A DNA stretch of 58,061 bases from a virus. Its lineage: Duplodnaviria > Caudoviricetes. The notes under the pieces were generated by a model that had not been told where the DNA came from, made no database searches, and worked only from the letters and a program-made list of their open reading frames with translations. Positions within the stretch are counted from its first letter, which is position 1. The number at the start of each line of letters is the position of its first letter. The DNA lies in the IMG/VR virus record IMGVR_UViG_3300036826_000378, positions 1-58,061 of that record; one strand, given 5' to 3'. Below, piece by piece: positions 1 to 58,061 of the stretch. The position numbers and the translations under genes are program-made.

Positions 1-258
1 GGGCTGCCGGGCGTCGAAGGCCCGGACCGTCCGCTCCCTCGCCTTCTCCTCTGCCTCGACTCGCTCCTGCGCCCGCGTCTTCGCTTCGGCCAGGGTGGCG
101 ATCGCAGTGCTGTAGTCCTGGTGGTGCCGGTGAAGGTCAGTGTCGACCAGTTGCCAGATCCGGGCCAATCGCTCGATCTCGAAGCGCCCGTCGTCGCTGC
201 GGTACAAGCTGACGCCGACACCCCGGGGCAGCTTGACGCGCTCCCAGGACAGGGGCAT
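1..258 (-). CDS. hypothetical protein, runs off window edge (MPLSWERVKLPRG...)
   Basis: ATG at 258 overlaps the TGA of the upstream gene (TGATG); frame is open to position 1; not in ORF track. Confidence 0.65.
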   Translation of the reverse strand, partial: MPLSWERVKLPRGVGVSLYRSDDGRFEIERLARIWQLVDTDLHRHHQDYSTAIATLAEAKTRAQERVEAEEKARERTVRAFDARQP

Positions 259-464
259 CAGCTCTCCCTCCCGCGCCGGAAGCGCGCCGGCAGCAGCACT
301 GTTGTGTCGCACGCCTCGCACGCCACGGTGCGCTGGCCCGGTCGGACTTCGTCGGCATCGATACCCCAGTCCATCGTCCCGAGGTTGTTCACGAGCGGCT
401 CCTCGCACTCCGGGTTGGGGCAGTCGAGGCGGAACACGGTCGGGACAGCCTTGGCCGTCTTCAC
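258..464 (-). CDS. small Zn-ribbon protein (CPNPEC...CEAC)
   Basis: GTG start in a GTGA overlap, SD-like AGGAG, two Cys pairs. Confidence 0.7.
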   Translation of the reverse strand: MKTAKAVPTVFRLDCPNPECEEPLVNNLGTMDWGIDADEVRPGQRTVACEACDTTVLLPARFRRGRES

Positions 465-745
465 CGCCAGGTTCTCCTGCTGGACGGCGCCTGCGCGTTG
501 GCGATCAGCTCCTCCAGCACCGCGTCCGTCTTGTACTCCGCGTGATCGGTCACCGAGTAGCCGTCCGGGTTGGAGTGGTTGTCGCTCAGGTGCTCGTCCG
601 CCTGCTCGAAGCTGGCGAACGGGCCGTACCCTGTGGCGAACTCGCGCCAGTCGAAGGCACCCTTCGGGGCGTCCCAGTTCTCCAGCAGGTAGTACCAGCA
701 GCCCGGCGCCGGCTCGATGAACGAGCAGTTCAGTCCGCTGCTCAC
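461..745 (-). CDS. hypothetical phage protein
   Basis: GTG at 745 after AAGGAGG, GTGA overlaps at both ends. Confidence 0.75.
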   Translation of the reverse strand: MSSGLNCSFIEPAPGCWYYLLENWDAPKGAFDWREFATGYGPFASFEQADEHLSDNHSNPDGYSVTDHAEYKTDAVLEELIANAQAPSSRRTWR

Positions 746-933
746 GATCGATCGCCCTCCTTGAGCCACGCCTTGTACTTGGCCAGCTCGCTCTCCAGCT
801 CCGTGACGCGCTCCAGGGCGTCACGGACGGCGTGCGGCGAGGGGCTGTAGTCGCCAGCGTGCCGGCCACCCACTTCGCGCGCCCTGGCCAGCCAGGCGTC
901 CGTGTGCCGCTTCAGGTCGTCCAGCTCAGCCAC
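742..933 (-). CDS. hypothetical protein
   Basis: SD AAGGAGG, coupled to neighbours, high GC3. Confidence 0.7.
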   Translation of the reverse strand: MAELDDLKRHTDAWLARAREVGGRHAGDYSPSPHAVRDALERVTELESELAKYKAWLKEGDRS

Positions 934-1177
934 GCTCCACCTCCTTCGCCTCGCGGGCGGCCAGGGCCAGCCGGTACGGGCAATCGCACAGTTCGATGCC
1001 CTCGTGCTCGCCGCGGCAGTCGTTGACGTGGCCCTCTTCGAGAACCGCCCGCCGCAGCCCCTCCAGCTCGTCCAGGGCGGCGAGCAGGCGCTCGGCCCGT
1101 TCGCCGTCGAGGACCACGAAGCCGGGCATCCCGCACCAGCGGCACGTCGGGTTGTAGGGGAAGATGGCGAAGCTCAC
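926..1177 (-). CDS. small Cys/His-containing hypothetical protein
   Basis: CRWC and CDC motifs; GTG overlaps the stop at 1174. Confidence 0.65.
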   Translation of the reverse strand: MSFAIFPYNPTCRWCGMPGFVVLDGERAERLLAALDELEGLRRAVLEEGHVNDCRGEHEGIELCDCPYRLALAAREAKEVERG

Positions 1178-2153
1178 GTCTTTCCCCTCCGGTCACAGGA
1201 CCGGGCCGGGGACTCCAGGGGGAGCACGGGCTGATGCCGCCAGTGCCGCAGCCGCGCGATGGCGGTGGCGGCCGCGTACTCGTCCTCCTCGATGCCGACA
1301 AAGCCGAGGCTCCCGAGCCCATGAACGGGTCCAGCACCACCCCGCCCGGCGGCGTCACGAGCCGGCACAGCCAGCGCATCAGCTCGATCGGCTTGACCGT
1401 CGGGTGGGTGTTGCGCTGACCGGGTGCCAGGCCCGCTGAGCGCTCCTTGGCGCTCGACCGGGCGACGTAGAAGAAGCGTGACGCGCCGCCGCTGTCGCCG
1501 AGCGTTCCGCTCTGCCGATCCAGCTCGGCCACCGGGCAGCCCTCGACACACTGTCCGTTGCAGCCCTCGGCGTGGCTGAGCACGAGGTTCGCCGGCCACC
1601 GGCCAGTCGGGTTCCGGTCCTCGCCAGCCACCCAGGTCTTGCTGTAGGCGTCCTGGGCGTAGGTCGAGCCGGTGGCCTTGCTGTACCCGGCCGGAAACTT
1701 CGCCTTGTCGCTGCAGGCGATCCGGCTGTCCTCGATCCGCAGCCCACCCGGCCCCGGCTTCCGCACCAGCCACCAGACCTCGGTCGCCGGCTTCAGATAC
1801 CGCCCCTTCGGCCAGCCGTTCCCAAAGTGATGCGCGACGAACCCGTTGGGGTGGATCTCCCAGCCAGCCTCCTCCAGCGCGTTCGCGGTCCAATGCGCGG
1901 TGCGCGGGATGGCCCAGCCGAGGCCGAGGGCGCCGGGCCTGGCGACCCGGAACGCCTCCGCCATGCGCTCGGCGAGCCACTCCTCCCAGCGCGCTCGGCC
2001 GCCACGGTTGGAGTCCCACGCCGCGCCCATGAACGAGATGCCGGCCGGCGGGTCGGTCACCACCGCGTCGACGCTGGCGTCCGGCAGTTCGCGTAGCCGT
2101 TTCAGGCAGTCGCCGACCAGGACGCGCACCGGCCCGTCGCTCCAGTCCGTCAT
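1174..2153 (-). pseudogene. N6-adenine/N4-cytosine DNA methyltransferase (beta class), frameshifted near 1310
   Basis: VTDPPA (motif IV variant), HPTVKP, VLDPFMGSG (motif I); expected FVGIEEDEY...IARL tail continues in another frame ending at 1174. Confidence 0.85.
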
Positions 2154-2239
2154 CCCACCCTCCGGTCACGAACCCGGCGCGGGCGTCGCTCGACCGCCGC
2201 CATCATCTCGGCGAACGTGGGCATGTCGCCCTTCGTCAC
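2150..2239 (-). CDS. very small coupled ORF (..MPTFAEMMAAVERRPRRVRDRRVG)
   Basis: GTGA overlap upstream and ATGA overlap with the MTase start. Confidence 0.45.
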   Translation of the reverse strand: MTKGDMPTFAEMMAAVERRPRRVRDRRVG

Positions 2240-2685
2240 GCCGCCCACACCAGCCGCTCCATCCGGCTCAGGGCCACCAGGGCGCTGAGCCTCGCCTCCT
2301 GGAGCCCGGTCACCTCGGCCATGCAGCTCGCGATCTGGCCGGAGGTGAGACGTGCCGGCAGCTCGTTCAGGACATCCATCAGGAGCGCGTCGGTGGCCCG
2401 GTGGAACTCGTCACGCAACCGCGCGATCGTCAGGGCCAGAGCGTTCAGCGTCAGCTCCAAGCCGTGCTCCTCGATCGCCAGCATCACGAGCTCGTCGTGG
2501 GTCTTCGTCCGGGCGTTTTCGCTCCGGACCGCGGAGTTCCGCAGGTGCTCCAGCCGGCTGTAGAGTCGGGTCCGCACGATCCCGATCTCGCGGTCCGCGC
2601 TCTGGGTTACCCGGTACATGACGATCAGGTTCTCGCGGTGGGTCAGAGCCATACTCCCCTCCTGGGCTATGGTGGCTGCGTTCAT
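2236..2685 (-). CDS. hypothetical helical protein, probable leaderless start (MNAAT...)
   Basis: ATG-AAC 6 nt after TATACT; alternative SD-led in-frame ATG at 2652. Confidence 0.75.
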   Translation of the reverse strand: MNAATIAQEGSMALTHRENLIVMYRVTQSADREIGIVRTRLYSRLEHLRNSAVRSENARTKTHDELVMLAIEEHGLELTLNALALTIARLRDEFHRATDALLMDVLNELPARLTSGQIASCMAEVTGLQEARLSALVALSRMERLVWAA

Positions 2686-2720
2686 AGGTTAAGTATATGC
2701 GCGTGCGCCTAGAATAGCAA
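2683..2720 (-). promoter_or_regulatory. early promoter P1 (box class I)
   Basis: TTGCTA-17-TATACT-6-ATGAAC; GGCGCACGCGCA abuts the -10. Confidence 0.8.
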
Positions 2721-2723
2721 CAC

Positions 2724-2757
2724 AAAAGAGAAAGGGCCGGCGGAGATCGCCGGCCCT
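2724..2757 (-). terminator. intrinsic terminator
   Basis: AGGGCCGGCG/CGCCGGCCCT stem followed by TTCTCTTTT on the minus strand. Confidence 0.8.
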
Positions 2758-2773
2758 CGTCACCACGTTGAGT

Positions 2774-3050
2774 TCAGGTTTGGTCGAGCGCCTTGAGGCG
2801 GTACCACTCCCGCTTGTGCTCGCACCACCGCAGCCCGCGGGGGCAGGTGCAGGTGAGGCCCTGGCCGTCGCGTAGCGGCTCGACAGTGCGGTACAGCGGC
2901 GCTTCGGAACGGGACAGGATGATGAGCTGGATGTGCTCGGGCTGCAACCAGCAGTGCTTGGAGAGGGGGCTCCAGGTTGGCCAGGTCCAGCTCGGGCGTC
3001 TCGGGCGGCGCCAGCGTGGGGTCGCCGTCCAAGACGCTGAGGCGGCGCAT
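2774..3050 (-). pseudogene. SWIM-type Zn-finger protein, frameshifted at G5 run 2965-2969
   Basis: removing one base joins MRRLSVLDG...LEP to LSKHC...CTCPRGLRWCEH; span is 3n+1. Confidence 0.65.
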
Positions 3051-3160
3051 CAGCGCGGCCCCATCGAAGCGAGGAAGAACGGCAGCGCCTCCGCGACCAG
3101 CTTGTCCTCCACCAGGATGACGAAGCCGCACACGATGACGAGCCGAATCCAATCGCCCAC
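3050..3160 (-). CDS. small hydrophobic peptide (MGDWIRLVIVCGFVILV...)
   Basis: GTG directly after upstream TAA; TGATG overlap downstream. Confidence 0.5.
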   Translation of the reverse strand: MGDWIRLVIVCGFVILVEDKLVAEALPFFLASMGPR

Positions 3161-3355
3161 TTACGCGGCCTGGGTGTTCTGGCTGGGCTGCCAGTAGCCG
3201 CCCGGCACGGGCACCCAGTAACCCTTGAGGGGGTGGTTGTAGTCGGAGACCCACTTGGCCATCCGGGGACGCGCGGCGTCGATGTCGCGCCGGGTCCGCT
3301 CCCATGCCTGGGCCAGCGTGATCTCGTCGGTCGTCTTCGGAGCAGTGGCGTTCAT
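3161..3355 (-). CDS. hypothetical protein, probable leaderless start (MNATAP...)
   Basis: ATG-AAC 6 nt after TACAAT. Confidence 0.7.
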   Translation of the reverse strand: MNATAPKTTDEITLAQAWERTRRDIDAARPRMAKWVSDYNHPLKGYWVPVPGGYWQPSQNTQAA

Positions 3356-3379
3356 GCTCCTATTGTAACGATACCGCTG
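3353..3379 (-). promoter_or_regulatory. early promoter P2 (box class II)
   Basis: CAGCGGTATCGT-TACAAT-6-ATGAAC; no clear -35. Confidence 0.7.
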
Positions 3380-3398
3380 CTGTCGTGCGCGTCGACGT

Positions 3399-3724
3399 TC
3401 AGATGTCGAAGAGGGATGGCTGCGTGTCGCCGGCCGCTGTTGGAGGGGCCGGGGTTGGCGCAGCCTGGCTGAGTGCCTTGAGCCCGGGTCCGTCCAGCAT
3501 CTTCAGGTGGCGCTCCACCTCGGCCATGTACGTCACGGCGCGCAGCCATGCGCACCGCTTCTTGTGGCGGCCGGTCCGCTCGTCCATGGGGGCAGGCATG
3601 ATCTCGGCGTGGCAGTACGTGCAGGTGCAGACGTACAGGTTCCCCCGTGCTGTTGGGGCTCGATCGCCACGAGGTCGCGGACCAGGACGTAGATCGACGG
3701 GAGCGGCTCCCGGTCCGCGGCCAC
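3399..3724 (-). pseudogene. Cys-rich protein with C-terminal QPSLF, frameshifted at C5 run 3642-3646
   Basis: GTG overlaps upstream TAG; adding one G joins MAADREP...QHGG to NLYVCTCTYCH...QPSLFDI. Confidence 0.6.
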
Positions 3725-4008
3725 TACGCGCGTCGCTCCTGATCCCCACGCGCCAGCAGCAACGCCAGCACGAGAGCCGCCACGCCGGCCGCCACGAGGA
3801 TGGCGACCAGGAAGGGCCGGGGCCAGGCCGCCAGCTCGCGCTCCAACCGCACCAGCCACGGCACCTGGGCCTGCGCCGCGAGCGCCGGAGCGTCCGGGCC
3901 CGGCTGGCCGCAGACCGGGCACCAAGTCCCCGGATGGAGCAGGGGCGGACGCTGGGTGAAGCAGCGAGGGCAGGCGATCGTCGGTTCAGGCTCGTTCAGG
4001 GGCACCAT
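3724..4008 (-). CDS. Zn-ribbon plus single transmembrane protein
   Basis: CPRC/CPVC pairs, hydrophobic C-terminal helix, SD AAGGAGG. Confidence 0.7.
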   Translation of the reverse strand: MVPLNEPEPTIACPRCFTQRPPLLHPGTWCPVCGQPGPDAPALAAQAQVPWLVRLERELAAWPRPFLVAILVAAGVAALVLALLLARGDQERRA

Positions 4009-4009
4009 C

Positions 4010-4369
4010 TCAGCTCGCCTCCTTCACCGAACGCTGGGCTTCCGCCAGCCGGCTCATGGCGTCCTCCAGCCGATCGAACTCCGGTCCGTCTGGCGAGACA
4101 TCGCTCATCCAGGCGTCCCAGGCCCTCAGCGTGCCCGCCACCGTGCGCACGAACGCCGAGCTGGCCGCCGCGGCGCGCAGAGCCATGACGAGGTCGCGCG
4201 AGCATCCGCCCGCCTCCGCGGCGTCGGAGTGCTGGTGGCCGCAGCTCCACACGATCTTGCTGCGGCCACTGCGCAGGACTCCGACCCACCACGAGAAGTG
4301 CTCGCCGGTGGGGTCGCCCGGGGGGCCGACCCTGAGAATGCCGGGGCGAATGCCGAGGACAGGCGCCAC
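4010..4369 (-). CDS. hypothetical protein
   Basis: tight packing with neighbours, high GC3. Confidence 0.65.
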   Translation of the reverse strand: MAPVLGIRPGILRVGPPGDPTGEHFSWWVGVLRSGRSKIVWSCGHQHSDAAEAGGCSRDLVMALRAAAASSAFVRTVAGTLRAWDAWMSDVSPDGPEFDRLEDAMSRLAEAQRSVKEAS

Positions 4370-4370
4370 C

Positions 4371-4787
4371 TCAGCTCTCCCTCGTCAGCGGCTCGATCCG
4401 CAGCAGGGTGATCGTGCCGGTCTGCCCGAACTGCTTCGCCAGCGCGTGAGCAGCGCAGCACCTCGCCGTGACGGTCTCCGCGTGGCCAGGCCCGATCTGG
4501 ACGCGCCAGGTGACGCGGAAGAGAGCCCGGTTCCCGGCGAGCCAGCACGTGACGTCGTCGCAGAGTTGAACGTTCCGGTACCTGGCCCCGACTCGGCGCC
4601 AGTAGTCCTCGGAGGACACCTGGAGCATCTCCAGCTCGTGGGTGCGACAGCGGAGGCTGGGAGCGTAGTCGGCCGTGAACGCGGTCGGGCAGGGGCTCTT
4701 GGGATCGTCCGCCAGCGGGCACGCGAAGTGTCGGAGTTGGGGCGGAGCGCTTGCCTTCATCTTCTCGTACAGCCGGAACCAGCTCAT
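4371..4787 (-). CDS. Cys-rich hypothetical protein (MSWFRLYEKM...)
   Basis: ATG 1 nt after the ftsK stop, SD GGAGG. Confidence 0.65.
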   Translation of the reverse strand: MSWFRLYEKMKASAPPQLRHFACPLADDPKSPCPTAFTADYAPSLRCRTHELEMLQVSSEDYWRRVGARYRNVQLCDDVTCWLAGNRALFRVTWRVQIGPGHAETVTARCCAAHALAKQFGQTGTITLLRIEPLTRES

Positions 4788-4788
4788 C

Positions 4789-7128
4789 TCAGCCCTCCAC
4801 TTCGAGCTGCTCCAGCAGCTCATCGACTTCGGCTCCACTCATCAGCACCTCGCGGGACTTCGAGCCCTGGTAGGGCCCGATCACCCGGTTGCGCTCCAGC
4901 ATGTCGATGATCCGACCGGCCCGCGAGTAGCCGACGTTGAACTTGCGCTGAACCCCTGAGACGGAAGCGGCGCCTTCGGCGGCCACCGCACGCGCCGCAC
5001 GCGCGAACAGCGGGTCCAGCTTGCGCTCTCCGTCCGGACCCAGCTCGGTGGCGGGCAGGAAGCCCTCCAGAACCGCCTCGTGGTAGGACGGCTCGCCCTG
5101 GCCCTTCCAGAAGTTGACCAGCGCCTCGATCTCCGGATCCGAGACGAAAGCACCCTGGATGCGGGTGGGCTTGCCCGCGTCGACCGGCAGGTAGAGCATG
5201 TCGCCGCGGCCCAGCAGCTTCTCGGCGCCGACCGAGTCCAGGATCACCCGGCTGTCCACCTGCGAGCCGACCGCGAACGCGATCCGGCTCGGGATGTTGG
5301 CCTTGATGAGGCCGGTGATGATATCGGTCGACGGGCGCTGAGTGGCGATCACGAGGTGGAGGCCAACCGCGCGCGCGAGCTGCGCGATCCGGCAGACCAG
5401 TTCCTCGATCTCGCCGGCCGCCACCATCATCAGGTCGGCCAGTTCGTCGATCACGATCACGACGTGGGGCAGCTCGCGAGCCCGCCGGACCTTCGCGCGC
5501 TCGTTGTAGACCGCGATGTTGCGGACGCCCTCGTGGTGCAGCAGCTTGTACCGCCGCTCCATCTCGGCGACGGCCCAGCGCAACGCGCCGGCCGCCTGAG
5601 CGGGTTCCACGATGACTGGAACGACGAGGTGCGGCAGATCGGTGTACTGCTGGAGCTCGACACGCTTCGGGTCGATCAGCACCATGCGGAGCTGGGCCGG
5701 GGTGAGCTGGAGCAGCAGGGAGCAGATCATTGCGTTGATCGCCACGCTCTTGCCCTGCCCGGTCGCGCCCGCGATCAGCAGGTGTGGCATCCGCGTCAGG
5801 TCGGCCGCGACACATGCGCCCGCGACGTCGTTCCCGATGGCCAACGGCAGGTAGTGGTTCCCACGCTGGAAGGCCGGAGAGGCAACGACCTCTCCGAGCG
5901 TGACAAGGGTGGCGGTCTTGTTGGGCACCTCGATACCGATAGCCTGCTTGCCCGGGATCGGCACCTCCAGGCGAATCGGCGAGGCCGCCAGCGCCAGCGA
6001 GAGATCGTTCTGAAGACGCACGATCTTGCCGACCTGGACTCCCGCGGCCGGCTGCACCTCGTACTGCGTGACCGCGGGGCCGGCGTTGACTCCCACGACC
6101 TTGCCGGCAGCCCCGAAGGTCTTCAGCGTCTCTTCGATGATCCGGACGTTCCGCTTGATCTCGTCCTGCATCCGGTTGCTCTTGGCGACGGCCGGCGTCA
6201 GGAGGGAGCCGGCATCCGGCCGGTCCCACTCGACATCCTCTGAGCCGTCGTCCCACTCGCCCACGATCGTTTCGATCGGAGTGTCGTCGTTGGCCTCACC
6301 CACCTCGGCCAGGTGCCGCTCGAAGGCGTGGTCTTCCGGCATCGGCGGGACGTTCTCGGCGTCGTCACCGGACTCCAAGTCCAGGGGAGTCTGCTCGACA
6401 GGCCCGGCAGGCCCGGCAGCCGGCGGGGCAGGCTGGGCCGGCTCTGGAGCCGGACGTGGAGTTGGCGCCGGAGCCGGCTGGCGCTGGGGGCGCAGGTTGT
6501 TCAGGCGCTCGCGCTCGCCCCACACCTTCTGGCCCGCCTCCACGACAGCCAGGAGGGGCTTGGCTAGGTCGCGCAGGCCCAGGAACGCCGCCAGCCCGAT
6601 GACGACCACCAGAAGCAGCGCCGTGATTCCGGGGCTGATGTGATCGACCAGGGGGCGCGTGAACCAGAAAGCGATCCAGCCGCCGAGACGCGGCGCTGGG
6701 ATGCTGAGCAGGCCCAACAGGGCGAACAGGACGATCGTCGCGCAGAGCACCTGCCAACTTGTCAGATTGATCCGCGACCACAGCAGCGCTACGCCGACGA
6801 AGATCATGCCGGGGAGCGCGATGAGCCACCCGATACCGAACAGGCCACGAGCGAGGTAACTCAGGTCGCGGAGGGCCGCGTAGTCCGACGGGAAGATGCT
6901 GACGATCGAGACGATGCCGACCAGCGCCAGCAGGACGCCGAGGATGCCGCGGGTCTGCTCGGGGGAGAGCCGGCCCAGCTCGGTGACGGCGTCTTCGATG
7001 ACGTCTCCGATCGCGCTCCCAATGCCGAGGAAGTCGAAGTGGTGGCCCCCCGCGCGCGAGGGCGCACGCCGTACCGTTGTGGTGCGCCGGGCCGGTTGCC
7101 GGCGCGAGGTTCGCCGCCGGGTGCTCAT
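4789..7128 (-). CDS. ftsK: DNA translocase FtsK/SpoIIIE, full length (TM region, Pro-rich linker, alpha, motor and gamma domains)
   Basis: Walker A GATGQGKS, IDPKRVEL, Walker B IVIDELADL, ATQRP, GAEKLLGRGDML, gamma domain VQRKFNVGYSRAGRIIDMLE; SD GAGGAGG before ATG 7128. Confidence 0.95.
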   Translation of the reverse strand: MSTRRRTSRRQPARRTTTVRRAPSRAGGHHFDFLGIGSAIGDVIEDAVTELGRLSPEQTRGILGVLLALVGIVSIVSIFPSDYAALRDLSYLARGLFGIGWLIALPGMIFVGVALLWSRINLTSWQVLCATIVLFALLGLLSIPAPRLGGWIAFWFTRPLVDHISPGITALLLVVVIGLAAFLGLRDLAKPLLAVVEAGQKVWGERERLNNLRPQRQPAPAPTPRPAPEPAQPAPPAAGPAGPVEQTPLDLESGDDAENVPPMPEDHAFERHLAEVGEANDDTPIETIVGEWDDGSEDVEWDRPDAGSLLTPAVAKSNRMQDEIKRNVRIIEETLKTFGAAGKVVGVNAGPAVTQYEVQPAAGVQVGKIVRLQNDLSLALAASPIRLEVPIPGKQAIGIEVPNKTATLVTLGEVVASPAFQRGNHYLPLAIGNDVAGACVAADLTRMPHLLIAGATGQGKSVAINAMICSLLLQLTPAQLRMVLIDPKRVELQQYTDLPHLVVPVIVEPAQAAGALRWAVAEMERRYKLLHHEGVRNIAVYNERAKVRRARELPHVVIVIDELADLMMVAAGEIEELVCRIAQLARAVGLHLVIATQRPSTDIITGLIKANIPSRIAFAVGSQVDSRVILDSVGAEKLLGRGDMLYLPVDAGKPTRIQGAFVSDPEIEALVNFWKGQGEPSYHEAVLEGFLPATELGPDGERKLDPLFARAARAVAAEGAASVSGVQRKFNVGYSRAGRIIDMLERNRVIGPYQGSKSREVLMSGAEVDELLEQLEVEG

Positions 7129-7247
7129 GTGGGATCTCCCTCCTCGGTGGTGGCTTCCATGTTGCCGCCCGGGACGAGACCGTGGGAGCGCGCGACCCAG
7201 CAGAGCTGGGCCCGAGCGGGAACCGCGGCCCTCGTGGTGGCGTTCAT
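7125..7247 (-). CDS. 40-aa leaderless ORF (MNATTR...) coupled to ftsK
   Basis: ATG-AAC 6 nt after TATAAT; its TGA overlaps the ftsK ATG (ATGA). Confidence 0.55.
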   Translation of the reverse strand: MNATTRAAVPARAQLCWVARSHGLVPGGNMEATTEEGDPT

Positions 7248-7271
7248 GAGGCAATTATAACTGTAGCGCTG
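7245..7271 (-). promoter_or_regulatory. early promoter P3, leftward (box class II)
   Basis: CAGCGCTACAGT-TATAAT-6-ATGAAC. Confidence 0.75.
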
Positions 7272-7288
7272 CAATTGTGGCGCCGGGG

Positions 7289-7328
7289 TTGCGCGAGCGT
7301 CAGCAGTACCGCTAAAATTGACCGCATG
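7289..7328 (+). promoter_or_regulatory. early promoter P4, rightward (box class II)
   Basis: TTGCGC-18-TAAAAT-7-ATGAAC with CAGCAGTACCGC before the -10. Confidence 0.8.
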
Positions 7329-7508
7329 AACGCCACCGCCACACGACGCCCGCGCAACGCTCCTCGCCGCCAGATCGTGCGGTGGGTCGAGCGGGGCGTG
7401 TCCTACGGCTGGATCGCGCCTTCGCAGCGTGCCGCCCTCCGGAGGGTGCGCGAGTTGCGGAAGGGCGTCGATCCGTACGCCGATTTCAGCCCGACGGTGC
7501 AGCCGTGA
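7326..7508 (+). CDS. small basic protein, leaderless (MNATATRR...)
   Basis: starts at P4; GTGA coupling downstream. Confidence 0.65.
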   Translation: MNATATRRPRNAPRRQIVRWVERGVSYGWIAPSQRAALRRVRELRKGVDPYADFSPTVQP

Positions 7509-8155
7509 TCGAGCGGCCCGCCATCTGTCTCGACACGCCCTGGGGCCAGGTTCAGGCCATCCTGAACTCGGGCATCAGCGCCTATGTGAGCGCGGGCTCC
7601 GATGGCGACTCAAACCCTGCTGGCATCACGATCAACCGCGTCGCGTACCGCCTCCAGCTCCGACTGCACTGCGGCACGGCCGGCTGGTGGGCCTCCGGGC
7701 ACGACTCGCTCACGCGCCTGGATGGTCGTGGTGGCGCGTCGGCCGCCGCGAACCACATGCTGAGCGAGCTGGTGGAGCTGTTCGCCCACTGGGCCAGGGG
7801 CCACCGGGAAGTGCTGGCGGACGCGCAGACCGCCTACCTGGAGCGCGAGCTGGCGCGGGTGGACGAGTTCATCCGCGTCGACCTGGATCGCCTACGTGAG
7901 CACGAGGGCGACCGCCGCAAGATTCTGGCCATGCTGGGCCGGGAGCCCGAGGCGTCCCCGCTGGCGTTGCTGGCGGCGGCGGTGCATGAGTACCTCGATG
8001 GCGAGCTCGTGGCAGCGCGACATTGCCCGAGCTGCGGCGGTTCGCTCCTGCGAGGAGGCCAGCACGAGGAGGGCTGCGGACTGGCGGCGGTCGCCGCCGC
8101 ATACGTGGTTGCGCGGCCTGATTCGGGCCTGACTGGCCTGGGCTTGCCCGCATGA
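7505..8155 (+). CDS. hypothetical protein with C-terminal CPSC..H..C; paralog of next gene
   Basis: GTGA/ATGA overlaps; similarity to 8152-8646. Confidence 0.7.
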   Translation: MIERPAICLDTPWGQVQAILNSGISAYVSAGSDGDSNPAGITINRVAYRLQLRLHCGTAGWWASGHDSLTRLDGRGGASAAANHMLSELVELFAHWARGHREVLADAQTAYLERELARVDEFIRVDLDRLREHEGDRRKILAMLGREPEASPLALLAAAVHEYLDGELVAARHCPSCGGSLLRGGQHEEGCGLAAVAAAYVVARPDSGLTGLGLPA

Positions 8156-8646
8156 CCGCGCCTCGCCACTCGCTGGTGACGGCATTCGGGGTCGTGGACG
8201 TCCAGGTCAATGCCTCGGATCGTCTGCACCTGAGCGCCGGCCACATCCGATCGAGCAGCAAGGCGGGCCTGCGCATCAACGGCGTCTGGTACAACCTGAC
8301 GCTCGATCTCGTGCGCAAGCCCGGCGAGGGTTGGACCGTGGACGAGACCGGCTGGGTGTGGCGCTACGGGCTGCGCCGGCAGCGGGCGACGGCGACGGGT
8401 GACGACCACGCTTCCGAGGCGGCGATCGAGAAGGCCAAGCAGATCCTGGAAGACGTCGCGCGATGGGCTGACCGGTACTCAGGCGTCATCGGCGCCGCCC
8501 GCATCCGCGGCATGGAGCTTGCGCTGCGGCACGCGGAGGAGAACGTCAGGCGTCTCCGCCGGGAGCTGCGCGCGGCAGAGATCGAACACTTCGAGGTGCG
8601 TGCTGAGATGGGACTGGGCCCCGCGCCCGTCTCGGAGGAGGAGTAA
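8152..8646 (+). CDS. hypothetical protein with coiled-coil C-terminus
   Basis: ATGA overlap, high GC3. Confidence 0.75.
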   Translation: MTAPRHSLVTAFGVVDVQVNASDRLHLSAGHIRSSSKAGLRINGVWYNLTLDLVRKPGEGWTVDETGWVWRYGLRRQRATATGDDHASEAAIEKAKQILEDVARWADRYSGVIGAARIRGMELALRHAEENVRRLRRELRAAEIEHFEVRAEMGLGPAPVSEEE

Positions 8647-8649
8647 AGC

Positions 8650-8994
8650 ATGGCCGTGGACTACGCCGCGTTGAGCTGGCGACAGACCAGCATGGAGCGC
8701 GCCAACGAGCACCTCGGCGAGCGGGTCAAGCTCTATTGAGCGGTCCTGATCAGCTTCGGTCTGAAGCTGCCGAAGGGCCACCTGCCCGTCTTCTCCGTCG
8801 CCGACGAGGAGGAAGCGCGGGTGTTGCTGACGCAAGCCTGTCCGCGTGTGGCCGAGGACACCTGGCTGGCCGAGGAGCTGGCCGAGGAGCTGGCCGAGGA
8901 GCAGACGTTGGACAACCTGTCCCGCCTCAGCCATCGGCTGGCGGTTCATCACGACTTGCTCAAGGAGAGCGGTCGGTGCCGGTGTACCACCTGA
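8650..8994 (+). pseudogene. hypothetical gene with in-frame TGA at 8737-8739
   Basis: SD GGAGGAG before ATG 8650; same frame continues past the TGA to a TGATG overlap at 8994. Confidence 0.6.
8866..8901 (+). repeat. tandem repeat CTGGCCGAGGAG x3 (LAEE x3)
   Basis: directly visible. Confidence 0.9.
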
Positions 8995-9197
8995 TGGGAA
9001 TGCGCTTTACCACCGACACCCACACCGGCAAGCGGTTCGGCTGGCACTTCAGCGCCAAGTACCGCGGGCTCTACGTGCCGGTTCTGGTCAACCGCGGTCC
9101 GCTGCACCCGAAGCGTACGCCGCGAAAGCTGCTAGAGGAGCTGAACCCGGGGGTGGACCTGGATGCCGTCCTCCAGCAAGACCCGAGCGAGGGTTGA
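8994..9197 (+). CDS. hypothetical protein (MGMRFTTD...)
   Basis: TGATG overlap; alternative GTG at 8976. Confidence 0.65.
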   Translation: MGMRFTTDTHTGKRFGWHFSAKYRGLYVPVLVNRGPLHPKRTPRKLLEELNPGVDLDAVLQQDPSEG

Positions 9198-9199
9198 GG

Positions 9200-9817
9200 A
9201 TGAGCCGAGGGCAGCGCGTCCCGCAACTCCCCGTTCCGGCGGAGGAGTTCAAGCTGACCGAGCAGCACATCGCTCTCCTGCGCCGGGCGCAGATCGGGTG
9301 GCGCGAGCCCACGATGGGCGCGTTCGGTCCCCTCGGCGTCGGCGGGCCAGCCGTCCATGGAGTTCGCCCCTACGGGGACAGCAACATCGGGCAGAGCATC
9401 GCTGACATCTGCGGTATCCCGTACGACCCGGACGTGCTTTACAGTCAGGGCCCCGAGAGCGACGCCCTGCGCGCCCGCCTCATGGCGCTCCATGAGGAGA
9501 CCAAGACGGCTCTCCAGATCGTCCTGGAGACGGGCACGTTCACCCCGGGCCACTACTTCCGGCAGCACTGCTGCCCGTGGGCAATGGTCCCCGTGCTGGA
9601 CGGCAACGCCGCCAGGATCTCCACCCGGCCGCTCACCCAGGAGATGGTCAGCCACCTCGTCAAGGTCGCTCACGCCGCGGTCACGATGGTCGGGTCCGGT
9701 TCCCAGCAGCAGGGCACGTACTTCACGTTGGATCGGCAGGAGGACGTCGAGACGGCTCTCGCCTACCTGCGCGAGCAGCGCATCCTGCACGGCTACGAGC
9801 TGGTGCCGAAGGGGTGA
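9200..9817 (+). CDS. hypothetical phage protein (..RPYGDSN.. motif)
   Basis: ATG 2 nt after upstream stop, high GC3. Confidence 0.75.
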   Translation: MSRGQRVPQLPVPAEEFKLTEQHIALLRRAQIGWREPTMGAFGPLGVGGPAVHGVRPYGDSNIGQSIADICGIPYDPDVLYSQGPESDALRARLMALHEETKTALQIVLETGTFTPGHYFRQHCCPWAMVPVLDGNAARISTRPLTQEMVSHLVKVAHAAVTMVGSGSQQQGTYFTLDRQEDVETALAYLREQRILHGYELVPKG

Positions 9818-10385
9818 GCCGGCGCCGCCCCGAGCCGCCCGTCCGGGAGACCGACTGCTGGCACCCGACGTCTCACCCGCACTGGGTGCGCATCGTGGCT
9901 GCTGGTGAGCCACGTCTCCTGGTCGTCTGCGGCTCCTGTGCACGACTCGCCAACCAGTTCGATCCGATCCCCTGTCGGGGCTGCGGTGGCTTCTCTCCGC
10001 GCATCGACGGAGAGTTCAACCACCCGCACGGCTACTACGGCAACGGCAGTCAGGTGGACGGCATGTGCACGAGCTGGTGTCACAAGTGCCTGGGGTCGCT
10101 GCCGATCCTGTGCAGCCAGTGCTTGGGCACCCCGCGCCAGGAGCACGTCTGCGGTGAGCCGACACGGCTCAGCGCCGGGGCCGGCGAGCGGCTCGCCTAC
10201 CGAGTGGCCTGGGCGGGCCTGGTCAAGGGGACCTCCTGGTACTCCGAGCGTCAGGAGTCCTGGTATGGGCTGCGCCACATGTTGGGCGCCTCCACGACGA
10301 GACCTTCGATCTCGTGTGGGTCGAGGGCGGCCGGCCGCGGTGGAGGCATCTGGGACCCAAGGGCTTCCAAGAGCTGTTGCCTTGA
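9814..10385 (+). pseudogene. multi-Cys Zn-binding protein, probable frameshift near 10284-10286
   Basis: CGSC, CRGC, CHKC, CSQC; high-GC3 frame RLHDETFDLVW...ELLP ends at 10385; span is 3n+2. Confidence 0.55.
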
Positions 10386-10414
10386 ACGGGGCACGCGGCT
10401 ACAATTAGAGCATG
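10377..10414 (+). promoter_or_regulatory. early promoter P5 (degenerate class I box)
   Basis: TTGCCT-17-TACAAT-6-ATGAAC; GGGGCACGCGGC. Confidence 0.8.
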
Positions 10415-10636
10415 AACGCTGCCACTGCCAACCGACTCGACCCGGACGCCGTTCTCCGCTACATGCGCTCCGTGGCCGCTGACCACGTGATTATCCATAC
10501 GGTCGATGCGACGCACCTGGCCGAGGATGCTTGTCAGCACTTCAACGCCTTCGGTCCGCCCGAGGAATACGAGGTGCCCGGGGAGTTCTTCGAGCTGGCC
10601 GCCCAGGTGGCCGATGAGTACGAGGCGAGGCAGTGA
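10412..10636 (+). CDS. small acidic protein, leaderless (MNAATANR...)
   Basis: starts at P5. Confidence 0.75.
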   Translation: MNAATANRLDPDAVLRYMRSVAADHVIIHTVDATHLAEDACQHFNAFGPPEEYEVPGEFFELAAQVADEYEARQ

Positions 10637-10894
10637 GCGCCCTGCCGGCCCGCTGGACCGTTCCTGCCATCACGCTCGGCGAGTCGCCCGAACACGAGTT
10701 GATGCGCGAGGATCTCTGCGCAGACGCCTGCCCGCGACTTCGGGGGTGGCCCGCACACGGAGCTGCCGCCGGCACGCTCTCTCTGGCCCTCCCTGGAGGC
10801 AGCAGAGGCGGCCATCGCGCCCACGCTCCAGCGCCTGGTGGGCACGGAAGCGGCCAAGCCCGAGCGGCTGATTCAGCGGAGCCTGTTCGATTGA
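10633..10894 (+). pseudogene. hypothetical protein ending QRSLFD, probable frameshift near 10712-10720
   Basis: after about codon 27 the coding-like frame switches; its TGA overlaps TTG of the next gene. Confidence 0.5.
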
Positions 10895-11154
10895 AGCTCA
10901 GCCGCAACCACCCACGGTGGAACGACCCGGACGTTCAGCGGCTGCGCTACGCCCTGACGATCGCCAACGAGACCCTCCACTGGGACAAGGTGAACGTCTG
11001 GATGGTCGGGCTCGTCAAACCGCCGAACCCCACTCACGTCCTGGCCGAACTCCAGGCCACGCTTGTGAGGTCCCAGGCGAATCGCGATCGGGTCCACCGC
11101 GAGCTGGTCGAGGCGCTCACTGGAATCCGGCAGCCGGATCTCCCCCTCGACTGA
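10891..11154 (+). CDS. hypothetical protein ending QPDLPLD
   Basis: TTGA overlap, GGAG upstream; corresponds to the C-half of ORF-track 10633-11154. Confidence 0.55.
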   Translation: MKLSRNHPRWNDPDVQRLRYALTIANETLHWDKVNVWMVGLVKPPNPTHVLAELQATLVRSQANRDRVHRELVEALTGIRQPDLPLD

Positions 11155-11160
11155 AAATGG

Positions 11161-11201
11161 TTGCGCACGACGTCAGCACTACCGTTACAATAGGCGGCAT
11201 G
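11161..11201 (+). promoter_or_regulatory. early promoter P6 (box class II)
   Basis: TTGCGC-19-TACAAT-7-ATGAAC; CAGCACTACCGT. Confidence 0.75.
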
Positions 11202-11247
11202 AACGCGGGGCCACAAGCCCCACCACCACCGCCAAAGGAGTACGGAA

Positions 11248-11412
11248 GTGAAGCAGACGCACTCGACGCAGATGACCGGCGAGCAGGTCGCGCGCATCCT
11301 CGACACCCGCGACCGGAAGCTGGCCCGCAAGGCGCGGACGATCCAGTTCAAGGCGATCCGCAAGGTCACAGGCCAGGCCGAGCTGCGGGCGGCCGAGGGC
11401 CGGTGGTCGTAA
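11248..11412 (+). CDS. 54-aa basic protein (MKQTHSTQMTGEQVARILD...)
   Basis: SD AAGGAG 7 nt before GTG; followed by a terminator; below ORF-track cutoff. Confidence 0.7.
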   Translation: MKQTHSTQMTGEQVARILDTRDRKLARKARTIQFKAIRKVTGQAELRAAEGRWS

Positions 11413-11439
11413 GGCACGACTTCTTCCCCTCCCTACTGG

Positions 11440-11475
11440 CGGCGGGCCCCTCGATGGGGCCCGCCGTTTTCGTTT
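11440..11475 (+). terminator. intrinsic terminator
   Basis: CGGCGGGCCCC/GGGGCCCGCCG stem plus TTTTCGTTT. Confidence 0.85.
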
Positions 11476-11500
11476 GCAGGCTGCACGCCCAAGGAGAGCG

Positions 11501-11941
11501 ATGAGCGAGACCCGAGACCCGGAGATCAGGCAGCTTGCGGTGGAGCTGCTGAAACACCGCGGCTTCGCGGCCGCCGACGCCAAGCTGCCCGTCTGGAGCC
11601 CGAGTTGGCCGAAGCTGGTCATCGAAGGCTGGGCGTGGGGCGATGGCGACGAGGGCCACGTGCTGCTCGAACTGCACGTCACAATCGACGGTCACCCGGT
11701 AGCCGTCCTTGGTGATGGGGAGCTGTGGTGGCGGGACAGCGCGACCGAGACGACCCTGGAGGCGTTCGACGTCTTCGATCAGTTCCCGACCCTCTCCGCC
11801 GACGAGACCATGAAGGTGGAGAACGCGCTGGACCTGCTGTACGAGCGCTTCGACGGCGCCATCAAGCGGGTGACGCGCGAGCTGATGGACGACGTCCGCG
11901 AGCTGGCCGTTCGATGGGTGGCCGACGCCATGCGCCAGTAG
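11501..11941 (+). CDS. hypothetical acidic protein
   Basis: SD AAGGAG, high GC3. Confidence 0.75.
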   Translation: MSETRDPEIRQLAVELLKHRGFAAADAKLPVWSPSWPKLVIEGWAWGDGDEGHVLLELHVTIDGHPVAVLGDGELWWRDSATETTLEAFDVFDQFPTLSADETMKVENALDLLYERFDGAIKRVTRELMDDVRELAVRWVADAMRQ

Positions 11942-11967
11942 GCGCATGCGCGTATAATGACCGTATG
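11930..11967 (+). promoter_or_regulatory. early promoter P7 (box class I)
   Basis: ATGCGC-17-TATAAT-6-ATGAAC; GGCGCATGCGCG. Confidence 0.8.
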
Positions 11968-12219
11968 AACCGCCATCGCATTGACGATCGCACGTTGACC
12001 GTGGAGCCGCTGACCCAGGAGCTGCGTGCCTATGGCTTGCGTGGCCGGCCGATTCCGAGCGGGACTCCGGCTCGCCACGCGGTGGTCCAGCGGAGCGGCC
12101 AAGGCCGAGTGCTCTCTATCCGAGGCATCTCGATCGAGGCCGCTGACGCCGTGATGACCGCACGGGTCTGCGCCTCGAACGACGAGGGGCGCTACGTGCG
12201 GTCGGAGAGCCGATCGTGA
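11965..12219 (+). CDS. hypothetical protein, leaderless (MNRHRID...)
   Basis: starts at P7; GTGA coupling to the ATPase. Confidence 0.7.
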   Translation: MNRHRIDDRTLTVEPLTQELRAYGLRGRPIPSGTPARHAVVQRSGQGRVLSIRGISIEAADAVMTARVCASNDEGRYVRSESRS

Positions 12220-13700
12220 CGACGAGCGCGAACTGGTTCGCCGTCGACAAGGACGGCCTGGCCAAGCTGCTGCGACGCCGGGGTCCCGGGTTCGCGGTCT
12301 TGGAGCTGCTCCAGAACTCCTGGGACGAGGACGGTGTCACCCGAGTCACCGTCACCCTGGAGCCGATCCTGGGGCGCAAGGGCGTGGCGCGTCTCGTTGT
12401 GGAAGACGACGCACCGGATGGCTTCGCTAACCTGACCCACGCCTACACGCTGTATGCCGAGAGCGCCAAGAAGGCGCAGCCGACGAAGCGCGGTCGCTTC
12501 AACCTCGGAGAGAAGCTGGTCATCGCGCTCTGCGAAGAGGTGACGATCACCAGCACGCGCGGCGGCGTCTCGTTCACCGATCTCGGTCGGGTCGCGACCC
12601 GCCGGAAGCGTGAGCGTGGCAGCCGATTCGAGGCGGTCATTCGCTTCACGCGCTTGGACGTCGAGCGAGCGACGACGGCGGTCTTCGCGGTCCTGCCGCC
12701 GCAGGGAATCGGGACGACCTTCAACGGCCGGCTCCTGGAGCCGCGGACGCCAGTGCTCGCCTTCGAGGCCACTCTGCCGACCGAGCTGGCGGACGAAGAG
12801 GGCTACCTGAAGTCCCGCACCCGGCCGACGACGATCGAGCTGTACGAGGTCCAGTCGGGTGAGGTCGCGACCCTGTACGAGATGGGCATCCCCGTCGTGG
12901 AGCTGCCCGGGGACCGCTGGCACGTCAACATCGACCAGAAGGTTCCGCTGAACGCCGACCGTGACAACGTGACTCCGGCGTACCTGCGCACCGTCAGGAC
13001 GTTCGTCGTGAACCACACGTACGAGCTGCTGACGCGCGAGGACGCCACTGCGACCTGGGCACGGGAGGCGACCGCGGACCCGCGCATCGAGCCGGCCGCG
13101 GTCGTTCATGCGTTGGACGTGATGTTCGGGAAGCGGCGAGTCAGTTTCGACCCGAACGACCTGGAGGCCAACCACCGTGCGGTCTCGGAGGGCTACACGA
13201 TCGTCCATGGCGGCAGCCTGAGCGGCGGACAGTGGGAGCAGGTGAAGCGGTCCGAGGCAATCCGGCCGGCGGGCCGCCTGTTTCCGACACCGCGCCCGGA
13301 GTCGTCACCAGACGGTGAACCGCCGGTGCCCGTGGAGGAGTGGACGCCGCGGATGCGCCTGATCGCCGAGTACGCGCAGATGGTCGGCGGCGTACTACTG
13401 GGCTTCACGCCGAGCGTCGAGTTCTACCGGACGGCGAACAGCGAGTTCTCCGCCTGGTACGGAAGTCGCACAATCGGCTTCTGCATGAAGCGGCTGCGGC
13501 ACTGGTTCGTTCGAGACGAGCTCCCCGACCAGGAAGAGGTAGACCGCCTGCTGATCCACGAGTACGGCCACGAGGGCGGCCCCAACCATCTGAGCCACGA
13601 GTACCACGAGAACCTGTGCCGGCTTGGGGCCCGGATGCGCCGAGTGCTTGCCACGCTGGAGAGCTGGGCGAGCTGGATACCCGAAGGAGAGGCTCGATGA
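12216..13700 (+). CDS. GHKL (HATPase_c) ATPase with C-terminal HExxH zincin-like domain
   Basis: ELLQNSWD (N-box), VEDDAPDG (G1-like), KRGRFNLGEK (G2-like), C-terminal LLIHEYGHE....H. Confidence 0.8.
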   Translation: MTTSANWFAVDKDGLAKLLRRRGPGFAVLELLQNSWDEDGVTRVTVTLEPILGRKGVARLVVEDDAPDGFANLTHAYTLYAESAKKAQPTKRGRFNLGEKLVIALCEEVTITSTRGGVSFTDLGRVATRRKRERGSRFEAVIRFTRLDVERATTAVFAVLPPQGIGTTFNGRLLEPRTPVLAFEATLPTELADEEGYLKSRTRPTTIELYEVQSGEVATLYEMGIPVVELPGDRWHVNIDQKVPLNADRDNVTPAYLRTVRTFVVNHTYELLTREDATATWAREATADPRIEPAAVVHALDVMFGKRRVSFDPNDLEANHRAVSEGYTIVHGGSLSGGQWEQVKRSEAIRPAGRLFPTPRPESSPDGEPPVPVEEWTPRMRLIAEYAQMVGGVLLGFTPSVEFYRTANSEFSAWYGSRTIGFCMKRLRHWFVRDELPDQEEVDRLLIHEYGHEGGPNHLSHEYHENLCRLGARMRRVLATLESWASWIPEGEAR

Positions 13701-13948
13701 GCGAGCGTAGAACCATTACCCGGATCCGACAACCGAACGACATCGGCATCCCCTACGCCGAGGTGGACGTGGACACGGGCGCCCAGGTGTGTCCCATCTG
13801 CGGGAGGCACCGCGGCGCCGCGTACGACCGCGACGGAGAGCAGATCGAGGGCACGTACGACGTGCACTACAGCCAAGAGCACACACGCACGCTGCCCGAC
13901 GGCCGCGTGGAGGAGGACTGGCCAGCGCCGGTCGGAAGGAGGAGATAG
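13697..13948 (+). CDS. small C2H2-like Zn-finger protein
   Basis: CPIC...HYSQEH; SD AAGGAG, ATGA overlap. Confidence 0.65.
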   Translation: MSERRTITRIRQPNDIGIPYAEVDVDTGAQVCPICGRHRGAAYDRDGEQIEGTYDVHYSQEHTRTLPDGRVEEDWPAPVGRRR

Positions 13949-13954
13949 AGCGCG

Positions 13955-14353
13955 ATGGGTACGACGTTCAACCAGGAGGGCCAGGTGGTCCACGGCGCGC
14001 AGATCAACATCGGCGTGCCCACGGTCTCGGCGGCAATGCCAACGGGCGCGGAGTGCGTCAACGTCGACCGGGCCCGCGGCCAGGTGGCGGTCGAGGTCTT
14101 CGCTCCCGAGTGCCGCGGCGACCGCGGCCTGAGCCCGATCACGGTCATCTTCGCCAATGGGGAGTTCGACCACATTCGTGTGTGTGACGACCTGGACGAC
14201 AGCGACGAGGCCGCGTCCGTGAAAGACTGGATCGAGGAGAACGGCGACGAGTGCTGGGCCTCGCTGGAGGACTATCGCCGGGGTCCGACCCTGTCCCTCC
14301 GCGCGCTGTGCGCCCTGGCCATCCAGATGAGCGCCGAGGGGGGAGCGCGATGA
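13955..14353 (+). CDS. hypothetical protein
   Basis: SD AGGAGG, high GC3. Confidence 0.7.
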   Translation: MGTTFNQEGQVVHGAQINIGVPTVSAAMPTGAECVNVDRARGQVAVEVFAPECRGDRGLSPITVIFANGEFDHIRVCDDLDDSDEAASVKDWIEENGDECWASLEDYRRGPTLSLRALCALAIQMSAEGGAR

Positions 14354-14901
14354 CGAGCAGCGCAGAGACTCCGGTGGCTGGCGAGTCGCTCGCCGATGCC
14401 TACCGGAACATCCATGGCTGGTTCGGCCTGACGTACGCCAACTACCTCGTGCTGGAGCGCTCGATCCTCCAGTCGATGCCCGACGAGTGGCAGCAGCGGT
14501 TCGTTGCCTGCCTGGCCGAACTCGACGGAGCGACCCGCGAGATGGAGCGAGCGCCGGGGTTCCGGGTGCACTCGGTGAACGAGCACGGACAGTACATGCA
14601 CGACCCGGTCCCTCCCTACGATCGCGGTCGGACTCGGGTCGAGCTGGCCAAGGTGCTGGTCGCGGGCCATCCGGCCGGCATCGGTGCCCTCGTGGAGGCC
14701 ACGCGGCGCTTCCATGACGAGCTGCTGGGCGACCAGGACGAGCTGCTCCTGGACGACGGTGGCGTGCGCGTCCCGCGTGAGGCGGTCGCGCGGGCGGTCC
14801 ACACCGCCGTGCAGGCCGGCCTGAGCGGTGCCAATCCGGCACTCGTGCTGGACGACCTCCTGGACGAGATCCGAGAGGAGGCGCTGGGGCTCCGGTTCTG
14901 A
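14350..14901 (+). CDS. hypothetical phage protein (WFGLTYANYLVL..S.LQSMP.EWQ..FV motif)
   Basis: ATGA overlap; motif resembles a recurrent phage hypothetical family. Confidence 0.75.
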   Translation: MTSSAETPVAGESLADAYRNIHGWFGLTYANYLVLERSILQSMPDEWQQRFVACLAELDGATREMERAPGFRVHSVNEHGQYMHDPVPPYDRGRTRVELAKVLVAGHPAGIGALVEATRRFHDELLGDQDELLLDDGGVRVPREAVARAVHTAVQAGLSGANPALVLDDLLDEIREEALGLRF

Positions 14902-14915
14902 CGTTTCACCCTCGT

Positions 14916-14954
14916 GGAGCGGCGGGGCAACGTGCCTCGCCGCTCCTTGCTTTT
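14916..14954 (+). terminator. intrinsic terminator overlapping the P8 -35
   Basis: GGAGCGGCGGGG/CCTCGCCGCTCC stem plus TTGCTTTT. Confidence 0.7.
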
Positions 14955-14984
14955 GCCGGCGTACGCGCCTACAATTGCCGTATG
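14947..14984 (+). promoter_or_regulatory. early promoter P8 (box class I)
   Basis: TTGCTT-17-TACAAT-6-ATGAAC; GGCGTACGCGCC. Confidence 0.85.
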
Positions 14985-15353
14985 AACTGCACCGCTCCGG
15001 GCCCGACCGCCACCATGATCGCGCTGACCGCGGACGAGATTCGCGAGCTGGCGCGCACATACAACGCCGAGTACCCCCAGGCGATGCCGTTGATCGACAG
15101 CGGTGAGCCGGAGCTGCTGGTCACCGTGCTCGCGGCCGACCGGATGGAGCGCACCTTCCGCGTGGTCGTGGATGCCGGCGTGCGGGCGTGCGACGAGGGC
15201 CGCGAGGTCTGGATCGGCTCGATGGATCCGGTGGTCGTCGTGAGCGGCCGCCGACCGCGCTGGGGCAACGTGTCCTGGCTCGTGAACGCCCAGCGCCTGT
15301 ACGGCTGGAGCGTCCGTGGCGCCCTGGTTCCGGTTCGGTGGGTGCACCGGTGA
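14982..15353 (+). CDS. hypothetical protein, leaderless (MNCTAP...)
   Basis: starts at P8. Confidence 0.75.
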   Translation: MNCTAPGPTATMIALTADEIRELARTYNAEYPQAMPLIDSGEPELLVTVLAADRMERTFRVVVDAGVRACDEGREVWIGSMDPVVVVSGRRPRWGNVSWLVNAQRLYGWSVRGALVPVRWVHR

Positions 15354-15793
15354 GCGACATCAACACCTGTCCCCGGCATGGCGCCTGTGGCGAGACGTGC
15401 GCTGCGTGCGAGGCTCGCCCCACAGGCCAGGGCCCGAACCCGCAGGAAGTCGAAGAGGCGCTGAAGCAGCTCCGGCGCGAGCTGACCAACCCCGCCTTCG
15501 CGAACGTCCTGGAGGGTGTCGTGCGGCCGCCGCGCAAGCACCGGCCCGGCTATCGGCCGCGGCCAGAGCACGCCGGCCTGCGCTCCTGGGCTCGTGCGCA
15601 GAGCACGGGCACGTACGTCGGCATCTACGACGGCATCGAGGCCGGACTGGACACGGCGGCTGGCCGGTGGCAGACCATCTGCGACGACCACGGGCGGATC
15701 ATCAGCCACCGCACGCTGGAGCTGGCCCGCCGGCACGCCCCCTGCCCCGAGGAGTGGTGCGAGGTGTGCTCGGGCGAGGAGAAGCCCCGGTGA
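15350..15793 (+). CDS. Cys/His-rich hypothetical protein
   Basis: GTGA overlaps; WQTICDDHG and EEWCEVC. Confidence 0.7.
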   Translation: MSDINTCPRHGACGETCAACEARPTGQGPNPQEVEEALKQLRRELTNPAFANVLEGVVRPPRKHRPGYRPRPEHAGLRSWARAQSTGTYVGIYDGIEAGLDTAAGRWQTICDDHGRIISHRTLELARRHAPCPEEWCEVCSGEEKPR

Positions 15794-16080
15794 CTGAGTG
15801 GGAATGGACACCTGAGCAGAGGCGTGCGCTCGCCCAGCTTGGCCGCGCCTTCGCGGCGGCGCAGAAGGCGGGCTTGGCCATCTGTGGCATGGATCGCGAG
15901 CTGATCGCGTACAAGGCCCGCGAACTTGACGCCGCTGAGCGTCAGGCGCGACGGGATGGCATGGAGAAGTACGGCGTGCCGGGGGGTCTGTACGACGCTC
16001 AGGCTGAGCTGAACAACGTCCGTGGCCACAGCGACACCATCAATCACCACGGGGTTTACCGTGACTCGGGCGGTTGGTGA
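15790..16080 (+). CDS. hypothetical protein
   Basis: GTGA overlap, SD GAGGAG. Confidence 0.7.
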   Translation: MTEWEWTPEQRRALAQLGRAFAAAQKAGLAICGMDRELIAYKARELDAAERQARRDGMEKYGVPGGLYDAQAELNNVRGHSDTINHHGVYRDSGGW

Positions 16081-16085
16081 CGACC

Positions 16086-16123
16086 TTGACTCCAGTGGCG
16101 CACGCGCCTACAATTGGAGCATG
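16086..16123 (+). promoter_or_regulatory. early promoter P9 (box class I)
   Basis: TTGACT-17-TACAAT-6-ATGAAC; palindromic GGCGC-AC-GCGCC. Confidence 0.9.
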
Positions 16124-16786
16124 AACGCCACCGTCTTCGGTACACGCGAATCGCTGGGCCCGTATGGCTTCCCGCGCATGGTGGAAGTCGTGCCCGAGGG
16201 CAAGCTGGGAGCGGCGGAGGTCGAGCACTTTGAGGTCTCCGAGAGCGCCGCTCGCTTCACTGCCCTGAAGGGCGGTCGGAACTATGTACAGGACGGCAGG
16301 TACGCGAAGCTGCGCGTTGGCGGCGAACTCGTGATGAGCGACACTCGTTACGAACGGCTGTCGAACAGCGCAGTCGTCTACGCCGCCCACGGCCAGGCGC
16401 TGATCGCCGGCCTCGGGCTCGGCATGATCCTCCACGCCATCCTGGCGAAGGAGGCTGTCGAGCACGTCACGGTCGTCGAGCAGAGCCAGGACGTCATCGA
16501 CCTGATCGGCCCGACGCTCGCGCAGCACGCTGGCCGGCTGACGGTCACGCAGGGCGACATCTTCGAATGGAGGCCGGAGCGCGGCACGAAGTACGACTGC
16601 ATCTACTTCGACATCTGGGCCGAGATCAGCACCGATGCGCTGCCGGAGATGGCGAAGCTGCATCAGGCGTTCAAGGGCTTCAAGGCGCCTGGTGCCTGGA
16701 TGCAGAGCTGGGAGCGCGAGTCGCTCAAGGCGGACAAGCGTCGCGAGGAGCGCGAGCGCCGGCCGTTTGCAGGCTACCGGTGGTGA
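16121..16786 (+). CDS. spermidine-synthase-like class I SAM-binding protein
   Basis: VMSDT..E, ALIAGLGLG, VVEQSQDVI, GDIF, YDCIYFDIW. Confidence 0.8.
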   Translation: MNATVFGTRESLGPYGFPRMVEVVPEGKLGAAEVEHFEVSESAARFTALKGGRNYVQDGRYAKLRVGGELVMSDTRYERLSNSAVVYAAHGQALIAGLGLGMILHAILAKEAVEHVTVVEQSQDVIDLIGPTLAQHAGRLTVTQGDIFEWRPERGTKYDCIYFDIWAEISTDALPEMAKLHQAFKGFKAPGAWMQSWERESLKADKRREERERRPFAGYRW

Positions 16787-16800
16787 GGGAGGAGTAGTCA

Positions 16801-17037
16801 GTGGCCATCAAGTTCGAGGGAGTCAAGGCGGGCGACACGCTGTATGCCGTCTACCGCCAGAAGATGGGCTATACGACCATGAGCCGGACGGTCAGCATGC
16901 CCGTACGCGTCCTGGAGGTCGACTACGAGCGGGGCCAGGCGCTGCTCAGCCGCAACGGGAACCCGGCGCGATGGACAAGTCGGAGCCAGGTCGAGAAGCT
17001 GCGCCGCTCGCCGTACAAGCCGAAGGGCCGATCGTGA
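16801..17037 (+). CDS. small basic SH3/KOW-like protein
   Basis: SD GGAGGAG; VKAGDTLY pattern. Confidence 0.7.
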   Translation: MAIKFEGVKAGDTLYAVYRQKMGYTTMSRTVSMPVRVLEVDYERGQALLSRNGNPARWTSRSQVEKLRRSPYKPKGRS

Positions 17038-17306
17038 GCACCGAGAACACGGTCCCCGCTCGCTTCCTGTTCCCGGTGGACGAGACGGGACGGTACGCGC
17101 GCAAGGTGGTGGTGGTCGCCCAGGTCGAACGCGTGGTTACCTTCATCGTTCCCCCCGACCGAACGACTTCGGAGCAGGAGCGCATCGAGGCCCTGGCTCT
17201 GGCGCACGTGCACGAGGACATCGCGAGCGAGCTGCCGCCGGATTGGGTCGTTGTGCCAAGCGCCTACGGCCGGGTCGAGACGGTGCGGCCCGAGGCCGTT
17301 CGCTGA
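17034..17306 (+). CDS. hypothetical protein
   Basis: GTGA overlap. Confidence 0.65.
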   Translation: MSTENTVPARFLFPVDETGRYARKVVVVAQVERVVTFIVPPDRTTSEQERIEALALAHVHEDIASELPPDWVVVPSAYGRVETVRPEAVR

Positions 17307-17307
17307 G

Positions 17308-17520
17308 ATGGACGATCAGCAGCTTCAGGCCGAGCTGGCGCGCCGCTACGAGGCGTTGATGCAGGAGCTACCGCCAGAGGCCATCGAGGCGTTCGAGAAG
17401 GAATACTGGCCCGAGCATGACCTTCCGGGCAACACGTTGAACGGCTTCGTCCACTTCGTCGCGTCGTGGGCGTTCGTGGCGGGCTGGAAGGCTCATCGTG
17501 ACCACGAGAAGAGGGCCTGA
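17308..17520 (+). CDS. hypothetical protein
   Basis: ATG 1 nt after upstream stop; TGATG overlap downstream. Confidence 0.7.
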   Translation: MDDQQLQAELARRYEALMQELPPEAIEAFEKEYWPEHDLPGNTLNGFVHFVASWAFVAGWKAHRDHEKRA

Positions 17521-18035
17521 TGCGCTTCTCGCCTGAGTACGTCACGTTCTGCCGCGGCGTCCAGGTGCCGCGGCAGCCGCTCCGCCACGGCGACTGGTAC
17601 TGGGTCCAGGGGCCAAGCAAGGAAGAGGGCGAGCGCTTCTATGGGGGTTGGACGCCCGAGGGACATGTCCGCCTTTGGATGGAGCCGCTGAACAACGAGA
17701 CGTGGCGCATGAAGAAGGGGCCGCCTTGGGGGGTGTCCGATGGCACCTTCGCGTACGGCACCGCGGACTGGAACGACCACAACTGGAAGGAGCTCGACGG
17801 GCCGCCCATCTGGCTGCCACTGGAGGGCGACTGGATCGAGCTGCTGCGCGAGATCCAGGAACGGCAAGACCCTCTCTTCGAGGCGGAAGGGCCCTTCATG
17901 AGACCGCTCGCCTATGCCGTCGTATTCGATGCGATATCCCGCCAGGTCGCCGCCGAGGCGTTTCCTGACGACGGTCGACCGGATATGCCGTTGGTGCTGG
18001 GCCGGCTGTGGCGGGAGATGTCGGAGGGCCGGTGA
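17520..18035 (+). CDS. Trp-rich hypothetical protein
   Basis: coupled ORF, high GC3. Confidence 0.7.
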   Translation: MRFSPEYVTFCRGVQVPRQPLRHGDWYWVQGPSKEEGERFYGGWTPEGHVRLWMEPLNNETWRMKKGPPWGVSDGTFAYGTADWNDHNWKELDGPPIWLPLEGDWIELLREIQERQDPLFEAEGPFMRPLAYAVVFDAISRQVAAEAFPDDGRPDMPLVLGRLWREMSEGR

Positions 18036-18256
18036 TCCGCTACGAAGACCTCGTGGAAGGGTCACGCTGGATCGACGGTGACGGGGCTGAGTGGGAACTG
18101 CGGCAGCGAGTTGCGCGCAACCACCGGCACCTGTTCGTGCGGCCGGGCATCACGCTACCGGAGCCACCTGTCGTGCTCCCTCCTGTCGCCGCAGGCCAGG
18201 TGGTCATCGGCATCGACGAGCACCACATGAATGAGTACGGCTGGAGGCGAGCGTGA
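18032..18256 (+). CDS. hypothetical protein
   Basis: SD GGAGG, GTGA overlaps. Confidence 0.65.
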   Translation: MIRYEDLVEGSRWIDGDGAEWELRQRVARNHRHLFVRPGITLPEPPVVLPPVAAGQVVIGIDEHHMNEYGWRRA

Positions 18257-18492
18257 GCGTCATCCGTCCAGTCTTGCTCCGCTGCGACGAGTGCGGCGAG
18301 ATCAGCGAGACGATCGCCGGCCCCACCTACAGCGTCCGCGAAGCTCGCGCGAAGATGCGTCGATACGGCTGGACGCGGCAAGGGAGGCGCGATGCCTGCA
18401 AGCCGTGCACAGTCGGCGCAAGGATCGGCCAACCGGTCTCGATGGACCCTGATGGTCGTCTCTACACCCGAGATGGCAAGGAGGTGAGGTAG
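18253..18492 (+). CDS. small Zn-finger protein (CDEC...GW...DACKPC)
   Basis: two CxxC pairs. Confidence 0.75.
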   Translation: MSVIRPVLLRCDECGEISETIAGPTYSVREARAKMRRYGWTRQGRRDACKPCTVGARIGQPVSMDPDGRLYTRDGKEVR

Positions 18493-18873
18493 ATGCTCTG
18501 CCGCAACACGACGTGTCGGATCGGCAACGTGCCGGCCACCCGTCACATGCGCTGGCGCTACAAGAACGACCCGCCGGGCACCCGGCCGATCCCGGTCACC
18601 GAAGCGCACTTCTGCGACGACTGCGCGCACTCGATCCGCGGCCAGGCGGAGGCGCTCCTGCTGGACGAGCCGATGCCGGTGCAGCGGCTGGGCCACCTGG
18701 AGCTGGGAAGGCTCCACGCCCTGGCCGTAGAGGCGGACGACGACCAGCTCACGTACGAGGCACTGACGGCCGTCGGTCTGGACGGGCCCGAGGCCAACTT
18801 CCTGAGCACGCTGGCGCTGGCATGGCCGGCGATCCTGCGGCGGCTGGAGGGGCAGCCGAGGGGGGCGGAGTAG
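18493..18873 (+). CDS. Zn-finger hypothetical protein
   Basis: CRNTTC...FCDDC; SD AAGGAGG. Confidence 0.7.
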   Translation: MLCRNTTCRIGNVPATRHMRWRYKNDPPGTRPIPVTEAHFCDDCAHSIRGQAEALLLDEPMPVQRLGHLELGRLHALAVEADDDQLTYEALTAVGLDGPEANFLSTLALAWPAILRRLEGQPRGAE

Positions 18874-19182
18874 ATGGCGCCGGTGGATGTCGCGCTGGCT
18901 GGCCGCATCTGGCAGATCCTCGTCGAGGAGTGCCTGGCCAACACCGAGTGGCGTGACCCCTTCGTCCACTACGTGGTCGATCGGTCGCAGAACTCCCGGA
19001 TACTCGGCGACGCCATCGAGTTCACCTGTCCTGGTGGCCTCGGAACCTTCCACTGCACGCGTGACTGTCGCGACATGCGGGTCCACCCCTCGCCCACCGA
19101 GGAGTGCTTCCCCGAGATGCTGGAGCGGATCCGCCGGGCGAACGAACGGCTCGGCCACCTGGAGGCAGAACGATCCGAATGA
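18874..19182 (+). CDS. hypothetical protein
   Basis: abuts neighbours, high GC3. Confidence 0.7.
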   Translation: MAPVDVALAGRIWQILVEECLANTEWRDPFVHYVVDRSQNSRILGDAIEFTCPGGLGTFHCTRDCRDMRVHPSPTEECFPEMLERIRRANERLGHLEAERSE

Positions 19183-19415
19183 GCAGCACGGTGTACTGGT
19201 TCGAGCCGGGCGGCAAGGTGCTGCATACGAGCGCCAAGTGCCCCGATCTTCTCCGCGCGTTCACGGCTCTGGAGCGGGCCACGGGGAACCGGCCCCAAAT
19301 GCGTTCCTGCGATATGGAGGCGCCCGTCACCGGCAACGATGACCCGTACCCGCCGGATGAGCTGCTGTCCTGCCAGGTCTGCCCGCCCCGCGAGGAGCCA
19401 TCACTGCCACAGTGA
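19179..19415 (+). CDS. small Zn-binding protein (LH...C...CQVC)
   Basis: ATGA/GTGA overlaps. Confidence 0.65.
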   Translation: MSSTVYWFEPGGKVLHTSAKCPDLLRAFTALERATGNRPQMRSCDMEAPVTGNDDPYPPDELLSCQVCPPREEPSLPQ

Positions 19416-20554
19416 GCAAGCCACCGCCCGTCCCCGCCAACATGCGTCCGCTCGATCACATGTTCCTGGACGATCTCATCGCTCAACTAGAAGGCTACGA
19501 GCGCGACCTCAACCACAAGCTGCCGCCGCAGTACCCGATGTTCCGGCGGCTGCTGAGCCTGGAGGGCGTCGGACGCATCCTCTTCGACGCACGGCAGGCG
19601 CAGCAGTTCGCCGACCTCGTGATCGGCCCGACCGAGCGCATCGCGCGCCAGCTCAAGACGCCATTCCCGGCGTTCTACATGGAGTTCAGCGAGCCGGTAG
19701 CCCTGGTGGGTGACCAGTGGCAGGTGGAGGGCAACGAGTTCCTGCGCGCCTTCCTCGTCGGCGGCAGCCAGAAGCTCAGGGTGTGGGTGCCGCCGGCCCC
19801 GGGCGAGCTGAGTGGCCACTACCGCACCGTGGCGCAGCCGCTGCACGTCGTCGCGTTCATCACCGACCAGGAGACCCGGGCCTTCACCGATCGCATGTGG
19901 CGCTTCGACCTGGAGACGGGCGAGACGTACGTGCAGCGTCAGGTCTGCGAAGACCTCGCCAAGCTGCGCTACAACCACGTCGACAGCACGCCCGACGGCG
20001 AAGAGGCGCGCGTCATGGATCCCGACATCGACATCAGCACCGGCCTCGAACCGATCGAGCCGCTGGCCTTCTTCCCCGCCGGCTTCGATCCGGAGAACCG
20101 GGTGGTTGGCTGGTGGGAGCGGGCCACTCTCGCGGGCTCTGGGCTGCTCCAGTGGTGCCTGGCCTACATGATGGCCAAGAGCATCATCATGGAGGTGCGG
20201 CGGCCGGCGATGAGCCGGCAGGTGCGGCGTCAGATGGAGCGCAAGGGCATCCCCTTCCCGAAGCCCTGGCATGTGCTGACGGTGGACCCGCGCTACCGAC
20301 ACACGCGGCCGAGCGAAGCCGAGCCAGGCCCGGGGACGGCGCACGGCTACCGGTACGACGTCATCGGCACGATCCGGGTCAACAGGCACCGCGTGGGCGC
20401 ACGGCGCGAGGACGGTACGTATGAGATGCGCGAGACCATCGAGTGGGTCGACGCACACCAACGCGGCCTGCGTCACGAGCTCTACATCCCCGCCACGCGC
20501 GCCGTGCGCGCCGGCCGGCGGGTACCACGCGAGCTGAGAGGTCAACAGGGCTGA
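19412..20554 (+). CDS. 380-aa hypothetical phage protein
   Basis: long high-GC3 ORF; C-terminal YRYDVIG..R...IEWVDAHQRG resembles a recurrent phage motif. Confidence 0.8.
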   Translation: MSKPPPVPANMRPLDHMFLDDLIAQLEGYERDLNHKLPPQYPMFRRLLSLEGVGRILFDARQAQQFADLVIGPTERIARQLKTPFPAFYMEFSEPVALVGDQWQVEGNEFLRAFLVGGSQKLRVWVPPAPGELSGHYRTVAQPLHVVAFITDQETRAFTDRMWRFDLETGETYVQRQVCEDLAKLRYNHVDSTPDGEEARVMDPDIDISTGLEPIEPLAFFPAGFDPENRVVGWWERATLAGSGLLQWCLAYMMAKSIIMEVRRPAMSRQVRRQMERKGIPFPKPWHVLTVDPRYRHTRPSEAEPGPGTAHGYRYDVIGTIRVNRHRVGARREDGTYEMRETIEWVDAHQRGLRHELYIPATRAVRAGRRVPRELRGQQG

Positions 20555-20907
20555 TGGAGCCGATCGAGGACGAGCTGCGGTTCATCCAGAACGTGCGCAG
20601 CCAGTGTGTGCACGTGGTGCTGCCGAGTGCGCTGGTTGAGGATGATGGACCCGCGGCGAAGATGTCCACTGAGGAGTTCGCCGCTGGGCTTCTGGAGGCA
20701 TGGGCGCGTCGGACGCCGGTCGTGTGCGGCAGGGCACTCCACACCAGCTCCATCATCCACATGGCCCAGGACCCGAACTTCGCTGAGTACCGATGGGTCA
20801 GGGCCTTTCGCGACGAGGATCTCTGCTGGGGCTGTCACCGCGGCCTTGGCGACCAGGCAGCCCTGGCCTTCCAGCACCCTCTGCCGGGCCAGGAGGATGA
20901 CGGGTGA
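20554..20907 (+). CDS. Cys/His-containing hypothetical protein
   Basis: TGATG overlap; H..VCG..LCWGC. Confidence 0.7.
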   Translation: MEPIEDELRFIQNVRSQCVHVVLPSALVEDDGPAAKMSTEEFAAGLLEAWARRTPVVCGRALHTSSIIHMAQDPNFAEYRWVRAFRDEDLCWGCHRGLGDQAALAFQHPLPGQEDDG

Positions 20908-21101
20908 TGCGGCAGGGACCTCCCCCGGAGGGGCGCGTCGTCAGCAAGACGTGGACCGCTCCTTGCAGGATCTGCAAACAACCGGTGAAGTGGTGGGAAT
21001 ACGGCAACGGGCGCTGGATGGACGCTCACCGCAGCAGGTTCGGTCGCCACCTGTGCCCCGGACCCCCTGAGCAGGAGGAAGAGACATCGCCACCCTCATA
21101 G
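20904..21101 (+). CDS. small Zn-binding protein (CRIC...HLC)
   Basis: SD AGGAGG, GTGA overlap. Confidence 0.65.
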   Translation: MMRQGPPPEGRVVSKTWTAPCRICKQPVKWWEYGNGRWMDAHRSRFGRHLCPGPPEQEEETSPPS

Positions 21102-21358
21102 TCGTCGGCAACTCCGATGGAGAAGTCGGACGCTGCGACGCGAAGTGCTACAACGCCCAGCACCAGGAATGCACGTGCGTCTGCGGTGGCCGGAACCATG
21201 GTGTCGGATTTCAGCAGGCCGTCCGGAACACCGCCGAGCTGGCCGAGCAGTGGTTCGACCAGGCGGACCCGAGCGGCGAGCTGAAGGACCGGATGCTCGC
21301 GATGCACGCGGACGTCATCGACTTCCCGCCCCAGCAGCCCCTACTTGACATAGCCTGA
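21086..21358 (+). CDS. Cys-rich protein (CDAKCYNA..ECTCVCGGRNHG), apparent ATC start
   Basis: SD AGGAGG then ATC; in-frame TGA at 21068; 90-aa high-GC3 frame absent from ORF track. Confidence 0.7.
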   Translation: MATLIVVGNSDGEVGRCDAKCYNAQHQECTCVCGGRNHGVGFQQAVRNTAELAEQWFDQADPSGELKDRMLAMHADVIDFPPQQPLLDIA

Positions 21359-21621
21359 CGTAGCAAAGCTCTGCCGGCTCGCCGGTAGTAGTACGTAACG
21401 GTACTGCTTGGAAAGGCCCCCGCATGGCTGTTATGTCTTTCGTTGTTCCGCAGACGTTGACGAGGGCTATATTGACTCGGCGGTTGACGATGCGAAGAGA
21501 GGTCCGGCGAGGACTGCCTTGGTGGGGCTGGCCTCGCTCGGCCAATTTCAGCAATAGCGCCGAAATAGGCTATGATGCACGCCATGCAGTACAACTCTCC
21601 GACACCACCAGGGAGCGCGCG
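21359..21621. promoter_or_regulatory. lower-GC intergenic control region with two class II-like boxes and TTGAC repeats
   Basis: AAGCAGTACCGT (minus, 21398-21409), CAGCAATAGCGC (21549-21560), TATGAT at 21571. Confidence 0.5.
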
Positions 21622-22056
21622 ATGCGCACCGTAACCCGCCGCCTGTTCGTACTGGTCGCGGCGGGCTTCTTCTTCATGACGCTCGGAGCGTGGCTGGTGG
21701 TCGATCAGCCAGCCCTGGCCGATCTCGTCTGGCGCAAGGTCTTCGTGTCGGCCTGGCTGAGCTGGATCAGCGCCCCCACCGTGTGGGTCGCACTGGCGCT
21801 GATGCGGAAGCGCTTGCGCATCGGATGGGTCGCCTACGTCATCTCCCAGATTGCCCTCTTCTCGGTCGGCGTCCTGCTGGGCCAGTGGGGCTTCTGCGCC
21901 ATCGGCACGGTCAACATGGGCCTGGCGGTGGAGGGCTGGCGTTCCTGGGGGAAGCCCACTCCGAACGAGCAGCGCCTGGAGCGAGAGCTGCGTGAGGCGC
22001 GTGACGAGATCGCCTGGCTGAGGGCCGAGCGTGATCAGGAGGCGCTCCCGGCGTGA
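21622..22056 (+). CDS. PnuC-like membrane protein with coiled-coil tail
   Basis: about 4 hydrophobic segments, GW....SQ and GWRSW motifs. Confidence 0.6.
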   Translation: MRTVTRRLFVLVAAGFFFMTLGAWLVVDQPALADLVWRKVFVSAWLSWISAPTVWVALALMRKRLRIGWVAYVISQIALFSVGVLLGQWGFCAIGTVNMGLAVEGWRSWGKPTPNEQRLERELREARDEIAWLRAERDQEALPA

Positions 22057-22667
22057 ACGTGGTTCGCGGAGCGCTGTGGGTCAACGACCTCGCCCAGCTC
22101 CCCCCGCAGGCGCAGCGCGTCGGAAGCTACGCCCTGGGGGAGGTGGACGATGGCGTGCGGACGGCCCATCTGGTCGCGGTGGCCGGCCTGCCCCCTGGCG
22201 AAGTCGAGGCGCGCCTGGCCGGCGGCTGCCGCGTCTTCGCGGCGTGGCACTGGCCGTCTGGCCAGCTCAGCGCCTGGACGTGGGTCTCTACCGGCGAGCA
22301 GTGGGTGACGGTGACGCAGTTGACCTATCGCTTCGCCGACGACGAGTGCTACGGCTGGAACGCAGACGTGCTCCCTGAGCACCGCGGCCATGCCCTGTTC
22401 ACCGCTGTGCTGCGGTTCGCCGGCCGGCGGATGAACGAACACGGCTGTCGCTTCATGTGGGCCGGCGCCCTGGATTCGAAGCTGGACAGCCAACGGTCGC
22501 TCGCCGCGGCGGGGTTCCGGCCGATCCTGCACCACGACGTCTACCTGGACCCGCCGCCCACCCGGCTGCGACTGCGGTGCGTGGAGTACGCCGATCCGCG
22601 GATGGCCGATCGCGCCCATTCGATCATCGAGCTTCCTGCCCAGGTCACCGTCTTCGCCGCCTCCTGA
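22053..22667 (+). CDS. GNAT-family acetyltransferase
   Basis: VLPEHRGHALF (acetyl-CoA motif A variant) and SQRSLAAAGF. Confidence 0.7.
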   Translation: MNVVRGALWVNDLAQLPPQAQRVGSYALGEVDDGVRTAHLVAVAGLPPGEVEARLAGGCRVFAAWHWPSGQLSAWTWVSTGEQWVTVTQLTYRFADDECYGWNADVLPEHRGHALFTAVLRFAGRRMNEHGCRFMWAGALDSKLDSQRSLAAAGFRPILHHDVYLDPPPTRLRLRCVEYADPRMADRAHSIIELPAQVTVFAAS

Positions 22668-22684
22668 CGAATCCACATCCCTTC

Positions 22685-22716
22685 GTGGCGGGGGCGGTTC
22701 GCGCCGCTCCCGCCAC
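22685..22716 (+). terminator. GC hairpin (terminator-like) upstream of P10
   Basis: GTGGCGGGGGCGG/CCGCTCCCGCCAC; weak U tract. Confidence 0.55.
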
Positions 22717-22724
22717 CCTCGGTC

Positions 22725-22763
22725 TTGCGCAGGGTCAGCAATACCGTTAAAATTGGCCCTGTG
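22725..22763 (+). promoter_or_regulatory. early promoter P10 (box class II)
   Basis: TTGCGC-17-TAAAAT-7-GTGAAC; CAGCAATACCGT. Confidence 0.8.
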
Positions 22764-23084
22764 AACGAAGCCACCAGCGCGCCAATGGCGCTGCCGCAGA
22801 TCCCTATCGACCCGGACGACTGCCTCTATAACCGCGCTGTCGTGAAGGCGGTCAACGCGATGCGCGCCGGCTCGAACGTCGAACTGACTCCTGGGCAGGT
22901 ACTGGCGCTGACCAAGGTGGCCCAGGAGGCTTGGGCCTACCTGGACCCGGACTACCCGGAAGGGCTGCCGCGAGATCCAGCGTTGGATCTCGCTTTTGCG
23001 GTGGTGTTCGGCTGCACCGTCGCCGAGGTGCAGGGCCGGATCGAGAGGTTCGAGGCTGCCCTGAAAGCCAAGGCGCGTGGCTGA
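22761..23084 (+). CDS. hypothetical protein, leaderless GTG start
   Basis: starts at P10. Confidence 0.7.
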   Translation: MNEATSAPMALPQIPIDPDDCLYNRAVVKAVNAMRAGSNVELTPGQVLALTKVAQEAWAYLDPDYPEGLPRDPALDLAFAVVFGCTVAEVQGRIERFEAALKAKARG

Positions 23085-23844
23085 TCTCGAACCCCTGGAG
23101 ACCTTCCTGGCCGAGCACCAGGACATGACGGTCGCTCAGGGATGCCCTGTCTGGGTCGAAGGGGAGAAGCACGAGGTCCGGGCCGTGTTGGAGTTGACGG
23201 TGGTCGTGCAGCCCATGCGGCCGCATGGCGACGAGGATCGCCGCGTCGTCGGCAAGGCGCGCGTTCAGGTCGATCCTGACGAGGCGAAGCTGGCCCCTGT
23301 TAAGGAGAAGGTTGGCTGGGGCCGGCAGCCGCGGAAGTCCAGCACGCCCCCAACGGCGTCTGAACCGCGGCCCGAGCCGGAGCCTCCGACCCCGCCTCTG
23401 CCGCCCCGTCCGTCCGTCCGTCCGCCGTCTGAACCCCCCTCTTCGAGTTCAGCATCGGACGCGCGGCCACTGCCCTCGCGGGTTGAGGAGCTGGTGGACG
23501 AGCTGCTGCGGGCCTGGTCGCGCGCCGACGAGCTGCGCACCGAGCTACGCCGCTACCGGCTGGCCATGCGCTCGGCGGCCTGCCTCGTGATGCTGCCGCC
23601 GGCACCGGTGGTCGTGCCGCCGCTGAACCGACGCACGCCGCGGAACGTCCGGGGGGCCGTGAGAGAGCTGATCCGCGTGTGGGCGCTGGAGGACGAGCTG
23701 GCCCAAGAGCTGCTGGAGCGCCGCCGGCTGATCCGTCGTGTCCATCGCAGAATCGCCGTCGCCCTTGCGATTACCGGCGCAAGCGCCTACAATCGTGGCA
23801 TGAACTGCGCCGCAACCGAGAAACGCGAGCGGGGCGCGGCCTGA
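23077..23844 (+). CDS. hypothetical protein with Pro-rich linker and two similar helical repeats
   Basis: VDELLRAW..DEL and VRELIRVW..DEL repeats; promoter P11 is embedded in its 3' end. Confidence 0.65.
   Translation: MADLEPLETFLAEHQDMTVAQGCPVWVEGEKHEVRAVLELTVVVQPMRPHGDEDRRVVGKARVQVDPDEAKLAPVKEKVGWGRQPRKSSTPPTASEPRPEPEPPTPPLPPRPSVRPPSEPPSSSSASDARPLPSRVEELVDELLRAWSRADELRTELRRYRLAMRSAACLVMLPPAPVVVPPLNRRTPRNVRGAVRELIRVWALEDELAQELLERRRLIRRVHRRIAVALAITGASAYNRGMNCAATEKRERGAA
23765..23802 (+). promoter_or_regulatory. early promoter P11 (box class I)
   Basis: TTGCGA-17-TACAAT-6-ATGAAC; GGCGCAAGCGCC. Confidence 0.85.
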
Positions 23845-24329
23845 TGGCCGCCGCGAAGCGTCGTGAGCCGAACGCCGCGACCATCAGCCGCGTGCTGGCG
23901 ACCGCCGGCTTCCAGCGGGCCACCCGCTACAGCATCTACGGCCGCGAGAGGCACGGCTTCATCGTCACGGATCACGTCGACTACGTGAACATCGGCGACT
24001 CGCTCCGCGACCGCCGTTCCGCCTACGTGGCCGGGCCCGCCGATGGTGGTCTGGCCGAGCAGGTGGCCACGATGGTCACGGTCCTGGTGGCAGCCGGCTA
24101 CAACGCCGCGATCGACGGCCGGCGGATTCGCCCTTCGGTCGAGGTCCGGACGTGGGATCCGCGGATGCACCTGTGGCTGGCGCCGAGCGGGCGCCTGCAC
24201 TGGCAGCGGATGTGTTCGGGCGGCGCCGGGCGGCGCAACGTGCGCACGAGCGTGACGCGCGACCAGTTCGAGGCTGCGGTGAAGTGCCGGTGCGTGCCGG
24301 TTTGGAAGGCGGGAGGTGTGGCGGTATGA
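23844..24329 (+). CDS. hypothetical protein (MAAAKRRE...)
   Basis: TGATG overlap. Confidence 0.7.
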   Translation: MAAAKRREPNAATISRVLATAGFQRATRYSIYGRERHGFIVTDHVDYVNIGDSLRDRRSAYVAGPADGGLAEQVATMVTVLVAAGYNAAIDGRRIRPSVEVRTWDPRMHLWLAPSGRLHWQRMCSGGAGRRNVRTSVTRDQFEAAVKCRCVPVWKAGGVAV

Positions 24330-24777
24330 CCGAGTCGGGAATCAGACCTCTGCGCTATCGCCTAGTGCGTCGCTCCTTCACCGAGATGGAGGAGGACGGC
24401 TTCCTCTACGTCCAGGACGTGCTGACGGGGAAGTCCGTCGGCGAGGCGCGACCTCCCTTCGAGGCGGAGATCAGGCGGGACCAGCTCAACGCCACGCACA
24501 AGTGGCCTGACGAGTGGATCTACATCCCGGAGACCGGCGCGCGGGTGTGCAAGCTGCACGAGCGCCAGTGGTTGGTCTCCTCGTCTTCGAACCCCGGCTA
24601 TGTCCACCTGGTCACCGATCAGGAGGAGCCGGAGCGGGATCGCGTCGGGCGCTTCCCGGTGTTCCCGCCCTGCACGTGCCCGGAGGGACGCGAGGGCGGC
24701 AGAGTAAGCGCTGCTGGCACCGCCAGCAGGCGTGGTTTGCGGAGGAGCTGGCCGCCGGCCGGCCCATCAGCGAGTAG
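24326..24777 (+). pseudogene. SWIM Zn-finger protein, frameshifted at 24685-24696
   Basis: SSSNPGY.H.V...CTCPEG then KRCWH in another frame; span is 3n+2. Confidence 0.65.
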
Positions 24778-24789
24778 CAAGGGGAGGTC

Positions 24790-25140
24790 ATGGACATGGC
24801 GAGAGACCTGGACCGGCCATCGGTGCGACGGATGCGGGAGGCGGTCGCCGCGCTCGCGGATAACCCGGACGGCGCCGCTGCCTCGACGTACCGCGAGAAC
24901 ACCGGCGACGGGGCGAGCCTGCTGGAGGTGAGGGCGCTCAACGAGCAGCTCCAGCGCGCGAGACGGGTGGTGGTCACCCTCTACTTCGAGGGCGACGAGG
25001 AGCCTGAAGTGACCCAGGTCGGGACCGACAGCGGTACGCAGACCGCGATCGGCCGCAACATCACCCAGATCGCCAGGGCCCGCGACGGCTCCCACATCAC
25101 CCAGGTGCTCGGCGATATCAACATCGGGGGCGGCTGGTAG
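24790..25140 (+). CDS. hypothetical protein
   Basis: SD GGAGG. Confidence 0.7.
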   Translation: MDMARDLDRPSVRRMREAVAALADNPDGAAASTYRENTGDGASLLEVRALNEQLQRARRVVVTLYFEGDEEPEVTQVGTDSGTQTAIGRNITQIARARDGSHITQVLGDINIGGGW

Positions 25141-25147
25141 CCGCGAG

Positions 25148-25507
25148 ATGGCGAACTACGTCAAGCGCTGGACACACCCGGACGGCCCGATGGCGGCCCG
25201 GTCGGCCATCTGCACGGAGTGCGGTACTCGGAAGGACGCCCACAGCTACAGCAGCGCGACCGGCCTCCTCTGCCCGCTCGGCGCATACGCCGACCGGCCC
25301 GAGGACTGCCCCTGCGCGTACCACCGGCCCGGTAGCCCGTACATCCACACCACGAACTGCGCGCACTGCGCACCGCGGCGTGCGGGCGTAGACGCCACGA
25401 ACGTCAACGTGGCTGGCGACGTGCACCTGGAGAACATCCAGGGCGGAGTGTGCGGGACGAACGTCAACGTCTCCGGTGGCGTCACGATCAGGAACGTCCG
25501 CGGATGA
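25148..25507 (+). CDS. Cys/His-rich hypothetical protein
   Basis: CTEC..H, CPC, CAHC. Confidence 0.7.
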   Translation: MANYVKRWTHPDGPMAARSAICTECGTRKDAHSYSSATGLLCPLGAYADRPEDCPCAYHRPGSPYIHTTNCAHCAPRRAGVDATNVNVAGDVHLENIQGGVCGTNVNVSGGVTIRNVRG

Positions 25508-25665
25508 TCGACCGCGACGAGCTTCGGAGCTGGCTCGACACGCTGCCGCCGGGTTCCCAGGTCGCCGTCGATGACGGTGGCCTGACCCTGGAGCTGGTGG
25601 GCAGCGATGGCGAGGTCTACATCGAGGTCGGCGGCCTGCCGGTCGAGCTCGGGGGTGGCCTGTGA
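25504..25665 (+). CDS. small acidic protein (MIDRDELRSWL...)
   Basis: ATGA/GTGA overlaps. Confidence 0.65.
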   Translation: MIDRDELRSWLDTLPPGSQVAVDDGGLTLELVGSDGEVYIEVGGLPVELGGGL

Positions 25666-26435
25666 GCCTCGCCCCCGCCTACGACTCCACGGTCCTGGCC
25701 AACTGGCTGGCCGAGCACAACGCGCCCGGCCGCCGGAGCCGGACCGCGATCACGCGGCTGCGCCGCGTACGCGCCCAGCGGCGCCGGGAGCGTGCTCCCA
25801 GCGCCGCCACGATGTTCTACGTCCGCCTGGCGGGGATCTACACCGCAGAGATCGCGCGTCGCGGCGGAGAGACGCGAATCGACGCCAAGAGCAGTGCGCA
25901 CGCACTGCGCTTCGCCGATCGGCAGCGGGTGGAAGGTGCGTGGCTGACCCTGCTGCGCGTCGAGGGCTGGCGCTACTACGGCGGCCGTGAGGGCCACCAC
26001 CGCGCGACCCTCGCCTACCTCTGTGGTCGTGACGACGCCGGCCTGTGGGCAACGCGGGTGCCGGGCACCTGCACGACCGTCCGCGCCGCGCTGGACCGGC
26101 TCACACCGAACGACGTGACGATCGCCCAGTTCGACGCGCGGGAGCGGGGCAAGAGGCGCCGCGTCCTCCGCCAGGGCGACATCTACGCCGTCGAGACGAA
26201 CGCCGCACACGACACGCCGAGTGGACCCGTAGGCGAGGCGCGGCGCACCAGCGCTGGCGTCCTGTTCAACTCGCACGTGTGGGACGCCGAGACGCGGATG
26301 CTCATGCACGTGCCGGCCGAGGGAGAAGGGCGCCACGCGGCGTTGTACCTCCCCCACCCGGTGCGCTTCGTCCAGCAGCGGACCTACGCGATGGGCCGCG
26401 GCGACAGCGGCGGAAGCTGGGGGACCGCGGACTGA
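25662..26435 (+). CDS. hypothetical phage protein (RQGDIY motif)
   Basis: long high-GC3 coupled ORF. Confidence 0.75.
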   Translation: MSLAPAYDSTVLANWLAEHNAPGRRSRTAITRLRRVRAQRRRERAPSAATMFYVRLAGIYTAEIARRGGETRIDAKSSAHALRFADRQRVEGAWLTLLRVEGWRYYGGREGHHRATLAYLCGRDDAGLWATRVPGTCTTVRAALDRLTPNDVTIAQFDARERGKRRRVLRQGDIYAVETNAAHDTPSGPVGEARRTSAGVLFNSHVWDAETRMLMHVPAEGEGRHAALYLPHPVRFVQQRTYAMGRGDSGGSWGTAD

Positions 26436-26725
26436 TGCCCGCGGTTGCAACCAAGCTGGCGATTCAGGGGGAGCTGCTGCGCCAGCTCGCGGCCTGGTCG
26501 GATTGCCGATCCGCGCGGCCAAACTGGATGGATGACGAAGAGGCGCGCATGCACGCCTTGGTCAATGGCTACCGGGCTGAAGCCGGGTTGGTGCCGGTCG
26601 CGCGGAAGGTCGTCGCGAAGGTGAATCAGGCGGCCAGCGGGCATATCGACTACGCCCACAAGTTCACGCTCTACTGCGCCGAGCTGGCGCTCGGCCAGGA
26701 GCCCTGGCCGGGAGTGTTGAGCTGA
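26435..26725 (+). CDS. hypothetical protein (GHIDYAHKF.LYCAEL)
   Basis: TGATG overlaps at both ends. Confidence 0.7.
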   Translation: MPAVATKLAIQGELLRQLAAWSDCRSARPNWMDDEEARMHALVNGYRAEAGLVPVARKVVAKVNQAASGHIDYAHKFTLYCAELALGQEPWPGVLS

Positions 26726-27108
26726 TGACCCTCAGTGGAGAGCTGCGGCGGCTGGCCACGACGCTGAACAAGGCGCGGTGGTGGTCGGGCACCTCGGACG
26801 CCGTCAACCACCTCACCGACGCGGCTCGTGAGCTGGATCGTATCCCCGGGATGGAGCAGACGATGGCCGGCTGGCAGGAGATCGCCCTGCGCGTGCAGGA
26901 CGGTGGCGACTTCTGGAAGGAGCGTGCTGGGCGACTGGAGACGGCGTTGCGGGTGGCGGCCGTCTGCTGGCAGCCGGAGGAGTCCGCAGGTTGGCGGCAG
27001 TGCACCGCCACGGAGCCCGAACTGGAGGACTGCGGCAGGTGCCCTGGCTGTCGGGCCAAGGTCGCGCTGCCGCTCCTGCCGGAGGCGACACAGGGAACCT
27101 CGGGCTGA
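26725..27108 (+). CDS. hypothetical protein with C-terminal Cys cluster
   Basis: TGATG overlaps. Confidence 0.7.
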   Translation: MTLSGELRRLATTLNKARWWSGTSDAVNHLTDAARELDRIPGMEQTMAGWQEIALRVQDGGDFWKERAGRLETALRVAAVCWQPEESAGWRQCTATEPELEDCGRCPGCRAKVALPLLPEATQGTSG

Positions 27109-27350
27109 TGGCTCGCCGAAAGCTGAGCGATGCCCAGCGACGCCTGCTGGAGACGCTGGCGAGGTGGGGCCCACGGCCCACGGCGGCGTGTGCGCGTGCG
27201 GATGGTGCATGGGATGTTTCGGCCGTGTGTGCGGCCGCACTCGAACGTGCTGGCCTGGTGGAAGGGCACTACACGGGGACACCGTCGGTCTGGAAGGTGG
27301 AGATCACCGAGGCCGGCCGCCGCGCGCTGACGGAGGCGGCTACCTCGTGA
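27108..27350 (+). CDS. winged-helix-like DNA-binding protein
   Basis: LSDAQRRLL...ALERAGLV...ITEAGRRAL pattern. Confidence 0.6.
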   Translation: MARRKLSDAQRRLLETLARWGPRPTAACARADGAWDVSAVCAAALERAGLVEGHYTGTPSVWKVEITEAGRRALTEAATS

Positions 27351-27574
27351 GCGTGCTGGAGCTGAGCGGCTGCATCCGGCTGGGCTGCAAGGCGGGAGAG
27401 AAGCGGCTGGAGTACAGCGCGTTCCTGGGGCGGCGGCCGCGCTATCGCCGCGGGTTCCGCTGGTTCGGTCGATGGCGCCACGGAGCGCTGTGGGCCGGCT
27501 GGCTGATCGCCTCATGGACGTTGGCCACCTCTCCCCTGCCTCTTCCCCGCTCCGACCAGCTCGAACCCGACTAA
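27347..27574 (+). CDS. small Trp/Arg-rich hypothetical protein
   Basis: SD GGAGG, GTGA overlap. Confidence 0.55.
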   Translation: MSVLELSGCIRLGCKAGEKRLEYSAFLGRRPRYRRGFRWFGRWRHGALWAGWLIASWTLATSPLPLPRSDQLEPD

Positions 27575-27625
27575 GGGGGATCGAAACCGAACACGGCAAC
27601 CGGCTGAAGGAAAGGAGGAGCAATC

Positions 27626-28780
27626 TTGGGGGACGAGGGCGACAGGTACCAAGGCGTCATCGACGCCTTCCTGGACGGACGCTCGTTGGCCACGAGGCAG
27701 GCGTACACGAACGACCTGGAGGGCTACGCCACCTCGCAGGGCCAGAGGCCAGCAGAGGCGCTCAGGGCGCTTCTGGTGGAGCGGAGCAAGGGGCAGCATC
27801 TGCTGCTCACGTACGGCATCCACCTGACGCTCCACGGGCGTGCGCCGGCCACGTTGCGGCGCCAGCTCACCACGCTCGTGGCGCTGACCAGGCTCGCGCA
27901 CGACCGCGGCCTGGTCGACTTCGAGCTGGAGGTGCCGAGCGTCGAGGAAGTCGAGGCGGCCACGCTCGTCGTCACCTCGAACGCCCATCCAGACGTCGCG
28001 TACTTCATCCCGCGCGGCGACCTGGAGGTCGACCGGCTGGACATGCAGCACTACGCCGTCTGGGAGGCGTTCGGGGGCAACTACATGGCCCCGGTCCGCC
28101 GCCCGCGGCGGGTCCTGGACGTCGGTTCCGGCACTGGCCAGTGGGGCTTCGATCTGTGCAGCGTGTTCCCGGGGGCGGACGTCGTCGGCTTCGACCTCGT
28201 CCGCAGCAAGCACCCGTGGCCGCTGGGCTACCACTGCGTGCTCGGCAACGCCCTGCTCGGCCTGCCCTTCGTCAGCAACGGCTTCGACTACGTGCACATG
28301 CGCTTCCTGGTCGCGGGCATCCCACTCGCCGTGTGGGCGGACAGCGTACGTGAGCTGGTGCGCGTCACCCAGCCGGGTGGCTGGATCGAGCAGATGGAGG
28401 TCCGCATCGTGGCGGAGCCCACCGGGCCGGCCACCGAGCGGGTGATGGGCATGGCTCGGGGGATGATGGCCCGGGCCGGTCTGGACGCGGCCGGCGAGAT
28501 GTACGGGGACATGGCGGGCTACCTCCACCGCGCCGGCATGGTCGTGGCCGGCGAAGAGGAGAAGCGACTCCCCGTGGGTGAATGGGGCGGACGTGTCGGC
28601 CAGTTGCTGGCGACCGATCTCCGGACCGGGCTGTATCGCCTGGCCGACACCTTCCGCGTCCACTTCGGCATCGAAGAGGCGGAATTCACGCCGCTGATGG
28701 TGGCCGCCACCCAGGAGTGGGAGGAGTGCCACTCCACCATCCCATTCAAGGTGGTGTGGGCCCGCAAGCCGGGATGGTAG
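27626..28780 (+). CDS. fusion of tyrosine-recombinase core-binding (SAM-like) domain and class I SAM methyltransferase
   Basis: N-term FL..RS.AT..AY..DL...APAT.RR.L..L; C-term EVDRLDMQH, VLDVGSGTG.W, FDYVHMR, PGGWI; SD AGGAGG before TTG. Confidence 0.75.
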   Translation: MGDEGDRYQGVIDAFLDGRSLATRQAYTNDLEGYATSQGQRPAEALRALLVERSKGQHLLLTYGIHLTLHGRAPATLRRQLTTLVALTRLAHDRGLVDFELEVPSVEEVEAATLVVTSNAHPDVAYFIPRGDLEVDRLDMQHYAVWEAFGGNYMAPVRRPRRVLDVGSGTGQWGFDLCSVFPGADVVGFDLVRSKHPWPLGYHCVLGNALLGLPFVSNGFDYVHMRFLVAGIPLAVWADSVRELVRVTQPGGWIEQMEVRIVAEPTGPATERVMGMARGMMARAGLDAAGEMYGDMAGYLHRAGMVVAGEEEKRLPVGEWGGRVGQLLATDLRTGLYRLADTFRVHFGIEEAEFTPLMVAATQEWEECHSTIPFKVVWARKPGW

Positions 28781-28816
28781 ACGTGGCCGCCGCCAGCAGC
28801 GGACAATCCCGCGGTG
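28778..28816 (+). promoter_or_regulatory. possible sigma70-type leaderless promoter
   Basis: TAGACG-18-GACAAT-6-GTG, no SD. Confidence 0.45.
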
Positions 28817-29263
28817 GCTGAACACGTCACGTTCTGGTTTGGACCCGCGCCGTGGGGACCGGCTTTCGCCGATGAGGAGGAAGAGGAGGAGCGCTACACG
28901 GTGGAGCTCCCCTCGCCCCTCTTTCCTGCTGGTGCGACTGCTGAGCGCTCCTGGCGGCCGCCGCGGGTGCGCGCCGTCGAGATCCCGACGCCGGTTGGCG
29001 AACTCTGCATGGCCTGCCACGAAGCCGTCGAGGAAGGCGACTCCGGGGAGATGGCGGTGCTCATCACCGGCACGCCCGCCGCGCCGGTTGGGCAGTTCCT
29101 CCCCCTCCACCGCGAGTGCGGCCTCCTTCGTGCGGTCGGGCACGAGTTTGGCCTGTGCAACTGCACCAACTACGAGGGTCTGACTCGGCGAGAGGCAGCC
29201 ATCGAGTGCGCCAAACGCCACTCGCGACTGGGCAGCTTCGGGCGCTATGGTCTGAATAACTGA
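28814..29263 (+). CDS. Zn-binding hypothetical protein (CMAC...HREC)
   Basis: coding-like ORF. Confidence 0.7.
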   Translation: MAEHVTFWFGPAPWGPAFADEEEEEERYTVELPSPLFPAGATAERSWRPPRVRAVEIPTPVGELCMACHEAVEEGDSGEMAVLITGTPAAPVGQFLPLHRECGLLRAVGHEFGLCNCTNYEGLTRREAAIECAKRHSRLGSFGRYGLNN

Positions 29264-29292
29264 CAGCCAGACACCGGCAGATGTGGTAGTGC

Positions 29293-29332
29293 GGCAACTA
29301 CGCGGGGCTTATACCACGCGCGCGTAGTTGCC
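29293..29332. repeat. perfect 12-bp inverted repeat GGCAACTACGCG-N16-CGCGTAGTTGCC
   Basis: directly visible at the early/late boundary. Confidence 0.85.
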
Positions 29333-29388
29333 AGTGGCCTGCGCGCGCCACAGGTGGCAATTCTGAGCCGTTGATGTAGTCGGCGGCG

Positions 29389-31758
29389 ATGCCCGACGTC
29401 GTCGCCCCGGCGCTCACTCCCCTGCTCGTTGCGGGGCCCGCCTTGTCAGTGGAAGCCCCCGCCGAGTTCGGTGAGACGGTCCGCCTTCCCTTCCTGAAGA
29501 CGGGCGAGTGGACGTTCGCCAGCGACTACGGCGACATCGCCGTCACAGACACCGACCTGGACACGGTCGTCCGGAACTTCGAGCGTGACGCTCGCCGCCA
29601 GGACATCGCCGTCACGGGAGCGCCGCTGGCGCCGTGGAACGAGGAGCACGCCCCCTTCCCTGACGACGCTGACCCGGCCTCCTACGTCGGACCCGGCGCG
29701 GTCGGCTGGATCAAGGGCCTGGAGCGCGACGGCGACACCGTCTACGCCCAGGTCGAGCTGAACCGTCTCGGCGAGCAACTCATGCGTGACGACCGGTACA
29801 GGGGTGTGAGTCCCGAGCTGATGCTCCACTGGACCGACCCGGAATCCCTGGAGAGCTGGGGCATGACCGCGGTCGGCGGCGCCTTTACCACGCGGCCGCG
29901 GATGAAGGCTCTCGCGCATCGCGACGGCCCCATGACGGAGCTGGCCGCCAGCGAAGCACGCGTCCTGGCCTTCGCCGAGCAGCCAGTGGAGTTCGCGGAC
30001 GGTGGCGGAGAGGGGCACGGCGTCTTCACGGGCTCCCACAGCCACGCGCACCCGGCCTTCGGCTCGCAGGAAGGCGACGAGACGCACGGCCACAAGCACA
30101 GCCACGACGGGGACGCCGAGCACGACCACACGCACGACATGGCGGAGTCGGACAGCGACGGAGAGGGGGGCAGCGACGGGAAGGTCGACTGCCCAACGTG
30201 CAGTGGCGAGGGCAAGGTCATGGGAGGCAAGCGCGACTGCCCTGACTGCGGCGGCAGCGGGAAGGTCACGCCGGCCAAGGCGAAGCAGCTCAAGGCGGCA
30301 GAGCTGTCAGCGAGCTCGACGAACGACCTTCCGGATTCCGCCTTCGCCTACATCGAGCCGGGTGGCGAGAAGGACGCGGACGGGAAGACGACGCCGCGCA
30401 GCCTGCGCCACTACCCCGTCCAGGACAAGGCCCACGCCGACAACGCCGCCGCGCGCGCCGCTCAGCAGATGAAGAAGGGCGGCGAGGGCGCCGCCATCGC
30501 ACAGAAGGCGCTCTCGAAGATCCGCGCGGCGCAGAAGAAGTACGGCGCCAAGGCGGCCACCGAGCTGGCCAGTGTCCATGTGGACAAGCCGCTCACGGAC
30601 CTCTCGATCGCCTACGCCTACCCGGACCGGCAGCGTCTTCCCCTCCACACCGCAGAGGCCGTGAAGGGGTCGATGGCGCGCTTCCAGACGGTGGAAGCAA
30701 GCGAAGAGGAGCGCGACCAAGCGTGGGGTGCGCTTCGCCAGGCGGCCGAGCAGCACGGCGTCGCTGTGCCCACCTCCTGGCGCGAGCTGAAGGCGTCCGA
30801 GTGCGCCGCCCTGCTGATGCAGGAGGGCCTTGATGGCGACGTCGCCGAAGACGTCGCAGAGGGCCAGCTCGCGCCGTGTGTGTGGCAGCCGCCGTACTGC
30901 GACTTCGGCCGCTGTCCCGGCTACACGCGCTCCGACCCAGACAACGACGGGGATGCGGACTGCTGCCTGATGGCCAGCAAGGGCTGCAACGGCTACCAGC
31001 CGATGGTGCAGGTGCAGCCGAGTGCAACTTTCGTGAGTCCGCAGGCTTCGACCTACTACCGCGAGCTGGCATCGCGATCAGGAGGCCCAATGCGACAGAC
31101 AGAGAACACGAAGGAGGAGCCTGTGAAGGCGTCAGAGCCGGCACCAGAGCCGGCCCCGGAGCCTGCTGCGCCTCCTGCTCCCGAACCGACTGCGCCTCCT
31201 GCCGAGCCGGAGCCCGCGCAGCCAACCGCGGAGCCGACCACGCCCGAAGCTCCCGCAGAGCCGGAGAAGCCGAACACCGCGCAGGCGGACCTGTCGGAGT
31301 TCCAGGCGATCCTGGCCGCGGAGCGCAAGGAGCGCGAGGCGCTGACCGCACGCCTGGTGGCGGCGGAGACCAACGTCCAGACCGAGCGCGAGGCGCGCCT
31401 TCGCATGGAGGCCGCCACCCGCCTGGCAGAGGTCGCTGGTCGCGTCGAGAACCTCGTCCGCAGCGGCCGCATCACACCCGCACAGCGCGAGCTGGTCATG
31501 GCCGAGCCGGCGAAGCTCAGCGAGGACCCCAGCTTCCTGGCAGTGCTGGAGGCGGCGCCGGAGAACAGCGCCGTCGACATGCGCGAGCGCGGGACCGGCA
31601 CCGAGGAGAGCCGGCCGGAGGGCGCCCGCCTGGAGGCGGCCGCCAAGGCGCTCATGAGCGAGCGGCAGCAGTCCCTGGACGGAAACGACCCCAACTTCTT
31701 CAAGAACTACAAGGCGGCGCTGCTCGAAGTCGGGCGCACCGGCTATCGGGCCCGGTAG
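29389..31758 (+). CDS. Mu gpI-like prohead protease/scaffold with extra inserted domains
   Basis: NEEH, AVGWIKGL, YRGVSPE, GGAFTTRP; C-terminal coiled coil with GRITPAQ; position before decoration and capsid genes. Confidence 0.8.
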   Translation: MPDVVAPALTPLLVAGPALSVEAPAEFGETVRLPFLKTGEWTFASDYGDIAVTDTDLDTVVRNFERDARRQDIAVTGAPLAPWNEEHAPFPDDADPASYVGPGAVGWIKGLERDGDTVYAQVELNRLGEQLMRDDRYRGVSPELMLHWTDPESLESWGMTAVGGAFTTRPRMKALAHRDGPMTELAASEARVLAFAEQPVEFADGGGEGHGVFTGSHSHAHPAFGSQEGDETHGHKHSHDGDAEHDHTHDMAESDSDGEGGSDGKVDCPTCSGEGKVMGGKRDCPDCGGSGKVTPAKAKQLKAAELSASSTNDLPDSAFAYIEPGGEKDADGKTTPRSLRHYPVQDKAHADNAAARAAQQMKKGGEGAAIAQKALSKIRAAQKKYGAKAATELASVHVDKPLTDLSIAYAYPDRQRLPLHTAEAVKGSMARFQTVEASEEERDQAWGALRQAAEQHGVAVPTSWRELKASECAALLMQEGLDGDVAEDVAEGQLAPCVWQPPYCDFGRCPGYTRSDPDNDGDADCCLMASKGCNGYQPMVQVQPSATFVSPQASTYYRELASRSGGPMRQTENTKEEPVKASEPAPEPAPEPAAPPAPEPTAPPAEPEPAQPTAEPTTPEAPAEPEKPNTAQADLSEFQAILAAERKEREALTARLVAAETNVQTEREARLRMEAATRLAEVAGRVENLVRSGRITPAQRELVMAEPAKLSEDPSFLAVLEAAPENSAVDMRERGTGTEESRPEGARLEAAAKALMSERQQSLDGNDPNFFKNYKAALLEVGRTGYRAR

Positions 31759-31788
31759 GGGCGAACAGGAGGTTAGGAGCACACATCA

Positions 31789-32220
31789 ATGGCCGGTGAA
31801 GCCCCCATCCTGGTCCAGACGTTCGACAACGTCGGGCTGGCGAACCCCAACCCCTACAGCGTCATGGAGCTCGACGTCTCGAACTCCGACGCGGTGCGGA
31901 CCTCAGCCAAGCTGCCGACGGCGGCTGACTCCGAGTGCATCGGAGTCCTGTACGACCGTGCCAAGCTGGACACCAACGGCAACGTGGTGGCGAACAGCGG
32001 CTTCGCGCTGCGGATGCAGGGCATCGCACGCTGTGTCGCCGCGAGCGCCATCACCGCGGGCGACTTCGTTGCCGTGCAGGACAACACAGGTCGCATCAGC
32101 ACCCAGGCGAAGGCCACTGCCGGCAACCTGCTCATCCCGATCGTCGGCCGCGCGCTCACTACGTGCGCCAACGCCAACGAAACGGTCCTGGTGCTTCTCA
32201 TGATCGGAGCGAGGGTCTGA
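31789..32220 (+). CDS. capsid decoration/cement protein (DUF2190-like)
   Basis: G.A.C.A..AI.AGD.V....GR...VGRAL pattern; lies between scaffold and MCP. Confidence 0.75.
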   Translation: MAGEAPILVQTFDNVGLANPNPYSVMELDVSNSDAVRTSAKLPTAADSECIGVLYDRAKLDTNGNVVANSGFALRMQGIARCVAASAITAGDFVAVQDNTGRISTQAKATAGNLLIPIVGRALTTCANANETVLVLLMIGARV

Positions 32221-32221
32221 C

Positions 32222-33163
32222 ATGCCCTGGGCACCAGACGTTCACATCGATCAGGCCCTGACAACGCTGAGCATCTCGTACAAGAACGAGTCCCTCATCT
32301 ACGACAGGGTCCTGCCGGCGATCCCCGTGGACAAGCGCTCGGACCTGTACTTCATCTACGGCCGCGAGCAGTTCAGGAAGCTGGACGACCTCGTTCGTCC
32401 GGGTTCCGTGAGCCCCGAGTGGGAGCGCACCATCTCGCGTGACAGCTACAACTGCGAGCGTCACGCGCAGAAGCAGCTCATCACGGACGCGGAGCGCCGC
32501 CTCAGCGACAACCCGCTCCAGCCGGACGCCGACACGACGGAGTTCCTGACCGACAGGGTCATGAACCAGCGCGAGTTCAACACGATCTCCCTGGTGACCG
32601 ACTCGACCCAGGTCCCGAACAACCTGACGCTGTCGGGCACTTCCCAGTGGAGCGACTACGTCAACAGCGCGCCGCTCACCAACATCAAGAACGGTCGCCT
32701 CATCGCACGGTTCGGTGCTCTGCGTGAGGCGAACATGATGACGATGTCACTGGACGTGGCACTTGGATTGGCCGATCACCCCAGCGTGAAAGACCTCATC
32801 AAGTACACCAGTCCCGGGAACATCAGCAGCAGCGGGCTGCCGAACGTCATCCGCGGCCTCCAGGTCAACGTGGCCGGCGCGTACATCGACACCAGCAACC
32901 CGGGTGCGACGCCGAGCTTCGCAACGGTGTGGGGCAAGAACGCCTTGATCCACTACACCAACCCGTCGCCCGGCGGGCTGAAGACGATCACCTTCGGTGC
33001 ATCGTTCGAAGCCCCGGACGACACGACCGGGGTGCGCGGCTTCAGCATGATGAAGTGGCGGGACGAGGCGCGGCACGGCGACTACGTCGAGTGCGCCAAC
33101 ACGTACACGCTCAAGCTGATCGCGCCGACCGCGGCGTACCTCTTCCTCGCGGCTGTCGCCTGA
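32222..33163 (+). CDS. major capsid protein
   Basis: 313 aa, HID..LT.LS..Y.N, QWSDY, synteny, terminator downstream. Confidence 0.85.
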   Translation: MPWAPDVHIDQALTTLSISYKNESLIYDRVLPAIPVDKRSDLYFIYGREQFRKLDDLVRPGSVSPEWERTISRDSYNCERHAQKQLITDAERRLSDNPLQPDADTTEFLTDRVMNQREFNTISLVTDSTQVPNNLTLSGTSQWSDYVNSAPLTNIKNGRLIARFGALREANMMTMSLDVALGLADHPSVKDLIKYTSPGNISSSGLPNVIRGLQVNVAGAYIDTSNPGATPSFATVWGKNALIHYTNPSPGGLKTITFGASFEAPDDTTGVRGFSMMKWRDEARHGDYVECANTYTLKLIAPTAAYLFLAAVA

Positions 33164-33183
33164 CAGGAAGGGCTCGAAGGACA

Positions 33184-33220
33184 AACGGGGCTGCCGGAAC
33201 GGCGGCCCCGTTCTTCGTTT
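33184..33220 (+). terminator. intrinsic terminator after MCP
   Basis: AACGGGGCTGCCG/CGGCGGCCCCGTT stem plus CTTCGTTT. Confidence 0.75.
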
Positions 33221-33260
33221 GGTTGGCGAGAGTCGGGCCCGAACCATCATCATCGCGCGC

Positions 33261-33641
33261 GTGGCAGAGTGGGCTTTTACAGACGCAGAGCTGGACGCGG
33301 TGGTGGAGTGGCTGTTCCTGGGCATACCGGGCGGCATCGAGGCGTACCTGAACGACCACCCGTTTGACCTACACCCCGGGAATCCGCAGGCATTGGCCTC
33401 TCTGGCGAAGCGCATCCGCGGCCAGGTGCGGGCCCGGCTTCACAACCTCAGACAGAACCGCGCGCTGCTGGGCAGCGTCAGCGAAGACGGCCGGCACTGG
33501 TTCCGTCGGCGGCGGGGACAGTCCCTCTGTCAGCAGTGCCTGCTACCGGGTTCGAACGAACTCCACAGGAAGTGCTACCGCTGCGGCTCTCCCTTCCACG
33601 GAGAGAGTACCTGCAAGGAGCCGGTCCGGGCCGCTGTGTAG
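33261..33641 (+). CDS. non-structural-looking Zn-finger protein inserted after MCP
   Basis: CQQC and CYRCG..H...C; start uncertain. Confidence 0.55.
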   Translation: MAEWAFTDAELDAVVEWLFLGIPGGIEAYLNDHPFDLHPGNPQALASLAKRIRGQVRARLHNLRQNRALLGSVSEDGRHWFRRRRGQSLCQQCLLPGSNELHRKCYRCGSPFHGESTCKEPVRAAV

Positions 33642-33685
33642 CTGACCGCCAGGGGCAACCCTGGTCCCGCCATACGTTCACCGGC

Positions 33686-34306
33686 ATGACGGTGAACGAC
33701 AAGCCGGGCCCGCGTGCCGCTGCTGCGGTGGCCGAGCCGGCGCCCGCGCCCCCTGCCCCTCCTGCGATCGAGGATTGGCAGCCCGAAGTTGCGATGCCGA
33801 AGTACGGAGACCGCGGCCCCGCGTGGGACGGTCGCCGCACCCGGCTGCGCACTGCGTACCCGATGATGCGCAACCAGCAGATCCTGGTGCCAGGCGACAC
33901 CTTCGAGGTCAACGCCGTCTACGACAAGGCCAGCAAGCGCTGGGTCGGTCCAGAAGGCGCGCACGTCGAAGACCTCTTCGCCCTCGGCCAGATCGCCGGC
34001 TCGAAGGAGGCCGACAACCGCGCTCGGCTCCAGGCCGCGATCGAGCACGAGCGCGGTGTGCATCCGACACGCGAAGACCCGGAAGGTCGCCCGGACCTCG
34101 CCTCCTACTCGCCGGAGGAGGTCAAGCACCAGTGGGTGCGCGCTATCGCGGGCGGCCAGGACGGCATCAGCCGGCGGGAGCGCCAGGAGTCGCGCAGCGG
34201 CGACGCCAGCACCGACGCGCTGGCCCAGCAACTCGCCGCGCTGCTCCAAGGCGCGGCGCAGCACGCGGGCAGCGCTGCGCCGGGTACCGCGGTCGTGGAT
34301 CGGTAG
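33686..34306 (+). CDS. hypothetical late protein
   Basis: ATG 32 nt after GGCAA, high GC3. Confidence 0.7.
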   Translation: MTVNDKPGPRAAAAVAEPAPAPPAPPAIEDWQPEVAMPKYGDRGPAWDGRRTRLRTAYPMMRNQQILVPGDTFEVNAVYDKASKRWVGPEGAHVEDLFALGQIAGSKEADNRARLQAAIEHERGVHPTREDPEGRPDLASYSPEEVKHQWVRAIAGGQDGISRRERQESRSGDASTDALAQQLAALLQGAAQHAGSAAPGTAVVDR

Positions 34307-34312
34307 GGCTTC

Positions 34313-34858
34313 GTGGCCTCTCTGATCTATACGCCGCCGGCCGGAGGCAATTTGGAGGCCGTCGAGGTCCGGCTCTCGGCGGGCAGCGGCATGATCTACA
34401 CCTTCTCCCCGGGCGTGCCGACGGACGTCCTGCCCGAGCACGTGTCCAACGTGACGGCGGCCCTCCAGGCACTTGCTGGAACCGTCGCCGCCGTTGCACA
34501 GCCGACCGTCGCGAATGTCGGGACGCCCGGGAGCACGACGTACGGCTACAAGGTCGTCGCGGTCACGGCGGACGGCGACACCGTCCCGTCAACGGAGCGG
34601 ACGACCACGACTGGCAACGCGACACTCGACGGCACCAACAAGAACCGGATCACCTGGGTGGCGCCGACAGCGCTCACCGGCGTCATCACCAACTACAAGA
34701 TCCTGCGCTCGACTGGTGGGGCTACTCAGGGCCGCATCAGCACCGTGGCTGGAAACGTCCTGACGCTCGACGACACCGGCCTCGTGGCGAGCGCGTACAC
34801 GCCCGCTGGCAGCGCGCCAGGCCAGATCGCGGTGGGCACTGGCCCAGGAGAAATCTGA
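34313..34858 (+). CDS. Thr/Gly-rich virion protein with beta-sandwich domain
   Basis: YGYKVVAV...GDT..S...ITW...YKILRS...DDTG, similar to the insert in the tail tube gene. Confidence 0.7.
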   Translation: MASLIYTPPAGGNLEAVEVRLSAGSGMIYTFSPGVPTDVLPEHVSNVTAALQALAGTVAAVAQPTVANVGTPGSTTYGYKVVAVTADGDTVPSTERTTTTGNATLDGTNKNRITWVAPTALTGVITNYKILRSTGGATQGRISTVAGNVLTLDDTGLVASAYTPAGSAPGQIAVGTGPGEI

Positions 34859-35187
34859 TGGCAACAGAGAAGAAGGCGACCGCGGAGGTCACCGAGAAGC
34901 CCGCAGACGAGCCCAAGGCCGCCGAAGAGGCCCGGCCGGTGGTGGAGCCCAAGGCGTCGGCCGCGGAGGTCGACCAGGGCCCCTTCACTGCCCTTGCCAC
35001 CTTCCTGCGCAACGGCGAAGAGGTCGAGGTCGGGGAGACGATCACCTTCGGGAAGGGCGAGGCCGACCACGTGAGGGAGCTCCTGGGCATGGGAGTCCTG
35101 CATTCCGGCGGCGGCGCCGACGCGCGCAAGGCCGTGGAGAGCGCCGAGGCAGCGCGGGACATCGCACGTCACACGCCGCCGAGCTGA
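34858..35187 (+). CDS. hypothetical virion-associated protein
   Basis: SD AGGAG, TGATG overlap. Confidence 0.7.
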   Translation: MATEKKATAEVTEKPADEPKAAEEARPVVEPKASAAEVDQGPFTALATFLRNGEEVEVGETITFGKGEADHVRELLGMGVLHSGGGADARKAVESAEAARDIARHTPPS

Positions 35188-35195
35188 GGTAGCCG

Positions 35196-35459
35196 ATGGC
35201 GGCCGAGTCCGTCAACGGCTGGCTGATGCAGCTCACCGGACAGACCGGGGAGTCCGCTGTCCAGACCTACGCCAAGTGGGCGAGTCTGACAGTGGGCTCC
35301 GACGACTCGCTGTACCGCCTGGTGAACCGGAAGCTCGTGGCCAATGGGAAGTCGGCGCAGGTGAGAGAGAGCTTGGAGGCAACGCTTGCGGCTGGCGGCG
35401 CGGTCGGAGAGAGCGTCGAAGAGATGCTTGCGAAGACAGGGCTCACGGGCTGGTCGTAG
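35196..35459 (+). CDS. hypothetical protein
   Basis: SD GAGG. Confidence 0.65.
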   Translation: MAAESVNGWLMQLTGQTGESAVQTYAKWASLTVGSDDSLYRLVNRKLVANGKSAQVRESLEATLAAGGAVGESVEEMLAKTGLTGWS

Positions 35460-35496
35460 GTAACGGCAAGTCACTTCTCCTGAGAGGGTTGCTGCG

Positions 35497-36312
35497 ATGT
35501 CCGACCGTCCCCACCGCCTGTTCGACGTAGTTCGGCTGCCGTTCCGGCGGGGGCGCGTTCTCTGGACACGCGACACTGGCGATGCGTACCAACTGCTGAG
35601 GTTTCAGTCGCATCTCCAGGCTGAGATCCGGCGTCGCAATGGGCTGATCGAACACCGCGATCTCGGCTCCGGTCTCGTCACGAACGTCGGCGTCATGGCG
35701 CTCGCCAACGATCCGTCGTGGGCCCAGAACGCTCAGACGCTGAAGCTGGCCAACTGGCACGCGACCGGCACCGGTGTGACGGGCGCCGCGGCGACCGATG
35801 TGGCGCTCCAGGCACTCGCATCGCCGACGACCGCCAACGCCGTTGCGGGAACGCAGAGCCTCGTCTCGGCGGCGAACTCGCAGACGTACAAGACGGTCGC
35901 GACGATCAACTACACGAGCACGCTGGCGATCACCGAATGGGGCCTTCACACGGCTCAGGTGCTCTCGGCGACCACAGGTACGCCGTTCACTGCAACCACG
36001 GCCACCAGCGCGACCGCAACCGGCACTCCGTACTCGGCCAGCTCGGGCACAGTCCAGGGCGAGCAGCAGCTCATCGTGGTCCCGGGCACAACGACCGTCT
36101 ACGGGCTGGTCCTCTCGAACACGACTTCGGTCCTCTCGATCCCAGCCTGGTACAAGATCGCTGACGGCACCGCTGGCAGCACGCCGGGCGCGACAGAGGC
36201 GTTCGCGCTCAAGCCGGTGTTGTGGGACCACAAGGTCTTCTCGGCGATCAATGTGAACTCGGGCGACAGCATCCAGTTCCAGTACAGCTTGCTTTGCAAC
36301 AGCGGAGGCTGA
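35497..36312 (+). CDS. virion structural protein with internal Thr-rich insert
   Basis: LVTNVG, ATGTG, AITEWGL ... WDHKVFSAINV.SGDSIQF.Y. Confidence 0.75.
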   Translation: MSDRPHRLFDVVRLPFRRGRVLWTRDTGDAYQLLRFQSHLQAEIRRRNGLIEHRDLGSGLVTNVGVMALANDPSWAQNAQTLKLANWHATGTGVTGAAATDVALQALASPTTANAVAGTQSLVSAANSQTYKTVATINYTSTLAITEWGLHTAQVLSATTGTPFTATTATSATATGTPYSASSGTVQGEQQLIVVPGTTTVYGLVLSNTTSVLSIPAWYKIADGTAGSTPGATEAFALKPVLWDHKVFSAINVNSGDSIQFQYSLLCNSGG

Positions 36313-36315
36313 GCA

Positions 36316-36597
36316 GTGGCTGAGTACCATCCCTACACCGTCCTCCGCGAGATGCACCACTTGGCCGAGGCTGAGCACGAGCACTTCGGAGTGCGCGAGG
36401 GCGACCCCGACTCCGCGCCGGTGGACCAGCACGTCTCGCTTGGGATGCGCCCGAACGAGCACCAAGTCGGTCTGTACCTGCCAGGGCAGACGATCCACCT
36501 CACGGACGAGCAGGCCGAGGAGATGATCGCTCAGCGCAAGGTCGCACCGCGCGGCGCCACGGTGCGCTACGAGATGCGCCTCGACTCGGAGCTCTGA
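36316..36597 (+). CDS. small hypothetical virion-associated protein
   Basis: SD GGAGG. Confidence 0.7.
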   Translation: MAEYHPYTVLREMHHLAEAEHEHFGVREGDPDSAPVDQHVSLGMRPNEHQVGLYLPGQTIHLTDEQAEEMIAQRKVAPRGATVRYEMRLDSEL

Positions 36598-36600
36598 CGG

Positions 36601-37341
36601 GTGACGGAGATCATCCGGCCGAGCGGCATCCTCATCAACCGCTCGGGCCAGAACCTCCACGTCTGGGGTCCTCCGTCCTACTGGCCGGCATCGGAACGCA
36701 ACCTCCCGACGGTCGTGGGGCCGTTCGCGCGGGTCAACGAGTGGCTGGAGGAGATCGGCGTCCTCCGCGACGGCGTCAAGCTGATCGGCGGCGGCACCGG
36801 CTTCTCGTTCGAGCAGGTGGTCCAGGCGATCGACGCAGACGGGCCCTCGCTGGCCGCCGGCTCAGAGACCGCGCTGGCGACCACGATCACGTTCCTGGGC
36901 AGCGGCACCGGCACCGGTGCCGGCGGCTTCTGGACGTCGGGAAAGACGCTCGGCATCCACTTCCGCGGCGCGATCAGCAGCGCGGGCTCCTCGCCGGGGA
37001 ACTTCAACCTGAACCTCCGACAGACATCCACGGCAGGCACGAGCGCGGGTGCCCAGAGTGCGTACACGCTGGCCAACTCCCTGTCCTCCTCGCCGGTTTC
37101 CCTCGACGCCTATCTCACATGCCGGGTCGACGGTAGCGGCGGCAACGTCGAAGCGTGTGTGACGTACATGCCCGGCGCAACCCCATCATCCGGTACGAAC
37201 GTGGCGCAGCTCGCGCGCGCCAACATCGGCTCGTTCGACACCACGGCGAACCAGCTCTTTGTGGTCTCGGGCCTGTTCTCCGCCTGGGCCAGCGGCGACA
37301 GCGCCATCGCCAAGCTGTTCATCGTCGAAGTCCTGAACTGA
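36601..37341 (+). CDS. Gly/Ser-rich virion protein
   Basis: composition and position. Confidence 0.7.
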   Translation: MTEIIRPSGILINRSGQNLHVWGPPSYWPASERNLPTVVGPFARVNEWLEEIGVLRDGVKLIGGGTGFSFEQVVQAIDADGPSLAAGSETALATTITFLGSGTGTGAGGFWTSGKTLGIHFRGAISSAGSSPGNFNLNLRQTSTAGTSAGAQSAYTLANSLSSSPVSLDAYLTCRVDGSGGNVEACVTYMPGATPSSGTNVAQLARANIGSFDTTANQLFVVSGLFSAWASGDSAIAKLFIVEVLN

Positions 37342-37354
37342 GGGGGCCCCCGAG

Positions 37355-38104
37355 ATGGGCTTGATCCAGCAGGGGCACAACGAAGTCGCTGGGGCCGGCT
37401 CGGTCGCTCTGACCCTGGGTTCGCCCGTGTCGGTGAACAACCGGCTGGTCATCTGGGTCTACACCTACGGCGCCGGGATCACGCTGACGAAGGTCTCGGA
37501 CGGCCTGAACAATCAGGGTGCCACCTCCGGACAGTACGACCAAGTTGTCGTCACGGCGGACACCTTCAATGGTCACCTGTACGGTTTGACGGCTCCCGTT
37601 ACGGCCGGCGGCTCCGACCTCATTACAGCGACCGCAAGCGGCAGCGCATCGTACCTGTCGATGTGGGCTGGCGAGTACGACAACCTCGGAAACACAGTCG
37701 GCTCCACCGCGTGGGACGTCACGTCGGTCAATCACGGCACCATCGCCACGAGCATGGGGACCGGCACCACGGGCGCTGTGACCGCCGCTGGGGAGACTGC
37801 GATCGCGGCGTTCGGCGATACGTATGTCGGAGGCACCGGGACGGCGGTCACCAGCCCAGGCGGATGGAACGAGAGATTCAACGATACGCTCACTGTGACC
37901 AACGCGATCCCGTTGGTCGTGGTGGACAAGCCGGTCTCCAACGGTTCGACCGTCTCCGCGGACTGGACCTACGTGACCGCAGACGGCAGTAACACCTTTG
38001 CTGCCGCGGTCATCGTGTTCACGACCACCATCATCGTGCCACCGCTGGTGGGCGGCTTCGGCGGGCCGCTGGCCGACATCACTGGCGGCTACTGGATGAC
38101 CTGA
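37355..38104 (+). CDS. Thr/Gly-rich beta-strand virion protein
   Basis: composition and position. Confidence 0.7.
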   Translation: MGLIQQGHNEVAGAGSVALTLGSPVSVNNRLVIWVYTYGAGITLTKVSDGLNNQGATSGQYDQVVVTADTFNGHLYGLTAPVTAGGSDLITATASGSASYLSMWAGEYDNLGNTVGSTAWDVTSVNHGTIATSMGTGTTGAVTAAGETAIAAFGDTYVGGTGTAVTSPGGWNERFNDTLTVTNAIPLVVVDKPVSNGSTVSADWTYVTADGSNTFAAAVIVFTTTIIVPPLVGGFGGPLADITGGYWMT

Positions 38105-40374
38105 TGTCGACGGTCGTTCCCTCCAGCACACTCGGACCGATCCCGGGCGCCAGCGGCGGCGCGACGCAGGGCCACCTCGTTTACGGTCAGTACAGCGGAC
38201 GCTGGTGGTTCTTCACCTTCGGTGGCGTGCTCGACAGCGGCACTGCGACCGGCACCGGGCAAAGCACTGCCCAGCTCAGGGACAGCAGCAAGAGCTGGAC
38301 GTCGAACCAGTTCCTTGCCGCATCCTGCGTCCTCACGGGCGGGGCCGGTGCTGGCCAGGTGTTCGAGATTGGCCCGAACACCTCCGACACCCTCCCTGTG
38401 CAGAACAACGGATCGGCGAGCCCGCCTCAGCCCGGTCTCCCCACCGCTCCGGTGGCCGGTTCCACCACCTACCAGATCGTCGAGACGCGCAACGTCAAGG
38501 CGTACGTCTCGTCGGGCCCCGACCTTTCCACGGCCACCTGGGCGCTGGCCATCGGCGCCGCCACGCCGGACATCGCGAACAACACCGGCATCGACATGAG
38601 CGGTGGAGAGAACGACAGCGGACGGTCCGGAGAGTTCCCGACCGATGGCCGCTTGCTTGCGGTCGGCTACGCGCCACTCAACGGCGTGGACGTTGTAGTG
38701 CTCCTGACGCAGCAGAACCTCCACTGGGAGCACATCACGTGCCGCGGGCGCCTCGGCATTGGCACGGCCGATACGGTGGTCTGGGACGTAACCGGTCCTA
38801 CTACGTGGGAAGACAGGTTCCCCGGGAACGAGTGCACGCCTGACTCACTTCAGGCGTTGGCAATCGCCTGCTCAAACTCCGGCCGCTGGCACAGCCTCCA
38901 GGGACAGAACCAGTTCGACATCGTGGGTTACCCCTCGACCGTCATCGACAGCGGCGCTTCCAGCATGGCCATGAGCTGGGGAGGCACCCGTGCCTCGTTC
39001 GACCAGAACGTGCCGTTCCTGCCGTGGCAGGCCGGTCTGGCGAGGCTCTCCGCGGGCTTCATGTTGGCGGTCTACAACGACGGGACGTACGACGGCAGCT
39101 TCGGCGCTGGCGTCACCCACCAGACCGGGCTGCGGTACGCCGAGTCGAGCTCCGAGAGTCTGTGGCCGACGACTCAGACCGGGGTCAAGATCCCCAACCT
39201 GAGCGCGGCGTCCCAGCACCCAAACGACTGGGGCATGGTCGGCGTCAACCTGAACGACGTCCACGTTGTCCGGCGCAACTCCGCGACGACCATCGAGCAC
39301 ATCCGCTACAGCGGCCACGGCGGCTCCTGGGGCGCCCTCGTCAACCTTCCGACCTCCGGGTTGACCGGACACTTCCAGGGCAGCGGTCTCCCGCTCGTGA
39401 CGGACGGCACCAACGTCTGGTGCTTCGCGATCGACACCGACGGATCCAACTCCGTCCGTTACGTGAAGTGGACGCCAGCAGGCGGCTGGGACAGCTCCTG
39501 GTCGACGCTCTCGACCGGCTCCGAGAGCAAGAACTTCCTCACGGCGACGGTGCGCGGTGACGGCAAGCAAATCGGAGTCGCTTGGACGACCCCGAACAGC
39601 ACCGGATTCAGCGGGCCGCCGGCCTACCAAGTCAACGTGGCGGCGCTGCTGCTGCCCGACCTGCCGTCCGCGGGCGCCGTGGGGCGCACCGACCCGGCCC
39701 TTTCGCCGCAACTGCTGCCAGGCTCGCCCTACGCCTACATGCTGTGGCGACCCCCGTTCGTGCAGACCGGGAACCGGGCCGCCCAGGCGCTCCAGCAGCC
39801 ACTCTCGGCGGGACTGAGCTTCGTCGGAGCGCGCACCAGCACCGTGGCGAAAGGACTGGCGGCGGCGGCCCTGAGCTTCACTGGAGCGCAGGCGCGACAG
39901 ACCGGCAAGGGCGTCACCGGCGGCCTGTCCTTCGCCAGCTCCGAGGGGCATTCAGTCTCGAAGGGCCTGGCCGCAGGGTTGTCGTTCACCGGCGCGGCCG
40001 CGCGTGCGATCACCAAGAGCGGCTTCGCCGCCGCGGTCAGCTTTGCCGGCTCTCTGACCTCCGGTCGTCAGGTCGCCGTGGCTCTGAGCAGCGCGCTCTC
40101 GTTCACCGGGAGCCAGGCGCGTGCCGTGCAGAAGGGCGTCGTCGGCGGCCTCTCGTTCGCGAGCTCGCGCGTGACGGTCGCGGCCCGGGCGCTCACCGCC
40201 GGCCTGACCTTCAGCGGATTCCTCGGGAGACGGTTTCCCAAGACGCTCTCGGCGGGACTCTCGTTCACGGCCAGCCTGGGCACCGCCTTCGTCCTCGGCG
40301 GCAGCCACGTGGCGAAGATGGTCGTCAACTGGTTCTTCCGGGACGGGAAGCTGAACTGGCCGTTCCGGAGCTGA
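38104..40374 (+). CDS. large virion fibre protein: propeller-like N-part, C-terminal ~19-20 aa LSF repeats
   Basis: about nine (G/A)LSF.G....R...K repeats at 39800-40290. Confidence 0.75.
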   Translation: MSTVVPSSTLGPIPGASGGATQGHLVYGQYSGRWWFFTFGGVLDSGTATGTGQSTAQLRDSSKSWTSNQFLAASCVLTGGAGAGQVFEIGPNTSDTLPVQNNGSASPPQPGLPTAPVAGSTTYQIVETRNVKAYVSSGPDLSTATWALAIGAATPDIANNTGIDMSGGENDSGRSGEFPTDGRLLAVGYAPLNGVDVVVLLTQQNLHWEHITCRGRLGIGTADTVVWDVTGPTTWEDRFPGNECTPDSLQALAIACSNSGRWHSLQGQNQFDIVGYPSTVIDSGASSMAMSWGGTRASFDQNVPFLPWQAGLARLSAGFMLAVYNDGTYDGSFGAGVTHQTGLRYAESSSESLWPTTQTGVKIPNLSAASQHPNDWGMVGVNLNDVHVVRRNSATTIEHIRYSGHGGSWGALVNLPTSGLTGHFQGSGLPLVTDGTNVWCFAIDTDGSNSVRYVKWTPAGGWDSSWSTLSTGSESKNFLTATVRGDGKQIGVAWTTPNSTGFSGPPAYQVNVAALLLPDLPSAGAVGRTDPALSPQLLPGSPYAYMLWRPPFVQTGNRAAQALQQPLSAGLSFVGARTSTVAKGLAAAALSFTGAQARQTGKGVTGGLSFASSEGHSVSKGLAAGLSFTGAAARAITKSGFAAAVSFAGSLTSGRQVAVALSSALSFTGSQARAVQKGVVGGLSFASSRVTVAARALTAGLTFSGFLGRRFPKTLSAGLSFTASLGTAFVLGGSHVAKMVVNWFFRDGKLNWPFRS

Positions 40375-40413
40375 GCCTGGCAAGCCGTTCAGCTCAACAG
40401 CGTTGTCTCCGGC

Positions 40414-40743
40414 ATGACCTACGGGCCCGTGACGCAAGGCGAGAACTTCCAGTTCACCGGGCTGCTCCAGCTCGACACGGGGGAGCCGTTGATCGGAGCG
40501 GTCAGTGGCCAGCTCGTCTTCGCGCCGGTGATCGGCGAGCCGGCGACGAACCAGCGCTTCGCTGCCACCGGCGCCTTCACCATCACCAACTCCGAGACGG
40601 GCGCCTACACGTTCACCGCCTCGCCTTCTGACCTCACCAGGCTGCTCGCCGGCCATTGGGTCATGCAGGTGGCGGCGACCCTCTCCAGCGGCCAGGAACG
40701 CCTCAGCTCGAAGATGCAGCTCTGGGTGCTCGCGCCGCTCTGA
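40414..40743 (+). CDS. small Ig/BppU-like virion protein
   Basis: G.Y.F....DL....G.W..QV pattern. Confidence 0.6.
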   Translation: MTYGPVTQGENFQFTGLLQLDTGEPLIGAVSGQLVFAPVIGEPATNQRFAATGAFTITNSETGAYTFTASPSDLTRLLAGHWVMQVAATLSSGQERLSSKMQLWVLAPL

Positions 40744-40775
40744 GGGCAATGGGCTCTCGACAGTAGGACTGTCTC

Positions 40776-41426
40776 ATGCCCGATCCGCTGGCCGGCTTCA
40801 CCTACCCGCAGCCCAACTGGCCGTACCCCACGGGGTACGCCACGGTGGAGGACGTCCAGTCGCGCATCAACGCGGGCGTATGGGACCCAAGCAAGCCGAC
40901 CGCCGCCCCCAACACCGAACAGGTGCAGCAGTGGTTGATGGAGGCGACGGCCAACGTCGACGTGGCGCTGCGCACGCGCGGGTACTTCGTGCCCTTGCAG
41001 CCGTCCACAGGTTGGGCGGCGCCGCCAGGCATGGCGAGTCAGCTCTACCAGGGCATCGGACTGGGCGCGTGGTTGCAGCTCAAGAACATCTGCGCCTGTT
41101 ACGCAGCCCACTTCGTACAGCTCTCGCGCTACGGCACCCACAGCGCGAACAAGGACACCCACGCCGAAGAGTTCATGGCGATCTTCGATGACTTCCTCAC
41201 TCGCATCGAGTCGGCCGCCGACAACCTCATCGCCTTCGGAGTGGGCGGCGACTTCCCCCCGGAGATCGACATTGCGAAGGGCGCCCAGACGGGAAGCCTT
41301 GGCGCAACGCTGGCCGATCCCACTTCCATGCAAGGGCCGATCTTCACCAAGGGAATGCCCCTCGGGTCCGGTTACGAACAGCTTTCGCCGTCGGGCCCGC
41401 CTGGCAGCACGGGATCTGGTATCTGA
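40776..41426 (+). CDS. head-tail adaptor/completion protein
   Basis: YATVEDV...EATANVD..L..GY.VPL pattern. Confidence 0.7.
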   Translation: MPDPLAGFTYPQPNWPYPTGYATVEDVQSRINAGVWDPSKPTAAPNTEQVQQWLMEATANVDVALRTRGYFVPLQPSTGWAAPPGMASQLYQGIGLGAWLQLKNICACYAAHFVQLSRYGTHSANKDTHAEEFMAIFDDFLTRIESAADNLIAFGVGGDFPPEIDIAKGAQTGSLGATLADPTSMQGPIFTKGMPLGSGYEQLSPSGPPGSTGSGI

Positions 41427-41427
41427 G

Positions 41428-41607
41428 ATGGCTCGGAACACAAGCAAGCACGGCGCAAGCCACACTCCTCGGAAGCGAAGCACTACACCTCGCCATCTGA
41501 GCGATGAGGCGCGCGCACACATGTCGGCGGCTCGAAAGGGAAAGCCGCATCCACACAAGGGCTATAAGGGCCCGCGCAAGCCCTACAAGAAGAAGACCTG
41601 TCCTTGA
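41428..41607 (+). CDS. 59-aa highly basic protein with NUMOD3-like motif
   Basis: HLSDEARAHMSAARKGK; ATG 1 nt after upstream stop; TTGA overlap downstream. Confidence 0.65.
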   Translation: MARNTSKHGASHTPRKRSTTPRHLSDEARAHMSAARKGKPHPHKGYKGPRKPYKKKTCP

Positions 41608-42110
41608 TCTCCGTCGACATCATCGGTCTGCGCGATCTCCGGGGCCGCTTCGCCGCCATGCTGGACGAGGAGCTGGTCGCCATTCAGTTCGAGGAAGCGA
41701 CTGCGATGGCGGACGTGATCGAGCAAATCTTCCAGCGGCGGGCGCCGCGCGGCGAGAAGACCAGCACGGAGACGGGTCGGCACTTCTACGAGGGCATCAA
41801 GGCCCAGGCGACCGCGGAGGGCTTTGGCTTCTCGATCGAGGTGGACACCGACAACCCTAACCTCCGGCGGTGGCTGGCGGAAGGCACCGGCATCTACGCG
41901 GGCCAGGGCCGGATCTACGCCAGCAGCGGCGGAGCGCTCGGACCGATCACGAGCTGGTCGAAGGGCGGCAGCGGGCCGTACTTCTTCCGTTCCATCGCTG
42001 GCATGGAGGCCAACCCCTGGGAGAAGGACGCCGACGAGGAGGCCGCTCCCTTCGCCGTGGAGCTTGGCCGGCGGATCGGACAGCGGGTGGTCGTGGCTCT
42101 GGCGCTGTAG
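41604..42110 (+). CDS. HK97 gp10-like neck/tail completion protein
   Basis: RAP...TG, LAEGT, GMEANP motifs. Confidence 0.7.
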   Translation: MISVDIIGLRDLRGRFAAMLDEELVAIQFEEATAMADVIEQIFQRRAPRGEKTSTETGRHFYEGIKAQATAEGFGFSIEVDTDNPNLRRWLAEGTGIYAGQGRIYASSGGALGPITSWSKGGSGPYFFRSIAGMEANPWEKDADEEAAPFAVELGRRIGQRVVVALAL

Positions 42111-42713
42111 ATGGCCCAGGAGCCCCGTACCGGATCCCTGGAGCAGGTGTTGCGCTGCCTGCGGCTCTTGGCGCTCTCGCCGGCCTTCACGTTGGAGATG
42201 GACGCCGTGATCGCCTCCATGGGCACCGGCGCCTTCGTGCCGGCCAACCTCGTGGACGCGCATGGAAGCAGCTTCTCCCTGCCGGGCCTGGTCGACGCCG
42301 AGTTCGGTGATCCAGGGGGGTGGGTCTCGACTGCCTTCCAGGAGGTGACGTACTCGACGGCGCTGGTGCCGCTGCCGCCGTTCCCGCGGCTCCAGTTGTT
42401 CGGCATCCCGGGCCGGCTGGAGCCAAGCGAGGTGCTCGATACCGAACTGGCGGAGGGTTGGGTCTACACGATCGATGCGATCGTGGTGGAGGGGAACGAC
42501 CGCGCGGACCCGGCACTGCGCAGCGCCCTGGCGCTCATGGATGGCTTCGAGCGTCTTGTGCGCCGCAACGCACCGTCTCTCGGCGGCCTCGTGCAGTTGA
42601 TTACGGTGGAGGGGCCAGCGGCGCCGGGTGGGCCCGTAGAGGCTGACAAGGCGGGCATTGTGGCCGGCGTCATGCAACGCTTTCGAGTCATCTCGCTCCG
42701 CGCCCTCGTCTGA
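42111..42713 (+). CDS. putative tail terminator
   Basis: synteny; NAPSLGGLV motif. Confidence 0.6.
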   Translation: MAQEPRTGSLEQVLRCLRLLALSPAFTLEMDAVIASMGTGAFVPANLVDAHGSSFSLPGLVDAEFGDPGGWVSTAFQEVTYSTALVPLPPFPRLQLFGIPGRLEPSEVLDTELAEGWVYTIDAIVVEGNDRADPALRSALALMDGFERLVRRNAPSLGGLVQLITVEGPAAPGGPVEADKAGIVAGVMQRFRVISLRALV

Positions 42714-42769
42714 GGGCTCTCGCGCGCCACAGCCGGGGCAATTCCTCGCACGCGGGAACTTGCCCTCCG

Positions 42770-43231
42770 ATGCGGAATCGGACGGCAGAAGGGCCCTTCC
42801 TGCGCTCCAAGGTCAAGCCGCTCTCGGTCAAGAAGTCGCAGTGCTTCCTGATCCTCATGCGGAATCTCACCCCTGGAGAGCAGCAGGGCAAGTGGCAGCC
42901 TATCTCAACCAACGGCTTTCGAGTCGTTTGCCCCAGTCGACTCGAAGCGTGCGAGTGCGTATGGATGGTGGGGGGCGCTCTCTACCCGCGACCGCGCCAT
43001 CTCACATCCGCGACCGAGGACGCGGACTTCGCGTATCTGCGCTGGCTGCTCGACCACCATTTTCGCATCGTGCCCCACACAGCAGGCGGTGCGATGGAGG
43101 TGTGGTTCAGCGACTTCATCAGGGGCTGGTATCCGTCCGCCGAGGACATCCCTGGCGCCACGGCACCGATCCCCGACAGCGCTCGCGCCATGGCAGAAGC
43201 AGCGTTGCGGTTCAACTGGGAAGGCCGATGA
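42770..43231 (+). CDS. hypothetical non-structural-looking protein
   Basis: ATG 33 nt after GGCAA. Confidence 0.6.
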   Translation: MRNRTAEGPFLRSKVKPLSVKKSQCFLILMRNLTPGEQQGKWQPISTNGFRVVCPSRLEACECVWMVGGALYPRPRHLTSATEDADFAYLRWLLDHHFRIVPHTAGGAMEVWFSDFIRGWYPSAEDIPGATAPIPDSARAMAEAALRFNWEGR

Positions 43232-43807
43232 GTGTGCAGACCGCCGCGCGTACTCGTCGCCACATGCTTGCTGGAGTCGCTCTGGCCACACATGGCGATC
43301 TGGGAGCACGGGCTTCGCGCGCAGCAGACGGAGCTGCTGTGGGACGTCGCGGTGGTCGATGGCACGGATGCCCCCAGTCCTGGCTATACCGATCGCCTGT
43401 ACGACTGGGCGCGGAGCCGACCGTTCGGGGAGAAGCACCGTGTGCGCTTGCTGCGCGTCGGCTTGGAGGCCGAGGGCATGATGTTCGCGCACTCCGGCTG
43501 GAAGCTGGCACGCGCGCGGCAGCTCCTCTGGTCGAAGTTCACCTGCTGGTCTTCGTACGACTACCTGTTCACCGCGGCGCTCGACGTGGGGCTGCCGCCG
43601 AACACGCTGCAAGCGCTACACCGCGCCGCGGCGCCCTGGGCGGTGGCGTTCACCCCGGACGCCACGCCACATCCCCTGCGCCTGTCCCTCCTTCACGGCG
43701 AGCTGGTGCGAGAGGTCCCGTTCCAAGCGGCCCAGGAGAGCGATCTCGACTACTGCCGCGCCTGCGCCGCGAAGGGCGTGTACCCGGCGCTCGTGCTCGT
43801 GACGTGA
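43232..43807 (+). CDS. GT-A (family 2-like) glycosyltransferase, degenerate
   Basis: RVLVAT, VAVVDG, LARAR, YDYLFTAALDV, ESDLDYC...G. Confidence 0.55.
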   Translation: MCRPPRVLVATCLLESLWPHMAIWEHGLRAQQTELLWDVAVVDGTDAPSPGYTDRLYDWARSRPFGEKHRVRLLRVGLEAEGMMFAHSGWKLARARQLLWSKFTCWSSYDYLFTAALDVGLPPNTLQALHRAAAPWAVAFTPDATPHPLRLSLLHGELVREVPFQAAQESDLDYCRACAAKGVYPALVLVT

Positions 43808-43834
43808 TCCCCATGAGGAGGAGCTGATCTACCC

Positions 43835-44719
43835 GTGAGCGTCAACACCGTAAAGATCCGCCTCGGCGCCTGCGACCAGATGACCATGTACGCGGGCACG
43901 CTCAACGCGCTGGATCTCGGAGCCTCCGCGGGAGGAGCCGAACTCAGCTACAACCCCACGGTGTTGCTGGTCGAGATCGACCAGACGCCGATGCCGGTGA
44001 CCGCGTTCCGGACGAAGGAGGAGCTCCTCTTCGACGTCGCCATCGTGCAGTTCCAGATGAACCTGCTGTCGTTCGCCTGGGCCTACGCCAGCAGCACGGT
44101 CAGCAACGTCACCACAACATCCTCCGCGGCGCTCACTCCACCAACCGGCGGTACCGCGACCACGGTGGGCACGGCGGGGAGCACCACCTACACGTACGAG
44201 TGGGTCGCGTTCTGCTCGACTGGCGACTCGGTTCCCGGCACGACCTTCTCGGACACCACTGGGCCGACGACGCTCAGCTCGACCAACTACGTCCAGATCA
44301 CGGCGCCGTCGGCCGTGCCTGGGGCGGTTGGCTACAAGCTGGTCCGGACGGTGGGAGGTAGCAGCCAGGGCCTCATCGCCACCTTCTACGGTCTGCCGCC
44401 GACGGTCAACGACACCGGCCTGACCGCGACTGCGTACTCCGCGTCGGGCTCCAACCCGACCGCGCCGAACAGCGATGCGTCGTTCCTCGGCGGCACGGTC
44501 ACCGTGCCCAACGGCACGTTCGACTTCGCGGTGCCGAAGAACGACGGCACATCCAACCACCTGCGTGGCCATCTCCGGAAGGTGGTCAGCTCGAAGGCGA
44601 CCAAGCTCGGCTTCATGCGCGACAAGATTACCGAGGCATCCAAGCTCAGCCTGGCCTGCCTCGCCGACATGACGCAGACCGTCGGCCAGCAGGCCGGCTA
44701 CATCGTCGAGGAATACTAG
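43835..44719 (+). CDS. major tail tube protein with inserted beta-sandwich domain
   Basis: IRLG, DLG...GG..L.Y.P, synteny before chaperone and TMP; SD GAGGAGG. Confidence 0.8.
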   Translation: MSVNTVKIRLGACDQMTMYAGTLNALDLGASAGGAELSYNPTVLLVEIDQTPMPVTAFRTKEELLFDVAIVQFQMNLLSFAWAYASSTVSNVTTTSSAALTPPTGGTATTVGTAGSTTYTYEWVAFCSTGDSVPGTTFSDTTGPTTLSSTNYVQITAPSAVPGAVGYKLVRTVGGSSQGLIATFYGLPPTVNDTGLTATAYSASGSNPTAPNSDASFLGGTVTVPNGTFDFAVPKNDGTSNHLRGHLRKVVSSKATKLGFMRDKITEASKLSLACLADMTQTVGQQAGYIVEEY

Positions 44720-44753
44720 CTCGCGCTAGTCCGTAGGATCTCCTCTCTCCCGC

Positions 44754-44784
44754 CTCCCCTGCCGGCGCTGCGCCGGCAGGGGAG
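44754..44784 (+). terminator. 14-bp GC hairpin after the tail tube gene
   Basis: CTCCCCTGCCGGCG-CTG-CGCCGGCAGGGGAG. Confidence 0.6.
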
Positions 44785-44849
44785 CCTTCGGGGGCAACCC
44801 CGCCCGGCGGGCTTCATGTGGTGCACCACCTCACAAAGGAGCTCCACGA

Positions 44850-45305
44850 ATGGCGCAGGGCATCAATGCGCGCAAGCAGTCGAAGCTGGAGGAGGTCAGC
44901 GCAACGCCGCTCGACCTTCTGGACCGCACGGCTATCCAGGTCGCCGACGAGACGGTCTACGCCGGCAAACTCTCGATCAACCAACTCATCGCCGTAGCGC
45001 ACACGGCGGTCGAGGCGATGACGAAGCTCTCCCCGGAGCACCGCAACGTGCTGACGGAACTGGCCGGCGAAGACCAGGCTGGCGGCCTGGCCGAACTCAG
45101 CTCCCTCCTGGCGGTCCTCAACGAGGAGACGGTCAGCCAGATCATCGCCACGATCGTGAAGCGGGATCGGGCCTGGGTGGCAGAGAACGTGGGCCTGCTG
45201 GAGACGCTGCTGATCCTGGAAGCGGTCGCCGATCACAACGACATCGCACAGGTGCGTGCGGTTTTTTTTCGCCTCGTCAATCGCTTCAGGAGTTCCGCAA
45301 CCTGA
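44850..45305 (+). CDS. tail assembly chaperone (G form)
   Basis: SD AAAGGAG; T8 slippery run near the 3' end. Confidence 0.8.
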   Translation: MAQGINARKQSKLEEVSATPLDLLDRTAIQVADETVYAGKLSINQLIAVAHTAVEAMTKLSPEHRNVLTELAGEDQAGGLAELSSLLAVLNEETVSQIIATIVKRDRAWVAENVGLLETLLILEAVADHNDIAQVRAVFFRLVNRFRSSAT

Positions 45306-45661
45306 GCGAACCACTGGCGACGCTCGAAGTGTTTGGCGTGTCGGCCGAGGAGGCGCGCGAGCACTCCCTGGAGTGGCTACAAGGCGTCTCGGAGACAGTG
45401 ATGCGCAGGCGGCGAAGCGACAAGGCAGACGCCCTGACGTTCGCTGTGCTCGCGGCAGCCGTTGGCGCTGGCAGCGAAGACGCGGCCTCGGAAGTCGAAC
45501 GGCTGATGAGCGAGCTGGTGCCACCGGAGGACGACGCGAGTCGCTCGCACCTGCTCAACCCCGATGCAGAGACGGACTGGGGTGCCGTCCGCGGCGGCGG
45601 CGTGGCGACGATGGCCGTCCAGCGCGTGAAGGTGTCGCCGGAGCCGGGAGAACCGACATGA
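44850..45661 (+). CDS. tail assembly chaperone GT form via -1 frameshift at 45260-45269
   Basis: GGTTTTTTTTC; -1 frame open to 45661 (SPRQSLQEFRNL...). Confidence 0.75.
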
Positions 45662-45867
45662 CGGACAAGAAGGAAGCGACCAAGGACGCACTGGCCGAGG
45701 GCCCCAAAGCCGCTGAGGCGCCGCCAGAGCGCGTCACAGCCACGTACCGCGGGCCCCACGACGCGCTCGTGCTGGAAGACGGCACTGTGCTCCTCCTGCA
45801 TGTCGAGACGGCGACTACGCAGGCCGCGATCGACGCGGCGCGGACCGCCGGCCACCTCATCGACTGA
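45658..45867 (+). CDS. small hypothetical protein (MTDKKEAT...)
   Basis: SD GGGAG, ATGA overlap. Confidence 0.65.
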   Translation: MTDKKEATKDALAEGPKAAEAPPERVTATYRGPHDALVLEDGTVLLLHVETATTQAAIDAARTAGHLID

Positions 45868-45887
45868 CGGACTGAGGGCCGCTTCTC

Positions 45888-48800
45888 GTGGCTGACGTCG
45901 CGCGCCTCCTGCTGCTCCTGACCGGCAACGCCGAGGGTGCCGTCGCGGCCCTGGGTGAAACCGATGCCGCCCTGAAGGAGGTGGGTCGGAGCGCGAACGA
46001 GAGCAACGGGTTCCTCGGCGGCCTCGCCAACGGCTTCAAAGCGCTGGTGGTGGGCACGGTCGCCGTTGGTGCCGTGATTGCCGCCGTCAGCACGAAGTTC
46101 GCCGCTGACTTTCAGCAGGGGACGACACGCCTCATCACCAACGCGGGCGAGACGCGCGATGCCGTCGAGAACATCATCAAGCCAGCGCTGCTGGATATGG
46201 CCGTTACTACCGGCTATTCGACTGAGCAGCTCGTGGAAGGCTTCCGTGTGGTCAGCTCGGCTGGGTACAAGGCAGCCGAGGGCGTCAAGGTACTCACGGT
46301 CTCAGCCGAAGGTGCTCGGGCGGAACAGGCGGACCTCGGTGTTGTCCTGAACGCCGTCACCAGCATCCTCAACGCTTACAACCTCAAAGCTGACGACGCC
46401 GGCATGGTCATGAACACCCTGACCCTGGCCATGCAGAGCGGCAAGCTCACCCTGCAAGACCTCTCCAATGCCCTGGGTACCGTCATCCCCGCGGCGGCGA
46501 ATGCCAACATCAATATCCAGGAACTGACCTCAGCGCTTGCCACCATGGCCAATGAGGGCATCAAGCCGGCGAACGCAGCCACTTATCTGCGGTTCACCAT
46601 CCTGAACCTTCAGAACGCCACACCAAAGGCACGCAAGGAGCTGGAGGCGATCGGGCTGTCTGCTGATTCGCTCAGCCGGACGCTCACCACGCATGGCCTC
46701 GGTGCCGCCCTGGAAGTGCTCGATCAGGCCATCGCCAAGAAGTTCCCTTCCAGTGCCGCTGTGTTCAGGGCGGAGATGGCGAAGGTCAAGGCCGGAACGG
46801 AAGACATGGACACCGCCATGGTGAACATGACCAAGAACAGTCCGGAGGCGACTGCCGCGCTGTCCAACATCACAGGTGGCATCCGTGGCGCGCAGGGTGC
46901 CCTGGCGCTTGGTGGCGCCCACCTGTCCGGGTTCATCTCCATGACAAAGGACGTGACCGACAAGGTGCGCTTGGCCGGTCACGAGATCATCGGATGGCGC
47001 GAGATCCAGGACAACATGAACTTCCAGCTCTCGCGCGCCAAGGAAGCGCTGGAGCTGCTGGCGATCTCGCTCGGGACCAAGCTCTTGCCGTACGCCACCA
47101 TGGCGTTCAAGGTCTTCGCTGACTGGGCCCCCAGTCTAGTCGCCCTGCCTGGCCAGCTTCAAGCGATGGCCACTGTGGTCGCACAGGCGGTCGGTCCCTG
47201 GGCGGCGCTTGTACTGCACATGACGCAGTCGCTGGGGCCTTTCGGCTGGTTCCTGGGGCCGGGAGTAGGGGTCGCTGCCAACCTCCGGGGCGTCCGCGAC
47301 ATGGTCAAGTTGCTCTCGGACGAAATCAGCGTTGGTGCGCCCAAGTGGCTCATCTTCGAAGACGCTCTCCAGCAGATCGGCTTCAGTGCCGATCGCGCCG
47401 GAGAGATCGGGTCACAGTTCCGCTCGGCGTGGGCGGCGGTTCACCCTCTCCTCAGCACGCTGGCCACTGTGATTCGCGGGCTCGACTCCGACATTCGGAT
47501 CGGCGTGCCCTTCTGGATGGCGCTCGAAAACACGCTGATGCGACTGGGAATGGGCGGCAAGCAGGCCATCGCCTGGGGCTACGAACTGCGCCAAATCTGG
47601 GAGGCTATCCAGCGAGCGGGCCGGCAGTTGTGGGAAATGCTGGGGCACGCCCTCGGCCCAGCGCTGACACAGTTTGCGCGCGATGCCGGCCCGCTCTGGA
47701 AGCAACTGCGCGAGACCTGGGAAAGCTTGAAGCCGATCCTGGCCGCCGTGGGCGTCGTGCTGGGCATCATCGCTGCTGTCGGCATGGCGTTGCTGGTCGG
47801 CGTGGTGAAGGGGCTCATCATGGCCCTGGGCGTGGTGCTGCCGGATGCAGTCCACTTCCTGATTACGGCCCTGATGCTCGCTGCTGCGATTATCAAGCTG
47901 GCAGCCGACATCATCGTCGGTTCCTGGCGGCTCGCCATGGCGATCTTCAAGGCGCTGATCTTCGGCGACTGGAAGGGCCTGTGGGAAACCGCGAAGGACG
48001 TTCTCGGCAAGATTGCTGGAGACATCGGGAACATCGTCGGCGACCTGATGGACCTGATCGGCACGATCGTCCACACGGGCGTGATGGCTACCTACTGGTT
48101 CTTCTGGGGGCTGGTGTCCGGGGTCGTCGGCTTCTTCCAGTGGCTGTTCCAGCAGCTCGTCGGCGGGTCGATTGTGCCGGATCTTGTCAACGCCATCATC
48201 CAGTGGATCCTCCGCCTCGACTCGATGGTCATCGCGATCATCCGCCTTCTCGTAAACACCGCCATCGCCGTGTTCATGTACCTCTGGAACGCTGGCGTCT
48301 CTGGAGCGCAGGCGTTGGCGAATGGCGTGTTCGGGGCCTTGCAGTGGATGGCGAACGCGGCAGGTTCGGCTGTGGACTGGCTGAGACAGAACGTCCTCGG
48401 CCGCTTGTCGAGCCTGATCGGCGACGCCATCAGTTATGCCTCTTCAGTGGGCAGCGGGATCGCGAACGGGATCGCGAACGGCATCCGCAACGGGGCCTCC
48501 GTGATCATCAACGCGGCGCGCAGCGCGGCCCAGTCGGCACTGAACGCGGCCAAGAACCTGCTGGGGATCACTTCGCCGTCGACCGTCATGGCGCGGGAGG
48601 TGGGCCTGCCGACCGCCCAAGGCGTGGCCTTGGGTATCGACCAAGGGGCCTCGCAGGCGCAGAACGCCCTCGGGCGTCTCGTGCGTGGCCTGTCACAGGG
48701 AGTCACCGGCGCCGCGCTGGCGACCTCGGCCGACCTGACCGCCAAGCTCTCCAGCTCGATCTCGAACACGGCCGCGGCGTTGACAACCCCGGCGGCCGCA

Positions 48801-48920
48801 GGCGGTACCGACAACGCCGACATCCTCGACCGGCTTGACCGAACGAACCAGCTCCTCCTGGCAATCGCGCGAGGCAAGTCCAATGTGAATGGCTTCGCAG
48901 CCGCACTGAGGCAAGGATGA
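45888..48920 (+). CDS. tape measure protein
   Basis: 1010 aa helical, Ala-rich with periodic W/F, LGITSPS motif. Confidence 0.92.
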   Translation: MADVARLLLLLTGNAEGAVAALGETDAALKEVGRSANESNGFLGGLANGFKALVVGTVAVGAVIAAVSTKFAADFQQGTTRLITNAGETRDAVENIIKPALLDMAVTTGYSTEQLVEGFRVVSSAGYKAAEGVKVLTVSAEGARAEQADLGVVLNAVTSILNAYNLKADDAGMVMNTLTLAMQSGKLTLQDLSNALGTVIPAAANANINIQELTSALATMANEGIKPANAATYLRFTILNLQNATPKARKELEAIGLSADSLSRTLTTHGLGAALEVLDQAIAKKFPSSAAVFRAEMAKVKAGTEDMDTAMVNMTKNSPEATAALSNITGGIRGAQGALALGGAHLSGFISMTKDVTDKVRLAGHEIIGWREIQDNMNFQLSRAKEALELLAISLGTKLLPYATMAFKVFADWAPSLVALPGQLQAMATVVAQAVGPWAALVLHMTQSLGPFGWFLGPGVGVAANLRGVRDMVKLLSDEISVGAPKWLIFEDALQQIGFSADRAGEIGSQFRSAWAAVHPLLSTLATVIRGLDSDIRIGVPFWMALENTLMRLGMGGKQAIAWGYELRQIWEAIQRAGRQLWEMLGHALGPALTQFARDAGPLWKQLRETWESLKPILAAVGVVLGIIAAVGMALLVGVVKGLIMALGVVLPDAVHFLITALMLAAAIIKLAADIIVGSWRLAMAIFKALIFGDWKGLWETAKDVLGKIAGDIGNIVGDLMDLIGTIVHTGVMATYWFFWGLVSGVVGFFQWLFQQLVGGSIVPDLVNAIIQWILRLDSMVIAIIRLLVNTAIAVFMYLWNAGVSGAQALANGVFGALQWMANAAGSAVDWLRQNVLGRLSSLIGDAISYASSVGSGIANGIANGIRNGASVIINAARSAAQSALNAAKNLLGITSPSTVMAREVGLPTAQGVALGIDQGASQAQNALGRLVRGLSQGVTGAALATSADLTAKLSSSISNTAAALTTPAAAGGTDNADILDRLDRTNQLLLAIARGKSNVNGFAAALRQG

Positions 48921-51900
48921 CGACACCATACACGCCGACCTGGCTGGTTCCCTCGACGCCGGGCATGCTTTGCAACTTCTACGGTTCAAATGCGGGCACG
49001 TACGAAACGCCTCCGGCGCCGCACCTCTCGGTGGATGGCTTTAAGACGTCCAACCTGCCGGCTGGTTCGTACTCGTTCGTCATGGTCACGTCCGGGCCTG
49101 GGGGCGTGTCAAACACCAGCCTCGCCGCCTCGATCATCATCACTATCAACCAAGCGATCGACATTGGCATGACAGACATGCCAGATGACACGTGGCCCGT
49201 GTACCGGTTGTACCTTACGTCGGCGCCTGGCGGAGTGACGCTCGGAGAGGTCCCGCTTGTCGACGCAGACGGCACTGGCGCGGCGGTCCCGCTCAACGCG
49301 GGCAGCGAGCAGCAGGGGTACAACGTCGGCGCCGACAACTGGCTCACCGCGGTGAACCAGTGCACGGGCGTCGGCGCTCCGACTGGACCTGGGAATTACG
49401 ACGCGATCCCTCTCACGCTGCGCTACAGCAACCCCAACCAGTCCTCGAAGCCTGCCGCTGCTCGCCTGCGCGTGACCAGAGTCGGCCGGAACGGGACGAG
49501 CTCGGGCTCCGAGGACATCTACGACGGTGGTTGGGTGGGAAACGTGGCCACGCAGGCGGCTCCGAACCTGGAAGGCAGTTTCGGACCGAACGGAGCGGTG
49601 TACTACCCGAAATCGGGTCGTGTCTACCTCCTGCTTGGCAACGCCTCGAACTACTTCCCGTACCAGCGGGCCGGGGCCGCACTGCTCTCTGCGCCGGCTG
49701 CCGGCGGCAGCGTGGGTACCTGGCGCCTGGAAGCTGCCGTGCCATCGGCCGTTGCTGGCGACACCAGCGATCCCGGCGGTCTCTGCATCATCAACGGCTA
49801 CCTCTACACCGTCACGGACGGGAGTATCTGGTATGCCCAGATCCTCGGCGACGGGTCCGTTGCCAACTGGGCGGTCGCTACCCCCTCCACCTACACGGGC
49901 GGTGGTGGAGAGACGCTGTGTGGGTTCGACACTGGCCTGGGAGTCGCGCCCGTCGGCACGATCTTCGTCTTCAATACCACCAGTGTTAACTCGTTTACGG
50001 TCAACCCGGACGGCACCTTGGCTTTCGTCACCAATAAGACGCTATCGGTGGCCTTCCGTAGGTATGGCGCCGCATTCTGCGAGCCGTCCAACACTGTCGG
50101 CGCCACGACGGGCTACCTCGTCTACATGGGCGGCCAGGACGGGAGCAGCGTTGACCAGAGCACCATCTTCTACATCCAAGTAGACCTTGGCACCGGTACG
50201 GGGTTCACAACCTGGACCACATCGGGAGTCACGCTGCCCGCGGCGATGTCCCACTTCGCCTGCGCGCATTGGGGAGCGGTCGCATCTTGGCCAGGTGGAG
50301 AAAGCGGCGGGGTACTGATCGCAGGTGGGGTTTCGGGTGGGGTGGCGCGCAATCAGGTCTACGAAGCGTCCTTCAACACGTGGTACACGCAGTCGCCACC
50401 CCAGTTCACCCAGGTAGGTACGCTCCCGACTACCCTGGCGGCCTGCTCGGCCGCGGTGTTCAACGACTGGCCTTTCATCAACCTGCCGGTGCCGTCGGCG
50501 ATCCCCAATGACACTCGCGACACGAACTACGCTGTCTTCGGGCTCAACGTCACCTACGGCCAGAACGGCTACATCCAGTTTGGCAGCCAGGTCTTCCATT
50601 CGGGTACCGCTTCGGAGCTGACCGGTTCGCAGCTTGGCCAGAACGGTTCTGTTGTCAACAACAGCGATGGTACCGTGGACGTGACGCTCTACGTCAATGC
50701 ACAGCCCCGCCAGAGCGGCCCGGTCAACGCGCCGCTCTACCTCAGCAACGGCGATCAGATCCAGTGCGATGTGCAGTTCCTGGATCAGTCCGGCGATCCC
50801 TCGCCGTGGGCCTCCACGATCATCAACATCGGCCAGCCACCTGGGATCACTGGCATCGTTCCGACGATCAGCACGGCCACAGGAAAGCCGACAGCCAGCT
50901 TCCAGTACCTGCCGGGCGCAGGAGGGGGGCTTCAGGGAACATGGCGCCTCCAGGTGTATACGCCCTCCAGCGCCCTGGTCTTCGACACGGGCACGCGCGT
51001 GGATCAGACCAATGTGGTCGTAGTCAACACGGCCCCGCTGCTGCTCTCTGGTACCCAGTACACGTTCGTCTGGACGGTGGCTTCGACCGACACCCCGATG
51101 AACGACGGACACTCGACCAATCTGATTGGGACCACCAGCCTGCTTGTCACGCCCTCCTACAACCCCCCGCCGCCGCCGCTGAACTTCGCGGTGACGACCG
51201 ACAGCACGCGTTGCGCCGCACTGCCGTCCTGGACGAATCCCATGGCCGGGCCGGCGCTAGGGCCATCTCCAGCGCAGGCTGACCCCACCGGCGCGAGCAG
51301 TCTGCTCCCGGGGACGTACAGCGTCGCCTACACGTTCCTGACCACCGCGGGCTACGAGACGTCAGCGTCGCCCGTGGGGTCGGTTTCGATCGCTGACTTG
51401 CTCGCACCTGCGCTCTCGCCCGCGGTCGTCTCGGCGGATCCCACTGGCGCGCAGGGACTGGTGCCTGGCTCCTACAGCTTCGTCCAGACGTACACCAACA
51501 GCGCGGGGGAGACTACGGTCAGTCCCACCGCAGCGGTGGTCATCGCGGACGTCACCGCTCCCTCGGCGCCGGTTGTGGCTCAGGCCGAACCGACGGGAGC
51601 CGCTGGCCTGATCCCCGGGTCCTATACCTTCGTCCAGACATACACCAATACTGTTGGCGAGACAACTGCGAGCAGCACCGGCAACGTCACCATCGCGGAC
51701 ATCGCGGCGCCTTCGTCGCCTTCTCTGGCGCAATCCGCAGCGTCCAGTGCGTTCACCAGCGGGCAAACAATCCACGTCCGAATCGAATACGCGAACACAG
51801 TTGGCCGCACAACGCCAAGCGCAGACACTTCCATCGTGATTGCGACCAACGGCAACAAGGTGACAACGACGATCACCCTTCCGTCTGGATCCAACGGAAT

Positions 51901-53743
51901 GCGTCTGTTTGTCGGAACCAGTTCGTCCTGTCTCGCCCTGGCTGACATCGATTCGGCCGGAACGGTGACCTTCCTGGGGGGCAAGAGTTCAGGCGTTACC
52001 GTGGTGGTGTCCGGCGGACTCCAGCTCACCATCACTGAAACGGCCAGTGGTACCGGGAACGCGCAGGATGGGACGAACACCGCTCACAGAGTCATCCAAT
52101 GGACGCCACCCTCGCTGCCGGCCGGCCGGACGTCTGTGAAGTTGTACCTCACGGTGGTGCCGGGTGGCGGCCCGGCGTTGGGCTTCGAGGCCAGCGCCTC
52201 TACCACCACGCCGATCCTCATCACAGGTGGAGGGAACGGCACTTCGGCGCCAGGATCGAACACCGCGCACCGCTGCATCCAGTGGACACCACCCTCGCTG
52301 CCGTCCGGCGCTACGAGTGTGAAGTTGTACCTCACTGTGGTGCCCGGGGGCGGCCCTGCCCTCGGCTTCGAGACCTCAGCCACAACCACGACACCCATCG
52401 CGATCACCACGGGCGGCAACGGCACCGCGGCGCCGGGCACCAACACAGCACATCGGGTGATCTCGGTGCCGGCCATCACTCTTCCAGGCGGCGTCTCCGC
52501 TGCGAGGTGGTACCTGACCTCCGCTCCGGGGGGCGTGACGGCTGGATTCGAGGTGCAGAACGGCGGCGGTCCGACGACCATCTCTGCCGGCGGGAACGGC
52601 GTGCTGCCACCGGCCACGACCGGCATGACCCGGATCTACTACCGCCGGAACGGCACGACGCCGTGGTACCTGCTGGTGGACGCATTCGTGAACTACTCGG
52701 TCAAGGTGGAGGCGGAGAGCGGCGTTCTGGCTGGGGGCGCGAGCATCCACTCCGACCACTCCAACTACTCCGGTTCAGGTTTCGTCCCCCTTGCGGCCAC
52801 CGGCAATGCGGACACGCTCAGCGTCACGGTGCCTACCGCTGGCACATACACGCTCGATATCCGTTACGCGAACGGCCAAGGCGTCTCCGAGACGCTGGAC
52901 ATCGTCGTGAACGGCGGCACGCCGCAGACCGTGACCTTCCCCGCCACTGCCAACTGGGACACTTGGGGAGACGTCACCACCACCGTGACACTCTCGGCTG
53001 GAGTGAACACGATCGAGGTAATCGAGAACTCCGGAGACACGGGCCACTTCAACGTGGACTACATCGTCATCTCCGCGGGCGCCTCGTCGGCGGTACTTAT
53101 GGATCAGCTCGCGATCGGCGCCAAGTACGACTTCGCCATCTCGGCAGTCGACACCTCTGGCGGGATGGAGTCGGCGATGACCGCAGCGGTCAGCAACGTT
53201 ACCATCCCGAACCCCGCGAACGGGGCCACCGTCATGCTGCATATCCAGGGACACGGGCCCTCGTACTACGTGCCTTTGATGGCCACCGGCGGCGTGAAGG
53301 TCAAGGGGTTTCTGGACGTGCAGCCGGCGCCGATGTTCGGCCTTGCGGCCCCCACGCTTCGCTACGGGATCACCGACTTCCGCGAGTTCGACATGACGGC
53401 ACGGTTGATCGACACCTCCACCGATCCGTTGGGAGCGACCACGTACACGGAGCTTCAGGGCGTCTTCGCGCAGTTCAAGCAGGGCGCCACAGGCGTGCTG
53501 AGGACGGTGGCTGGCACGATGATGACCGTCGGGCTCTCGGTCATCACCAGTAGCGCGACGGCCTCCCTGTACGACGTCAGCTTCCTGCCTTCCTCGTATC
53601 TGGCGATGCGCGAGATCACCTTGTCGTTTCTCCAAATTCCCAACCAGTACCAGCCGTCCACGACGGCTGGCAGCGCGCTGGGGATGCTGCCACAGGTCAA
53701 TGGTTCGGTGACACCGCTGGACCTGCTGGAGCTGGCCATCTGA
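48917..53743 (+). CDS. large minor tail protein: Kelch-like repeats, FN3, nested beta-sandwich repeats, CBM6/35
   Basis: 1608 aa after TMP; MGGQDG and IAGG Kelch-like motifs; VEAESG...IRYANG...FP.T..W..W...NVDYI CBM. Confidence 0.85.
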   Translation: MTTPYTPTWLVPSTPGMLCNFYGSNAGTYETPPAPHLSVDGFKTSNLPAGSYSFVMVTSGPGGVSNTSLAASIIITINQAIDIGMTDMPDDTWPVYRLYLTSAPGGVTLGEVPLVDADGTGAAVPLNAGSEQQGYNVGADNWLTAVNQCTGVGAPTGPGNYDAIPLTLRYSNPNQSSKPAAARLRVTRVGRNGTSSGSEDIYDGGWVGNVATQAAPNLEGSFGPNGAVYYPKSGRVYLLLGNASNYFPYQRAGAALLSAPAAGGSVGTWRLEAAVPSAVAGDTSDPGGLCIINGYLYTVTDGSIWYAQILGDGSVANWAVATPSTYTGGGGETLCGFDTGLGVAPVGTIFVFNTTSVNSFTVNPDGTLAFVTNKTLSVAFRRYGAAFCEPSNTVGATTGYLVYMGGQDGSSVDQSTIFYIQVDLGTGTGFTTWTTSGVTLPAAMSHFACAHWGAVASWPGGESGGVLIAGGVSGGVARNQVYEASFNTWYTQSPPQFTQVGTLPTTLAACSAAVFNDWPFINLPVPSAIPNDTRDTNYAVFGLNVTYGQNGYIQFGSQVFHSGTASELTGSQLGQNGSVVNNSDGTVDVTLYVNAQPRQSGPVNAPLYLSNGDQIQCDVQFLDQSGDPSPWASTIINIGQPPGITGIVPTISTATGKPTASFQYLPGAGGGLQGTWRLQVYTPSSALVFDTGTRVDQTNVVVVNTAPLLLSGTQYTFVWTVASTDTPMNDGHSTNLIGTTSLLVTPSYNPPPPPLNFAVTTDSTRCAALPSWTNPMAGPALGPSPAQADPTGASSLLPGTYSVAYTFLTTAGYETSASPVGSVSIADLLAPALSPAVVSADPTGAQGLVPGSYSFVQTYTNSAGETTVSPTAAVVIADVTAPSAPVVAQAEPTGAAGLIPGSYTFVQTYTNTVGETTASSTGNVTIADIAAPSSPSLAQSAASSAFTSGQTIHVRIEYANTVGRTTPSADTSIVIATNGNKVTTTITLPSGSNGMRLFVGTSSSCLALADIDSAGTVTFLGGKSSGVTVVVSGGLQLTITETASGTGNAQDGTNTAHRVIQWTPPSLPAGRTSVKLYLTVVPGGGPALGFEASASTTTPILITGGGNGTSAPGSNTAHRCIQWTPPSLPSGATSVKLYLTVVPGGGPALGFETSATTTTPIAITTGGNGTAAPGTNTAHRVISVPAITLPGGVSAARWYLTSAPGGVTAGFEVQNGGGPTTISAGGNGVLPPATTGMTRIYYRRNGTTPWYLLVDAFVNYSVKVEAESGVLAGGASIHSDHSNYSGSGFVPLAATGNADTLSVTVPTAGTYTLDIRYANGQGVSETLDIVVNGGTPQTVTFPATANWDTWGDVTTTVTLSAGVNTIEVIENSGDTGHFNVDYIVISAGASSAVLMDQLAIGAKYDFAISAVDTSGGMESAMTAAVSNVTIPNPANGATVMLHIQGHGPSYYVPLMATGGVKVKGFLDVQPAPMFGLAAPTLRYGITDFREFDMTARLIDTSTDPLGATTYTELQGVFAQFKQGATGVLRTVAGTMMTVGLSVITSSATASLYDVSFLPSSYLAMREITLSFLQIPNQYQPSTTAGSALGMLPQVNGSVTPLDLLELAI

Positions 53744-53776
53744 GGGCAACCCCGCCGCTGGCTGACCTTCTGGAGC

Positions 53777-54928
53777 GTGCAGCTCCTCAGCGGCGTCTCC
53801 AGCCTCGGCACCACGTACTCCGCCGCCCAGGTGCTCTCTCAACTGCTCGCGCCGTCAGCGCGTGAGTCATATGTCTTCTACCAGTACGACTACTCCAGGC
53901 GCTTCAAGGCGGATCTGAGCCCACTCGTGAACGTCGGTTCAACGCCGGCCATCGAGCACGACACCACCCGGGCCGTGAAGCGCACGCTCGGGTTCACTAC
54001 CCGCGGTGACGCGCAATTCAGTCAGCTTCGCGATCTGATCCAGCCACGGTACCGTTTGTTCATGCCGGACGGTGGCTACGTGGAGTGGCCACTGGGCCTG
54101 TTCACGGTACTACCGCCGAGTCAGAGCATCACGTCAGCACAGACGTGGCTTCAGTTCCAGCTTCCCGAAGTGACCCAACTTCTTGTGGACGCCAGCTTCA
54201 CGACCACCTACACGGCCGCCGCGGGGGCCAGCTACATCGCGACCATCCGCGACATCGTCTCTACGGCGGACCTCCCCACAACGCTGCCCGTACAGATCGT
54301 GGATCCAGGCACCACCATCCCGGCAACGCTCACCTGGGAGTATGGAACCTCGCGCCTCCAGGCGATCAACGATCTACTCGACGCGATCAGCTACTTCCCG
54401 CTCTGGTCTGACGAGAACGGCACTCTGCGCTCCAGCGAGATCCCCGACTGGAACACAGTGACCCCCTCGGCGACGTTCGACGCGACCAAGCCACAAACTA
54501 CGATCGCCATCGACCTGAGCGAGACCGCCGACATCAGCCAGGCGTACAACCAAGTGCTTGTCGTCGGTGAAGATCCACGCCGAAACGTCGTTACGGGGTT
54601 CTACGAAAACACGAACCCGGAGTCTCAGGTGAGCACGGTCAACTGGCACCCGAAGCTCCAGGTCATCAAGGACTCCTCGGTGCCCGACACGTCTACGGCG
54701 CTGCGCAAAGCCAAGGCCGCGGCACAGCAGGCTGCACGCATCTACACCGAGCTCCAGATGAACACCCTGGCTTGGCCGGTCAGCCAGGACCACGACGTGT
54801 ACGAGGTCACCTACCAATCCACGGACACCGGCCTGGTGACCGGACCCTACGTTGAGATTGGCTGGACGGTGCACGCAGCCACGGGTGGGTTCACCCTGCA
54901 CAGGCTCACGAGGATCGTGCCGTCGTGA
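53777..54928 (+). CDS. minor tail/baseplate hub protein
   Basis: EWPLGLF, SRLQAINDLL..I.Y..LW.D..G, YNQVLV. Confidence 0.75.
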   Translation: MQLLSGVSSLGTTYSAAQVLSQLLAPSARESYVFYQYDYSRRFKADLSPLVNVGSTPAIEHDTTRAVKRTLGFTTRGDAQFSQLRDLIQPRYRLFMPDGGYVEWPLGLFTVLPPSQSITSAQTWLQFQLPEVTQLLVDASFTTTYTAAAGASYIATIRDIVSTADLPTTLPVQIVDPGTTIPATLTWEYGTSRLQAINDLLDAISYFPLWSDENGTLRSSEIPDWNTVTPSATFDATKPQTTIAIDLSETADISQAYNQVLVVGEDPRRNVVTGFYENTNPESQVSTVNWHPKLQVIKDSSVPDTSTALRKAKAAAQQAARIYTELQMNTLAWPVSQDHDVYEVTYQSTDTGLVTGPYVEIGWTVHAATGGFTLHRLTRIVPS

Positions 54929-55797
54929 CCGGCGGCCCAGACGAGCGCGGCCTTGCCGCATACGTACGCCGGGTGATCCACCGGGGGCCGGTGGACCGCC
55001 GGCTGTTCCCGTGGTTCAAGGGCACCGTCACCGAGGTGCTGACGTCGGGGTACTCCATGATGGTCCGCGTCAGGCGCTCTGGCGAGTTCCTCGCCGATGG
55101 CGGTACGTACGCGGTCGCCATGCCGAACTACCGACCACAGGTGGGCGACACGGTGGACCTTCTGTGGCGCGACGACGACACCGCGTATGCAATGGCGCCG
55201 CGCGGCGGAGCTGGCGGCCTTGCGCCCTGGGGCGGCTGGCTGCACTGGTCGAGGTACGTCGTTGGTGCGGGCGGAAGCGTGGACACCAGCTCCAACCCCG
55301 GCGGGAACATCCCGCTCCCGGTGGGCTACAAGCAAGCCTGGGTGGTCGTTTCGAAGGCGGTGGACACAACTGCAAACACCGGTGCCCAGTGGGGTGGATT
55401 GCAGTTGGCGGTCAGCGGCGGCGCCATCGACACGGCAAATCATTACCGCTGGGTGGACTCGGGGAGTCAGAACGTAGCGGGCACCCCATCCATTGTCGGT
55501 GCATCGGGCTCGGGCGCAGGGGGAGATGCGGCGTTCCGGCCCTTCGTCTTGACCGGTGGAGGAACGGGAACTGCGTGGCCCAGTAGCGCCAACATCTGGA
55601 TCAATCACTATTCCGACCCGAGCACGACCACCACGTTGCTCTGGGACATTAACCAGATCAACAACAGCACGATTATTCGTCGATCGGGTGCGGGATTCTA
55701 TGACCTTGGGGGAGTCGTCACGCTCCTCCACTTCTACGCCTACCAGGCTGGCGCCATGGCCGCCGGTACGACGTTCGATCTCTACGTGGCCTCGTAG
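54925..55797 (+). CDS. minor tail protein
   Basis: GTV....Y.P.VGD.V OB-like N-terminus; position. Confidence 0.7.
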   Translation: MTGGPDERGLAAYVRRVIHRGPVDRRLFPWFKGTVTEVLTSGYSMMVRVRRSGEFLADGGTYAVAMPNYRPQVGDTVDLLWRDDDTAYAMAPRGGAGGLAPWGGWLHWSRYVVGAGGSVDTSSNPGGNIPLPVGYKQAWVVVSKAVDTTANTGAQWGGLQLAVSGGAIDTANHYRWVDSGSQNVAGTPSIVGASGSGAGGDAAFRPFVLTGGGTGTAWPSSANIWINHYSDPSTTTTLLWDINQINNSTIIRRSGAGFYDLGGVVTLLHFYAYQAGAMAAGTTFDLYVAS

Positions 55798-55830
55798 GAG
55801 GCAACTCCGGCCGCTCGCTTCTCTGGCGTC

Positions 55831-57093
55831 ATGACCGAACTCGCACCGCGCCGCTCGGCCATCTGGGCCATCCTCGTCGCGACTGCCGCGGCCGTTCTCT
55901 TCCTCGCGGCGTGTGCCCCCTCGGCTTCGCAGCGTGGTCCCGCTTCGGTCGCACCAGCCTCGTCAGCTCGTCAGGGTCAACCAGCCCTGCCCACACCCTC
56001 GGGGCAGAACGGGCTGCCTCGCGGCGTAGCTGGCGCCTCGCTGGTTAACCCGCCCGGCACGATGGGCTCTCAGCTCCCCTCGTGGGCGCAGAAGGAGCGG
56101 GCCCTCAAGATCCCCAACCCGCCGCCGCCGCACGGTGCGCTGGTCACGATCCTTGGCGTCGACATCAGCGAGTGGCAGGGGGGTACCAACCTCGCCGCCT
56201 ATGACCGCAGCTTCATCATCATCCGCGAGCAGTACGGGACCGCCGGCCTCGACAAGCAGTTCGTCTCGAACCGCAACCAGGCCCGCTCGCGCAACCTGCC
56301 GCGCAGCTTCTACCACTACGCCTATCCCGAGTACAACACGCCGGAATCAGAAGCCCGAACCTTCGCCTATGGCACGGACTGGCAGCCCGGCGAGGGCGCG
56401 ATGCTCGATTTCGAGGAGCAGTACGGGGACCCGGTCGGCTGGAGCCTGCGCTTCCTTCAAACGTTCGAATCGATCGAGCACTTCAAGCCTACGATCTACA
56501 TGAACGTCTACACGCTGTACGCCTACAACTGGGCGCCAGTCGCGGCGAATGGCAACGGCCTGATCGCAGCGCAATGGAACTTCAACCAGTCGACCCCGCC
56601 GTCCGGCGCCTTCCCGTTCGCCGCGGGCAAGCAGTACACGGACGCCGACTCGGTCAACGGCATCAGCGGTCGCGTCGATGGTGACGTTTTCTACGGCGAC
56701 GCGAGCACCTTCCTGAAGTACGGCGCGGGTGCGGGCGCTGGCGCGGGCACCAACCCGCCGCCCCCAGCTCCAGCGCCCACTCCTGCGCCCGGTATCGGCT
56801 GCTCGCACACCGTGCAGCCCGGCGAGACCCTGAGCGGCCTCGTGGGCTCCAGGTGGCCCCAGGTGGCGGCCGGCAACGGCCTGAGCAACCCGAACCTGAT
56901 CCGCGTCGGCCAGGTGCTCAACCTGTGCGCTTCCGGCTCCGCCGTCAGCTCGGGCTCCGCCGCCGGCTGCGTGACCGTCCGCCGCGGCGACACGATGAGC
57001 GGCCTCTTCGGAGCGAACTGGCCGGCCGTCGCGCGCAAGAACGGCATCCGCAACCCGAACCTGATCTTCCCCGGCGAGCGCATCTGCGCGTGA
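55831..57093 (+). CDS. endolysin: GH25 muramidase plus two LysM, N-terminal signal peptide with lipobox
   Basis: GVDISEWQG, LDFEE, QYT, VDGD; HTVQPGETLS...NPNLIRVGQ and TVRRGDTMS...NPNLIFPGE; FLAAC. Confidence 0.9.
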   Translation: MTELAPRRSAIWAILVATAAAVLFLAACAPSASQRGPASVAPASSARQGQPALPTPSGQNGLPRGVAGASLVNPPGTMGSQLPSWAQKERALKIPNPPPPHGALVTILGVDISEWQGGTNLAAYDRSFIIIREQYGTAGLDKQFVSNRNQARSRNLPRSFYHYAYPEYNTPESEARTFAYGTDWQPGEGAMLDFEEQYGDPVGWSLRFLQTFESIEHFKPTIYMNVYTLYAYNWAPVAANGNGLIAAQWNFNQSTPPSGAFPFAAGKQYTDADSVNGISGRVDGDVFYGDASTFLKYGAGAGAGAGTNPPPPAPAPTPAPGIGCSHTVQPGETLSGLVGSRWPQVAAGNGLSNPNLIRVGQVLNLCASGSAVSSGSAAGCVTVRRGDTMSGLFGANWPAVARKNGIRNPNLIFPGERICA

Positions 57094-57107
57094 CGTGGTG
57101 ACAGCGG

Positions 57108-57431
57108 ATGGATCCGGCAGCGTTCTTCGACGCGGTGAAGAACGGTGGGCCCAGCGCGATCTTCGTGCTGGTCATGCTGCTCACCCTGATCTTGACCGGC
57201 CAGTTGCGCACGAAGGGCACGGTCGAGTCCGAGATGGCAGCGTTGGAGAAGGCGCACCGAGCGGAGCTGGCCGCACGCGACCACCAGATCGCGGAGCTCA
57301 TCCGCATCCAGGAACGGCTGACGGAACGTATGGACCGCAACCAAGAGCTGTTCGGGGAGTCGATGAGCCTTATCCGCCAGGAGGTGATGCCGATGCTTCG
57401 AGCAGCGGTGGGACCAGCGAGGGCGTCATGA
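57108..57431 (+). CDS. holin-like membrane protein (1 TM plus coiled coil)
   Basis: hydrophobic N-terminus, directly after endolysin. Confidence 0.6.
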   Translation: MDPAAFFDAVKNGGPSAIFVLVMLLTLILTGQLRTKGTVESEMAALEKAHRAELAARDHQIAELIRIQERLTERMDRNQELFGESMSLIRQEVMPMLRAAVGPARAS

Positions 57432-57631
57432 ACCTTCAAGACGCTCTGGCGTACCTGTTCGCGCGGCGGCGGTCTCCTCGTCCAGCGGCACCGCCGCCGC
57501 CGAAAGTGGACTTCCCGCAGGTGGAGCAGCACCTCTCTCGGACCGACCGGGAGATCGAACGTGGCGCCAGCGAACTCGACTACCTGCGGGTCCAACTGAA
57601 GCTCCTTCGACGTGAATGGCCTGAGAAGTGA
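57428..57631 (+). CDS. small protein in lysis cassette (MNLQDALAYLF...)
   Basis: ATGA/GTGA overlaps. Confidence 0.6.
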   Translation: MNLQDALAYLFARRRSPRPAAPPPPKVDFPQVEQHLSRTDREIERGASELDYLRVQLKLLRREWPEK

Positions 57632-58061
57632 GCACGCTCCAACTCATCAGGGCTGTCGAGTACGGCGCGATCCTGCTCGCCGTCGTTGGTGAGTGCGCCA
57701 GTCTCTACGGCCTATACGATGCCTTCCGCAACCTGCTGGTCATCCCGCGAAAGCTGCGCCAGGCCAGCCACGTCACGCTCACCGTGATCTCGTCACTGAG
57801 CGTCTTCGTCGGCGTGGTGGGTCATGGTCTGCTCGGGTTCATCGGAATCGTGTCGCTCGGCGGCACACCGATGCCTTCGCGGTACCAGGCGGCGCTCTCG
57901 ACGTCCCTGGCCTTCGTGGCCGTCCAAGTAGCAATGGTCACGGCCTCGGTGCTGGTGCCGGTGCTGAGCACGCGGCTGCGTGGGCAGATTGCTCGGCAGG
58001 TGACTGAGCCTGAGACGCCCATGCGCCAGTCGGCCATCACGTTGCAACTGGTCCCGATCGA
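57628..58061 (+). CDS. multi-pass membrane protein, runs off window edge
   Basis: GTGA overlap; about 3 hydrophobic segments; frame open to the end. Confidence 0.65.
   Translation, partial: MSTLQLIRAVEYGAILLAVVGECASLYGLYDAFRNLLVIPRKLRQASHVTLTVISSLSVFVGVVGHGLLGFIGIVSLGGTPMPSRYQAALSTSLAFVAVQVAMVTASVLVPVLSTRLRGQIARQVTEPETPMRQSAITLQLVPI

Follow-up and report, generated by a model that had tools for sequence, protein, structure and literature searches.

Putatively portable, insulated and leaderless expression cassettes with a conserved second codon in a soil phage

Why should a phage open unrelated genes with the same two codons, directly behind near-identical promoters? The question arises from the window analysed here, 58,061 nucleotides of a siphovirus-like soil phage (G000) that probably infects a high-GC Gram-positive bacterium. 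An earlier note had described eleven sites at which a TAnnnT −10 lies 6–7 nt before RTGAAC, most with a TTG-type −35, and had stressed that the second codon is always AAC although the proteins are unrelated. All of this was confirmed. The first base of RTG (ATG at ten sites, GTG at one) falls at 2685(−), 3355(−), 7247(−), 7326, 10412, 11199, 11965, 14982, 16121, 22761 and 23800, and AAC follows every time. The hexamer stands 6 nt upstream at eight sites and 7 nt upstream at three; TANNNT-N6-RTGAAC matched 8 times against 0.11 expected and TANNNT-N7-RTGAAC 3 times against 0.06, counts that were reached in none of the 100 dinucleotide shuffles run for each pattern. From this spacing the promoters are predicted to be early and the starts leaderless. 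A TTG-type −35 is present 17–19 nt from the −10 at eight sites, ATGCGC takes its place at one (11965) and none was found at two (3355 and 7247). AAC is codon 2 at 11/11 of these starts compared with 2/79 of the other genes called by our own gene caller (Fisher p 2e-12), and at 11 of the 19 TANNNT-N6/7-RTG sites in this genome. When the search was limited to TA[CTA]A[AC]T hexamers with no downstream condition imposed, the whole 58-kb genome yielded 11 on both strands, every one at a cassette; the cassette −10s are thus its only strong −10 hexamers. All-against-all BLASTP of 32 cassette ORFs returned one true pair and one marginal match, the products being otherwise unrelated.

The eleven cassettes carry one of two spacers. 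In type A, GGCGC-NN-GCGCC abuts the −10. This type is found in cassette 1 (2680–2720, minus strand; TTGCTA-17-TATACT-6-ATGAAC, with GGCGCACGCGCA adjoining the −10) and, on the plus strand, in cassettes 5 (10377–10417; TTGCCT-17-TACAAT-6-ATGAAC), 7 (11930–11970; ATGCGC-17-TATAAT-6-ATGAAC), 8 (14947–14987; TTGCTT-17-TACAAT-6-ATGAAC), 9 (16086–16126; TTGACT-17-TACAAT-6-ATGAAC) and 11 (23765–23805; TTGCGA-17-TACAAT-6-ATGAAC). In type B, a near-palindrome, GTAnCGnTAC, overlaps the −10. It is found in cassette 2 (3350–3390, minus strand; TACAAT-6-ATGAAC, spacer CAGCAGCGGTATCGT, without a TTG −35) and, on the plus strand, in cassettes 4 (7289–7331; TTGCGC-18-TAAAAT-7-ATGAAC), 6 (11161–11204; TTGCGC-19-TACAAT-7-ATGAAC) and 10 (22725–22766; TTGCGC-17-TAAAAT-7-GTGAAC). 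Cassette 3 (7242–7282, minus strand; TATAAT-6-ATGAAC) has a B-like spacer and forms a divergent back-to-back pair with cassette 4. Only three of the eleven sites have a strong hairpin (−25 kcal/mol or stronger) upstream. A terminator hairpin with an 11-bp stem (2732–2758, minus strand) lies directly upstream of cassette 1, another with a 14-bp stem (14916–14946, plus strand) has a T-tail that reaches the −35 of cassette 8, and a hairpin (approximately 22685–22716, plus strand; 14-bp stem, about −31 kcal/mol) directly precedes cassette 10.

The RTGs had been taken to be gene starts throughout, which holds for about seven of the eleven and fails for four. Real genes are opened directly by cassettes 2 (3161–3355, minus strand, 64 aa), 4 (7326–7508, 60 aa, its stop overlapping the GTG of the next gene at 7505 as GTGA), 5 (10412–10636, 74 aa), 7 (11965–12219, 84 aa, its stop overlapping GTG 12216 of a 494-aa gene), 8 (a 123-aa ORF), 9 (a 221-aa methyltransferase-like gene) and 10 (a 107-aa ORF). 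Cassette 8 is retained ahead of the ortholog in two relatives and the GTG start of cassette 10 in both. Two other RTGs open short uORFs that end on a Shine-Dalgarno (SD)-led main start. The first (7125–7247, minus strand, 40 codons) has a TGA overlapping, as ATGA, the ATG at 7128 of an FtsK/SpoIIIE-like gene (4789–7128, minus strand) with its own GAGGAGGGAG SD. The second (23800–23844, plus strand, 14 codons) ends in TGATG on the main ATG at 23844 (gene 23844–24329), its length and junction being conserved in two to three relatives. The RTG at 11199 precedes an SD-led gene with which it is out of frame; by its composition the RTG's own frame does not look coding (GC3 0.59), and the real gene starts with GTG (11248–11412, plus strand) preceded by AAAGGAG. 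Cassette 1 lies in frame ahead of the SD-led start at 2652 and adds an 11-codon extension (2652–2685, minus strand; MNAATIAQEGS) that contains the AGGAGGGG SD for that ATG. These varied relations to the downstream genes indicate that ATGAAC is part of the promoter unit and not of the gene. A twelfth leaderless-type site, outside the original list (21571–21634, plus strand; TATGAT-7-ATGCAG), opens a 16-codon uORF before the SD-led ATG at 21622; its codon 2 is not AAC, and it is kept in two relatives.

The search for the cassette in related phages, suggested in the earlier note, was productive. An otherwise unrelated 90-kb phage record, G001, carries 21 copies against 0 for a reversed-pattern control, has both spacer types and shows strong upstream hairpins at 5/21 sites. 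Outside one 447-bp module, no protein common to G000 and G001 was found at E<1e-5. Among 20 TTG-16/19-TA[ACT][AG][ACT]T sites in G001, 16 are followed by RTGAAC, one by ATGAGC and three by no RTG; ATGGGC also follows cassette-like promoters there, and one such promoter has no RTG. In six metagenome fragments related to G000 and G001, RTGAAC is carried by 29/29 TTG-17-TAnnnT promoters, a count that includes eight sites at which the search pattern itself required it and three common to L551 and L552. AAC is not obligatory at cassette promoters, as ATGAGC and ATGGGC in G001 and TATGAT-7-ATGCAG in G000 show.

Comparisons between relatives place the cassettes at mosaic junctions. Homology stops directly after the cassette, at +8 to +18, and unrelated genes follow, so that close relatives retain the promoter, ATGAAC and 1–4 more codons while the gene behind is replaced. 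Upstream DNA and promoter are kept, with unrelated DNA from +10, in 4 of 13 pairs between G001 and the relative L549; one locus has three different genes behind the cassette, and the converse junction, with the upstream DNA replaced, was seen in at least four pairs. Relatives L548 and L553 have ATGAACGCCACCATTCC in common and then continue into a methyltransferase and a GmrSD_N protein, respectively; in L553, cassette 9 and MNATIP are fused to this unrelated GmrSD_N protein. A 51-bp island of 90% identity spans cassette 9 alone between otherwise unlike DNA. The methyltransferase family core begins about 15 residues in, and only 3 of 119 homologs (query left out) begin with MN, MNAT being confined to the closest (82% identity). 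Finally, the 447-bp module (10286–10732, plus strand), which comprises the end of the upstream gene, cassette 5, its 74-aa ORF and the start of the next gene, is 98.7% identical to 73622–74068 of G001. The gene swaps, the island and the module give direct comparative support to the proposal of a mobile promoter-plus-start cassette.

Across 24 ortholog pairs, AAC showed 0 changes in 72 positions. The sites were collected with a pattern demanding AAC, and this count is meaningful only because every ortholog was found and none of the orthologous promoters lacked AAC. The orthologs differ at 16% of discriminator positions, 18% of −10 positions 3–5, 18% of positions +7 to +9 and 21% of spacer positions. 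The wobble base of AAC is uninformative, since AAC outnumbers AAT by 475:46 in this genome. The bias extends beyond codon 2: compared with 58 SD-led genes, the first 24 nt at cassette starts are richer in A+C (65% versus 53%) and poorer in G (25% versus 33%), Ala+Thr make up 46% versus 17% of residues 3–8, and the folding energy over 40 nt is −6.3 versus −9.9 kcal/mol (p 1e-4 to 1e-5 for these comparisons). Downstream CA repeats are described as boosting leaderless translation in one review (PMC9031893). In mycobacteria, however, Shell et al. found no enriched sequence past the start codon of leaderless genes or in their selection assay (PMC4633059); a requirement at codon 2 would thus be out of the ordinary.

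The anatomy of these units, their number and conservation, the mosaic junctions and the bias in composition were all observed here; we read them, with moderate confidence, as the marks of portable, insulated leaderless expression cassettes whose AAC is most likely kept for leaderless initiation. Each would consist of a housekeeping-sigma promoter (TTGCnn, 17–19 nt, TAyAAT), one of the two spacers and a 6–7-nt discriminator, in some cases with a terminator hairpin directly upstream. Transcription is predicted to start on the first base of RTG-AAC, with a few C/A-rich, G-poor codons next, which would give a leaderless mRNA on which translation begins at the 5′ end. In place of an SD, the bases transcribed first (AUG, A-A-C and an unstructured G-poor stretch) would most likely be the ribosome-binding determinant. 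By in-frame fusion, a cassette would provide an unrelated early protein, in most cases an orphan, with its first 2–6 codons. Placed out of frame ahead of a gene with its own SD, it would create a short leaderless uORF whose stop falls on the main start codon, and ribosomes may then be handed on by translational coupling. As the copies are alike, they may also act as recombination joints: relatives would diverge when the DNA that adjoins a cassette, on its downstream or its upstream side, is exchanged, and a single module of promoter and gene appears to have moved recently between two unrelated phages. The sequence comparisons support purifying selection on AAC. Of the original interpretation, the cassette and the selection on AAC, which is kept while its neighbours vary, are supported; its purpose would most likely be leaderless initiation.

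Alternatively, AAC could be functionless, part of a homology patch from −35 to about +9 that persists by descent and gene conversion because only patch-bearing genes circulate. The breakpoints right after the conserved stretch and the module transfer between unrelated phages are as this would predict, and a lineage-specific discriminator, TCGAGT or TCGAAT, recurs in 20 of the 59 sites that are not identical, each time in G001 or one of its relatives. Promoter-early stem-loop cassettes (PeSLs) of T4-type myoviruses are also described as behaving likewise (PMC2839356; PMC4122927). However, discriminator and spacer differ widely between G000 copies, and by 16–21% between orthologs, while AAC never does. 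Conversion would have homogenised those positions too, and AAC is common to two lineages with different discriminators, so we regard this explanation as rather unlikely.

ATGAAC might instead be a DNA-level promoter element that fixes the start on A/G, an exact start being essential when the first base is that of the start codon, or that eases escape of the host RNA polymerase. ATGAAC is as invariant as −10 positions 1, 2 and 6, and only pyrimidines stand at position −1 (G000: C 7, T 4; G001: T 13, C 8). The stretch is AT-rich within a 67.5% GC genome, and ATGAAC is retained at 11199, where RTG opens no gene. Such an element is hard to square with the cassette-type promoters that have ATGAGC or ATGGGC at +1 or lack an RTG there, and the bias reaches +24 as low RNA folding and G depletion, suggesting an effect at the RNA level. 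We give this explanation little credence. It is very improbable that ATGAAC serves a regulator as an operator half-site or is recognised by an RNA-binding factor, of host or phage origin, that singles out this gene set. The conserved spacer motifs do resemble binding sites, but ATGAAC is identical with both spacer types, is non-palindromic and has no partner half-site at a fixed distance; the phage factor once suggested is unlikely because the G000 and G001 lineages share no protein that could be the common regulator, and a host factor could conceivably be involved.

Hardly credible, finally, is that the Met-Asn N-terminus (with Ala, Thr or Cys) is a protein signal, its methionine retained, for stability, processing or targeting, or that AAC is the host norm for leaderless genes. 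The Ala+Thr content and the in-frame 3-nt length differences after AAC (MNAT, MNAAT, VNEAT) fit a protein signal, but the same start stands on the 14- and 40-codon uORFs and on a compositionally non-coding frame, and codon 3 is often TGC (22/59), for a rare residue. A host norm found no support in the mycobacterial data, which lack downstream enrichment (PMC4633059), or in Actinomycetota genomes, which may not be the host's group. Among 401 such genomes 141 have at least one TAYRAT-N6-ATGAAC and none has more than 7; AAC follows 0/46 TAYRAT-N6-ATG sites in five genomes taken in list order and 10/112 in five chosen for their AAC matches.

In Cluster K mycobacteriophages, too, some phage genes that are otherwise unrelated reportedly have a short conserved motif at their translation starts, the start-associated sequence (SAS). 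That motif is said to lie upstream of the start codon and to include the ribosome-binding site, whereas our cassettes lack an SD and conserve the start codon and the codon after it. PeSLs, as described by Arbiol et al. 2010 (PMC2839356) and Comeau et al. 2014 (PMC4122927), resemble our cassettes in being many near-identical strong housekeeping-sigma early promoters before orphan genes in plastic regions, often paired with a terminator-like stem-loop. Both mark the places where close relatives differ by insertion, deletion or replacement, which would make them insulated expression units and recombination joints at once. However, PeSLs are described as ending in an SD and a start codon (PMC2839356), while our cassettes end in a start codon and a fixed codon 2, so that a gene swap makes an in-frame joint within the coding sequence. 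Here, too, the host is probably high-GC Gram-positive-like, the virion siphovirus-like and the strong hairpin confined to a minority of copies.

In the halovirus HF2, too, repeated intergenic units are described as providing promoters for many viral genes (PMC8707807); these are of the archaeal TATA type, and the promoter description does not include a fixed start and second codon. In the account of Cluster O mycobacteriophages (PMC4351075), the SigA-like promoters PL1/PR2 and PL2 are predicted to be leaderless, and there is a divergent back-to-back pair like that at 7247(−)/7326(+). Leaderless promoters are 3 of 8 or 9 there and 11/11 of the strong promoters here, where they are of leaderless type with AAC; neither cassette mosaicism nor a conserved codon 2 is described in the promoter account. 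A review (PMC9031893) covers small leaderless ORFs that occur naturally and control the genes downstream, and a leaderless bicistronic design for Corynebacterium glutamicum is reported to need translation of its fore-cistron, which holds an SD inside it and overlaps the next start by 1 nt at its stop (PMC10367133). The sites at 7247(−) and 23800 share this layout, with a predicted leaderless fore-cistron, an SD inside it and its stop on the main start. In contrast to the synthetic design, these uORFs, whose coupling is predicted, are natural, phage-borne and conserved across relatives.

The eleven coordinates in the earlier note all carry the start that it described: ATG at ten sites (2685(-), 3355(-), 7247(-), 7326, 10412, 11199, 11965, 14982, 16121 and 23800) and GTG at one (22761), followed each time by AAC. 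The TAnnnT -10 hexamer, reported to lie 6-7 nt before the RTG (ATG or GTG), is indeed found 6 nt upstream at eight sites and 7 nt upstream at three, whereas dinucleotide shuffles gave chance levels of 0.11 and 0.06 for TAnnnT-6/7-RTGAAC at these two spacings. A stronger test sets no downstream condition. When the whole genome was scanned on both strands, the hexamer TA[CTA]A[AC]T occurred exactly 11 times, at the 11 cassette sites and nowhere else. A -35 of TTG type lies 17–19 nt further upstream at 8/11 sites, as claimed for most of them; one site has ATGCGC and two have no -35. With a TAnnnT -10 and a TTGnnn -35 at 16–19 nt, these are predicted promoters of the housekeeping-sigma (sigma-70/SigA) type. 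[quoted passage not shown] AAC is the second codon at 11/11 cassette starts but at only 2 of the 79 other genes called by our own simple gene caller (Fisher p 2e-12), and Asn accounts for 3% of all codons.

The conserved unit extends further than the earlier note had seen. Between -35 and -10 there are two types of spacer: type A, GGCGC-NN-GCGCC adjoining the -10, at 2685, 10412, 11965, 14982, 16121 and 23800, and type B, CAGCAnTACCGT, at 3355, 7247, 7326, 11199 and 22761. Downstream of AAC the codons are GCC/TGC and then of ACC/GCC type, so that the products begin MNAT, MNAAT, MNCT or VNEAT.

The cassette recurs in a second phage, the IMG/VR record G001 (89,827 bp, 68% G+C), where a search gave 21 TANNNT-N6/7-RTGAAC matches and 0 for the reversed pattern. 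Twelve of the 21 form an array with one promoter per 300–980 bp. Without any downstream condition, RTGAAC stands behind 16 of 20 TTG-16/19-TA[ACT][AG][ACT]T sites in this genome; the remaining four have ATGAGC at one and no RTG at three, and ATGGGC follows a further type-B-like site. Given these exceptions, AAC is preferred, not obligatory. Among the 32 ORFs that follow cassettes in the two phages, one pair only is related, in keeping with the claim that the cassette products are unrelated. A PHROGs scan of seven cassette products returned one match (a methyltransferase), and a Pfam scan of one further product returned none. In one cassette of G001, at 18897 (-), the ORF behind GTGAAC is only 16 codons long, and no gene is obviously coupled to it; this cassette is kept at 92% local score in the related metagenome stretch L549 and may specify a small peptide or an RNA.

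A metagenome scan with one cassette pattern added six stretches. L548 and L550/L553 are relatives of the window phage (72–89% identity, syntenic with window 12.9–31.2 kb), and L549, L551 and L552 are relatives of G001 (74–95%). In these stretches RTGAAC follows 29/29 hexamers that have TTG at 17 nt, a count in which eight sites were forced by the search pattern and three are common to L551 and L552. The TTG -35 stands at 17 nt in at least 47 of 59 non-identical sites. Both relatives have an intact ortholog of each of the four window promoters that lie in the region they cover (4/4). Across 24 ortholog pairs, AAC changed at 0/72 positions, against roughly 13 changes expected at a neighbour-like rate (~18%); since the sites were gathered with an AAC-requiring pattern, this zero is meaningful only in that no AAC-less orthologous promoter was found. 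In the same pairs, differences reached 16% in the discriminator, 18% at -10 positions 3–5, 21% in the spacer, 18% at +7..+9 and 44% at +13..+30. Both phage lineages have retained a repeated unit made up of a promoter, a start and the first codons.

The earlier note had suggested a mobile promoter-plus-start cassette that recruits new genes, and the comparisons support this: cassettes sit at junctions where either downstream or upstream DNA has been replaced between close relatives. Of the 13 G001/L549 pairs, 4 are homologous in the promoter and in the DNA before it but unrelated over +10 to +200 (local scores of at most 0.08), and at one locus each of G001, L549 and L551 has a different gene after an identical promoter and ATGAACTG. 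The reverse, with promoter and gene kept and upstream DNA replaced, is seen in at least 4 pairs. At cassette 9 (16121), ATGAACGCCACCATTCC (MNATIP) is common to L548 and L553 and divergence follows, the gene behind it being a methyltransferase in L548 and in the window but a 256-aa GmrSD_N-domain protein in L553. The similarity of L553 to the window at this point is confined to a 51-bp island (window 16082–16132, 90% identity) between unlike flanks. Besides the query, an N-terminal MN is found in 3 of 119 homologs of the methyltransferase, and MNAT only in the closest (82% identity); the family core starts ~15 residues into the window protein. The regions compared behind this cassette, 1385–2152 of L553 (with the GmrSD_N, DUF262, protein) and window 16121–17516 (with the methyltransferase), look like a swap of DNA-modification and restriction-type genes.

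A trace of exchange between the two lineages is a 447-bp stretch, window 10286–10732 and G001 73622–74068, which is 98.7% identical and holds cassette 5 (10412) with its 74-aa ORF. On the left it begins within the last 40 codons of the preceding gene, and on the right it extends ~100 nt into the following one; the G001-like version occurs on a metatranscriptome contig (run X3). The main rival to selection on the codon is that AAC persists by pure descent or by gene conversion of the recombination patch that the cassette forms; on the other side stand two unrelated phage lineages that hold the same second codon at ~60 promoters while neighbouring non-core positions all drift.

We also considered whether AAC at codon 2 is simply the norm for leaderless genes of the host. 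A tally over 401 Actinomycetota genomes, three of them unpublished and with a single match apiece, gave no more than 7 occurrences of TAYRAT-N6-ATGAAC in any multi-megabase genome; 141 of the genomes had at least one. AAC followed TAYRAT-N6-ATG at 0/46 sites in five Actinomycetota genomes taken in list order (10 of the 46 sites from one unpublished genome) and at 10/112 in five genomes chosen for having AAC matches. Shell et al. describe mycobacterial leaderless genes and a selection assay without an enriched sequence past the start codon (PMC4633059). A genome-collection scan with TTGC-N19-TACAAT-N6-ATGAAC gave, among the matches listed, single chance-like ones only and no host. Scans of IMG/VR with four cassette patterns found multiple copies only in G001 among the matches listed, the other type-B match listed being coding sequence, and BLASTN of two 67-nt cassettes against phage records gave chance-level matches only (E values of 2 and above). 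Look-alike 18-mers were seen in two contigs from Actinomycetota, which proved unrelated. Two phage records of 55% GC, G405 and G406, have a few TATACT-N6/7-ATGAAC sites, but control counts were equally high; they were also rejected for their many leadered promoters and other second codons. Readings of GAAC as a LexA/SOS box, of the N terminus as an N-glycosylation-type N-x-T signal and of ATGAAC as a -10-like pause element were set aside when the partner motifs that each needs were, by eye, absent. Two look-alikes of separate interest came to light. The 18-mer TACAATGGGGTCATGAAC is present in ten copies on 10 contigs of the Arachnia propionica assembly G003 (genome of L244) and probably marks a repeated element whose start is of leaderless type. 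In the bacterial contig L304, two divergent TACAAT-N6-ATGAAC starts at 2035–2090 share one long palindrome (CCCTGTCAGG..TTGCGCGCAA..CCTGACAGGG), which looks like a repressor-controlled divergent leaderless pair.

That each RTG starts the gene behind it holds for seven of the eleven sites, where the ORF has coding composition from codon 1 (3355, 7326, 10412, 11965, 14982, 16121 and 22761), and fails for the other four. The RTG of cassette 1 (2685 (-)) is in frame with an ATG 11 codons on that has its own SD, AGGAGGGG. Cassette 3 (7247 (-)) opens a short upstream ORF (uORF) of 40 codons with the SD GAGGAGGGAG inside and a TGA that overlaps the main ATG (ATGA); the gene behind it is SD-led and encodes an FtsK/SpoIIIE-like protein of 779 aa. 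Cassette 11 (23800 (+)) opens a 14-codon uORF whose stop lies on the main start (TGATG), and both the length and the junction are kept in all three relatives. The frame opened by cassette 6 (11199 (+)) is non-coding by composition (GC3 0.59), the real gene being GTG 11248 behind AAAGGAG; the out-of-frame ORF (11199–11504 (+)) begins MNAGPQAPPPPPKEY, with five consecutive prolines, at which ribosomes might stall, just upstream of that SD-led GTG. Two of these sites, 7247(-) and 23800, have the layout of a leaderless fore-cistron, with the SD of the next gene inside and the stop at its start. This mirrors the 'leaderless bicistronic design' of C. glutamicum, a synthetic system described as needing three things, namely translation of the fore-cistron, an SD within it and a stop and start that overlap by 1 nt (PMC10367133); the layout suggests coupling here as well. 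A twelfth leaderless-type site, absent from the earlier note, lies at 21571–21634 (+) as TATGAT-7-ATGCAG. It opens a 16-codon uORF before the SD-led ATG 21622 and is kept in L548 and L550, where the L550 version ends TGATG; its upstream motif, CAGCAaTAGCGCCGAAATAGGC, is unlike types A and B.

Since the RTG is not always the start of a gene, RTGAAC goes with the promoter and not with the gene. A second rival takes AAC to be a DNA-level element for start-site choice or promoter escape; the base composition past AAC, and what it may mean for the ribosome, are set out below. A third has AAC recognised by a bound factor. The type B spacer CAGCAnTACCGT makes a near-palindrome, GTAnCGnTAC, together with the -10, and the type A spacer has a dyad of 5 bp only; both are common to the window (2680–23805) and G001, and may be host-factor binding sites or marks of temporal classes. 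The two phages have no proteins in common at E<1e-5 outside the 447-bp stretch, so a phage-encoded regulator acting in both is unlikely, and the common promoter types reflect the same host machinery, cassette exchange, or both. Strong terminator hairpins lie directly 5' of three cassettes, 2685(-), 14982 and 22761, the T-tail at 14982 reaching into the -35; hairpins of -25 kcal/mol or stronger are directly upstream of 3/11 sites in the window and 5/21 in G001.

Positions +7..+24 of the cassette transcripts are 65% A+C, compared with 53% in 58 SD-led genes of the window (p about 1e-5), and 25% G compared with 33% (p about 1e-4). The first 40 nt fold more weakly (-6.3 vs -9.9 kcal/mol, p 4e-5), and Ala+Thr make up 46% of residues 3–8 in cassette products vs 17% in SD-led genes. 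The weakest rival, that AAC is a protein N-terminal signal, could draw on this Ala+Thr bias; against it, the same start stands on uORFs of 14 and 40 codons and on the frame at 11199 that is non-coding by composition. The cassette sits at replacement junctions, places uORFs in a coupled layout before SD-led genes, and has a G-poor, weakly folded 5' stretch. In the mechanism that we propose, transcription would start on the RTG and 70S-type leaderless initiation would follow; AAC and the C/A-rich stretch would be retained since it is on these bases that ribosome loading depends when there is no SD. CA repeats downstream are described as raising leaderless translation (PMC9031893), and adenine at the fourth position as generally favoured in bacterial genes (PMC5850271). 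AAC would be the sole codon that begins with AA, avoids G and matches the C-ending preference of the genome. We put forward only tentatively, as a possibility that we hold to be somewhat unlikely, that 5'-AUGAAC with its G-poor, C/A-rich stretch is a true leaderless-initiation determinant in the host, which the phages use to bound, on the 3' side, a promoter-start cassette that picks up foreign genes by fusing them in frame. If true, this would be the first signal past the start codon for leaderless initiation in an actinobacterium-type system, and a case of recombination-based gene capture whose 'attachment site' is a promoter plus the first two to six codons. The codon kept at ~60 promoters bears on the question of what, besides a 5' AUG, makes leaderless mRNA a good template.

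The nearest described system is the promoter-early stem-loop (PeSL) cassette of T4-type phages, in which a repeated early promoter and a stem-loop are associated with orphan genes and recombination junctions (PMC2839356; PMC4122927). Like PeSLs, the cassettes comprise many copies of an early-type promoter (11 in the window, 21 in G001), lie mostly before orphan genes and are found at replacement or indel junctions between close relatives. They differ in that the unit ends in RTGAAC without an SD, whereas the PeSL, as described, ends in an SD and start codon; PeSLs are described in T4-type myoviruses of Gram-negative hosts, whereas the virion genes of the window, tape measure protein included, are siphovirus-like. 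In Cluster K phages, the start-associated sequence is reportedly a conserved motif that precedes the start and takes in the ribosome-binding site; in contrast, the cassettes have no SD between -10 and RTG. Among actinobacteriophages, SigA-like promoters predicted to give leaderless transcripts have been described, for instance in Cluster O (PMC4351075). The open-access literature searched yielded no account of a fixed second codon in leaderless starts, of phage-borne cassettes with a leaderless promoter, or of genes being exchanged in frame at a promoter-start unit. The cassettes illustrate how orphan early genes may be shuffled by phages whose hosts are GC-rich: the unit combines promoter, start codon and first codons, and where a gene retains its own SD there are natural 'bicistronic' forms. 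Being compact, insulated and leaderless, such expression parts could be of use in engineering actinobacteria.

The record itself is a complete, single contig of 58,061 bp (67.5% G+C). Its genes point left from ~7.2 kb and right from 7.3 kb as far as the end of the record; among the products are a major head protein, a tape measure protein, tail proteins and a GH25+LysM endolysin. No DNA match turned up among 50,697 phage records, to none of which the major capsid protein reached 31% identity; no close relative of the capsid protein was found in IMG/VR. Parts of the sequence are present, all as contigs, in two soil DNA runs and one soil metatranscriptome. The nearest relatives of the endolysin are those of Arthrobacter phages (31–34% identity), a hint of a Gram-positive host and no more; from the endolysin, the SigA-like promoters and the GTG leaderless starts we infer a high-GC Gram-positive host. 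With alpha, motor and gamma domains, the FtsK/SpoIIIE-like gene at 4789–7128 (-) of this siphovirus-like genome is full length; 74 IMG/VR loci of FtsK relatives were without the cassette. ARAGORN calls a doubtful 95-nt tRNA-Ser(CGA) at 31823–31917 (-), inside the rightward head-gene region. Two more methyltransferase genes, for an N6_N4 DNA methylase and a class I SAM-dependent enzyme (384–390 aa), lie at 912–2153 (-) and 27608–28780 (+), the latter directly upstream of the head genes.

Follow-up and report, generated by a model that had tools for sequence, protein, structure and literature searches.

Analysis of a 58,061-bp soil phage contig (IMG/VR virus record IMGVR_UViG_3300036826_000378, classed as a virus, Caudoviricetes), which in its full length forms the window examined here, revealed a complete ftsK-like gene on the minus strand. 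The gene is the first long gene of a leftward operon, as had been expected of the lead large gene of a phage arm. It and the remainder of the operon comprise the following features.

4789..7128, minus strand: ftsK-like coding sequence of 779 aa, ATG at 7128 and stop at 4789 (translation; Pfam alpha, beta and gamma domains; phrog_1358)
6559..6960, minus strand: N-terminal membrane domain, residues 57-190, with four hydrophobic helices (Kyte-Doolittle windows)
6214..6543, minus strand: low-complexity Pro/Ala/Glu/Asp linker, residues about 196-305 (composition, with enrichment in these four residues over 216-310)
5920..6204, minus strand: FtsK alpha domain, residues 309-403 (FtsK_alpha PF17854, 96.7 bits, cut-off 22.9)
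5059..5898, minus strand: FtsK beta domain, RecA-like motor, residues 411-690 (PF01580 and motifs)
5746-5769, minus strand: Walker A, GATGQGKS, at residue 454 (motif)
5443-5460, minus strand: Walker B, VIVIDE, at residue 557 (motif)
4840..5019, minus strand: FtsK gamma winged helix, residues 704-763 (FtsK_gamma PF09397, 81 bits, cut-off 30.6)
1..4838, minus strand: remainder of the leftward operon, 3' of ftsK, with small family-less ORFs and a methylase (GC3-based ORF calls; Pfam, PHROG and NCBIfam)
912-2153, minus strand: N6/N4 DNA methylase (Pfam)

The original prediction of a complete chromosomal-type FtsK was borne out, with exact coordinates: four helices, linker, alpha domain, Walker A/B motor and gamma domain are all present. 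The protein matched phrog_1358 with an E value of 2.1e-101, and GGAGGGAG is located a few bases 5' of the ftsK ATG. The FtsK_SpoIIIE model (PF01580) covered residues 411-600 with 199.1 bits (cut-off 24). The beta domain could be aligned with the solved FtsK structures 2IUT and 2IUS, and the gamma domain with those of the solved E. coli and P. aeruginosa FtsK proteins. Columns that are invariant in cellular FtsK were kept at 125 of 125 positions in beta, 22 of 24 in alpha and 23 of 24 in gamma. The four helices align with those of Dormibacteria FtsK, the membrane domain being about 25% identical to the cellular ones, and the Pfam FtsK_4TM model gave no match at E<=0.001. The linker is poorly conserved, as it is between host clades, and about 15 residues in the arginine-rich N-terminal tail have no counterpart in Dormibacteria FtsK.

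Comparison of the gamma domains revealed that the stretch VQRKFNVGYSRAGRI is exactly the consensus of a sister clade and differs from the other Dormibacteria clade. In FtsK of E. coli and Pseudomonas, the contacts with XerD and with KOPS both map to the ends of helices 2 and 3 and to the intervening loop (PMC5052618). The KOPS/XerD contact stretch of the phage protein is the consensus of one Dormibacteria clade; KOPS-directed translocation and activation of XerD at dif are putative.

Models of other translocases scored far below their cut-offs. The NCBIfam equivalog PRK10263 reached 421 bits (cut-off 1566), only positions 870-1350 of its 1355 being matched, which is read as a matter of model length and not as a sign of another family. 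A TraB-type conjugative translocase was rejected on 46.6 bits for NCBIfam plasmid_TraB against a cut-off of 800 and on the lack of an 8-bp repeat cluster beside the gene. A type VII EccC/EssC ATPase was likewise rejected (EssC, 116.7 against 778.4 bits; EccCa, 109.5 against 509.15; EccCb, 63.8 against 346.55).

The start region of the operon contains a short upstream ORF and one copy of a promoter/start module that recurs in the window.

7125..7247, minus strand: upstream ORF of 40 codons (MNAT...), its TGA overlapping the ftsK ATG as ATGA (translation)
7242..7259, minus strand: module copy 1, leading the leftward ftsK operon, TATAATTG followed by 4 nt and ATGAAC (pattern and alignment)
7313..7331, plus strand: module copy 2, divergent, leading the rightward operon (ATG at 7326, 60-aa ORF; pattern and alignment)
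14970..14987, plus strand: module copy 3 (ATG at 14982; pattern)
16109..16126, plus strand: module copy 4 (ATG at 16121, methyltransferase ORF, phrog_15480; pattern)
22748..22766, plus strand: module copy 5 (GTG at 22761; pattern)

A perfect TATAAT, part of the five-copy module, is positioned 6 nt upstream of the 40-codon ORF. The pattern AATTG-N4-5-RTGAAC gave 5 matches in the phage against 0.03 expected, and neither G202, the nearest phage relative, nor 645 kb of host contigs contained a match. A 16-nt inverted repeat (7236-7251 with 7322-7337, 94% complementary) is common to this region and the rightward operon. A phage-type promoter had been proposed for ftsK. The generic sigma-70 scan lent this no support, returning 0 sites in 4300-7700; what speaks for it is the TATAAT within the phage-specific module. 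The gene is wired to a predicted phage-specific promoter/start module, and the five copies provide a handle on early regulation of this phage.

The right part of the window encodes virion and lysis proteins.

29389..57093, plus strand: structural and lysis module (Pfam/PHROG matches; collinear with the IMG/VR relative G202)
within 29389..57093, plus strand: Mu-type protease/scaffold (profile matches)
32222-33163, plus strand: capsid, HK97-type major head protein (phrog_1005, E 3.6e-59)
45888-48920, plus strand: tape measure (profile match)
within the structural module, plus strand: tail protein (phrog_1887)
55831-57093, plus strand: endolysin, GH25/LysM (phrog_291)

With head protein, tape measure, tail protein and endolysin on the same contig, ftsK is indeed embedded among phage ORFs. 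Judged by its gene content, the contig is a tailed, siphovirus-like phage with an incomplete genome. In region 1-4838, 1 of 14 ORF candidates, the DNA methylase, had a Pfam match (E<=0.001). No terminase, portal or integrase was detected in the 58-kb contig with Pfam, PHROGs and NCBIfam; for the terminase, a relaxed Pfam search (E<=0.5), stop-to-stop ORFs, frame plots and NCBIfam all remained without a match. Homologs of the Portal_Mu and Terminase_6C proteins of G202 were also absent from the contig, the ends of which are open. Since the large terminase and the portal are missing, the contig is taken as incomplete. An ORF of 756 aa, considered as portal or terminase, was rejected because it resembles beta-propellers. 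G202, in which the capsid is 60% identical, has the structural module alone in common with the window; it carries a tyrosine integrase at the corresponding place and no FtsK. A single-protein capsid scan of IMG/VR gave no match. The search for the gene in related phages was thus negative for the nearest relative, and ftsK, being absent from G202, is regarded as not a conserved part of this phage lineage.

Searching for homologs of the protein revealed Dormibacteraeota-labelled FtsK sequences as the best matches, with 57-61% identity over about 90% of the length. Dormibacteria (Candidatus Dormiibacterota at NCBI) is the class of G066 among the genomes compared. In a sample of the phylum, 197 of 201 genomes matched with 57-59% identity; in the class of G066, matches were found in 339 of 374 genomes (E<=1e-100), with a best identity of 61% and nearly always as a single match. 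Median identity to Dormibacteria FtsK was 77% for beta and 83% for gamma. Apart from the 100% entry of the protein itself, a singleton with one member from one contig, no copy exceeding 61% identity was present in the collections searched. The phage gene was placed inside the Dormibacteria-type clade both in an LG+G4 tree of 67 rows (SH-aLRT 100, 37-row set) and in a mixture-model tree of 31 rows (SH-aLRT 95, 20-row set). Its branch measured 0.84 under LG+G4, as long as cellular root-to-tip paths (about 0.5-0.9), and 1.59 under the mixture model, roughly two to three times such paths. The GC3 of ftsK (0.87) matches that of the phage genes.

The phylogeny against cellular FtsK identifies the gene as host-derived, presumably captured from Dormibacteria-type bacteria. 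The captured host gene of the original prediction is recovered here, inside the Dormibacteria-type clade, outside chromosomal synteny and behind a phage-specific module, and the same placement makes the gene usable as the host marker it had been expected to be. The phage host is likely a member or near relative of one Dormibacteria clade. A search of the 374 host-class genomes with the capsid profile gave 0 matches and hence no independent link between phage and host.

The ftsK neighbourhoods of the hosts are mutually collinear (dapA, UDG, RNase J, ftsK, HTH_25, pgsA/cinA, recA, recX, rny, ymdB, spoVS, miaB), and 12 of 13 ORFs in the host neighbourhood have Pfam matches. None of 20 ORFs flanking the phage gene had a homolog in these neighbourhoods (15-kb stretches of five host genomes and the 11.5-kb locus L075 of a sixth). 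The phage ftsK is accordingly classified as FtsK by sequence and not as a resident chromosomal gene. It is hardly credible that the arrangement is an artefact, either a chimeric assembly of host and phage or a host's own ftsK beside an integrated prophage. Metagenome contigs can be chimeric, and read depth is inflated in bins 4807-5874, which is read as contigs from other FtsK genes. At the 5' junction no contig among the independent ones listed bridged by 31 letters; these Logan contigs are short and such an absence shows nothing. Against an artefact stand the complete absence of the strongly conserved host neighbours, the phage module and inverted repeat upstream, and the overlap of the next downstream ORF with the ftsK 3' end. 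Outside the conserved motor, run X1 covers 1-16000 at an even depth of about 10-17. The 3' junction, spanned at 4753-5200, was bridged by a contig of another study (X4, record 25, 448 nt, 12 differences), and runs of a second and a third study contain parts of both flanks. Junction support was therefore obtained on the 3' side, from this one contig, and not on the 5' side.

A search of the genome for strand-skewed octamers and a dif-like site had been suggested as a check, and neither was found in the 58 kb with motifs from other bacteria. The dif queries were the motifs of E. coli and B. subtilis, which may not be the host's, and a degenerate core; the best match had 11-12 mismatches of 28 (core, 3 of 12). 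A degenerate core pattern at up to 2 mismatches retrieved a dif candidate from 0 of the 5 nearest host genomes. The foreign motif GGGNAGGG, again perhaps not that of the host, occurs twice on the plus and 7 times on the minus strand, where about 14 copies per strand would be expected. KOPS-type strand skew was absent from the phage, no octamer being strongly skewed. On the host side, no G-rich octamer was skewed in both G183 (400 kb) and G066 (245 kb), the strand counts of GGGNAGGG were 39/36 and 17/16, respectively, and the top-skewed words look codon-driven. No octamers cluster beside ftsK; clustered 8-mers were confined to 8849-8902, around the following feature.

8865-8902: perfect 12-bp tandem array of 3.2 copies, 1.7 kb from ftsK

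An Xer-like recombinase is encoded in 5 of the 5 nearest host genomes. When the gamma domain of the phage protein was modelled in complex with the catalytic half of this recombinase, two runs without controls scored 0.00, a value that counts neither for nor against contact. The missing sites speak against action on phage DNA without excluding it, the contig being incomplete and the motifs foreign. Because neither a dif-like site nor KOPS skew nor an octamer cluster occurs near the gene, host DNA would be the likelier target.

Comparison with known systems revealed the closest correspondence in domain order with cellular Dormibacteria FtsK, which has the same four helices, linker, alpha, beta and gamma; unlike the cellular genes, the phage gene is situated outside the RNase J - ftsK - pgsA/cinA - recA neighbourhood and is predicted to be driven by a phage module. 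In TraB of Streptomyces conjugative plasmids, a membrane anchor is combined with an FtsK-type motor, and a winged helix at the C terminus recognises 8-bp repeats. The window protein shares this layout but has true FtsK alpha and gamma domains, and its gene has no cluster of 8-mers beside it. Cluster J mycobacteriophages (Omega gp203 and relatives) encode an FtsK/SpoIIIE motor with about 60% identity to the FtsK of the host group in the matching part (PMC3706429). Like the window gene, these are phage-encoded motors with host-group FtsK as closest relatives; the window protein matches them only over residues 335-672. The same report describes the Cluster J proteins as having no N-terminal membrane domain and a gamma domain unlike any bacterial one (PMC3706429), whereas the window protein has a membrane domain and a host-like gamma. 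Bacillus phages Sam46 and Sam112 also use a host-like gamma domain, an FtsK_gamma close to that of the host in the small terminase (PMC8190038). There, only a 60-aa gamma is fused to a terminase, whereas the window encodes a whole translocase and no terminase was found in it.

Taken together, we consider it somewhat probable that the phage genuinely carries a host-derived, full-length and probably active FtsK whose likeliest site of action would be the host chromosome or division site. The retention of motor and gamma, the identity of the gamma contact stretch with that of a host clade and the failure to find sites on phage DNA make FtsK activity on the host chromosome the likeliest role. The protein would insert into the host membrane via its four helices, assemble into hexamers on DNA, perhaps together with the single FtsK of the host, and load on the host's own orienting motifs; contact with the Xer recombinase of the host might also occur. 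It could then, in infected or lysogenic cells, supply or override host FtsK activity at the chromosome or division site, with the outcome that septa would be cleared of DNA, chromosome dimers resolved and division timed to the phage's advantage. Pumping of phage DNA would be less likely. Recruitment to the divisome is not assured, given the divergence of the membrane domain. The overall picture suggests possible interference with host chromosome segregation or cell division.

Alternatively, the protein might serve to stall division and thereby give a larger phage factory, its membrane and linker part, or poisoned mixed hexamers, titrating divisome partners or host FtsK. Such a decoy could explain why four helices and a linker were retained despite fast evolution, parts that described phage FtsK-like proteins have lost (PMC3706429). 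Mixed rings are plausible, given 77-82% identity between the beta domain and that of the host clade. Nearly all matching genomes of the host class show a single match, and the position of ftsK at the head of an early or lysogeny-side operon would also suit a decoy. It would, however, need neither 125 invariant motor columns nor a host-identical gamma surface, and we regard it as unlikely. Quite unlikely is action on phage DNA, be it segregation or resolution of a prophage episome or of concatemers, or TraB- or SpoIIIE-like transfer of DNA between cells or compartments. The layout of conjugative TraB pumps fits it, the sites may lie in the missing part of the genome, and the 12-bp array is 1.7 kb from the gene; the Cluster J authors presumed such a function for their proteins (PMC3706429). 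The poor dif-like match, the scarcity of GGGNAGGG, the unskewed octamers and the low TraB score weigh against it, so that the episome segregation, dimer resolution and TraB-like transfer originally envisaged lost ground; moreover, the gamma contact stretch is shared with the host and is not phage-specific, whereas the Cluster J gamma is divergent (PMC3706429).

A gene captured by chance, still undecayed and of no use to the phage, would be consistent with the absence of ftsK from G202 and with its singleton status. This reading is made distinctly improbable by the intact 779 codons with all invariant motor columns at <=61% identity to cellular copies. Such a combination implies that purifying selection acted for a long time after divergence, unless the donor is simply an unsampled lineage. 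The position of the gene immediately after the phage-specific promoter module and the coupled upstream ORF, and the phage-like GC3, also count against a passenger. Very doubtful, finally, is the idea that the phage FtsK commands host Xer away from the septum for integrase-free integration and excision at the host dif region. No integrase was found in the 58 kb, part of the phage genome is missing, the gamma surface is host-equal and the hosts carry an Xer-like recombinase; on the other side, G202 has its tyrosine integrase at the equivalent position, and the search for a dif-like site was negative. If true, a dsDNA phage would join the Xer-exploiting elements, which to our knowledge have so far been found in filamentous phages and islands.

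We know of no cultured member of the Dormibacteria. In the titles and abstracts searched for phages of this group, no title named it and a term for it occurred in one abstract. Through its clade-specific gamma surface, the host-derived gene allows a soil phage to be assigned to a host in a concrete and testable way. Phage FtsK-like proteins described to date are trimmed motors, and the window protein is predicted to keep the whole divisome-anchored machine. As this machine is kept and similar full alpha-beta-gamma genes recur in other viral contigs, soil phages may practise a neglected kind of host takeover or lysogenic conversion, through control of chromosome segregation, dimer resolution or division. 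FtsK and SpoIIIE go unmentioned in a paper on phage sporulation genes, and the literature searched contained no tested function for the viral FtsK proteins of PHROGs or IMG/VR. In PHROGs, phrog_1358 and phrog_3551 are annotated as "FtsK/SpoIIIE-like protein" in the category moron, auxiliary and host takeover. Among 73 FtsK-homolog ORFs in IMG/VR loci, 27 combined alpha, motor and gamma, and 14 of these 27 were preceded by at least three hydrophobic helices. Identity between the window protein and the other viral alpha-beta-gamma proteins does not exceed 51%. Six of these loci were scanned; their neighbouring genes were mostly unannotated, with Portal_Mu, Mu_F, GH25, Gp3-like and DUF2637 among them. 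From families typical of actinobacteria and one contig of 49% GC, we infer that these loci come from other hosts.

Analysis of the minus-strand ORF at positions 4789 to 7128 by translation, Pfam and hydropathy confirmed the original prediction of a complete FtsK at these coordinates: membrane helices, linker, both Walker motifs and the alpha, beta and gamma domains are all present. Residues 57 to 190 comprise four helices according to hydropathy and are followed by a linker rich in Pro, Ala, Glu and Asp. The last 470 residues align lengthwise, gamma included, to FtsK motors of known structure from P. aeruginosa and E. coli. The following features were assigned, with all three Pfam scores far over the cut-off.

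4789-7128, minus strand: ftsK coding sequence, ATG start with GGAGGGAG ahead, 779 residues by translation
Residues 309-403: FtsK_alpha, Pfam, 96.7 bits
Residues 411-600: FtsK_SpoIIIE, Pfam, 199.1 bits
Residue 454: Walker A, GATGQGKS
Residue 557: Walker B, VIVIDE
Residues 704-763: FtsK_gamma, Pfam, 81 bits

Searching a collection of 5.8 billion proteins revealed, besides the window's own protein, best matches with 57 to 61% identity over 88 to 93% of the length, and 76 to 78% identity in the motor alone. Few of the best 120 matches had a named source, and those were mostly MAG proteins titled "Candidatus Dormibacteraeota" or "Chloroflexi bacterium." The contigs bearing the best matches are up to 245 kb long. 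FtsK matches were obtained in 197 of 201 genomes from the phylum of a Dormibacteraeota-titled MAG and, at an E value of ≤1e-100, in 339 of 374 genomes from the class of the Dormibacteria genome G066, both tallies resting partly on genomes flagged unpublished. Nearly all genomes of the class had a single match (best identity, 61%), and five genomes were distinct in the same-phylum search, with 57 to 59% identity across nearly the full FtsK length. The rows nearest the phage FtsK in the first trees (G030, G066, G102, G183, and G201) and the five added for the mixture-model tree (G442 to G444, G540, and G542) include none flagged unpublished in the lists shown.

The original prediction had taken the gene for a captured host gene, and phylogeny against cellular FtsK placed it inside a Dormibacteria-type clade. 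In an LG+G4 tree of 67 rows, the phage FtsK and 36 cellular proteins formed one set (SH-aLRT 100), which nests in a 52-row Dormibacteria-type clade (SH-aLRT 100); within the set, the cellular proteins grouped apart from the phage protein (SH-aLRT 89). An LG+C20 mixture tree of 31 rows put the phage FtsK in the same clade (SH-aLRT 95), at its base, where the branching is unresolved. The two trees agree on this placement. The phage end branch measured 0.84 under LG+G4 and 1.59 under the mixture model, compared to cellular root-to-tip values of about 0.5 to 0.9 (summed from branch lengths), so that the phage protein would have changed at a rate between equal and threefold. A branch of this length is compatible with an old capture and also with a younger one from a lineage missing from the sample.

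Comparison of the phage FtsK with 48 cellular FtsK proteins of the class revealed that cell-invariant columns were kept at 125 of 125 positions in beta, 22 of 24 in alpha, and 23 of 24 in gamma. Median identity between the phage protein and its sister clade, the nearest Dormibacteria FtsK clade, was 0.77, 0.70, and 0.83, respectively, versus 0.80, 0.80, and 0.91 within the sister clade. One row of this alignment and of the 67-row tree comes from a genome flagged unpublished (G174, locus L168). The membrane domain and linker are about 22 to 25% identical between phage and cellular FtsK, and the two host clades diverge equally from each other there. In the sections of PMC5052618 covered, XerD and KOPS, the FtsK-orienting DNA motif, are described as sharing one gamma contact surface, formed where helices 2 and 3 end and by the loop that joins them. 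The phage stretch at this surface, VQRKFNVGYSRAGRI, matches the sister-clade consensus at every residue and is unlike that of the other Dormibacteria clade. Where the phage departs from otherwise conserved gamma residues (725, 745, and 746), the changes flank the stretch on both sides, with none inside. The phage FtsK is therefore expected to recognize the DNA motif of sister-clade FtsK and to meet the same partner.

A host-type ftsK might also derive from the host's own locus or from a chimeric assembly with host DNA. The 15 kb around ftsK is collinear among the five nearest host genomes (loci L178 to L182), in the order dapA, UDG, RNase J, small ORF, ftsK, HTH_25, pgsA/cinA, recA, recX, rny, ymdB, spoVS, and miaB, and 12 of the 13 ORFs have Pfam matches. 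In this strictly conserved neighborhood, pgsA and cinA are fused. None of 20 window ORFs flanking ftsK had a homologue at an E value of ≤1e-3 in the five host stretches or in L075, a Dormibacteraeota-titled locus, and the 3' end of the phage ftsK is overlapped by the next downstream ORF. Judged from these sequence comparisons, the phage ftsK is not the host's own locus. Metagenome run X1, possibly the source sample, contained a 0.96 fraction of sampled words of 3500-9000. Its summed contig depth was about 10 to 17 and even over 1-16000 save at the conserved motor, where we read the higher depth as contigs from other organisms' FtsK. Run X2, from another study, contained a 0.47 fraction of the same region's words. 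A 448-nt contig from run X4 (a third study), with 12 differences, covers 4753-5200 and so bridges the 3' junction; that none of the contigs listed reaches 31 letters across the 5' junction carries no weight. Of the junction support sought by the original prediction, the 3' side was obtained, and the ftsK region is probably not a chimera.

The strongest argument for ftsK belonging to the phage's own program is a repeated promoter/start module. The 197-bp divergent region (7129-7325) carries a 16-nt inverted repeat (7236-7251 with 7322-7337, 94% complementary), both arms of which hold the start of a small ORF beginning MNAT. The -10-like hexamers ahead of these starts are TATAAT (minus strand) and TAAAAT (plus strand). 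The module consists of TAnAATTG, 4 to 5 nt, and RTGAAC and occurs five times in the window.

7247-7125, minus strand: upstream ORF of 40 codons, TGA overlapping the ftsK ATG
7242-7259, minus strand: module copy, ftsK side
7313-7331, plus strand: module copy
14970-14987, plus strand: module copy
16109-16126, plus strand: module copy
22748-22766, plus strand: module copy

Four module ORFs start MNAT or MNCT. Chance alone would give 0.03 occurrences of the core pattern, and in 100 shuffles five were never reached; no copy was found in 645 kb of host contigs or in G202, the nearest IMG/VR phage relative. In our alignment reading, a TTG-type hexamer precedes the -10 by 17 to 18 nt in four copies. 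At ftsK the -10 hexamer is perfect and the -35 poor, which explains why a generic promoter scan reported no site there. With so few bases between the -10 and the start codon, these early transcripts may be leaderless or nearly so, with a conserved 5' end.

The window spans 58,061 bp at about 68% G+C and is the whole virus record of this genome. PHROGs and Pfam searches revealed the following structural and lysis genes.

29389-31758: Mu-type protease/scaffold protein
32222-33163: major head protein (phrog_1005, E value 3.6e-59)
Also: scaffold or cement-like protein
45888-48920: tape measure protein
48917-53743, plus strand: 1608-aa tail protein with CBM35/CBM6 carbohydrate-binding domain
53777-54928: tail protein
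55831-57093: endolysin, GH25 plus LysM

Pfam matches at an E value of ≤0.001 were obtained for only 10 of 78 submitted ORFs, and the best capsid identity to isolated phages is about 30%. Searches of the window with Pfam, PHROGs, and NCBIfam, also at relaxed thresholds, gave neither a large terminase or portal nor an integrase or replication gene, and no repressor was detectable in the 58 kb. The ends show neither overlap nor closure, and the left end cuts through an ORF. The contig is therefore probably an incomplete phage genome. This fits the 59% CheckV completeness of G202 and the gene order of Microbacterium phage ValentiniPuff (capsid 29.6% identical), in which about 48 small genes separate terminase and portal from the capsid gene 20 kb downstream.

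The 1608-aa tail protein contains an internal 183-bp tandem duplication (52074-52434, 2 copies, 78% matches). A 756-aa ORF in the head-tail region (38104-40374, plus strand) has no family match; its Atlas model resembles beta-propeller or FG-GAP/PLL-like proteins (TM 0.4 to 0.5). An ARAGORN tRNA-Ser (CGA) at 31823-31917 (minus strand), antisense to the scaffold ORF, is probably a false call. Three methyltransferase genes are present: an N6/N4 DNA methylase (912-2153, minus strand), a phrog_15480 methyltransferase (16121-16786, plus strand), and a UbiE-like SAM-dependent domain within a 384-aa protein (27626-28780, plus strand). A 494-aa protein (12216-13700, plus strand) has a weak GHKL/sacsin-type ATPase N terminus, under family cut-offs.

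Between the window and G202 (55,122 bp), whose capsid is 60% identical, the structural genes form a collinear module: of 76 window ORFs, 17 have a match in G202, all of them inside 29389-55797. Of the checks named in the original prediction, presence in related phages came out negative for this relative, which has no FtsK and none of the window's early genes. It carries a partial terminase, a Mu-type portal, and, on the minus strand after the lysis genes, a tyrosine integrase; the window's ftsK operon corresponds by position to this lysogeny-side cassette. The genes after lysis in G202 are integrase, Gp3-like factor, PD-(D/E)XK nuclease, RuvC, and DNA methylase, and a peptide deformylase is encoded at L298:6383-7054. 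Capsid-gene variants from close strains (99%, 98%, 92%, and 86% identity) occur only on other contigs, and those readable are short.

The FtsK-like proteins of Cluster J mycobacteriophages differ in having no membrane domain and an aberrant gamma (PMC3706429, in part), and Bacillus phages Sam46 and Sam112 have gamma alone, fused to the small terminase (PMC8190038, in part). No description of a full-length phage FtsK was found in the portions of the literature covered. Among 73 IMG/VR ORFs homologous to FtsK, about 38 are short and motor-only; 27 have alpha, motor, and gamma, 14 of them with at least three upstream helices. Six scanned loci have a full-length FtsK amid mostly unannotated ORFs and Portal_Mu, Mu_F, ThyX, GH25, Gp3-like, DUF2637, and DUF6879. 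Whole-FtsK capture by phages therefore looks recurrent, yet undescribed in the portions covered. Five viral-labeled contigs (L008, L013, L018, L023, and L054; 99 to 154 kb, 67 to 71% GC) have in common a cassette of DUF6879, DUF5753+HTH_31, alpha-beta-gamma FtsK, and DUF2637, and L023 also has a Mu-type portal; these contigs may be temperate phages of actinobacteria or conjugative elements.

The original prediction included phage-episome segregation or dimer resolution among the possible roles. In the incomplete 58-kb window, no dif-like site (Xer recombination site) was found with canonical motifs from other bacteria, from which the host's own dif may differ, and no octamer was strongly skewed. 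The motif GGGNAGGG, quoted in the part of PMC8190038 covered, is foreign and may not be the host's; it has 2 copies on one strand and 7 on the other, versus about 14 expected per strand. Clustered 8-mers came solely from a 12-bp tandem array at 8849-8902. Its perfect part (8865-8902, plus strand; 3.2 copies, with a partial copy at 8849) lies between genes, at a boundary 1.7 kb away from ftsK, and in run X3 a variant carries three inserted bases there. An Xer-like recombinase is encoded in all five nearest host genomes, at 185 to 198 bits, under the XerD cut-off, which just 4 of 13 matching genomes in the control set exceeded. On balance, the evidence favors a phage FtsK that would work on the chromosome of the host and at its division site; the phage might profit specifically from dimer resolution in lysogens, septal DNA clearing, or division timing.

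What the first reader, a model, noticed from the sequence alone, without database searches (positions are those of the whole stretch)
51161..53205. Russian-doll domain nesting in the tail protein: domains recursively inserted into each other inside a split FN3
Seen order: FN3 start (PPLNFAV...SWTNP); half-domains A1 (YSVAYTFLTTAGYETS), A2 (YSFVQTYTNSAGETT), A3 (YTFVQTYTNTVGETT); one whole domain; half-domains B3 and B2 (NTAHR.IQWTPPSLP.G.TSVKLYLTVVPGG), then B1 (RWYLTSAPGGVT); FN3 middle (RIYYRRNG...W); a complete CBM6/35; FN3 end (LAIGAKYDFAISAVD...ES). An unsplit A+B copy sits at the protein N-terminus (YSFVMV...RLYLTSAPGGVT). A2 is closest to A3 and B3 to B2, while A1 and B1 are the outliers, giving mirror symmetry. 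Inference: A1[A2[A3[core]B3]B2]B1, a telescoping out-and-back stalk lengthened by repeated self-insertion at one loop rather than tandem duplication, possibly tuning receptor reach.
Basis: partly seen in the sequence, partly recalled or inferred. Interest (0 to 1): 0.85.

Follow-up and report, generated by a model that had tools for sequence, protein, structure and literature searches.

The report
Nested beta-domain stalk in phage tail protein
A phage tail protein carries one small beta-sandwich domain inserted into itself four times over, so that the chain runs out through four first halves and back through four second halves, and relatives in many other phages have three to nine such layers.

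Summary
ORF 48917-53743 (1608 aa) starts inside the stop of the tape measure gene. It holds four A half-units (res 787-980), then four B half-units (981-1236), then a CBM35.

The nested reading A1[A2[A3[A4B4]B3]B2]B1 is supported four ways:
- Unsplit AB domains occur in other proteins.
- In 123 homologues A and B counts are equal in 86 (n = 3-9). Shuffled counts give 32.
- In an AlphaFold2 model (pLDDT 72.9, pTM 0.62), single Ig/FN3-like domains of solved structures align across A1+B1, A3+B3 and A4B4.
- The A run and B run, given as two chains, dock at 0.71 against 0.00 for controls. The best contacts are A2-B2 and A3-B3.

Not confirmed:
- The split FN3 host: no Pfam match, and a low-confidence model.
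- Growth by self-insertion: synonymous sites differ between the A2/A3 and B3/B2 pairs.

Recursive insertion is already published for the Si3 insert of cyanobacterial RNA polymerase (six levels). This is therefore a new variant: another fold, phage tails, variable depth up to nine.

The parts
48917..53743 (+). Whole gene, 1608 aa. First gene after the tape measure (45888-48920), which it overlaps by 4 nt.
49049..49291 (+). N-terminal unsplit AB-like copy. A0 (res 45-78) is weak. B0 (res 79-125) is significant.
51173..51241 (+).
51275..51430 (+). A1, first half of the outermost domain (res 787-838).
51431..51580 (+). A2, first half of the second domain (res 839-888).
51581..51733 (+). A3, first half of the third domain (res 889-939).
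51734..52075 (+). A4+B4, the innermost unsplit domain at the predicted tip (res 940-1053). It is a different subtype, found widely as a single module.
52076..52258 (+). B3, second half of the third domain (res 1054-1114).
52259..52441 (+). B2, second half of the second domain (res 1115-1175).
52442..52624 (+). B1, second half of the outermost domain (res 1176-1236).
52625..52702 (+). Flank after the nest (res 1237-1262), read as FN3 strands C-C'. Unconfirmed.
52703..53074 (+). CBM35/CBM6 carbohydrate-binding module (res 1263-1386).
53087..53206 (+). Stretch after the CBM (res 1391-1430), read as FN3 strands E-F-G. Unconfirmed.
53207..53740 (+). C-terminal domain (res 1431-1608) with no family match. 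By language-model features it is nearest to small stand-alone viral proteins of 129-166 aa.

Best explanation
The gene after the tape measure encodes a large tail-tip protein. Its residues 787-1236 form an out-and-back stalk of four beta-sandwich domains.

Each domain has about seven strands, three from an A segment and four from a B segment. The chain lays down A1, A2, A3 and A4 on the way out. It turns in the unsplit innermost domain A4B4, then completes domains 3, 2 and 1 with B3, B2 and B1 on the way back. Both ends of the stalk therefore leave from the same place, so the whole rod behaves as one insertion in a loop of the host protein.

**Shown here**
- The sequence order.
- The existence of unsplit AB domains elsewhere.
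- Matched A and B numbers in homologues.
- Mirrored pairing in two kinds of structure prediction.

**Inferred**
- The rod is rigid and roughly 15 nm long. This assumes about 3.5-4 nm per sandwich, a recalled figure for FN3-size domains.
- It holds the variable tip domain away from the tail tip. Together with the neighbouring CBM35, it serves adhesion to cell-wall polysaccharide of a Gram-positive host.
- The number of layers sets the reach.
- Layers are gained or lost by two balanced unequal exchanges, one in the A run and one in the B run. Selection then removes products with unpaired halves.
For: **1. Unsplit AB domains exist.**
- P0013, P0037 and P0039 each carry one A directly followed by one B.
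- P0009 carries ABAB.

**2. Matched copy numbers.**
- A search with the nest of homologue P0031 found 807 proteins at E <= 1e-5, of which 120 were listed.
- In 123 family proteins counted with unit profiles at E <= 1e-3, nA = nB in 86, differs by one in 33 and by more in 4. Pearson r is 0.76.
- With the B counts shuffled, 32.3 are equal on average; the maximum in 10000 shuffles was 48.
- Among the equal ones n = 3 (11 proteins), 4 (25), 5 (34), 6 (9), 7 (5), 8 (1), 9 (1).
- Of the off-by-one cases, 21 of 25 with one A fewer and 8 of 8 with one B fewer have a central gap of 49-80 aa, against a median of 13 in the equal ones. That is room for a divergent innermost half the profile missed.

**3. 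AlphaFold2 on res 776-1240 with 25 homologues** gives pLDDT 72.9 and pTM 0.62, all beta.

**4. VIA-align against solved structures.** Single contiguous domains of the targets align across distant parts of the model.
- Model 12..441 (A1+B1): FN3 and complement MG domains, Z 4.0-4.8, 62-79 residues aligned.
- Model 104..340 (A3+B3): 7qok_A residues 163-291, Z 8.9, rmsd 2.6, 108 aligned.
- Model 153..270 (A4B4): 9vel, Z 8.5-8.8.

**5. A run and B run as two chains.** Model 12-164 and 279-461 were given to ESMFold2 as separate chains.
- Score 0.71 (runs 0.67, 0.71, 0.71), best of 3 controls 0.00.
- The mark is reached by 58 of 80 solved complexes and 2 of 110 mismatched pairs. These counts hold only roughly, because my own alignment was used.
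- The runs share at least 91% of contacts, and partner pLDDT is at least 81.
- Lowest-error pairs: 80-84 with 359-363 (A2 with B2), 130-133 with 300-302 (A3 with B3), and 61-62 with 348. No like complex is solved.

**6. Mirror gradient of conservation** among the 25 homologues: A1 .53, A2 .51, A3 .40, A4 .32 | B4 .32, B3 .52, B2 .56, B1 .64.

**7. Within-protein identity matrices.** A-unit matrices correlate with those of B units in mirrored order (mean r 0.33) and not in parallel order (0.02), over 86 proteins.

**8. An independently predicted viral structure.** BFVD model A0A6J5PZ96 matches the whole model at E 3e-13, TMq 0.47, 537 columns.

**9. Same gene position in a relative.** In locus L001 the homologue also lies directly after a tape measure gene.
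Against: - All structural evidence is prediction, and both predictors used the same 26-row alignment.
- A2+B2 did not appear as a range among the 50 rows of either VIA list. That pair rests and on exclusion.
- 37 of 123 homologues are not balanced by the strict count. Four differ by more than one: (1,7), which is an N-terminally cut fragment, (4,2), (5,8) and (7,5). By eye P0059 has 7 A and 6 B.
- The test of the most similar pair is weak. The closest A pair equals the mirrored closest B pair in 19 of 86, against 12.4 expected.
- Synonymous sites differ between A2/A3 (13 of 33 identical codons) and B3/B2 (31 of 52), so the two duplications need not be one event.
- Function, rigidity and length are inference. 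The host and receptor are unknown.
- The larger model (res 745-1440) is poor: pLDDT 57.1, pTM 0.37.
Confidence: 0.78

Rival explanations
1. The halves pair between chains, not within one. The tail-tip protein is an oligomer, and the A units of one copy complete the B units of a neighbour (three-dimensional domain swapping), giving an intertwined fibre rather than a hairpin stalk.
For: Matched A and B numbers and A-B contacts fit this reading equally well. In one search the two runs were in fact given as separate chains. Proteins at this position of siphophage tails are oligomeric rings (recalled, not tested).
Against: A4 runs into B4 without a linker, as in the unsplit single domains of other proteins, which is the natural turn of a hairpin. 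The monomer model reaches pTM 0.62 with intrachain pairing. No oligomer was modelled, so this rival is not excluded.
Confidence: 0.1
2. There are two independent tandem arrays. The A run is a stack of beta hairpins and the B run a string of small domains. Each folds on its own, and their numbers are similar only through common descent.
For: In sequence the two runs look like ordinary tandem repeats. B3/B2 is a plain 183-nt tandem duplication. The A and B duplications differ at synonymous sites. 37 of 123 homologues are not balanced by the strict count.
Against: A directly followed by B is a single domain in other proteins. Equal counts occur in 86 of 123 against 32 expected. Solved single domains span A_i plus B_i in the model. 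The controls score 0.00 against 0.71. The conservation gradient is mirrored.
Confidence: 0.05
3. The nest is real but has no role in reach. It is a tolerated product of recombination among mobile surface modules, kept because it is harmless or gives bulk or stability to the tail tip.
For: The innermost domain type is a promiscuous module. It occurs in FlgK, Baseplate_J proteins, beta-helix tailspike-like proteins and a GH5 enzyme. No binding function was tested.
Against: The units are under purifying selection: B3/B2 are 85% identical in protein but 76-78% in DNA. The architecture is kept in at least 807 proteins. Bases are conserved and tips are variable.
Confidence: 0.07

Closest known systems
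Si3 insertion of the cyanobacterial RNA polymerase beta' subunit (array of SBHM / hybrid-motif domains)
   Same: One domain type is repeatedly inserted into itself inside a loop of a host, giving an elongated body in which the chain folds back over itself. PMC10895346 (passages read) states that SBHM-2 to -5 are built from distant parts of the sequence. PMC13114784 (abstract and passages read) calls it a six-level recursive insertion architecture and names it as its example of the most complex organisation in a survey of 2.7 million domains.
   Different: The fold differs: here the pairs align to Ig/FN3-like sandwiches. The host is a phage tail protein, not a polymerase trigger loop. The order is a clean A^n B^n. 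The depth varies from 3 to 9 among relatives. The most variable domain is at the turn. No sequence relation was found.
Ordinary tandem FN3 / Ig-like arrays in phage fibres and bacterial appendages (lambda central tail fibre J, fibronectin, the GhpA grappling hook)
   Same: A rod of beta-sandwich domains on a surface structure. FN3 domains of lambda J (8iyk_J, 8xci) and of fibronectin align to A1+B1 at Z about 4. GhpA fragments are the top, non-significant Foldseek rows.
   Different: In those arrays each domain is contiguous and the chain runs one way. For GhpA this was read in passages of 10.1101/2024.01.29.577165. Here every domain but the innermost is split, and the chain returns to its origin.
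'Evolved' distal tail proteins of phages of Gram-positive bacteria, with carbohydrate-binding modules inserted in a loop (recalled from the literature, not looked up here)
   Same: The gene lies directly after the tape measure. A CBM is inserted in a tail-tip protein.
   Different: Those carry single-level insertions. No Dit family was matched here, and the Dit-like part, if any, is at the C terminus.
Tail muzzle protein of phicrAss001 (7qok_A, residues 163-291) and the SPO1 capsid protein domain (9vel, residues 281-402)
   Same: These are the best structural matches. A3+B3 matches 7qok_A at Z 8.9, rmsd 2.6, 108 aligned. A4B4 matches 9vel at Z 8.5-8.8.
   Different: They are contiguous single domains. 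Identity is 17-19%, and Z near 8 is in the range the tool calls common.

Membership tests
CBM35 / CBM6 carbohydrate-binding module | Profile match above the curated cut-off | tested here: met
   PF16990 at 48.8 bits against cut-off 28, E 1.1e-12, res 1263-1385. PF03422 at 44.6 bits against 28.9.
CBM35 / CBM6 carbohydrate-binding module | Sequence similarity to solved members | tested here: met
   26 distinct PDB sequences at E <= 0.01, all on res 1254-1394. The best is 5x7o_A at 3e-42.
CBM35 / CBM6 carbohydrate-binding module | Ligand and calcium-binding residues in place | not tested
   No residue-level comparison was made.
Fibronectin type III domain (the proposed split host) | Profile match to fn3 | tested here: inconclusive
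   No fn3 match in the whole protein at E <= 1, nor in the three pieces at E <= 10. A domain cut in three cannot be expected to match.
Fibronectin type III domain (the proposed split host) | The three pieces form one seven-strand sandwich | tested here: inconclusive
   In the model of res 745-1440 the pieces (model 1-51, 470-554, 644-696) have pLDDT under 50. No homologues cover them.
Recursive self-insertion of one domain type (as in cyanobacterial Si3) | The domain also exists unsplit | tested here: met
   P0013, P0037 and P0039 are AB. P0009 is ABAB. A4B4 is unsplit in this protein.
Recursive self-insertion of one domain type (as in cyanobacterial Si3) | First and second halves pair in mirrored order in three dimensions | tested here: met
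   In predictions only. Model ranges 12..441, 104..340 and 153..270 each match single solved domains. Contacts join A2 to B2 and A3 to B3.
Recursive self-insertion of one domain type (as in cyanobacterial Si3) | Halves are gained and lost in matched numbers | tested here: met
   86 of 123 equal against 32.3 expected, with n from 3 to 9.
Recursive self-insertion of one domain type (as in cyanobacterial Si3) | Homology to the SBHM domains of Si3 | tested here: inconclusive
   No RNA polymerase chain appears among the rows shown, and there is no sequence match in the PDB. The resemblance is of architecture, not of family.
Distal tail protein (Dit) of siphophage tails | Gene directly downstream of the tape measure gene | tested here: met
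   The tape measure is 45888-48920 (PHROG E 1.9e-45, Pfam PhageMin_Tail). This ORF starts at 48917.
Distal tail protein (Dit) of siphophage tails | Match to a Dit family or fold | tested here: inconclusive
   No Pfam or PHROG match outside the CBM. The C-terminal 184 aa are nearest to unnamed small viral proteins by features only. Its structure was not predicted.

The most novel reading that the evidence does not exclude
This is a widespread, unnamed class of phage tail-tip proteins, at least 807 in public data. They build a length-adjustable rod by a bracket-like rule: every first half must be closed by a second half in reverse order. With three to nine layers, they would nest deeper than the six levels reported as the most complex insertion architecture known. 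The base is conserved and the tip variable, so the number of layers would set how far a receptor-binding tip is held from the tail. Layers would be added or removed by paired unequal exchanges between co-infecting relatives.
Probability: 0.5. Interest if true: 0.85.

Novelty: new variant of a known kind. Interest (0 to 1): 0.77.

Why it matters
Repeat arrays in proteins are nearly always tandem. Here the repeat rule is nested, and it holds across hundreds of proteins with different depths. This gives a natural series for asking three things: how split domains fold when their halves are hundreds of residues apart, how such arrays grow without passing through unfolded intermediates, and how phages tune the reach of a tail-tip adhesin.

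There are practical consequences too. Pfam and PHROGs have no family for these units. Domain callers that expect contiguous domains will miss them. Repeat counters will read them as two unrelated arrays. A rod whose two ends emerge side by side can be placed in any surface loop, which is also of interest for protein design.

Tried and rejected
**Self-comparison**
- blastp of the protein against itself gave only the trivial hit. A windowed dot-plot replaced it.

**Searches for relatives**
- tblastn against 50,697 phage records found 4 records, all Listeria phages and all on the CBM only. megablast of 29389-45888 found no match.
- A viral-contig scan with P0001 matched no pattern.
- The word-index search with res 745-1260 among proteins of 884-2814 aa found only the protein itself.
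- In genome contigs, alignment A1 was too variable to search with. P0031 gave 28 pattern matches but no relative. Alignment A4 gave 2 loci.

**Unit counting**
- Loosening the unit profiles (domain E 0.05) added short false hits in the flanks and made the counts worse: 76 of 123 equal, and 71 of 123 with length filters. I went back to the strict count.

**Structure**
- Foldseek against the PDB gave no match at E <= 0.001.
- An alignment of res 745-1440 with whole homologues placed their unrelated flanks on the FN3 and CBM columns (occupancy 0.91-0.96, identity 0.15-0.21), so it was not folded. The version with nest-only rows was folded, but the FN3 pieces stayed under pLDDT 50.
- Model files are not readable from the script box. 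Pairing was therefore read from alignment ranges and from the contact list.

**Literature**
- Zero papers for 'nested domain'+tail+phage+fibronectin, 'Russian doll'+'domain insertion'+protein, and nested+'domain insertion'+Ig-like+bacteriophage.
- nested+FN3+tail+phage gave 8 papers, none on this by title or abstract start; one was checked.
- matryoshka+domain+phage+tail gave 12 papers, 10 of them listed, none relevant by title or abstract start.
- Supplementary files were not open, and subscription journals are not in the library.

Full report
**Where it is**

The window is a virus record of 64-71% G+C. ORF 45888-48920 is a tape measure protein (PHROG E 1.9e-45; Pfam PhageMin_Tail E 2.6e-28). 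The ORF in question, 48917-53743 (+), 1608 aa, starts four bases before the tape measure stop. It is followed by:
- a tail protein at 53777-54928 (phrog_1887, E 2.1e-30);
- an unmatched ORF;
- a GH25-LysM endolysin at 55831-57093.

The finding's coordinates are residues 749-1429 of this protein. No other ORF of the window holds the repeat units.

**The observation**

A windowed BLOSUM62 dot-plot and alignments of the units show four A units and then four B units:
- A1 787-838, A2 839-888, A3 889-939, A4 940-980
- B4 981-1053, B3 1054-1114, B2 1115-1175, B1 1176-1236

A2/A3 are 66% identical and A1 is 52% identical to either. B3/B2 are 85% identical and B1 is 46% identical to either. A4 and B4 are the most divergent (24-32%) and are contiguous. 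B3/B2 is a 183-nt tandem repeat in the DNA at 77-78% identity.

The CBM35 at 1263-1385 is solid. At the N terminus, B0 (79-129) matches the B profile at E 2.7e-10. A0 is only weakly alike.

**Is A+B one domain?**

An exhaustive HMMER search with res 745-1260 found 41 proteins at E <= 0.001, the query itself included.
- P0013, P0037 and P0039 each carry one A unit running straight into one B unit. They are close to the A2/A3 and B2/B3 type. P0009 carries ABAB.
- Many other hits match only the A4B4 type, as a single module.
- That module sits in a FlgK hook-associated protein (P0010), in Baseplate_J proteins (P0024, P0029), in beta-helix tailspike-like proteins (P0009, P0016, P0030) and in a GH5 enzyme (P0035).

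A followed by B is thus a free-standing domain of about 100 residues. Pfam and PHROGs have no family for it.

**Copy numbers in homologues**

P0004, P0014, P0017, P0025 and P0031 have a run of A units followed by a run of B units. A search with the nest of P0031 found 807 proteins at E <= 1e-5 among 8000 scored candidates. The best 120 were listed. None has a functional name, and a few carry Pfam PF05954.

I built unit profiles from the window's units and from P0004 and counted hits at E <= 1e-3 in 123 family proteins:
- A and B counts are equal in 86, differ by one in 33 and by more in 4. Pearson r is 0.76.
- Shuffling the B counts gives 32.3 equal on average, and never more than 48 in 10000 shuffles.
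- Depths among the equal ones are 3 (11 proteins), 4 (25), 5 (34), 6 (9), 7 (5), 8 (1) and 9 (1).

In the off-by-one cases the stretch between the last A and the first B is long. It is 49-75 aa in 21 of 25 with one A fewer, and 72-80 aa in 8 of 8 with one B fewer. The median in balanced proteins is 13 aa. This fits a divergent innermost half that the profile misses. P0025, counted 3/4, reads 4/4 by eye.

Two proteins depart from plain A^n B^n, yet their order still closes every A with a later B: P0045 (AAAAAAAABBBBBABBBB) and P0115 (AAABABBB).

Against the rule:
- P0028 is 4A/2B.
- P0059 is 7A with 5 B by profile and 6 by eye.
- P0104 is 5A/8B.
- P0056 (1A/7B) is an N-terminally cut fragment.

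These are metagenome assemblies, so I cannot tell collapse of repeats from real imbalance.

**Structure predictions**

I aligned res 776-1240 with 25 of the homologues: P0025, plus the 24 proteins counted as a plain 4A/4B array. P0115 was left out. The units fall into register one to one.

AlphaFold2 on this alignment gave pLDDT 72.9 and pTM 0.62. The model is all beta, with three strands in each A and four in B3 and B2. The model file cannot be read from the script box, so I used the ranges reported by the structural aligner. In both VIA-align runs, single contiguous domains of solved structures align across widely separated parts of the model:
- **Model 12..441, that is A1 plus B1.** FN3 domains of gp130, fibronectin, tenascin and lambda J, and MG domains of complement C5, cover 62-79 residues at Z 4.0-4.8.
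- **Model 104..340, that is A3 plus B3.** 7qok_A residues 163-291 (phicrAss001 muzzle) covers 108 residues at Z 8.9, rmsd 2.6. FN3 domains also cover 112..322.
- **Model 153..270, that is A4B4.** SPO1 capsid 9vel matches at Z 8.5-8.8, and latrotoxin and galectin-type sandwiches at lower Z.

No row shows A2 plus B2. Foldseek finds nothing in the PDB at E <= 0.001. It does find a predicted structure of an uncultured phage protein, A0A6J5PZ96, over 537 columns at E 3e-13 and TMq 0.47.

As a second test with controls, I gave the A run (model 12-164, A1-A3) and the B run (279-461, B3-B1) as two separate chains, without the A4B4 turn.
- ESMFold2 scored 0.71 (0.67, 0.71, 0.71), against 0.00 for the best of three controls.
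- That mark is reached by 58 of 80 solved complexes and 2 of 110 mismatched pairs. These counts hold only roughly, because my own alignment was used.
- The runs agree in at least 91% of contacts, and partner pLDDT is at least 81.
- The contacts with least expected error are 80-84 with 359-363 (A2 with B2), 130-133 with 300-302 (A3 with B3), and 61-62 with 348.

No relative of the nest has a solved structure, so the pass is not recall of a known complex. Both predictors used the same alignment, and all of this is prediction.

**Further mirror signals**

Among the 25 homologues, mean pairwise identity falls from the outside in on both arms: A1 .53, A2 .51, A3 .40, A4 .32 | B4 .32, B3 .52, B2 .56, B1 .64.

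Within 86 balanced proteins, the matrix of A-A identities correlates with the B-B matrix read in mirrored order (mean r 0.33) but not in sequence order (0.02). Part of this comes from the divergent innermost pair. The sharper test is weak: the closest A pair equals the mirrored closest B pair in 19 of 86 against 12.4 expected. The proteins are also related to one another, so these counts are not independent.

**What was not confirmed**

*The split FN3 host.* The three flanking pieces read like FN3 strands A-B, C-C' and E-F-G. Pfam finds no fn3 in the protein or in the pieces. In the AlphaFold2 model of res 745-1440 the three pieces stay below pLDDT 50, and one is drawn as a helix. That model used the query plus eight nest-only rows and reached pLDDT 57.1 and pTM 0.37. 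No homologue covers those columns, so this is no evidence against an FN3 either. That the two ends of the nest meet (A1 with B1) does fit an insertion into a loop.

*The mode of growth.* Among identical residues, identical codons are 13 of 33 for A2/A3 and 31 of 52 for B3/B2. Either the two duplications differ in age, or the B pair was homogenised later. A contiguous AB copy inserted at the turn would make the newest layer the innermost. Here the innermost is a different subtype and the most alike layers are 2 and 3. Two unequal exchanges, one in each run, would give the observed order. This is inference.

**What it most likely does**

Shown:
- a tail-tip protein at the position of the distal tail protein, the same position as the family member in locus L001;
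- a predicted rod of four sandwiches whose ends meet;
- a tip that is variable and a base that is conserved;
- a CBM35 next to it;
- an endolysin with LysM in the same module.

Inferred:
- the rod projects from the tail tip and presents the tip domain;
- with the CBM, it serves reversible binding to cell-wall glycans;
- depth sets reach.

Nothing speaks for a moving telescope.

**Comparison with what is known**

Recursive insertion of one domain type is published for the Si3 insert of cyanobacterial RNA polymerase. SBHM-2 to -5 are made of distant segments and the chain folds over itself (PMC10895346, passages). A 2026 survey of 2.7 million domains names its six-level nesting as its example of the most complex organisation (PMC13114784, abstract and passages).

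The present case works the same way, but it differs in four respects: the fold is different, the setting is phage tails, the order is a clean A^n B^n, and the depth varies up to eight or nine.

My searches of the held library found no description of it. Subscription journals and supplements were not searchable. Tandem Ig/FN3 rods such as GhpA are one-way strings.

**Verdict**

The nested reading is well supported in silico and by comparison. The FN3 host and the growth mechanism remain open. I rate it a new variant of a known kind, of high interest to people who study protein architecture and phage tails.

Noticed in passing
P0005, residues about 40-330: In this 553-aa homologue an A4B4-type domain is inserted at another site: inside a B unit, after its 'RRLYRSP' strand. 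The profiles read b-A-b. The module therefore enters more than one loop of its relatives.
   Followed up: partly
P0045 and P0115: Their unit orders are AAAAAAAABBBBBABBBB and AAABABBB. An extra unsplit AB sits as a side branch on the return arm, and the order still closes like brackets.
   Followed up: no
P0010, P0024, P0029, P0016, P0030, P0009, P0035: The tip-type domain (A4B4) occurs in a flagellar hook-associated protein FlgK between its D1 and C-terminal parts, in Baseplate_J proteins, in beta-helix tailspike-like proteins and in a GH5 enzyme. It looks like a mobile surface module.
   Followed up: partly
window 53207-53740 (res 1431-1608): The C-terminal domain has no Pfam or PHROG match. 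By language-model features it is nearest to stand-alone viral proteins of 129-166 aa (score 0.91, a lead only). It may be the part that sits in the tail.
   Followed up: partly
window 49292-51150 (res 126-745): About 600 residues between the N-terminal AB-like copy and the nest have no family match, apart from a weak Ig-like hit at 651-725 (E 0.0011, below the cut-off).
   Followed up: no
window 55831-57093: An endolysin with GH25 and LysM domains. Together with 64-71% G+C this suggests a high-G+C Gram-positive host. No similar phage is in the 50,697-record collection.
   Followed up: partly
window 29389-31758: A 789-aa ORF combines weak head-maturation-protease matches (phrog_976, phrog_328) with DUF6582. 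It may be a fused protease-scaffold or capsid protein.
   Followed up: no
P0026 and P0038: The A profile also hits the 'DGSYQFRATVTDAAGN' hairpin of ordinary tandem Ig-like repeats in two bacterial repeat proteins. The A unit therefore shares the common Y-x-F...AGN/GET hairpin motif of Ig/FN3-like domains.
   Followed up: no
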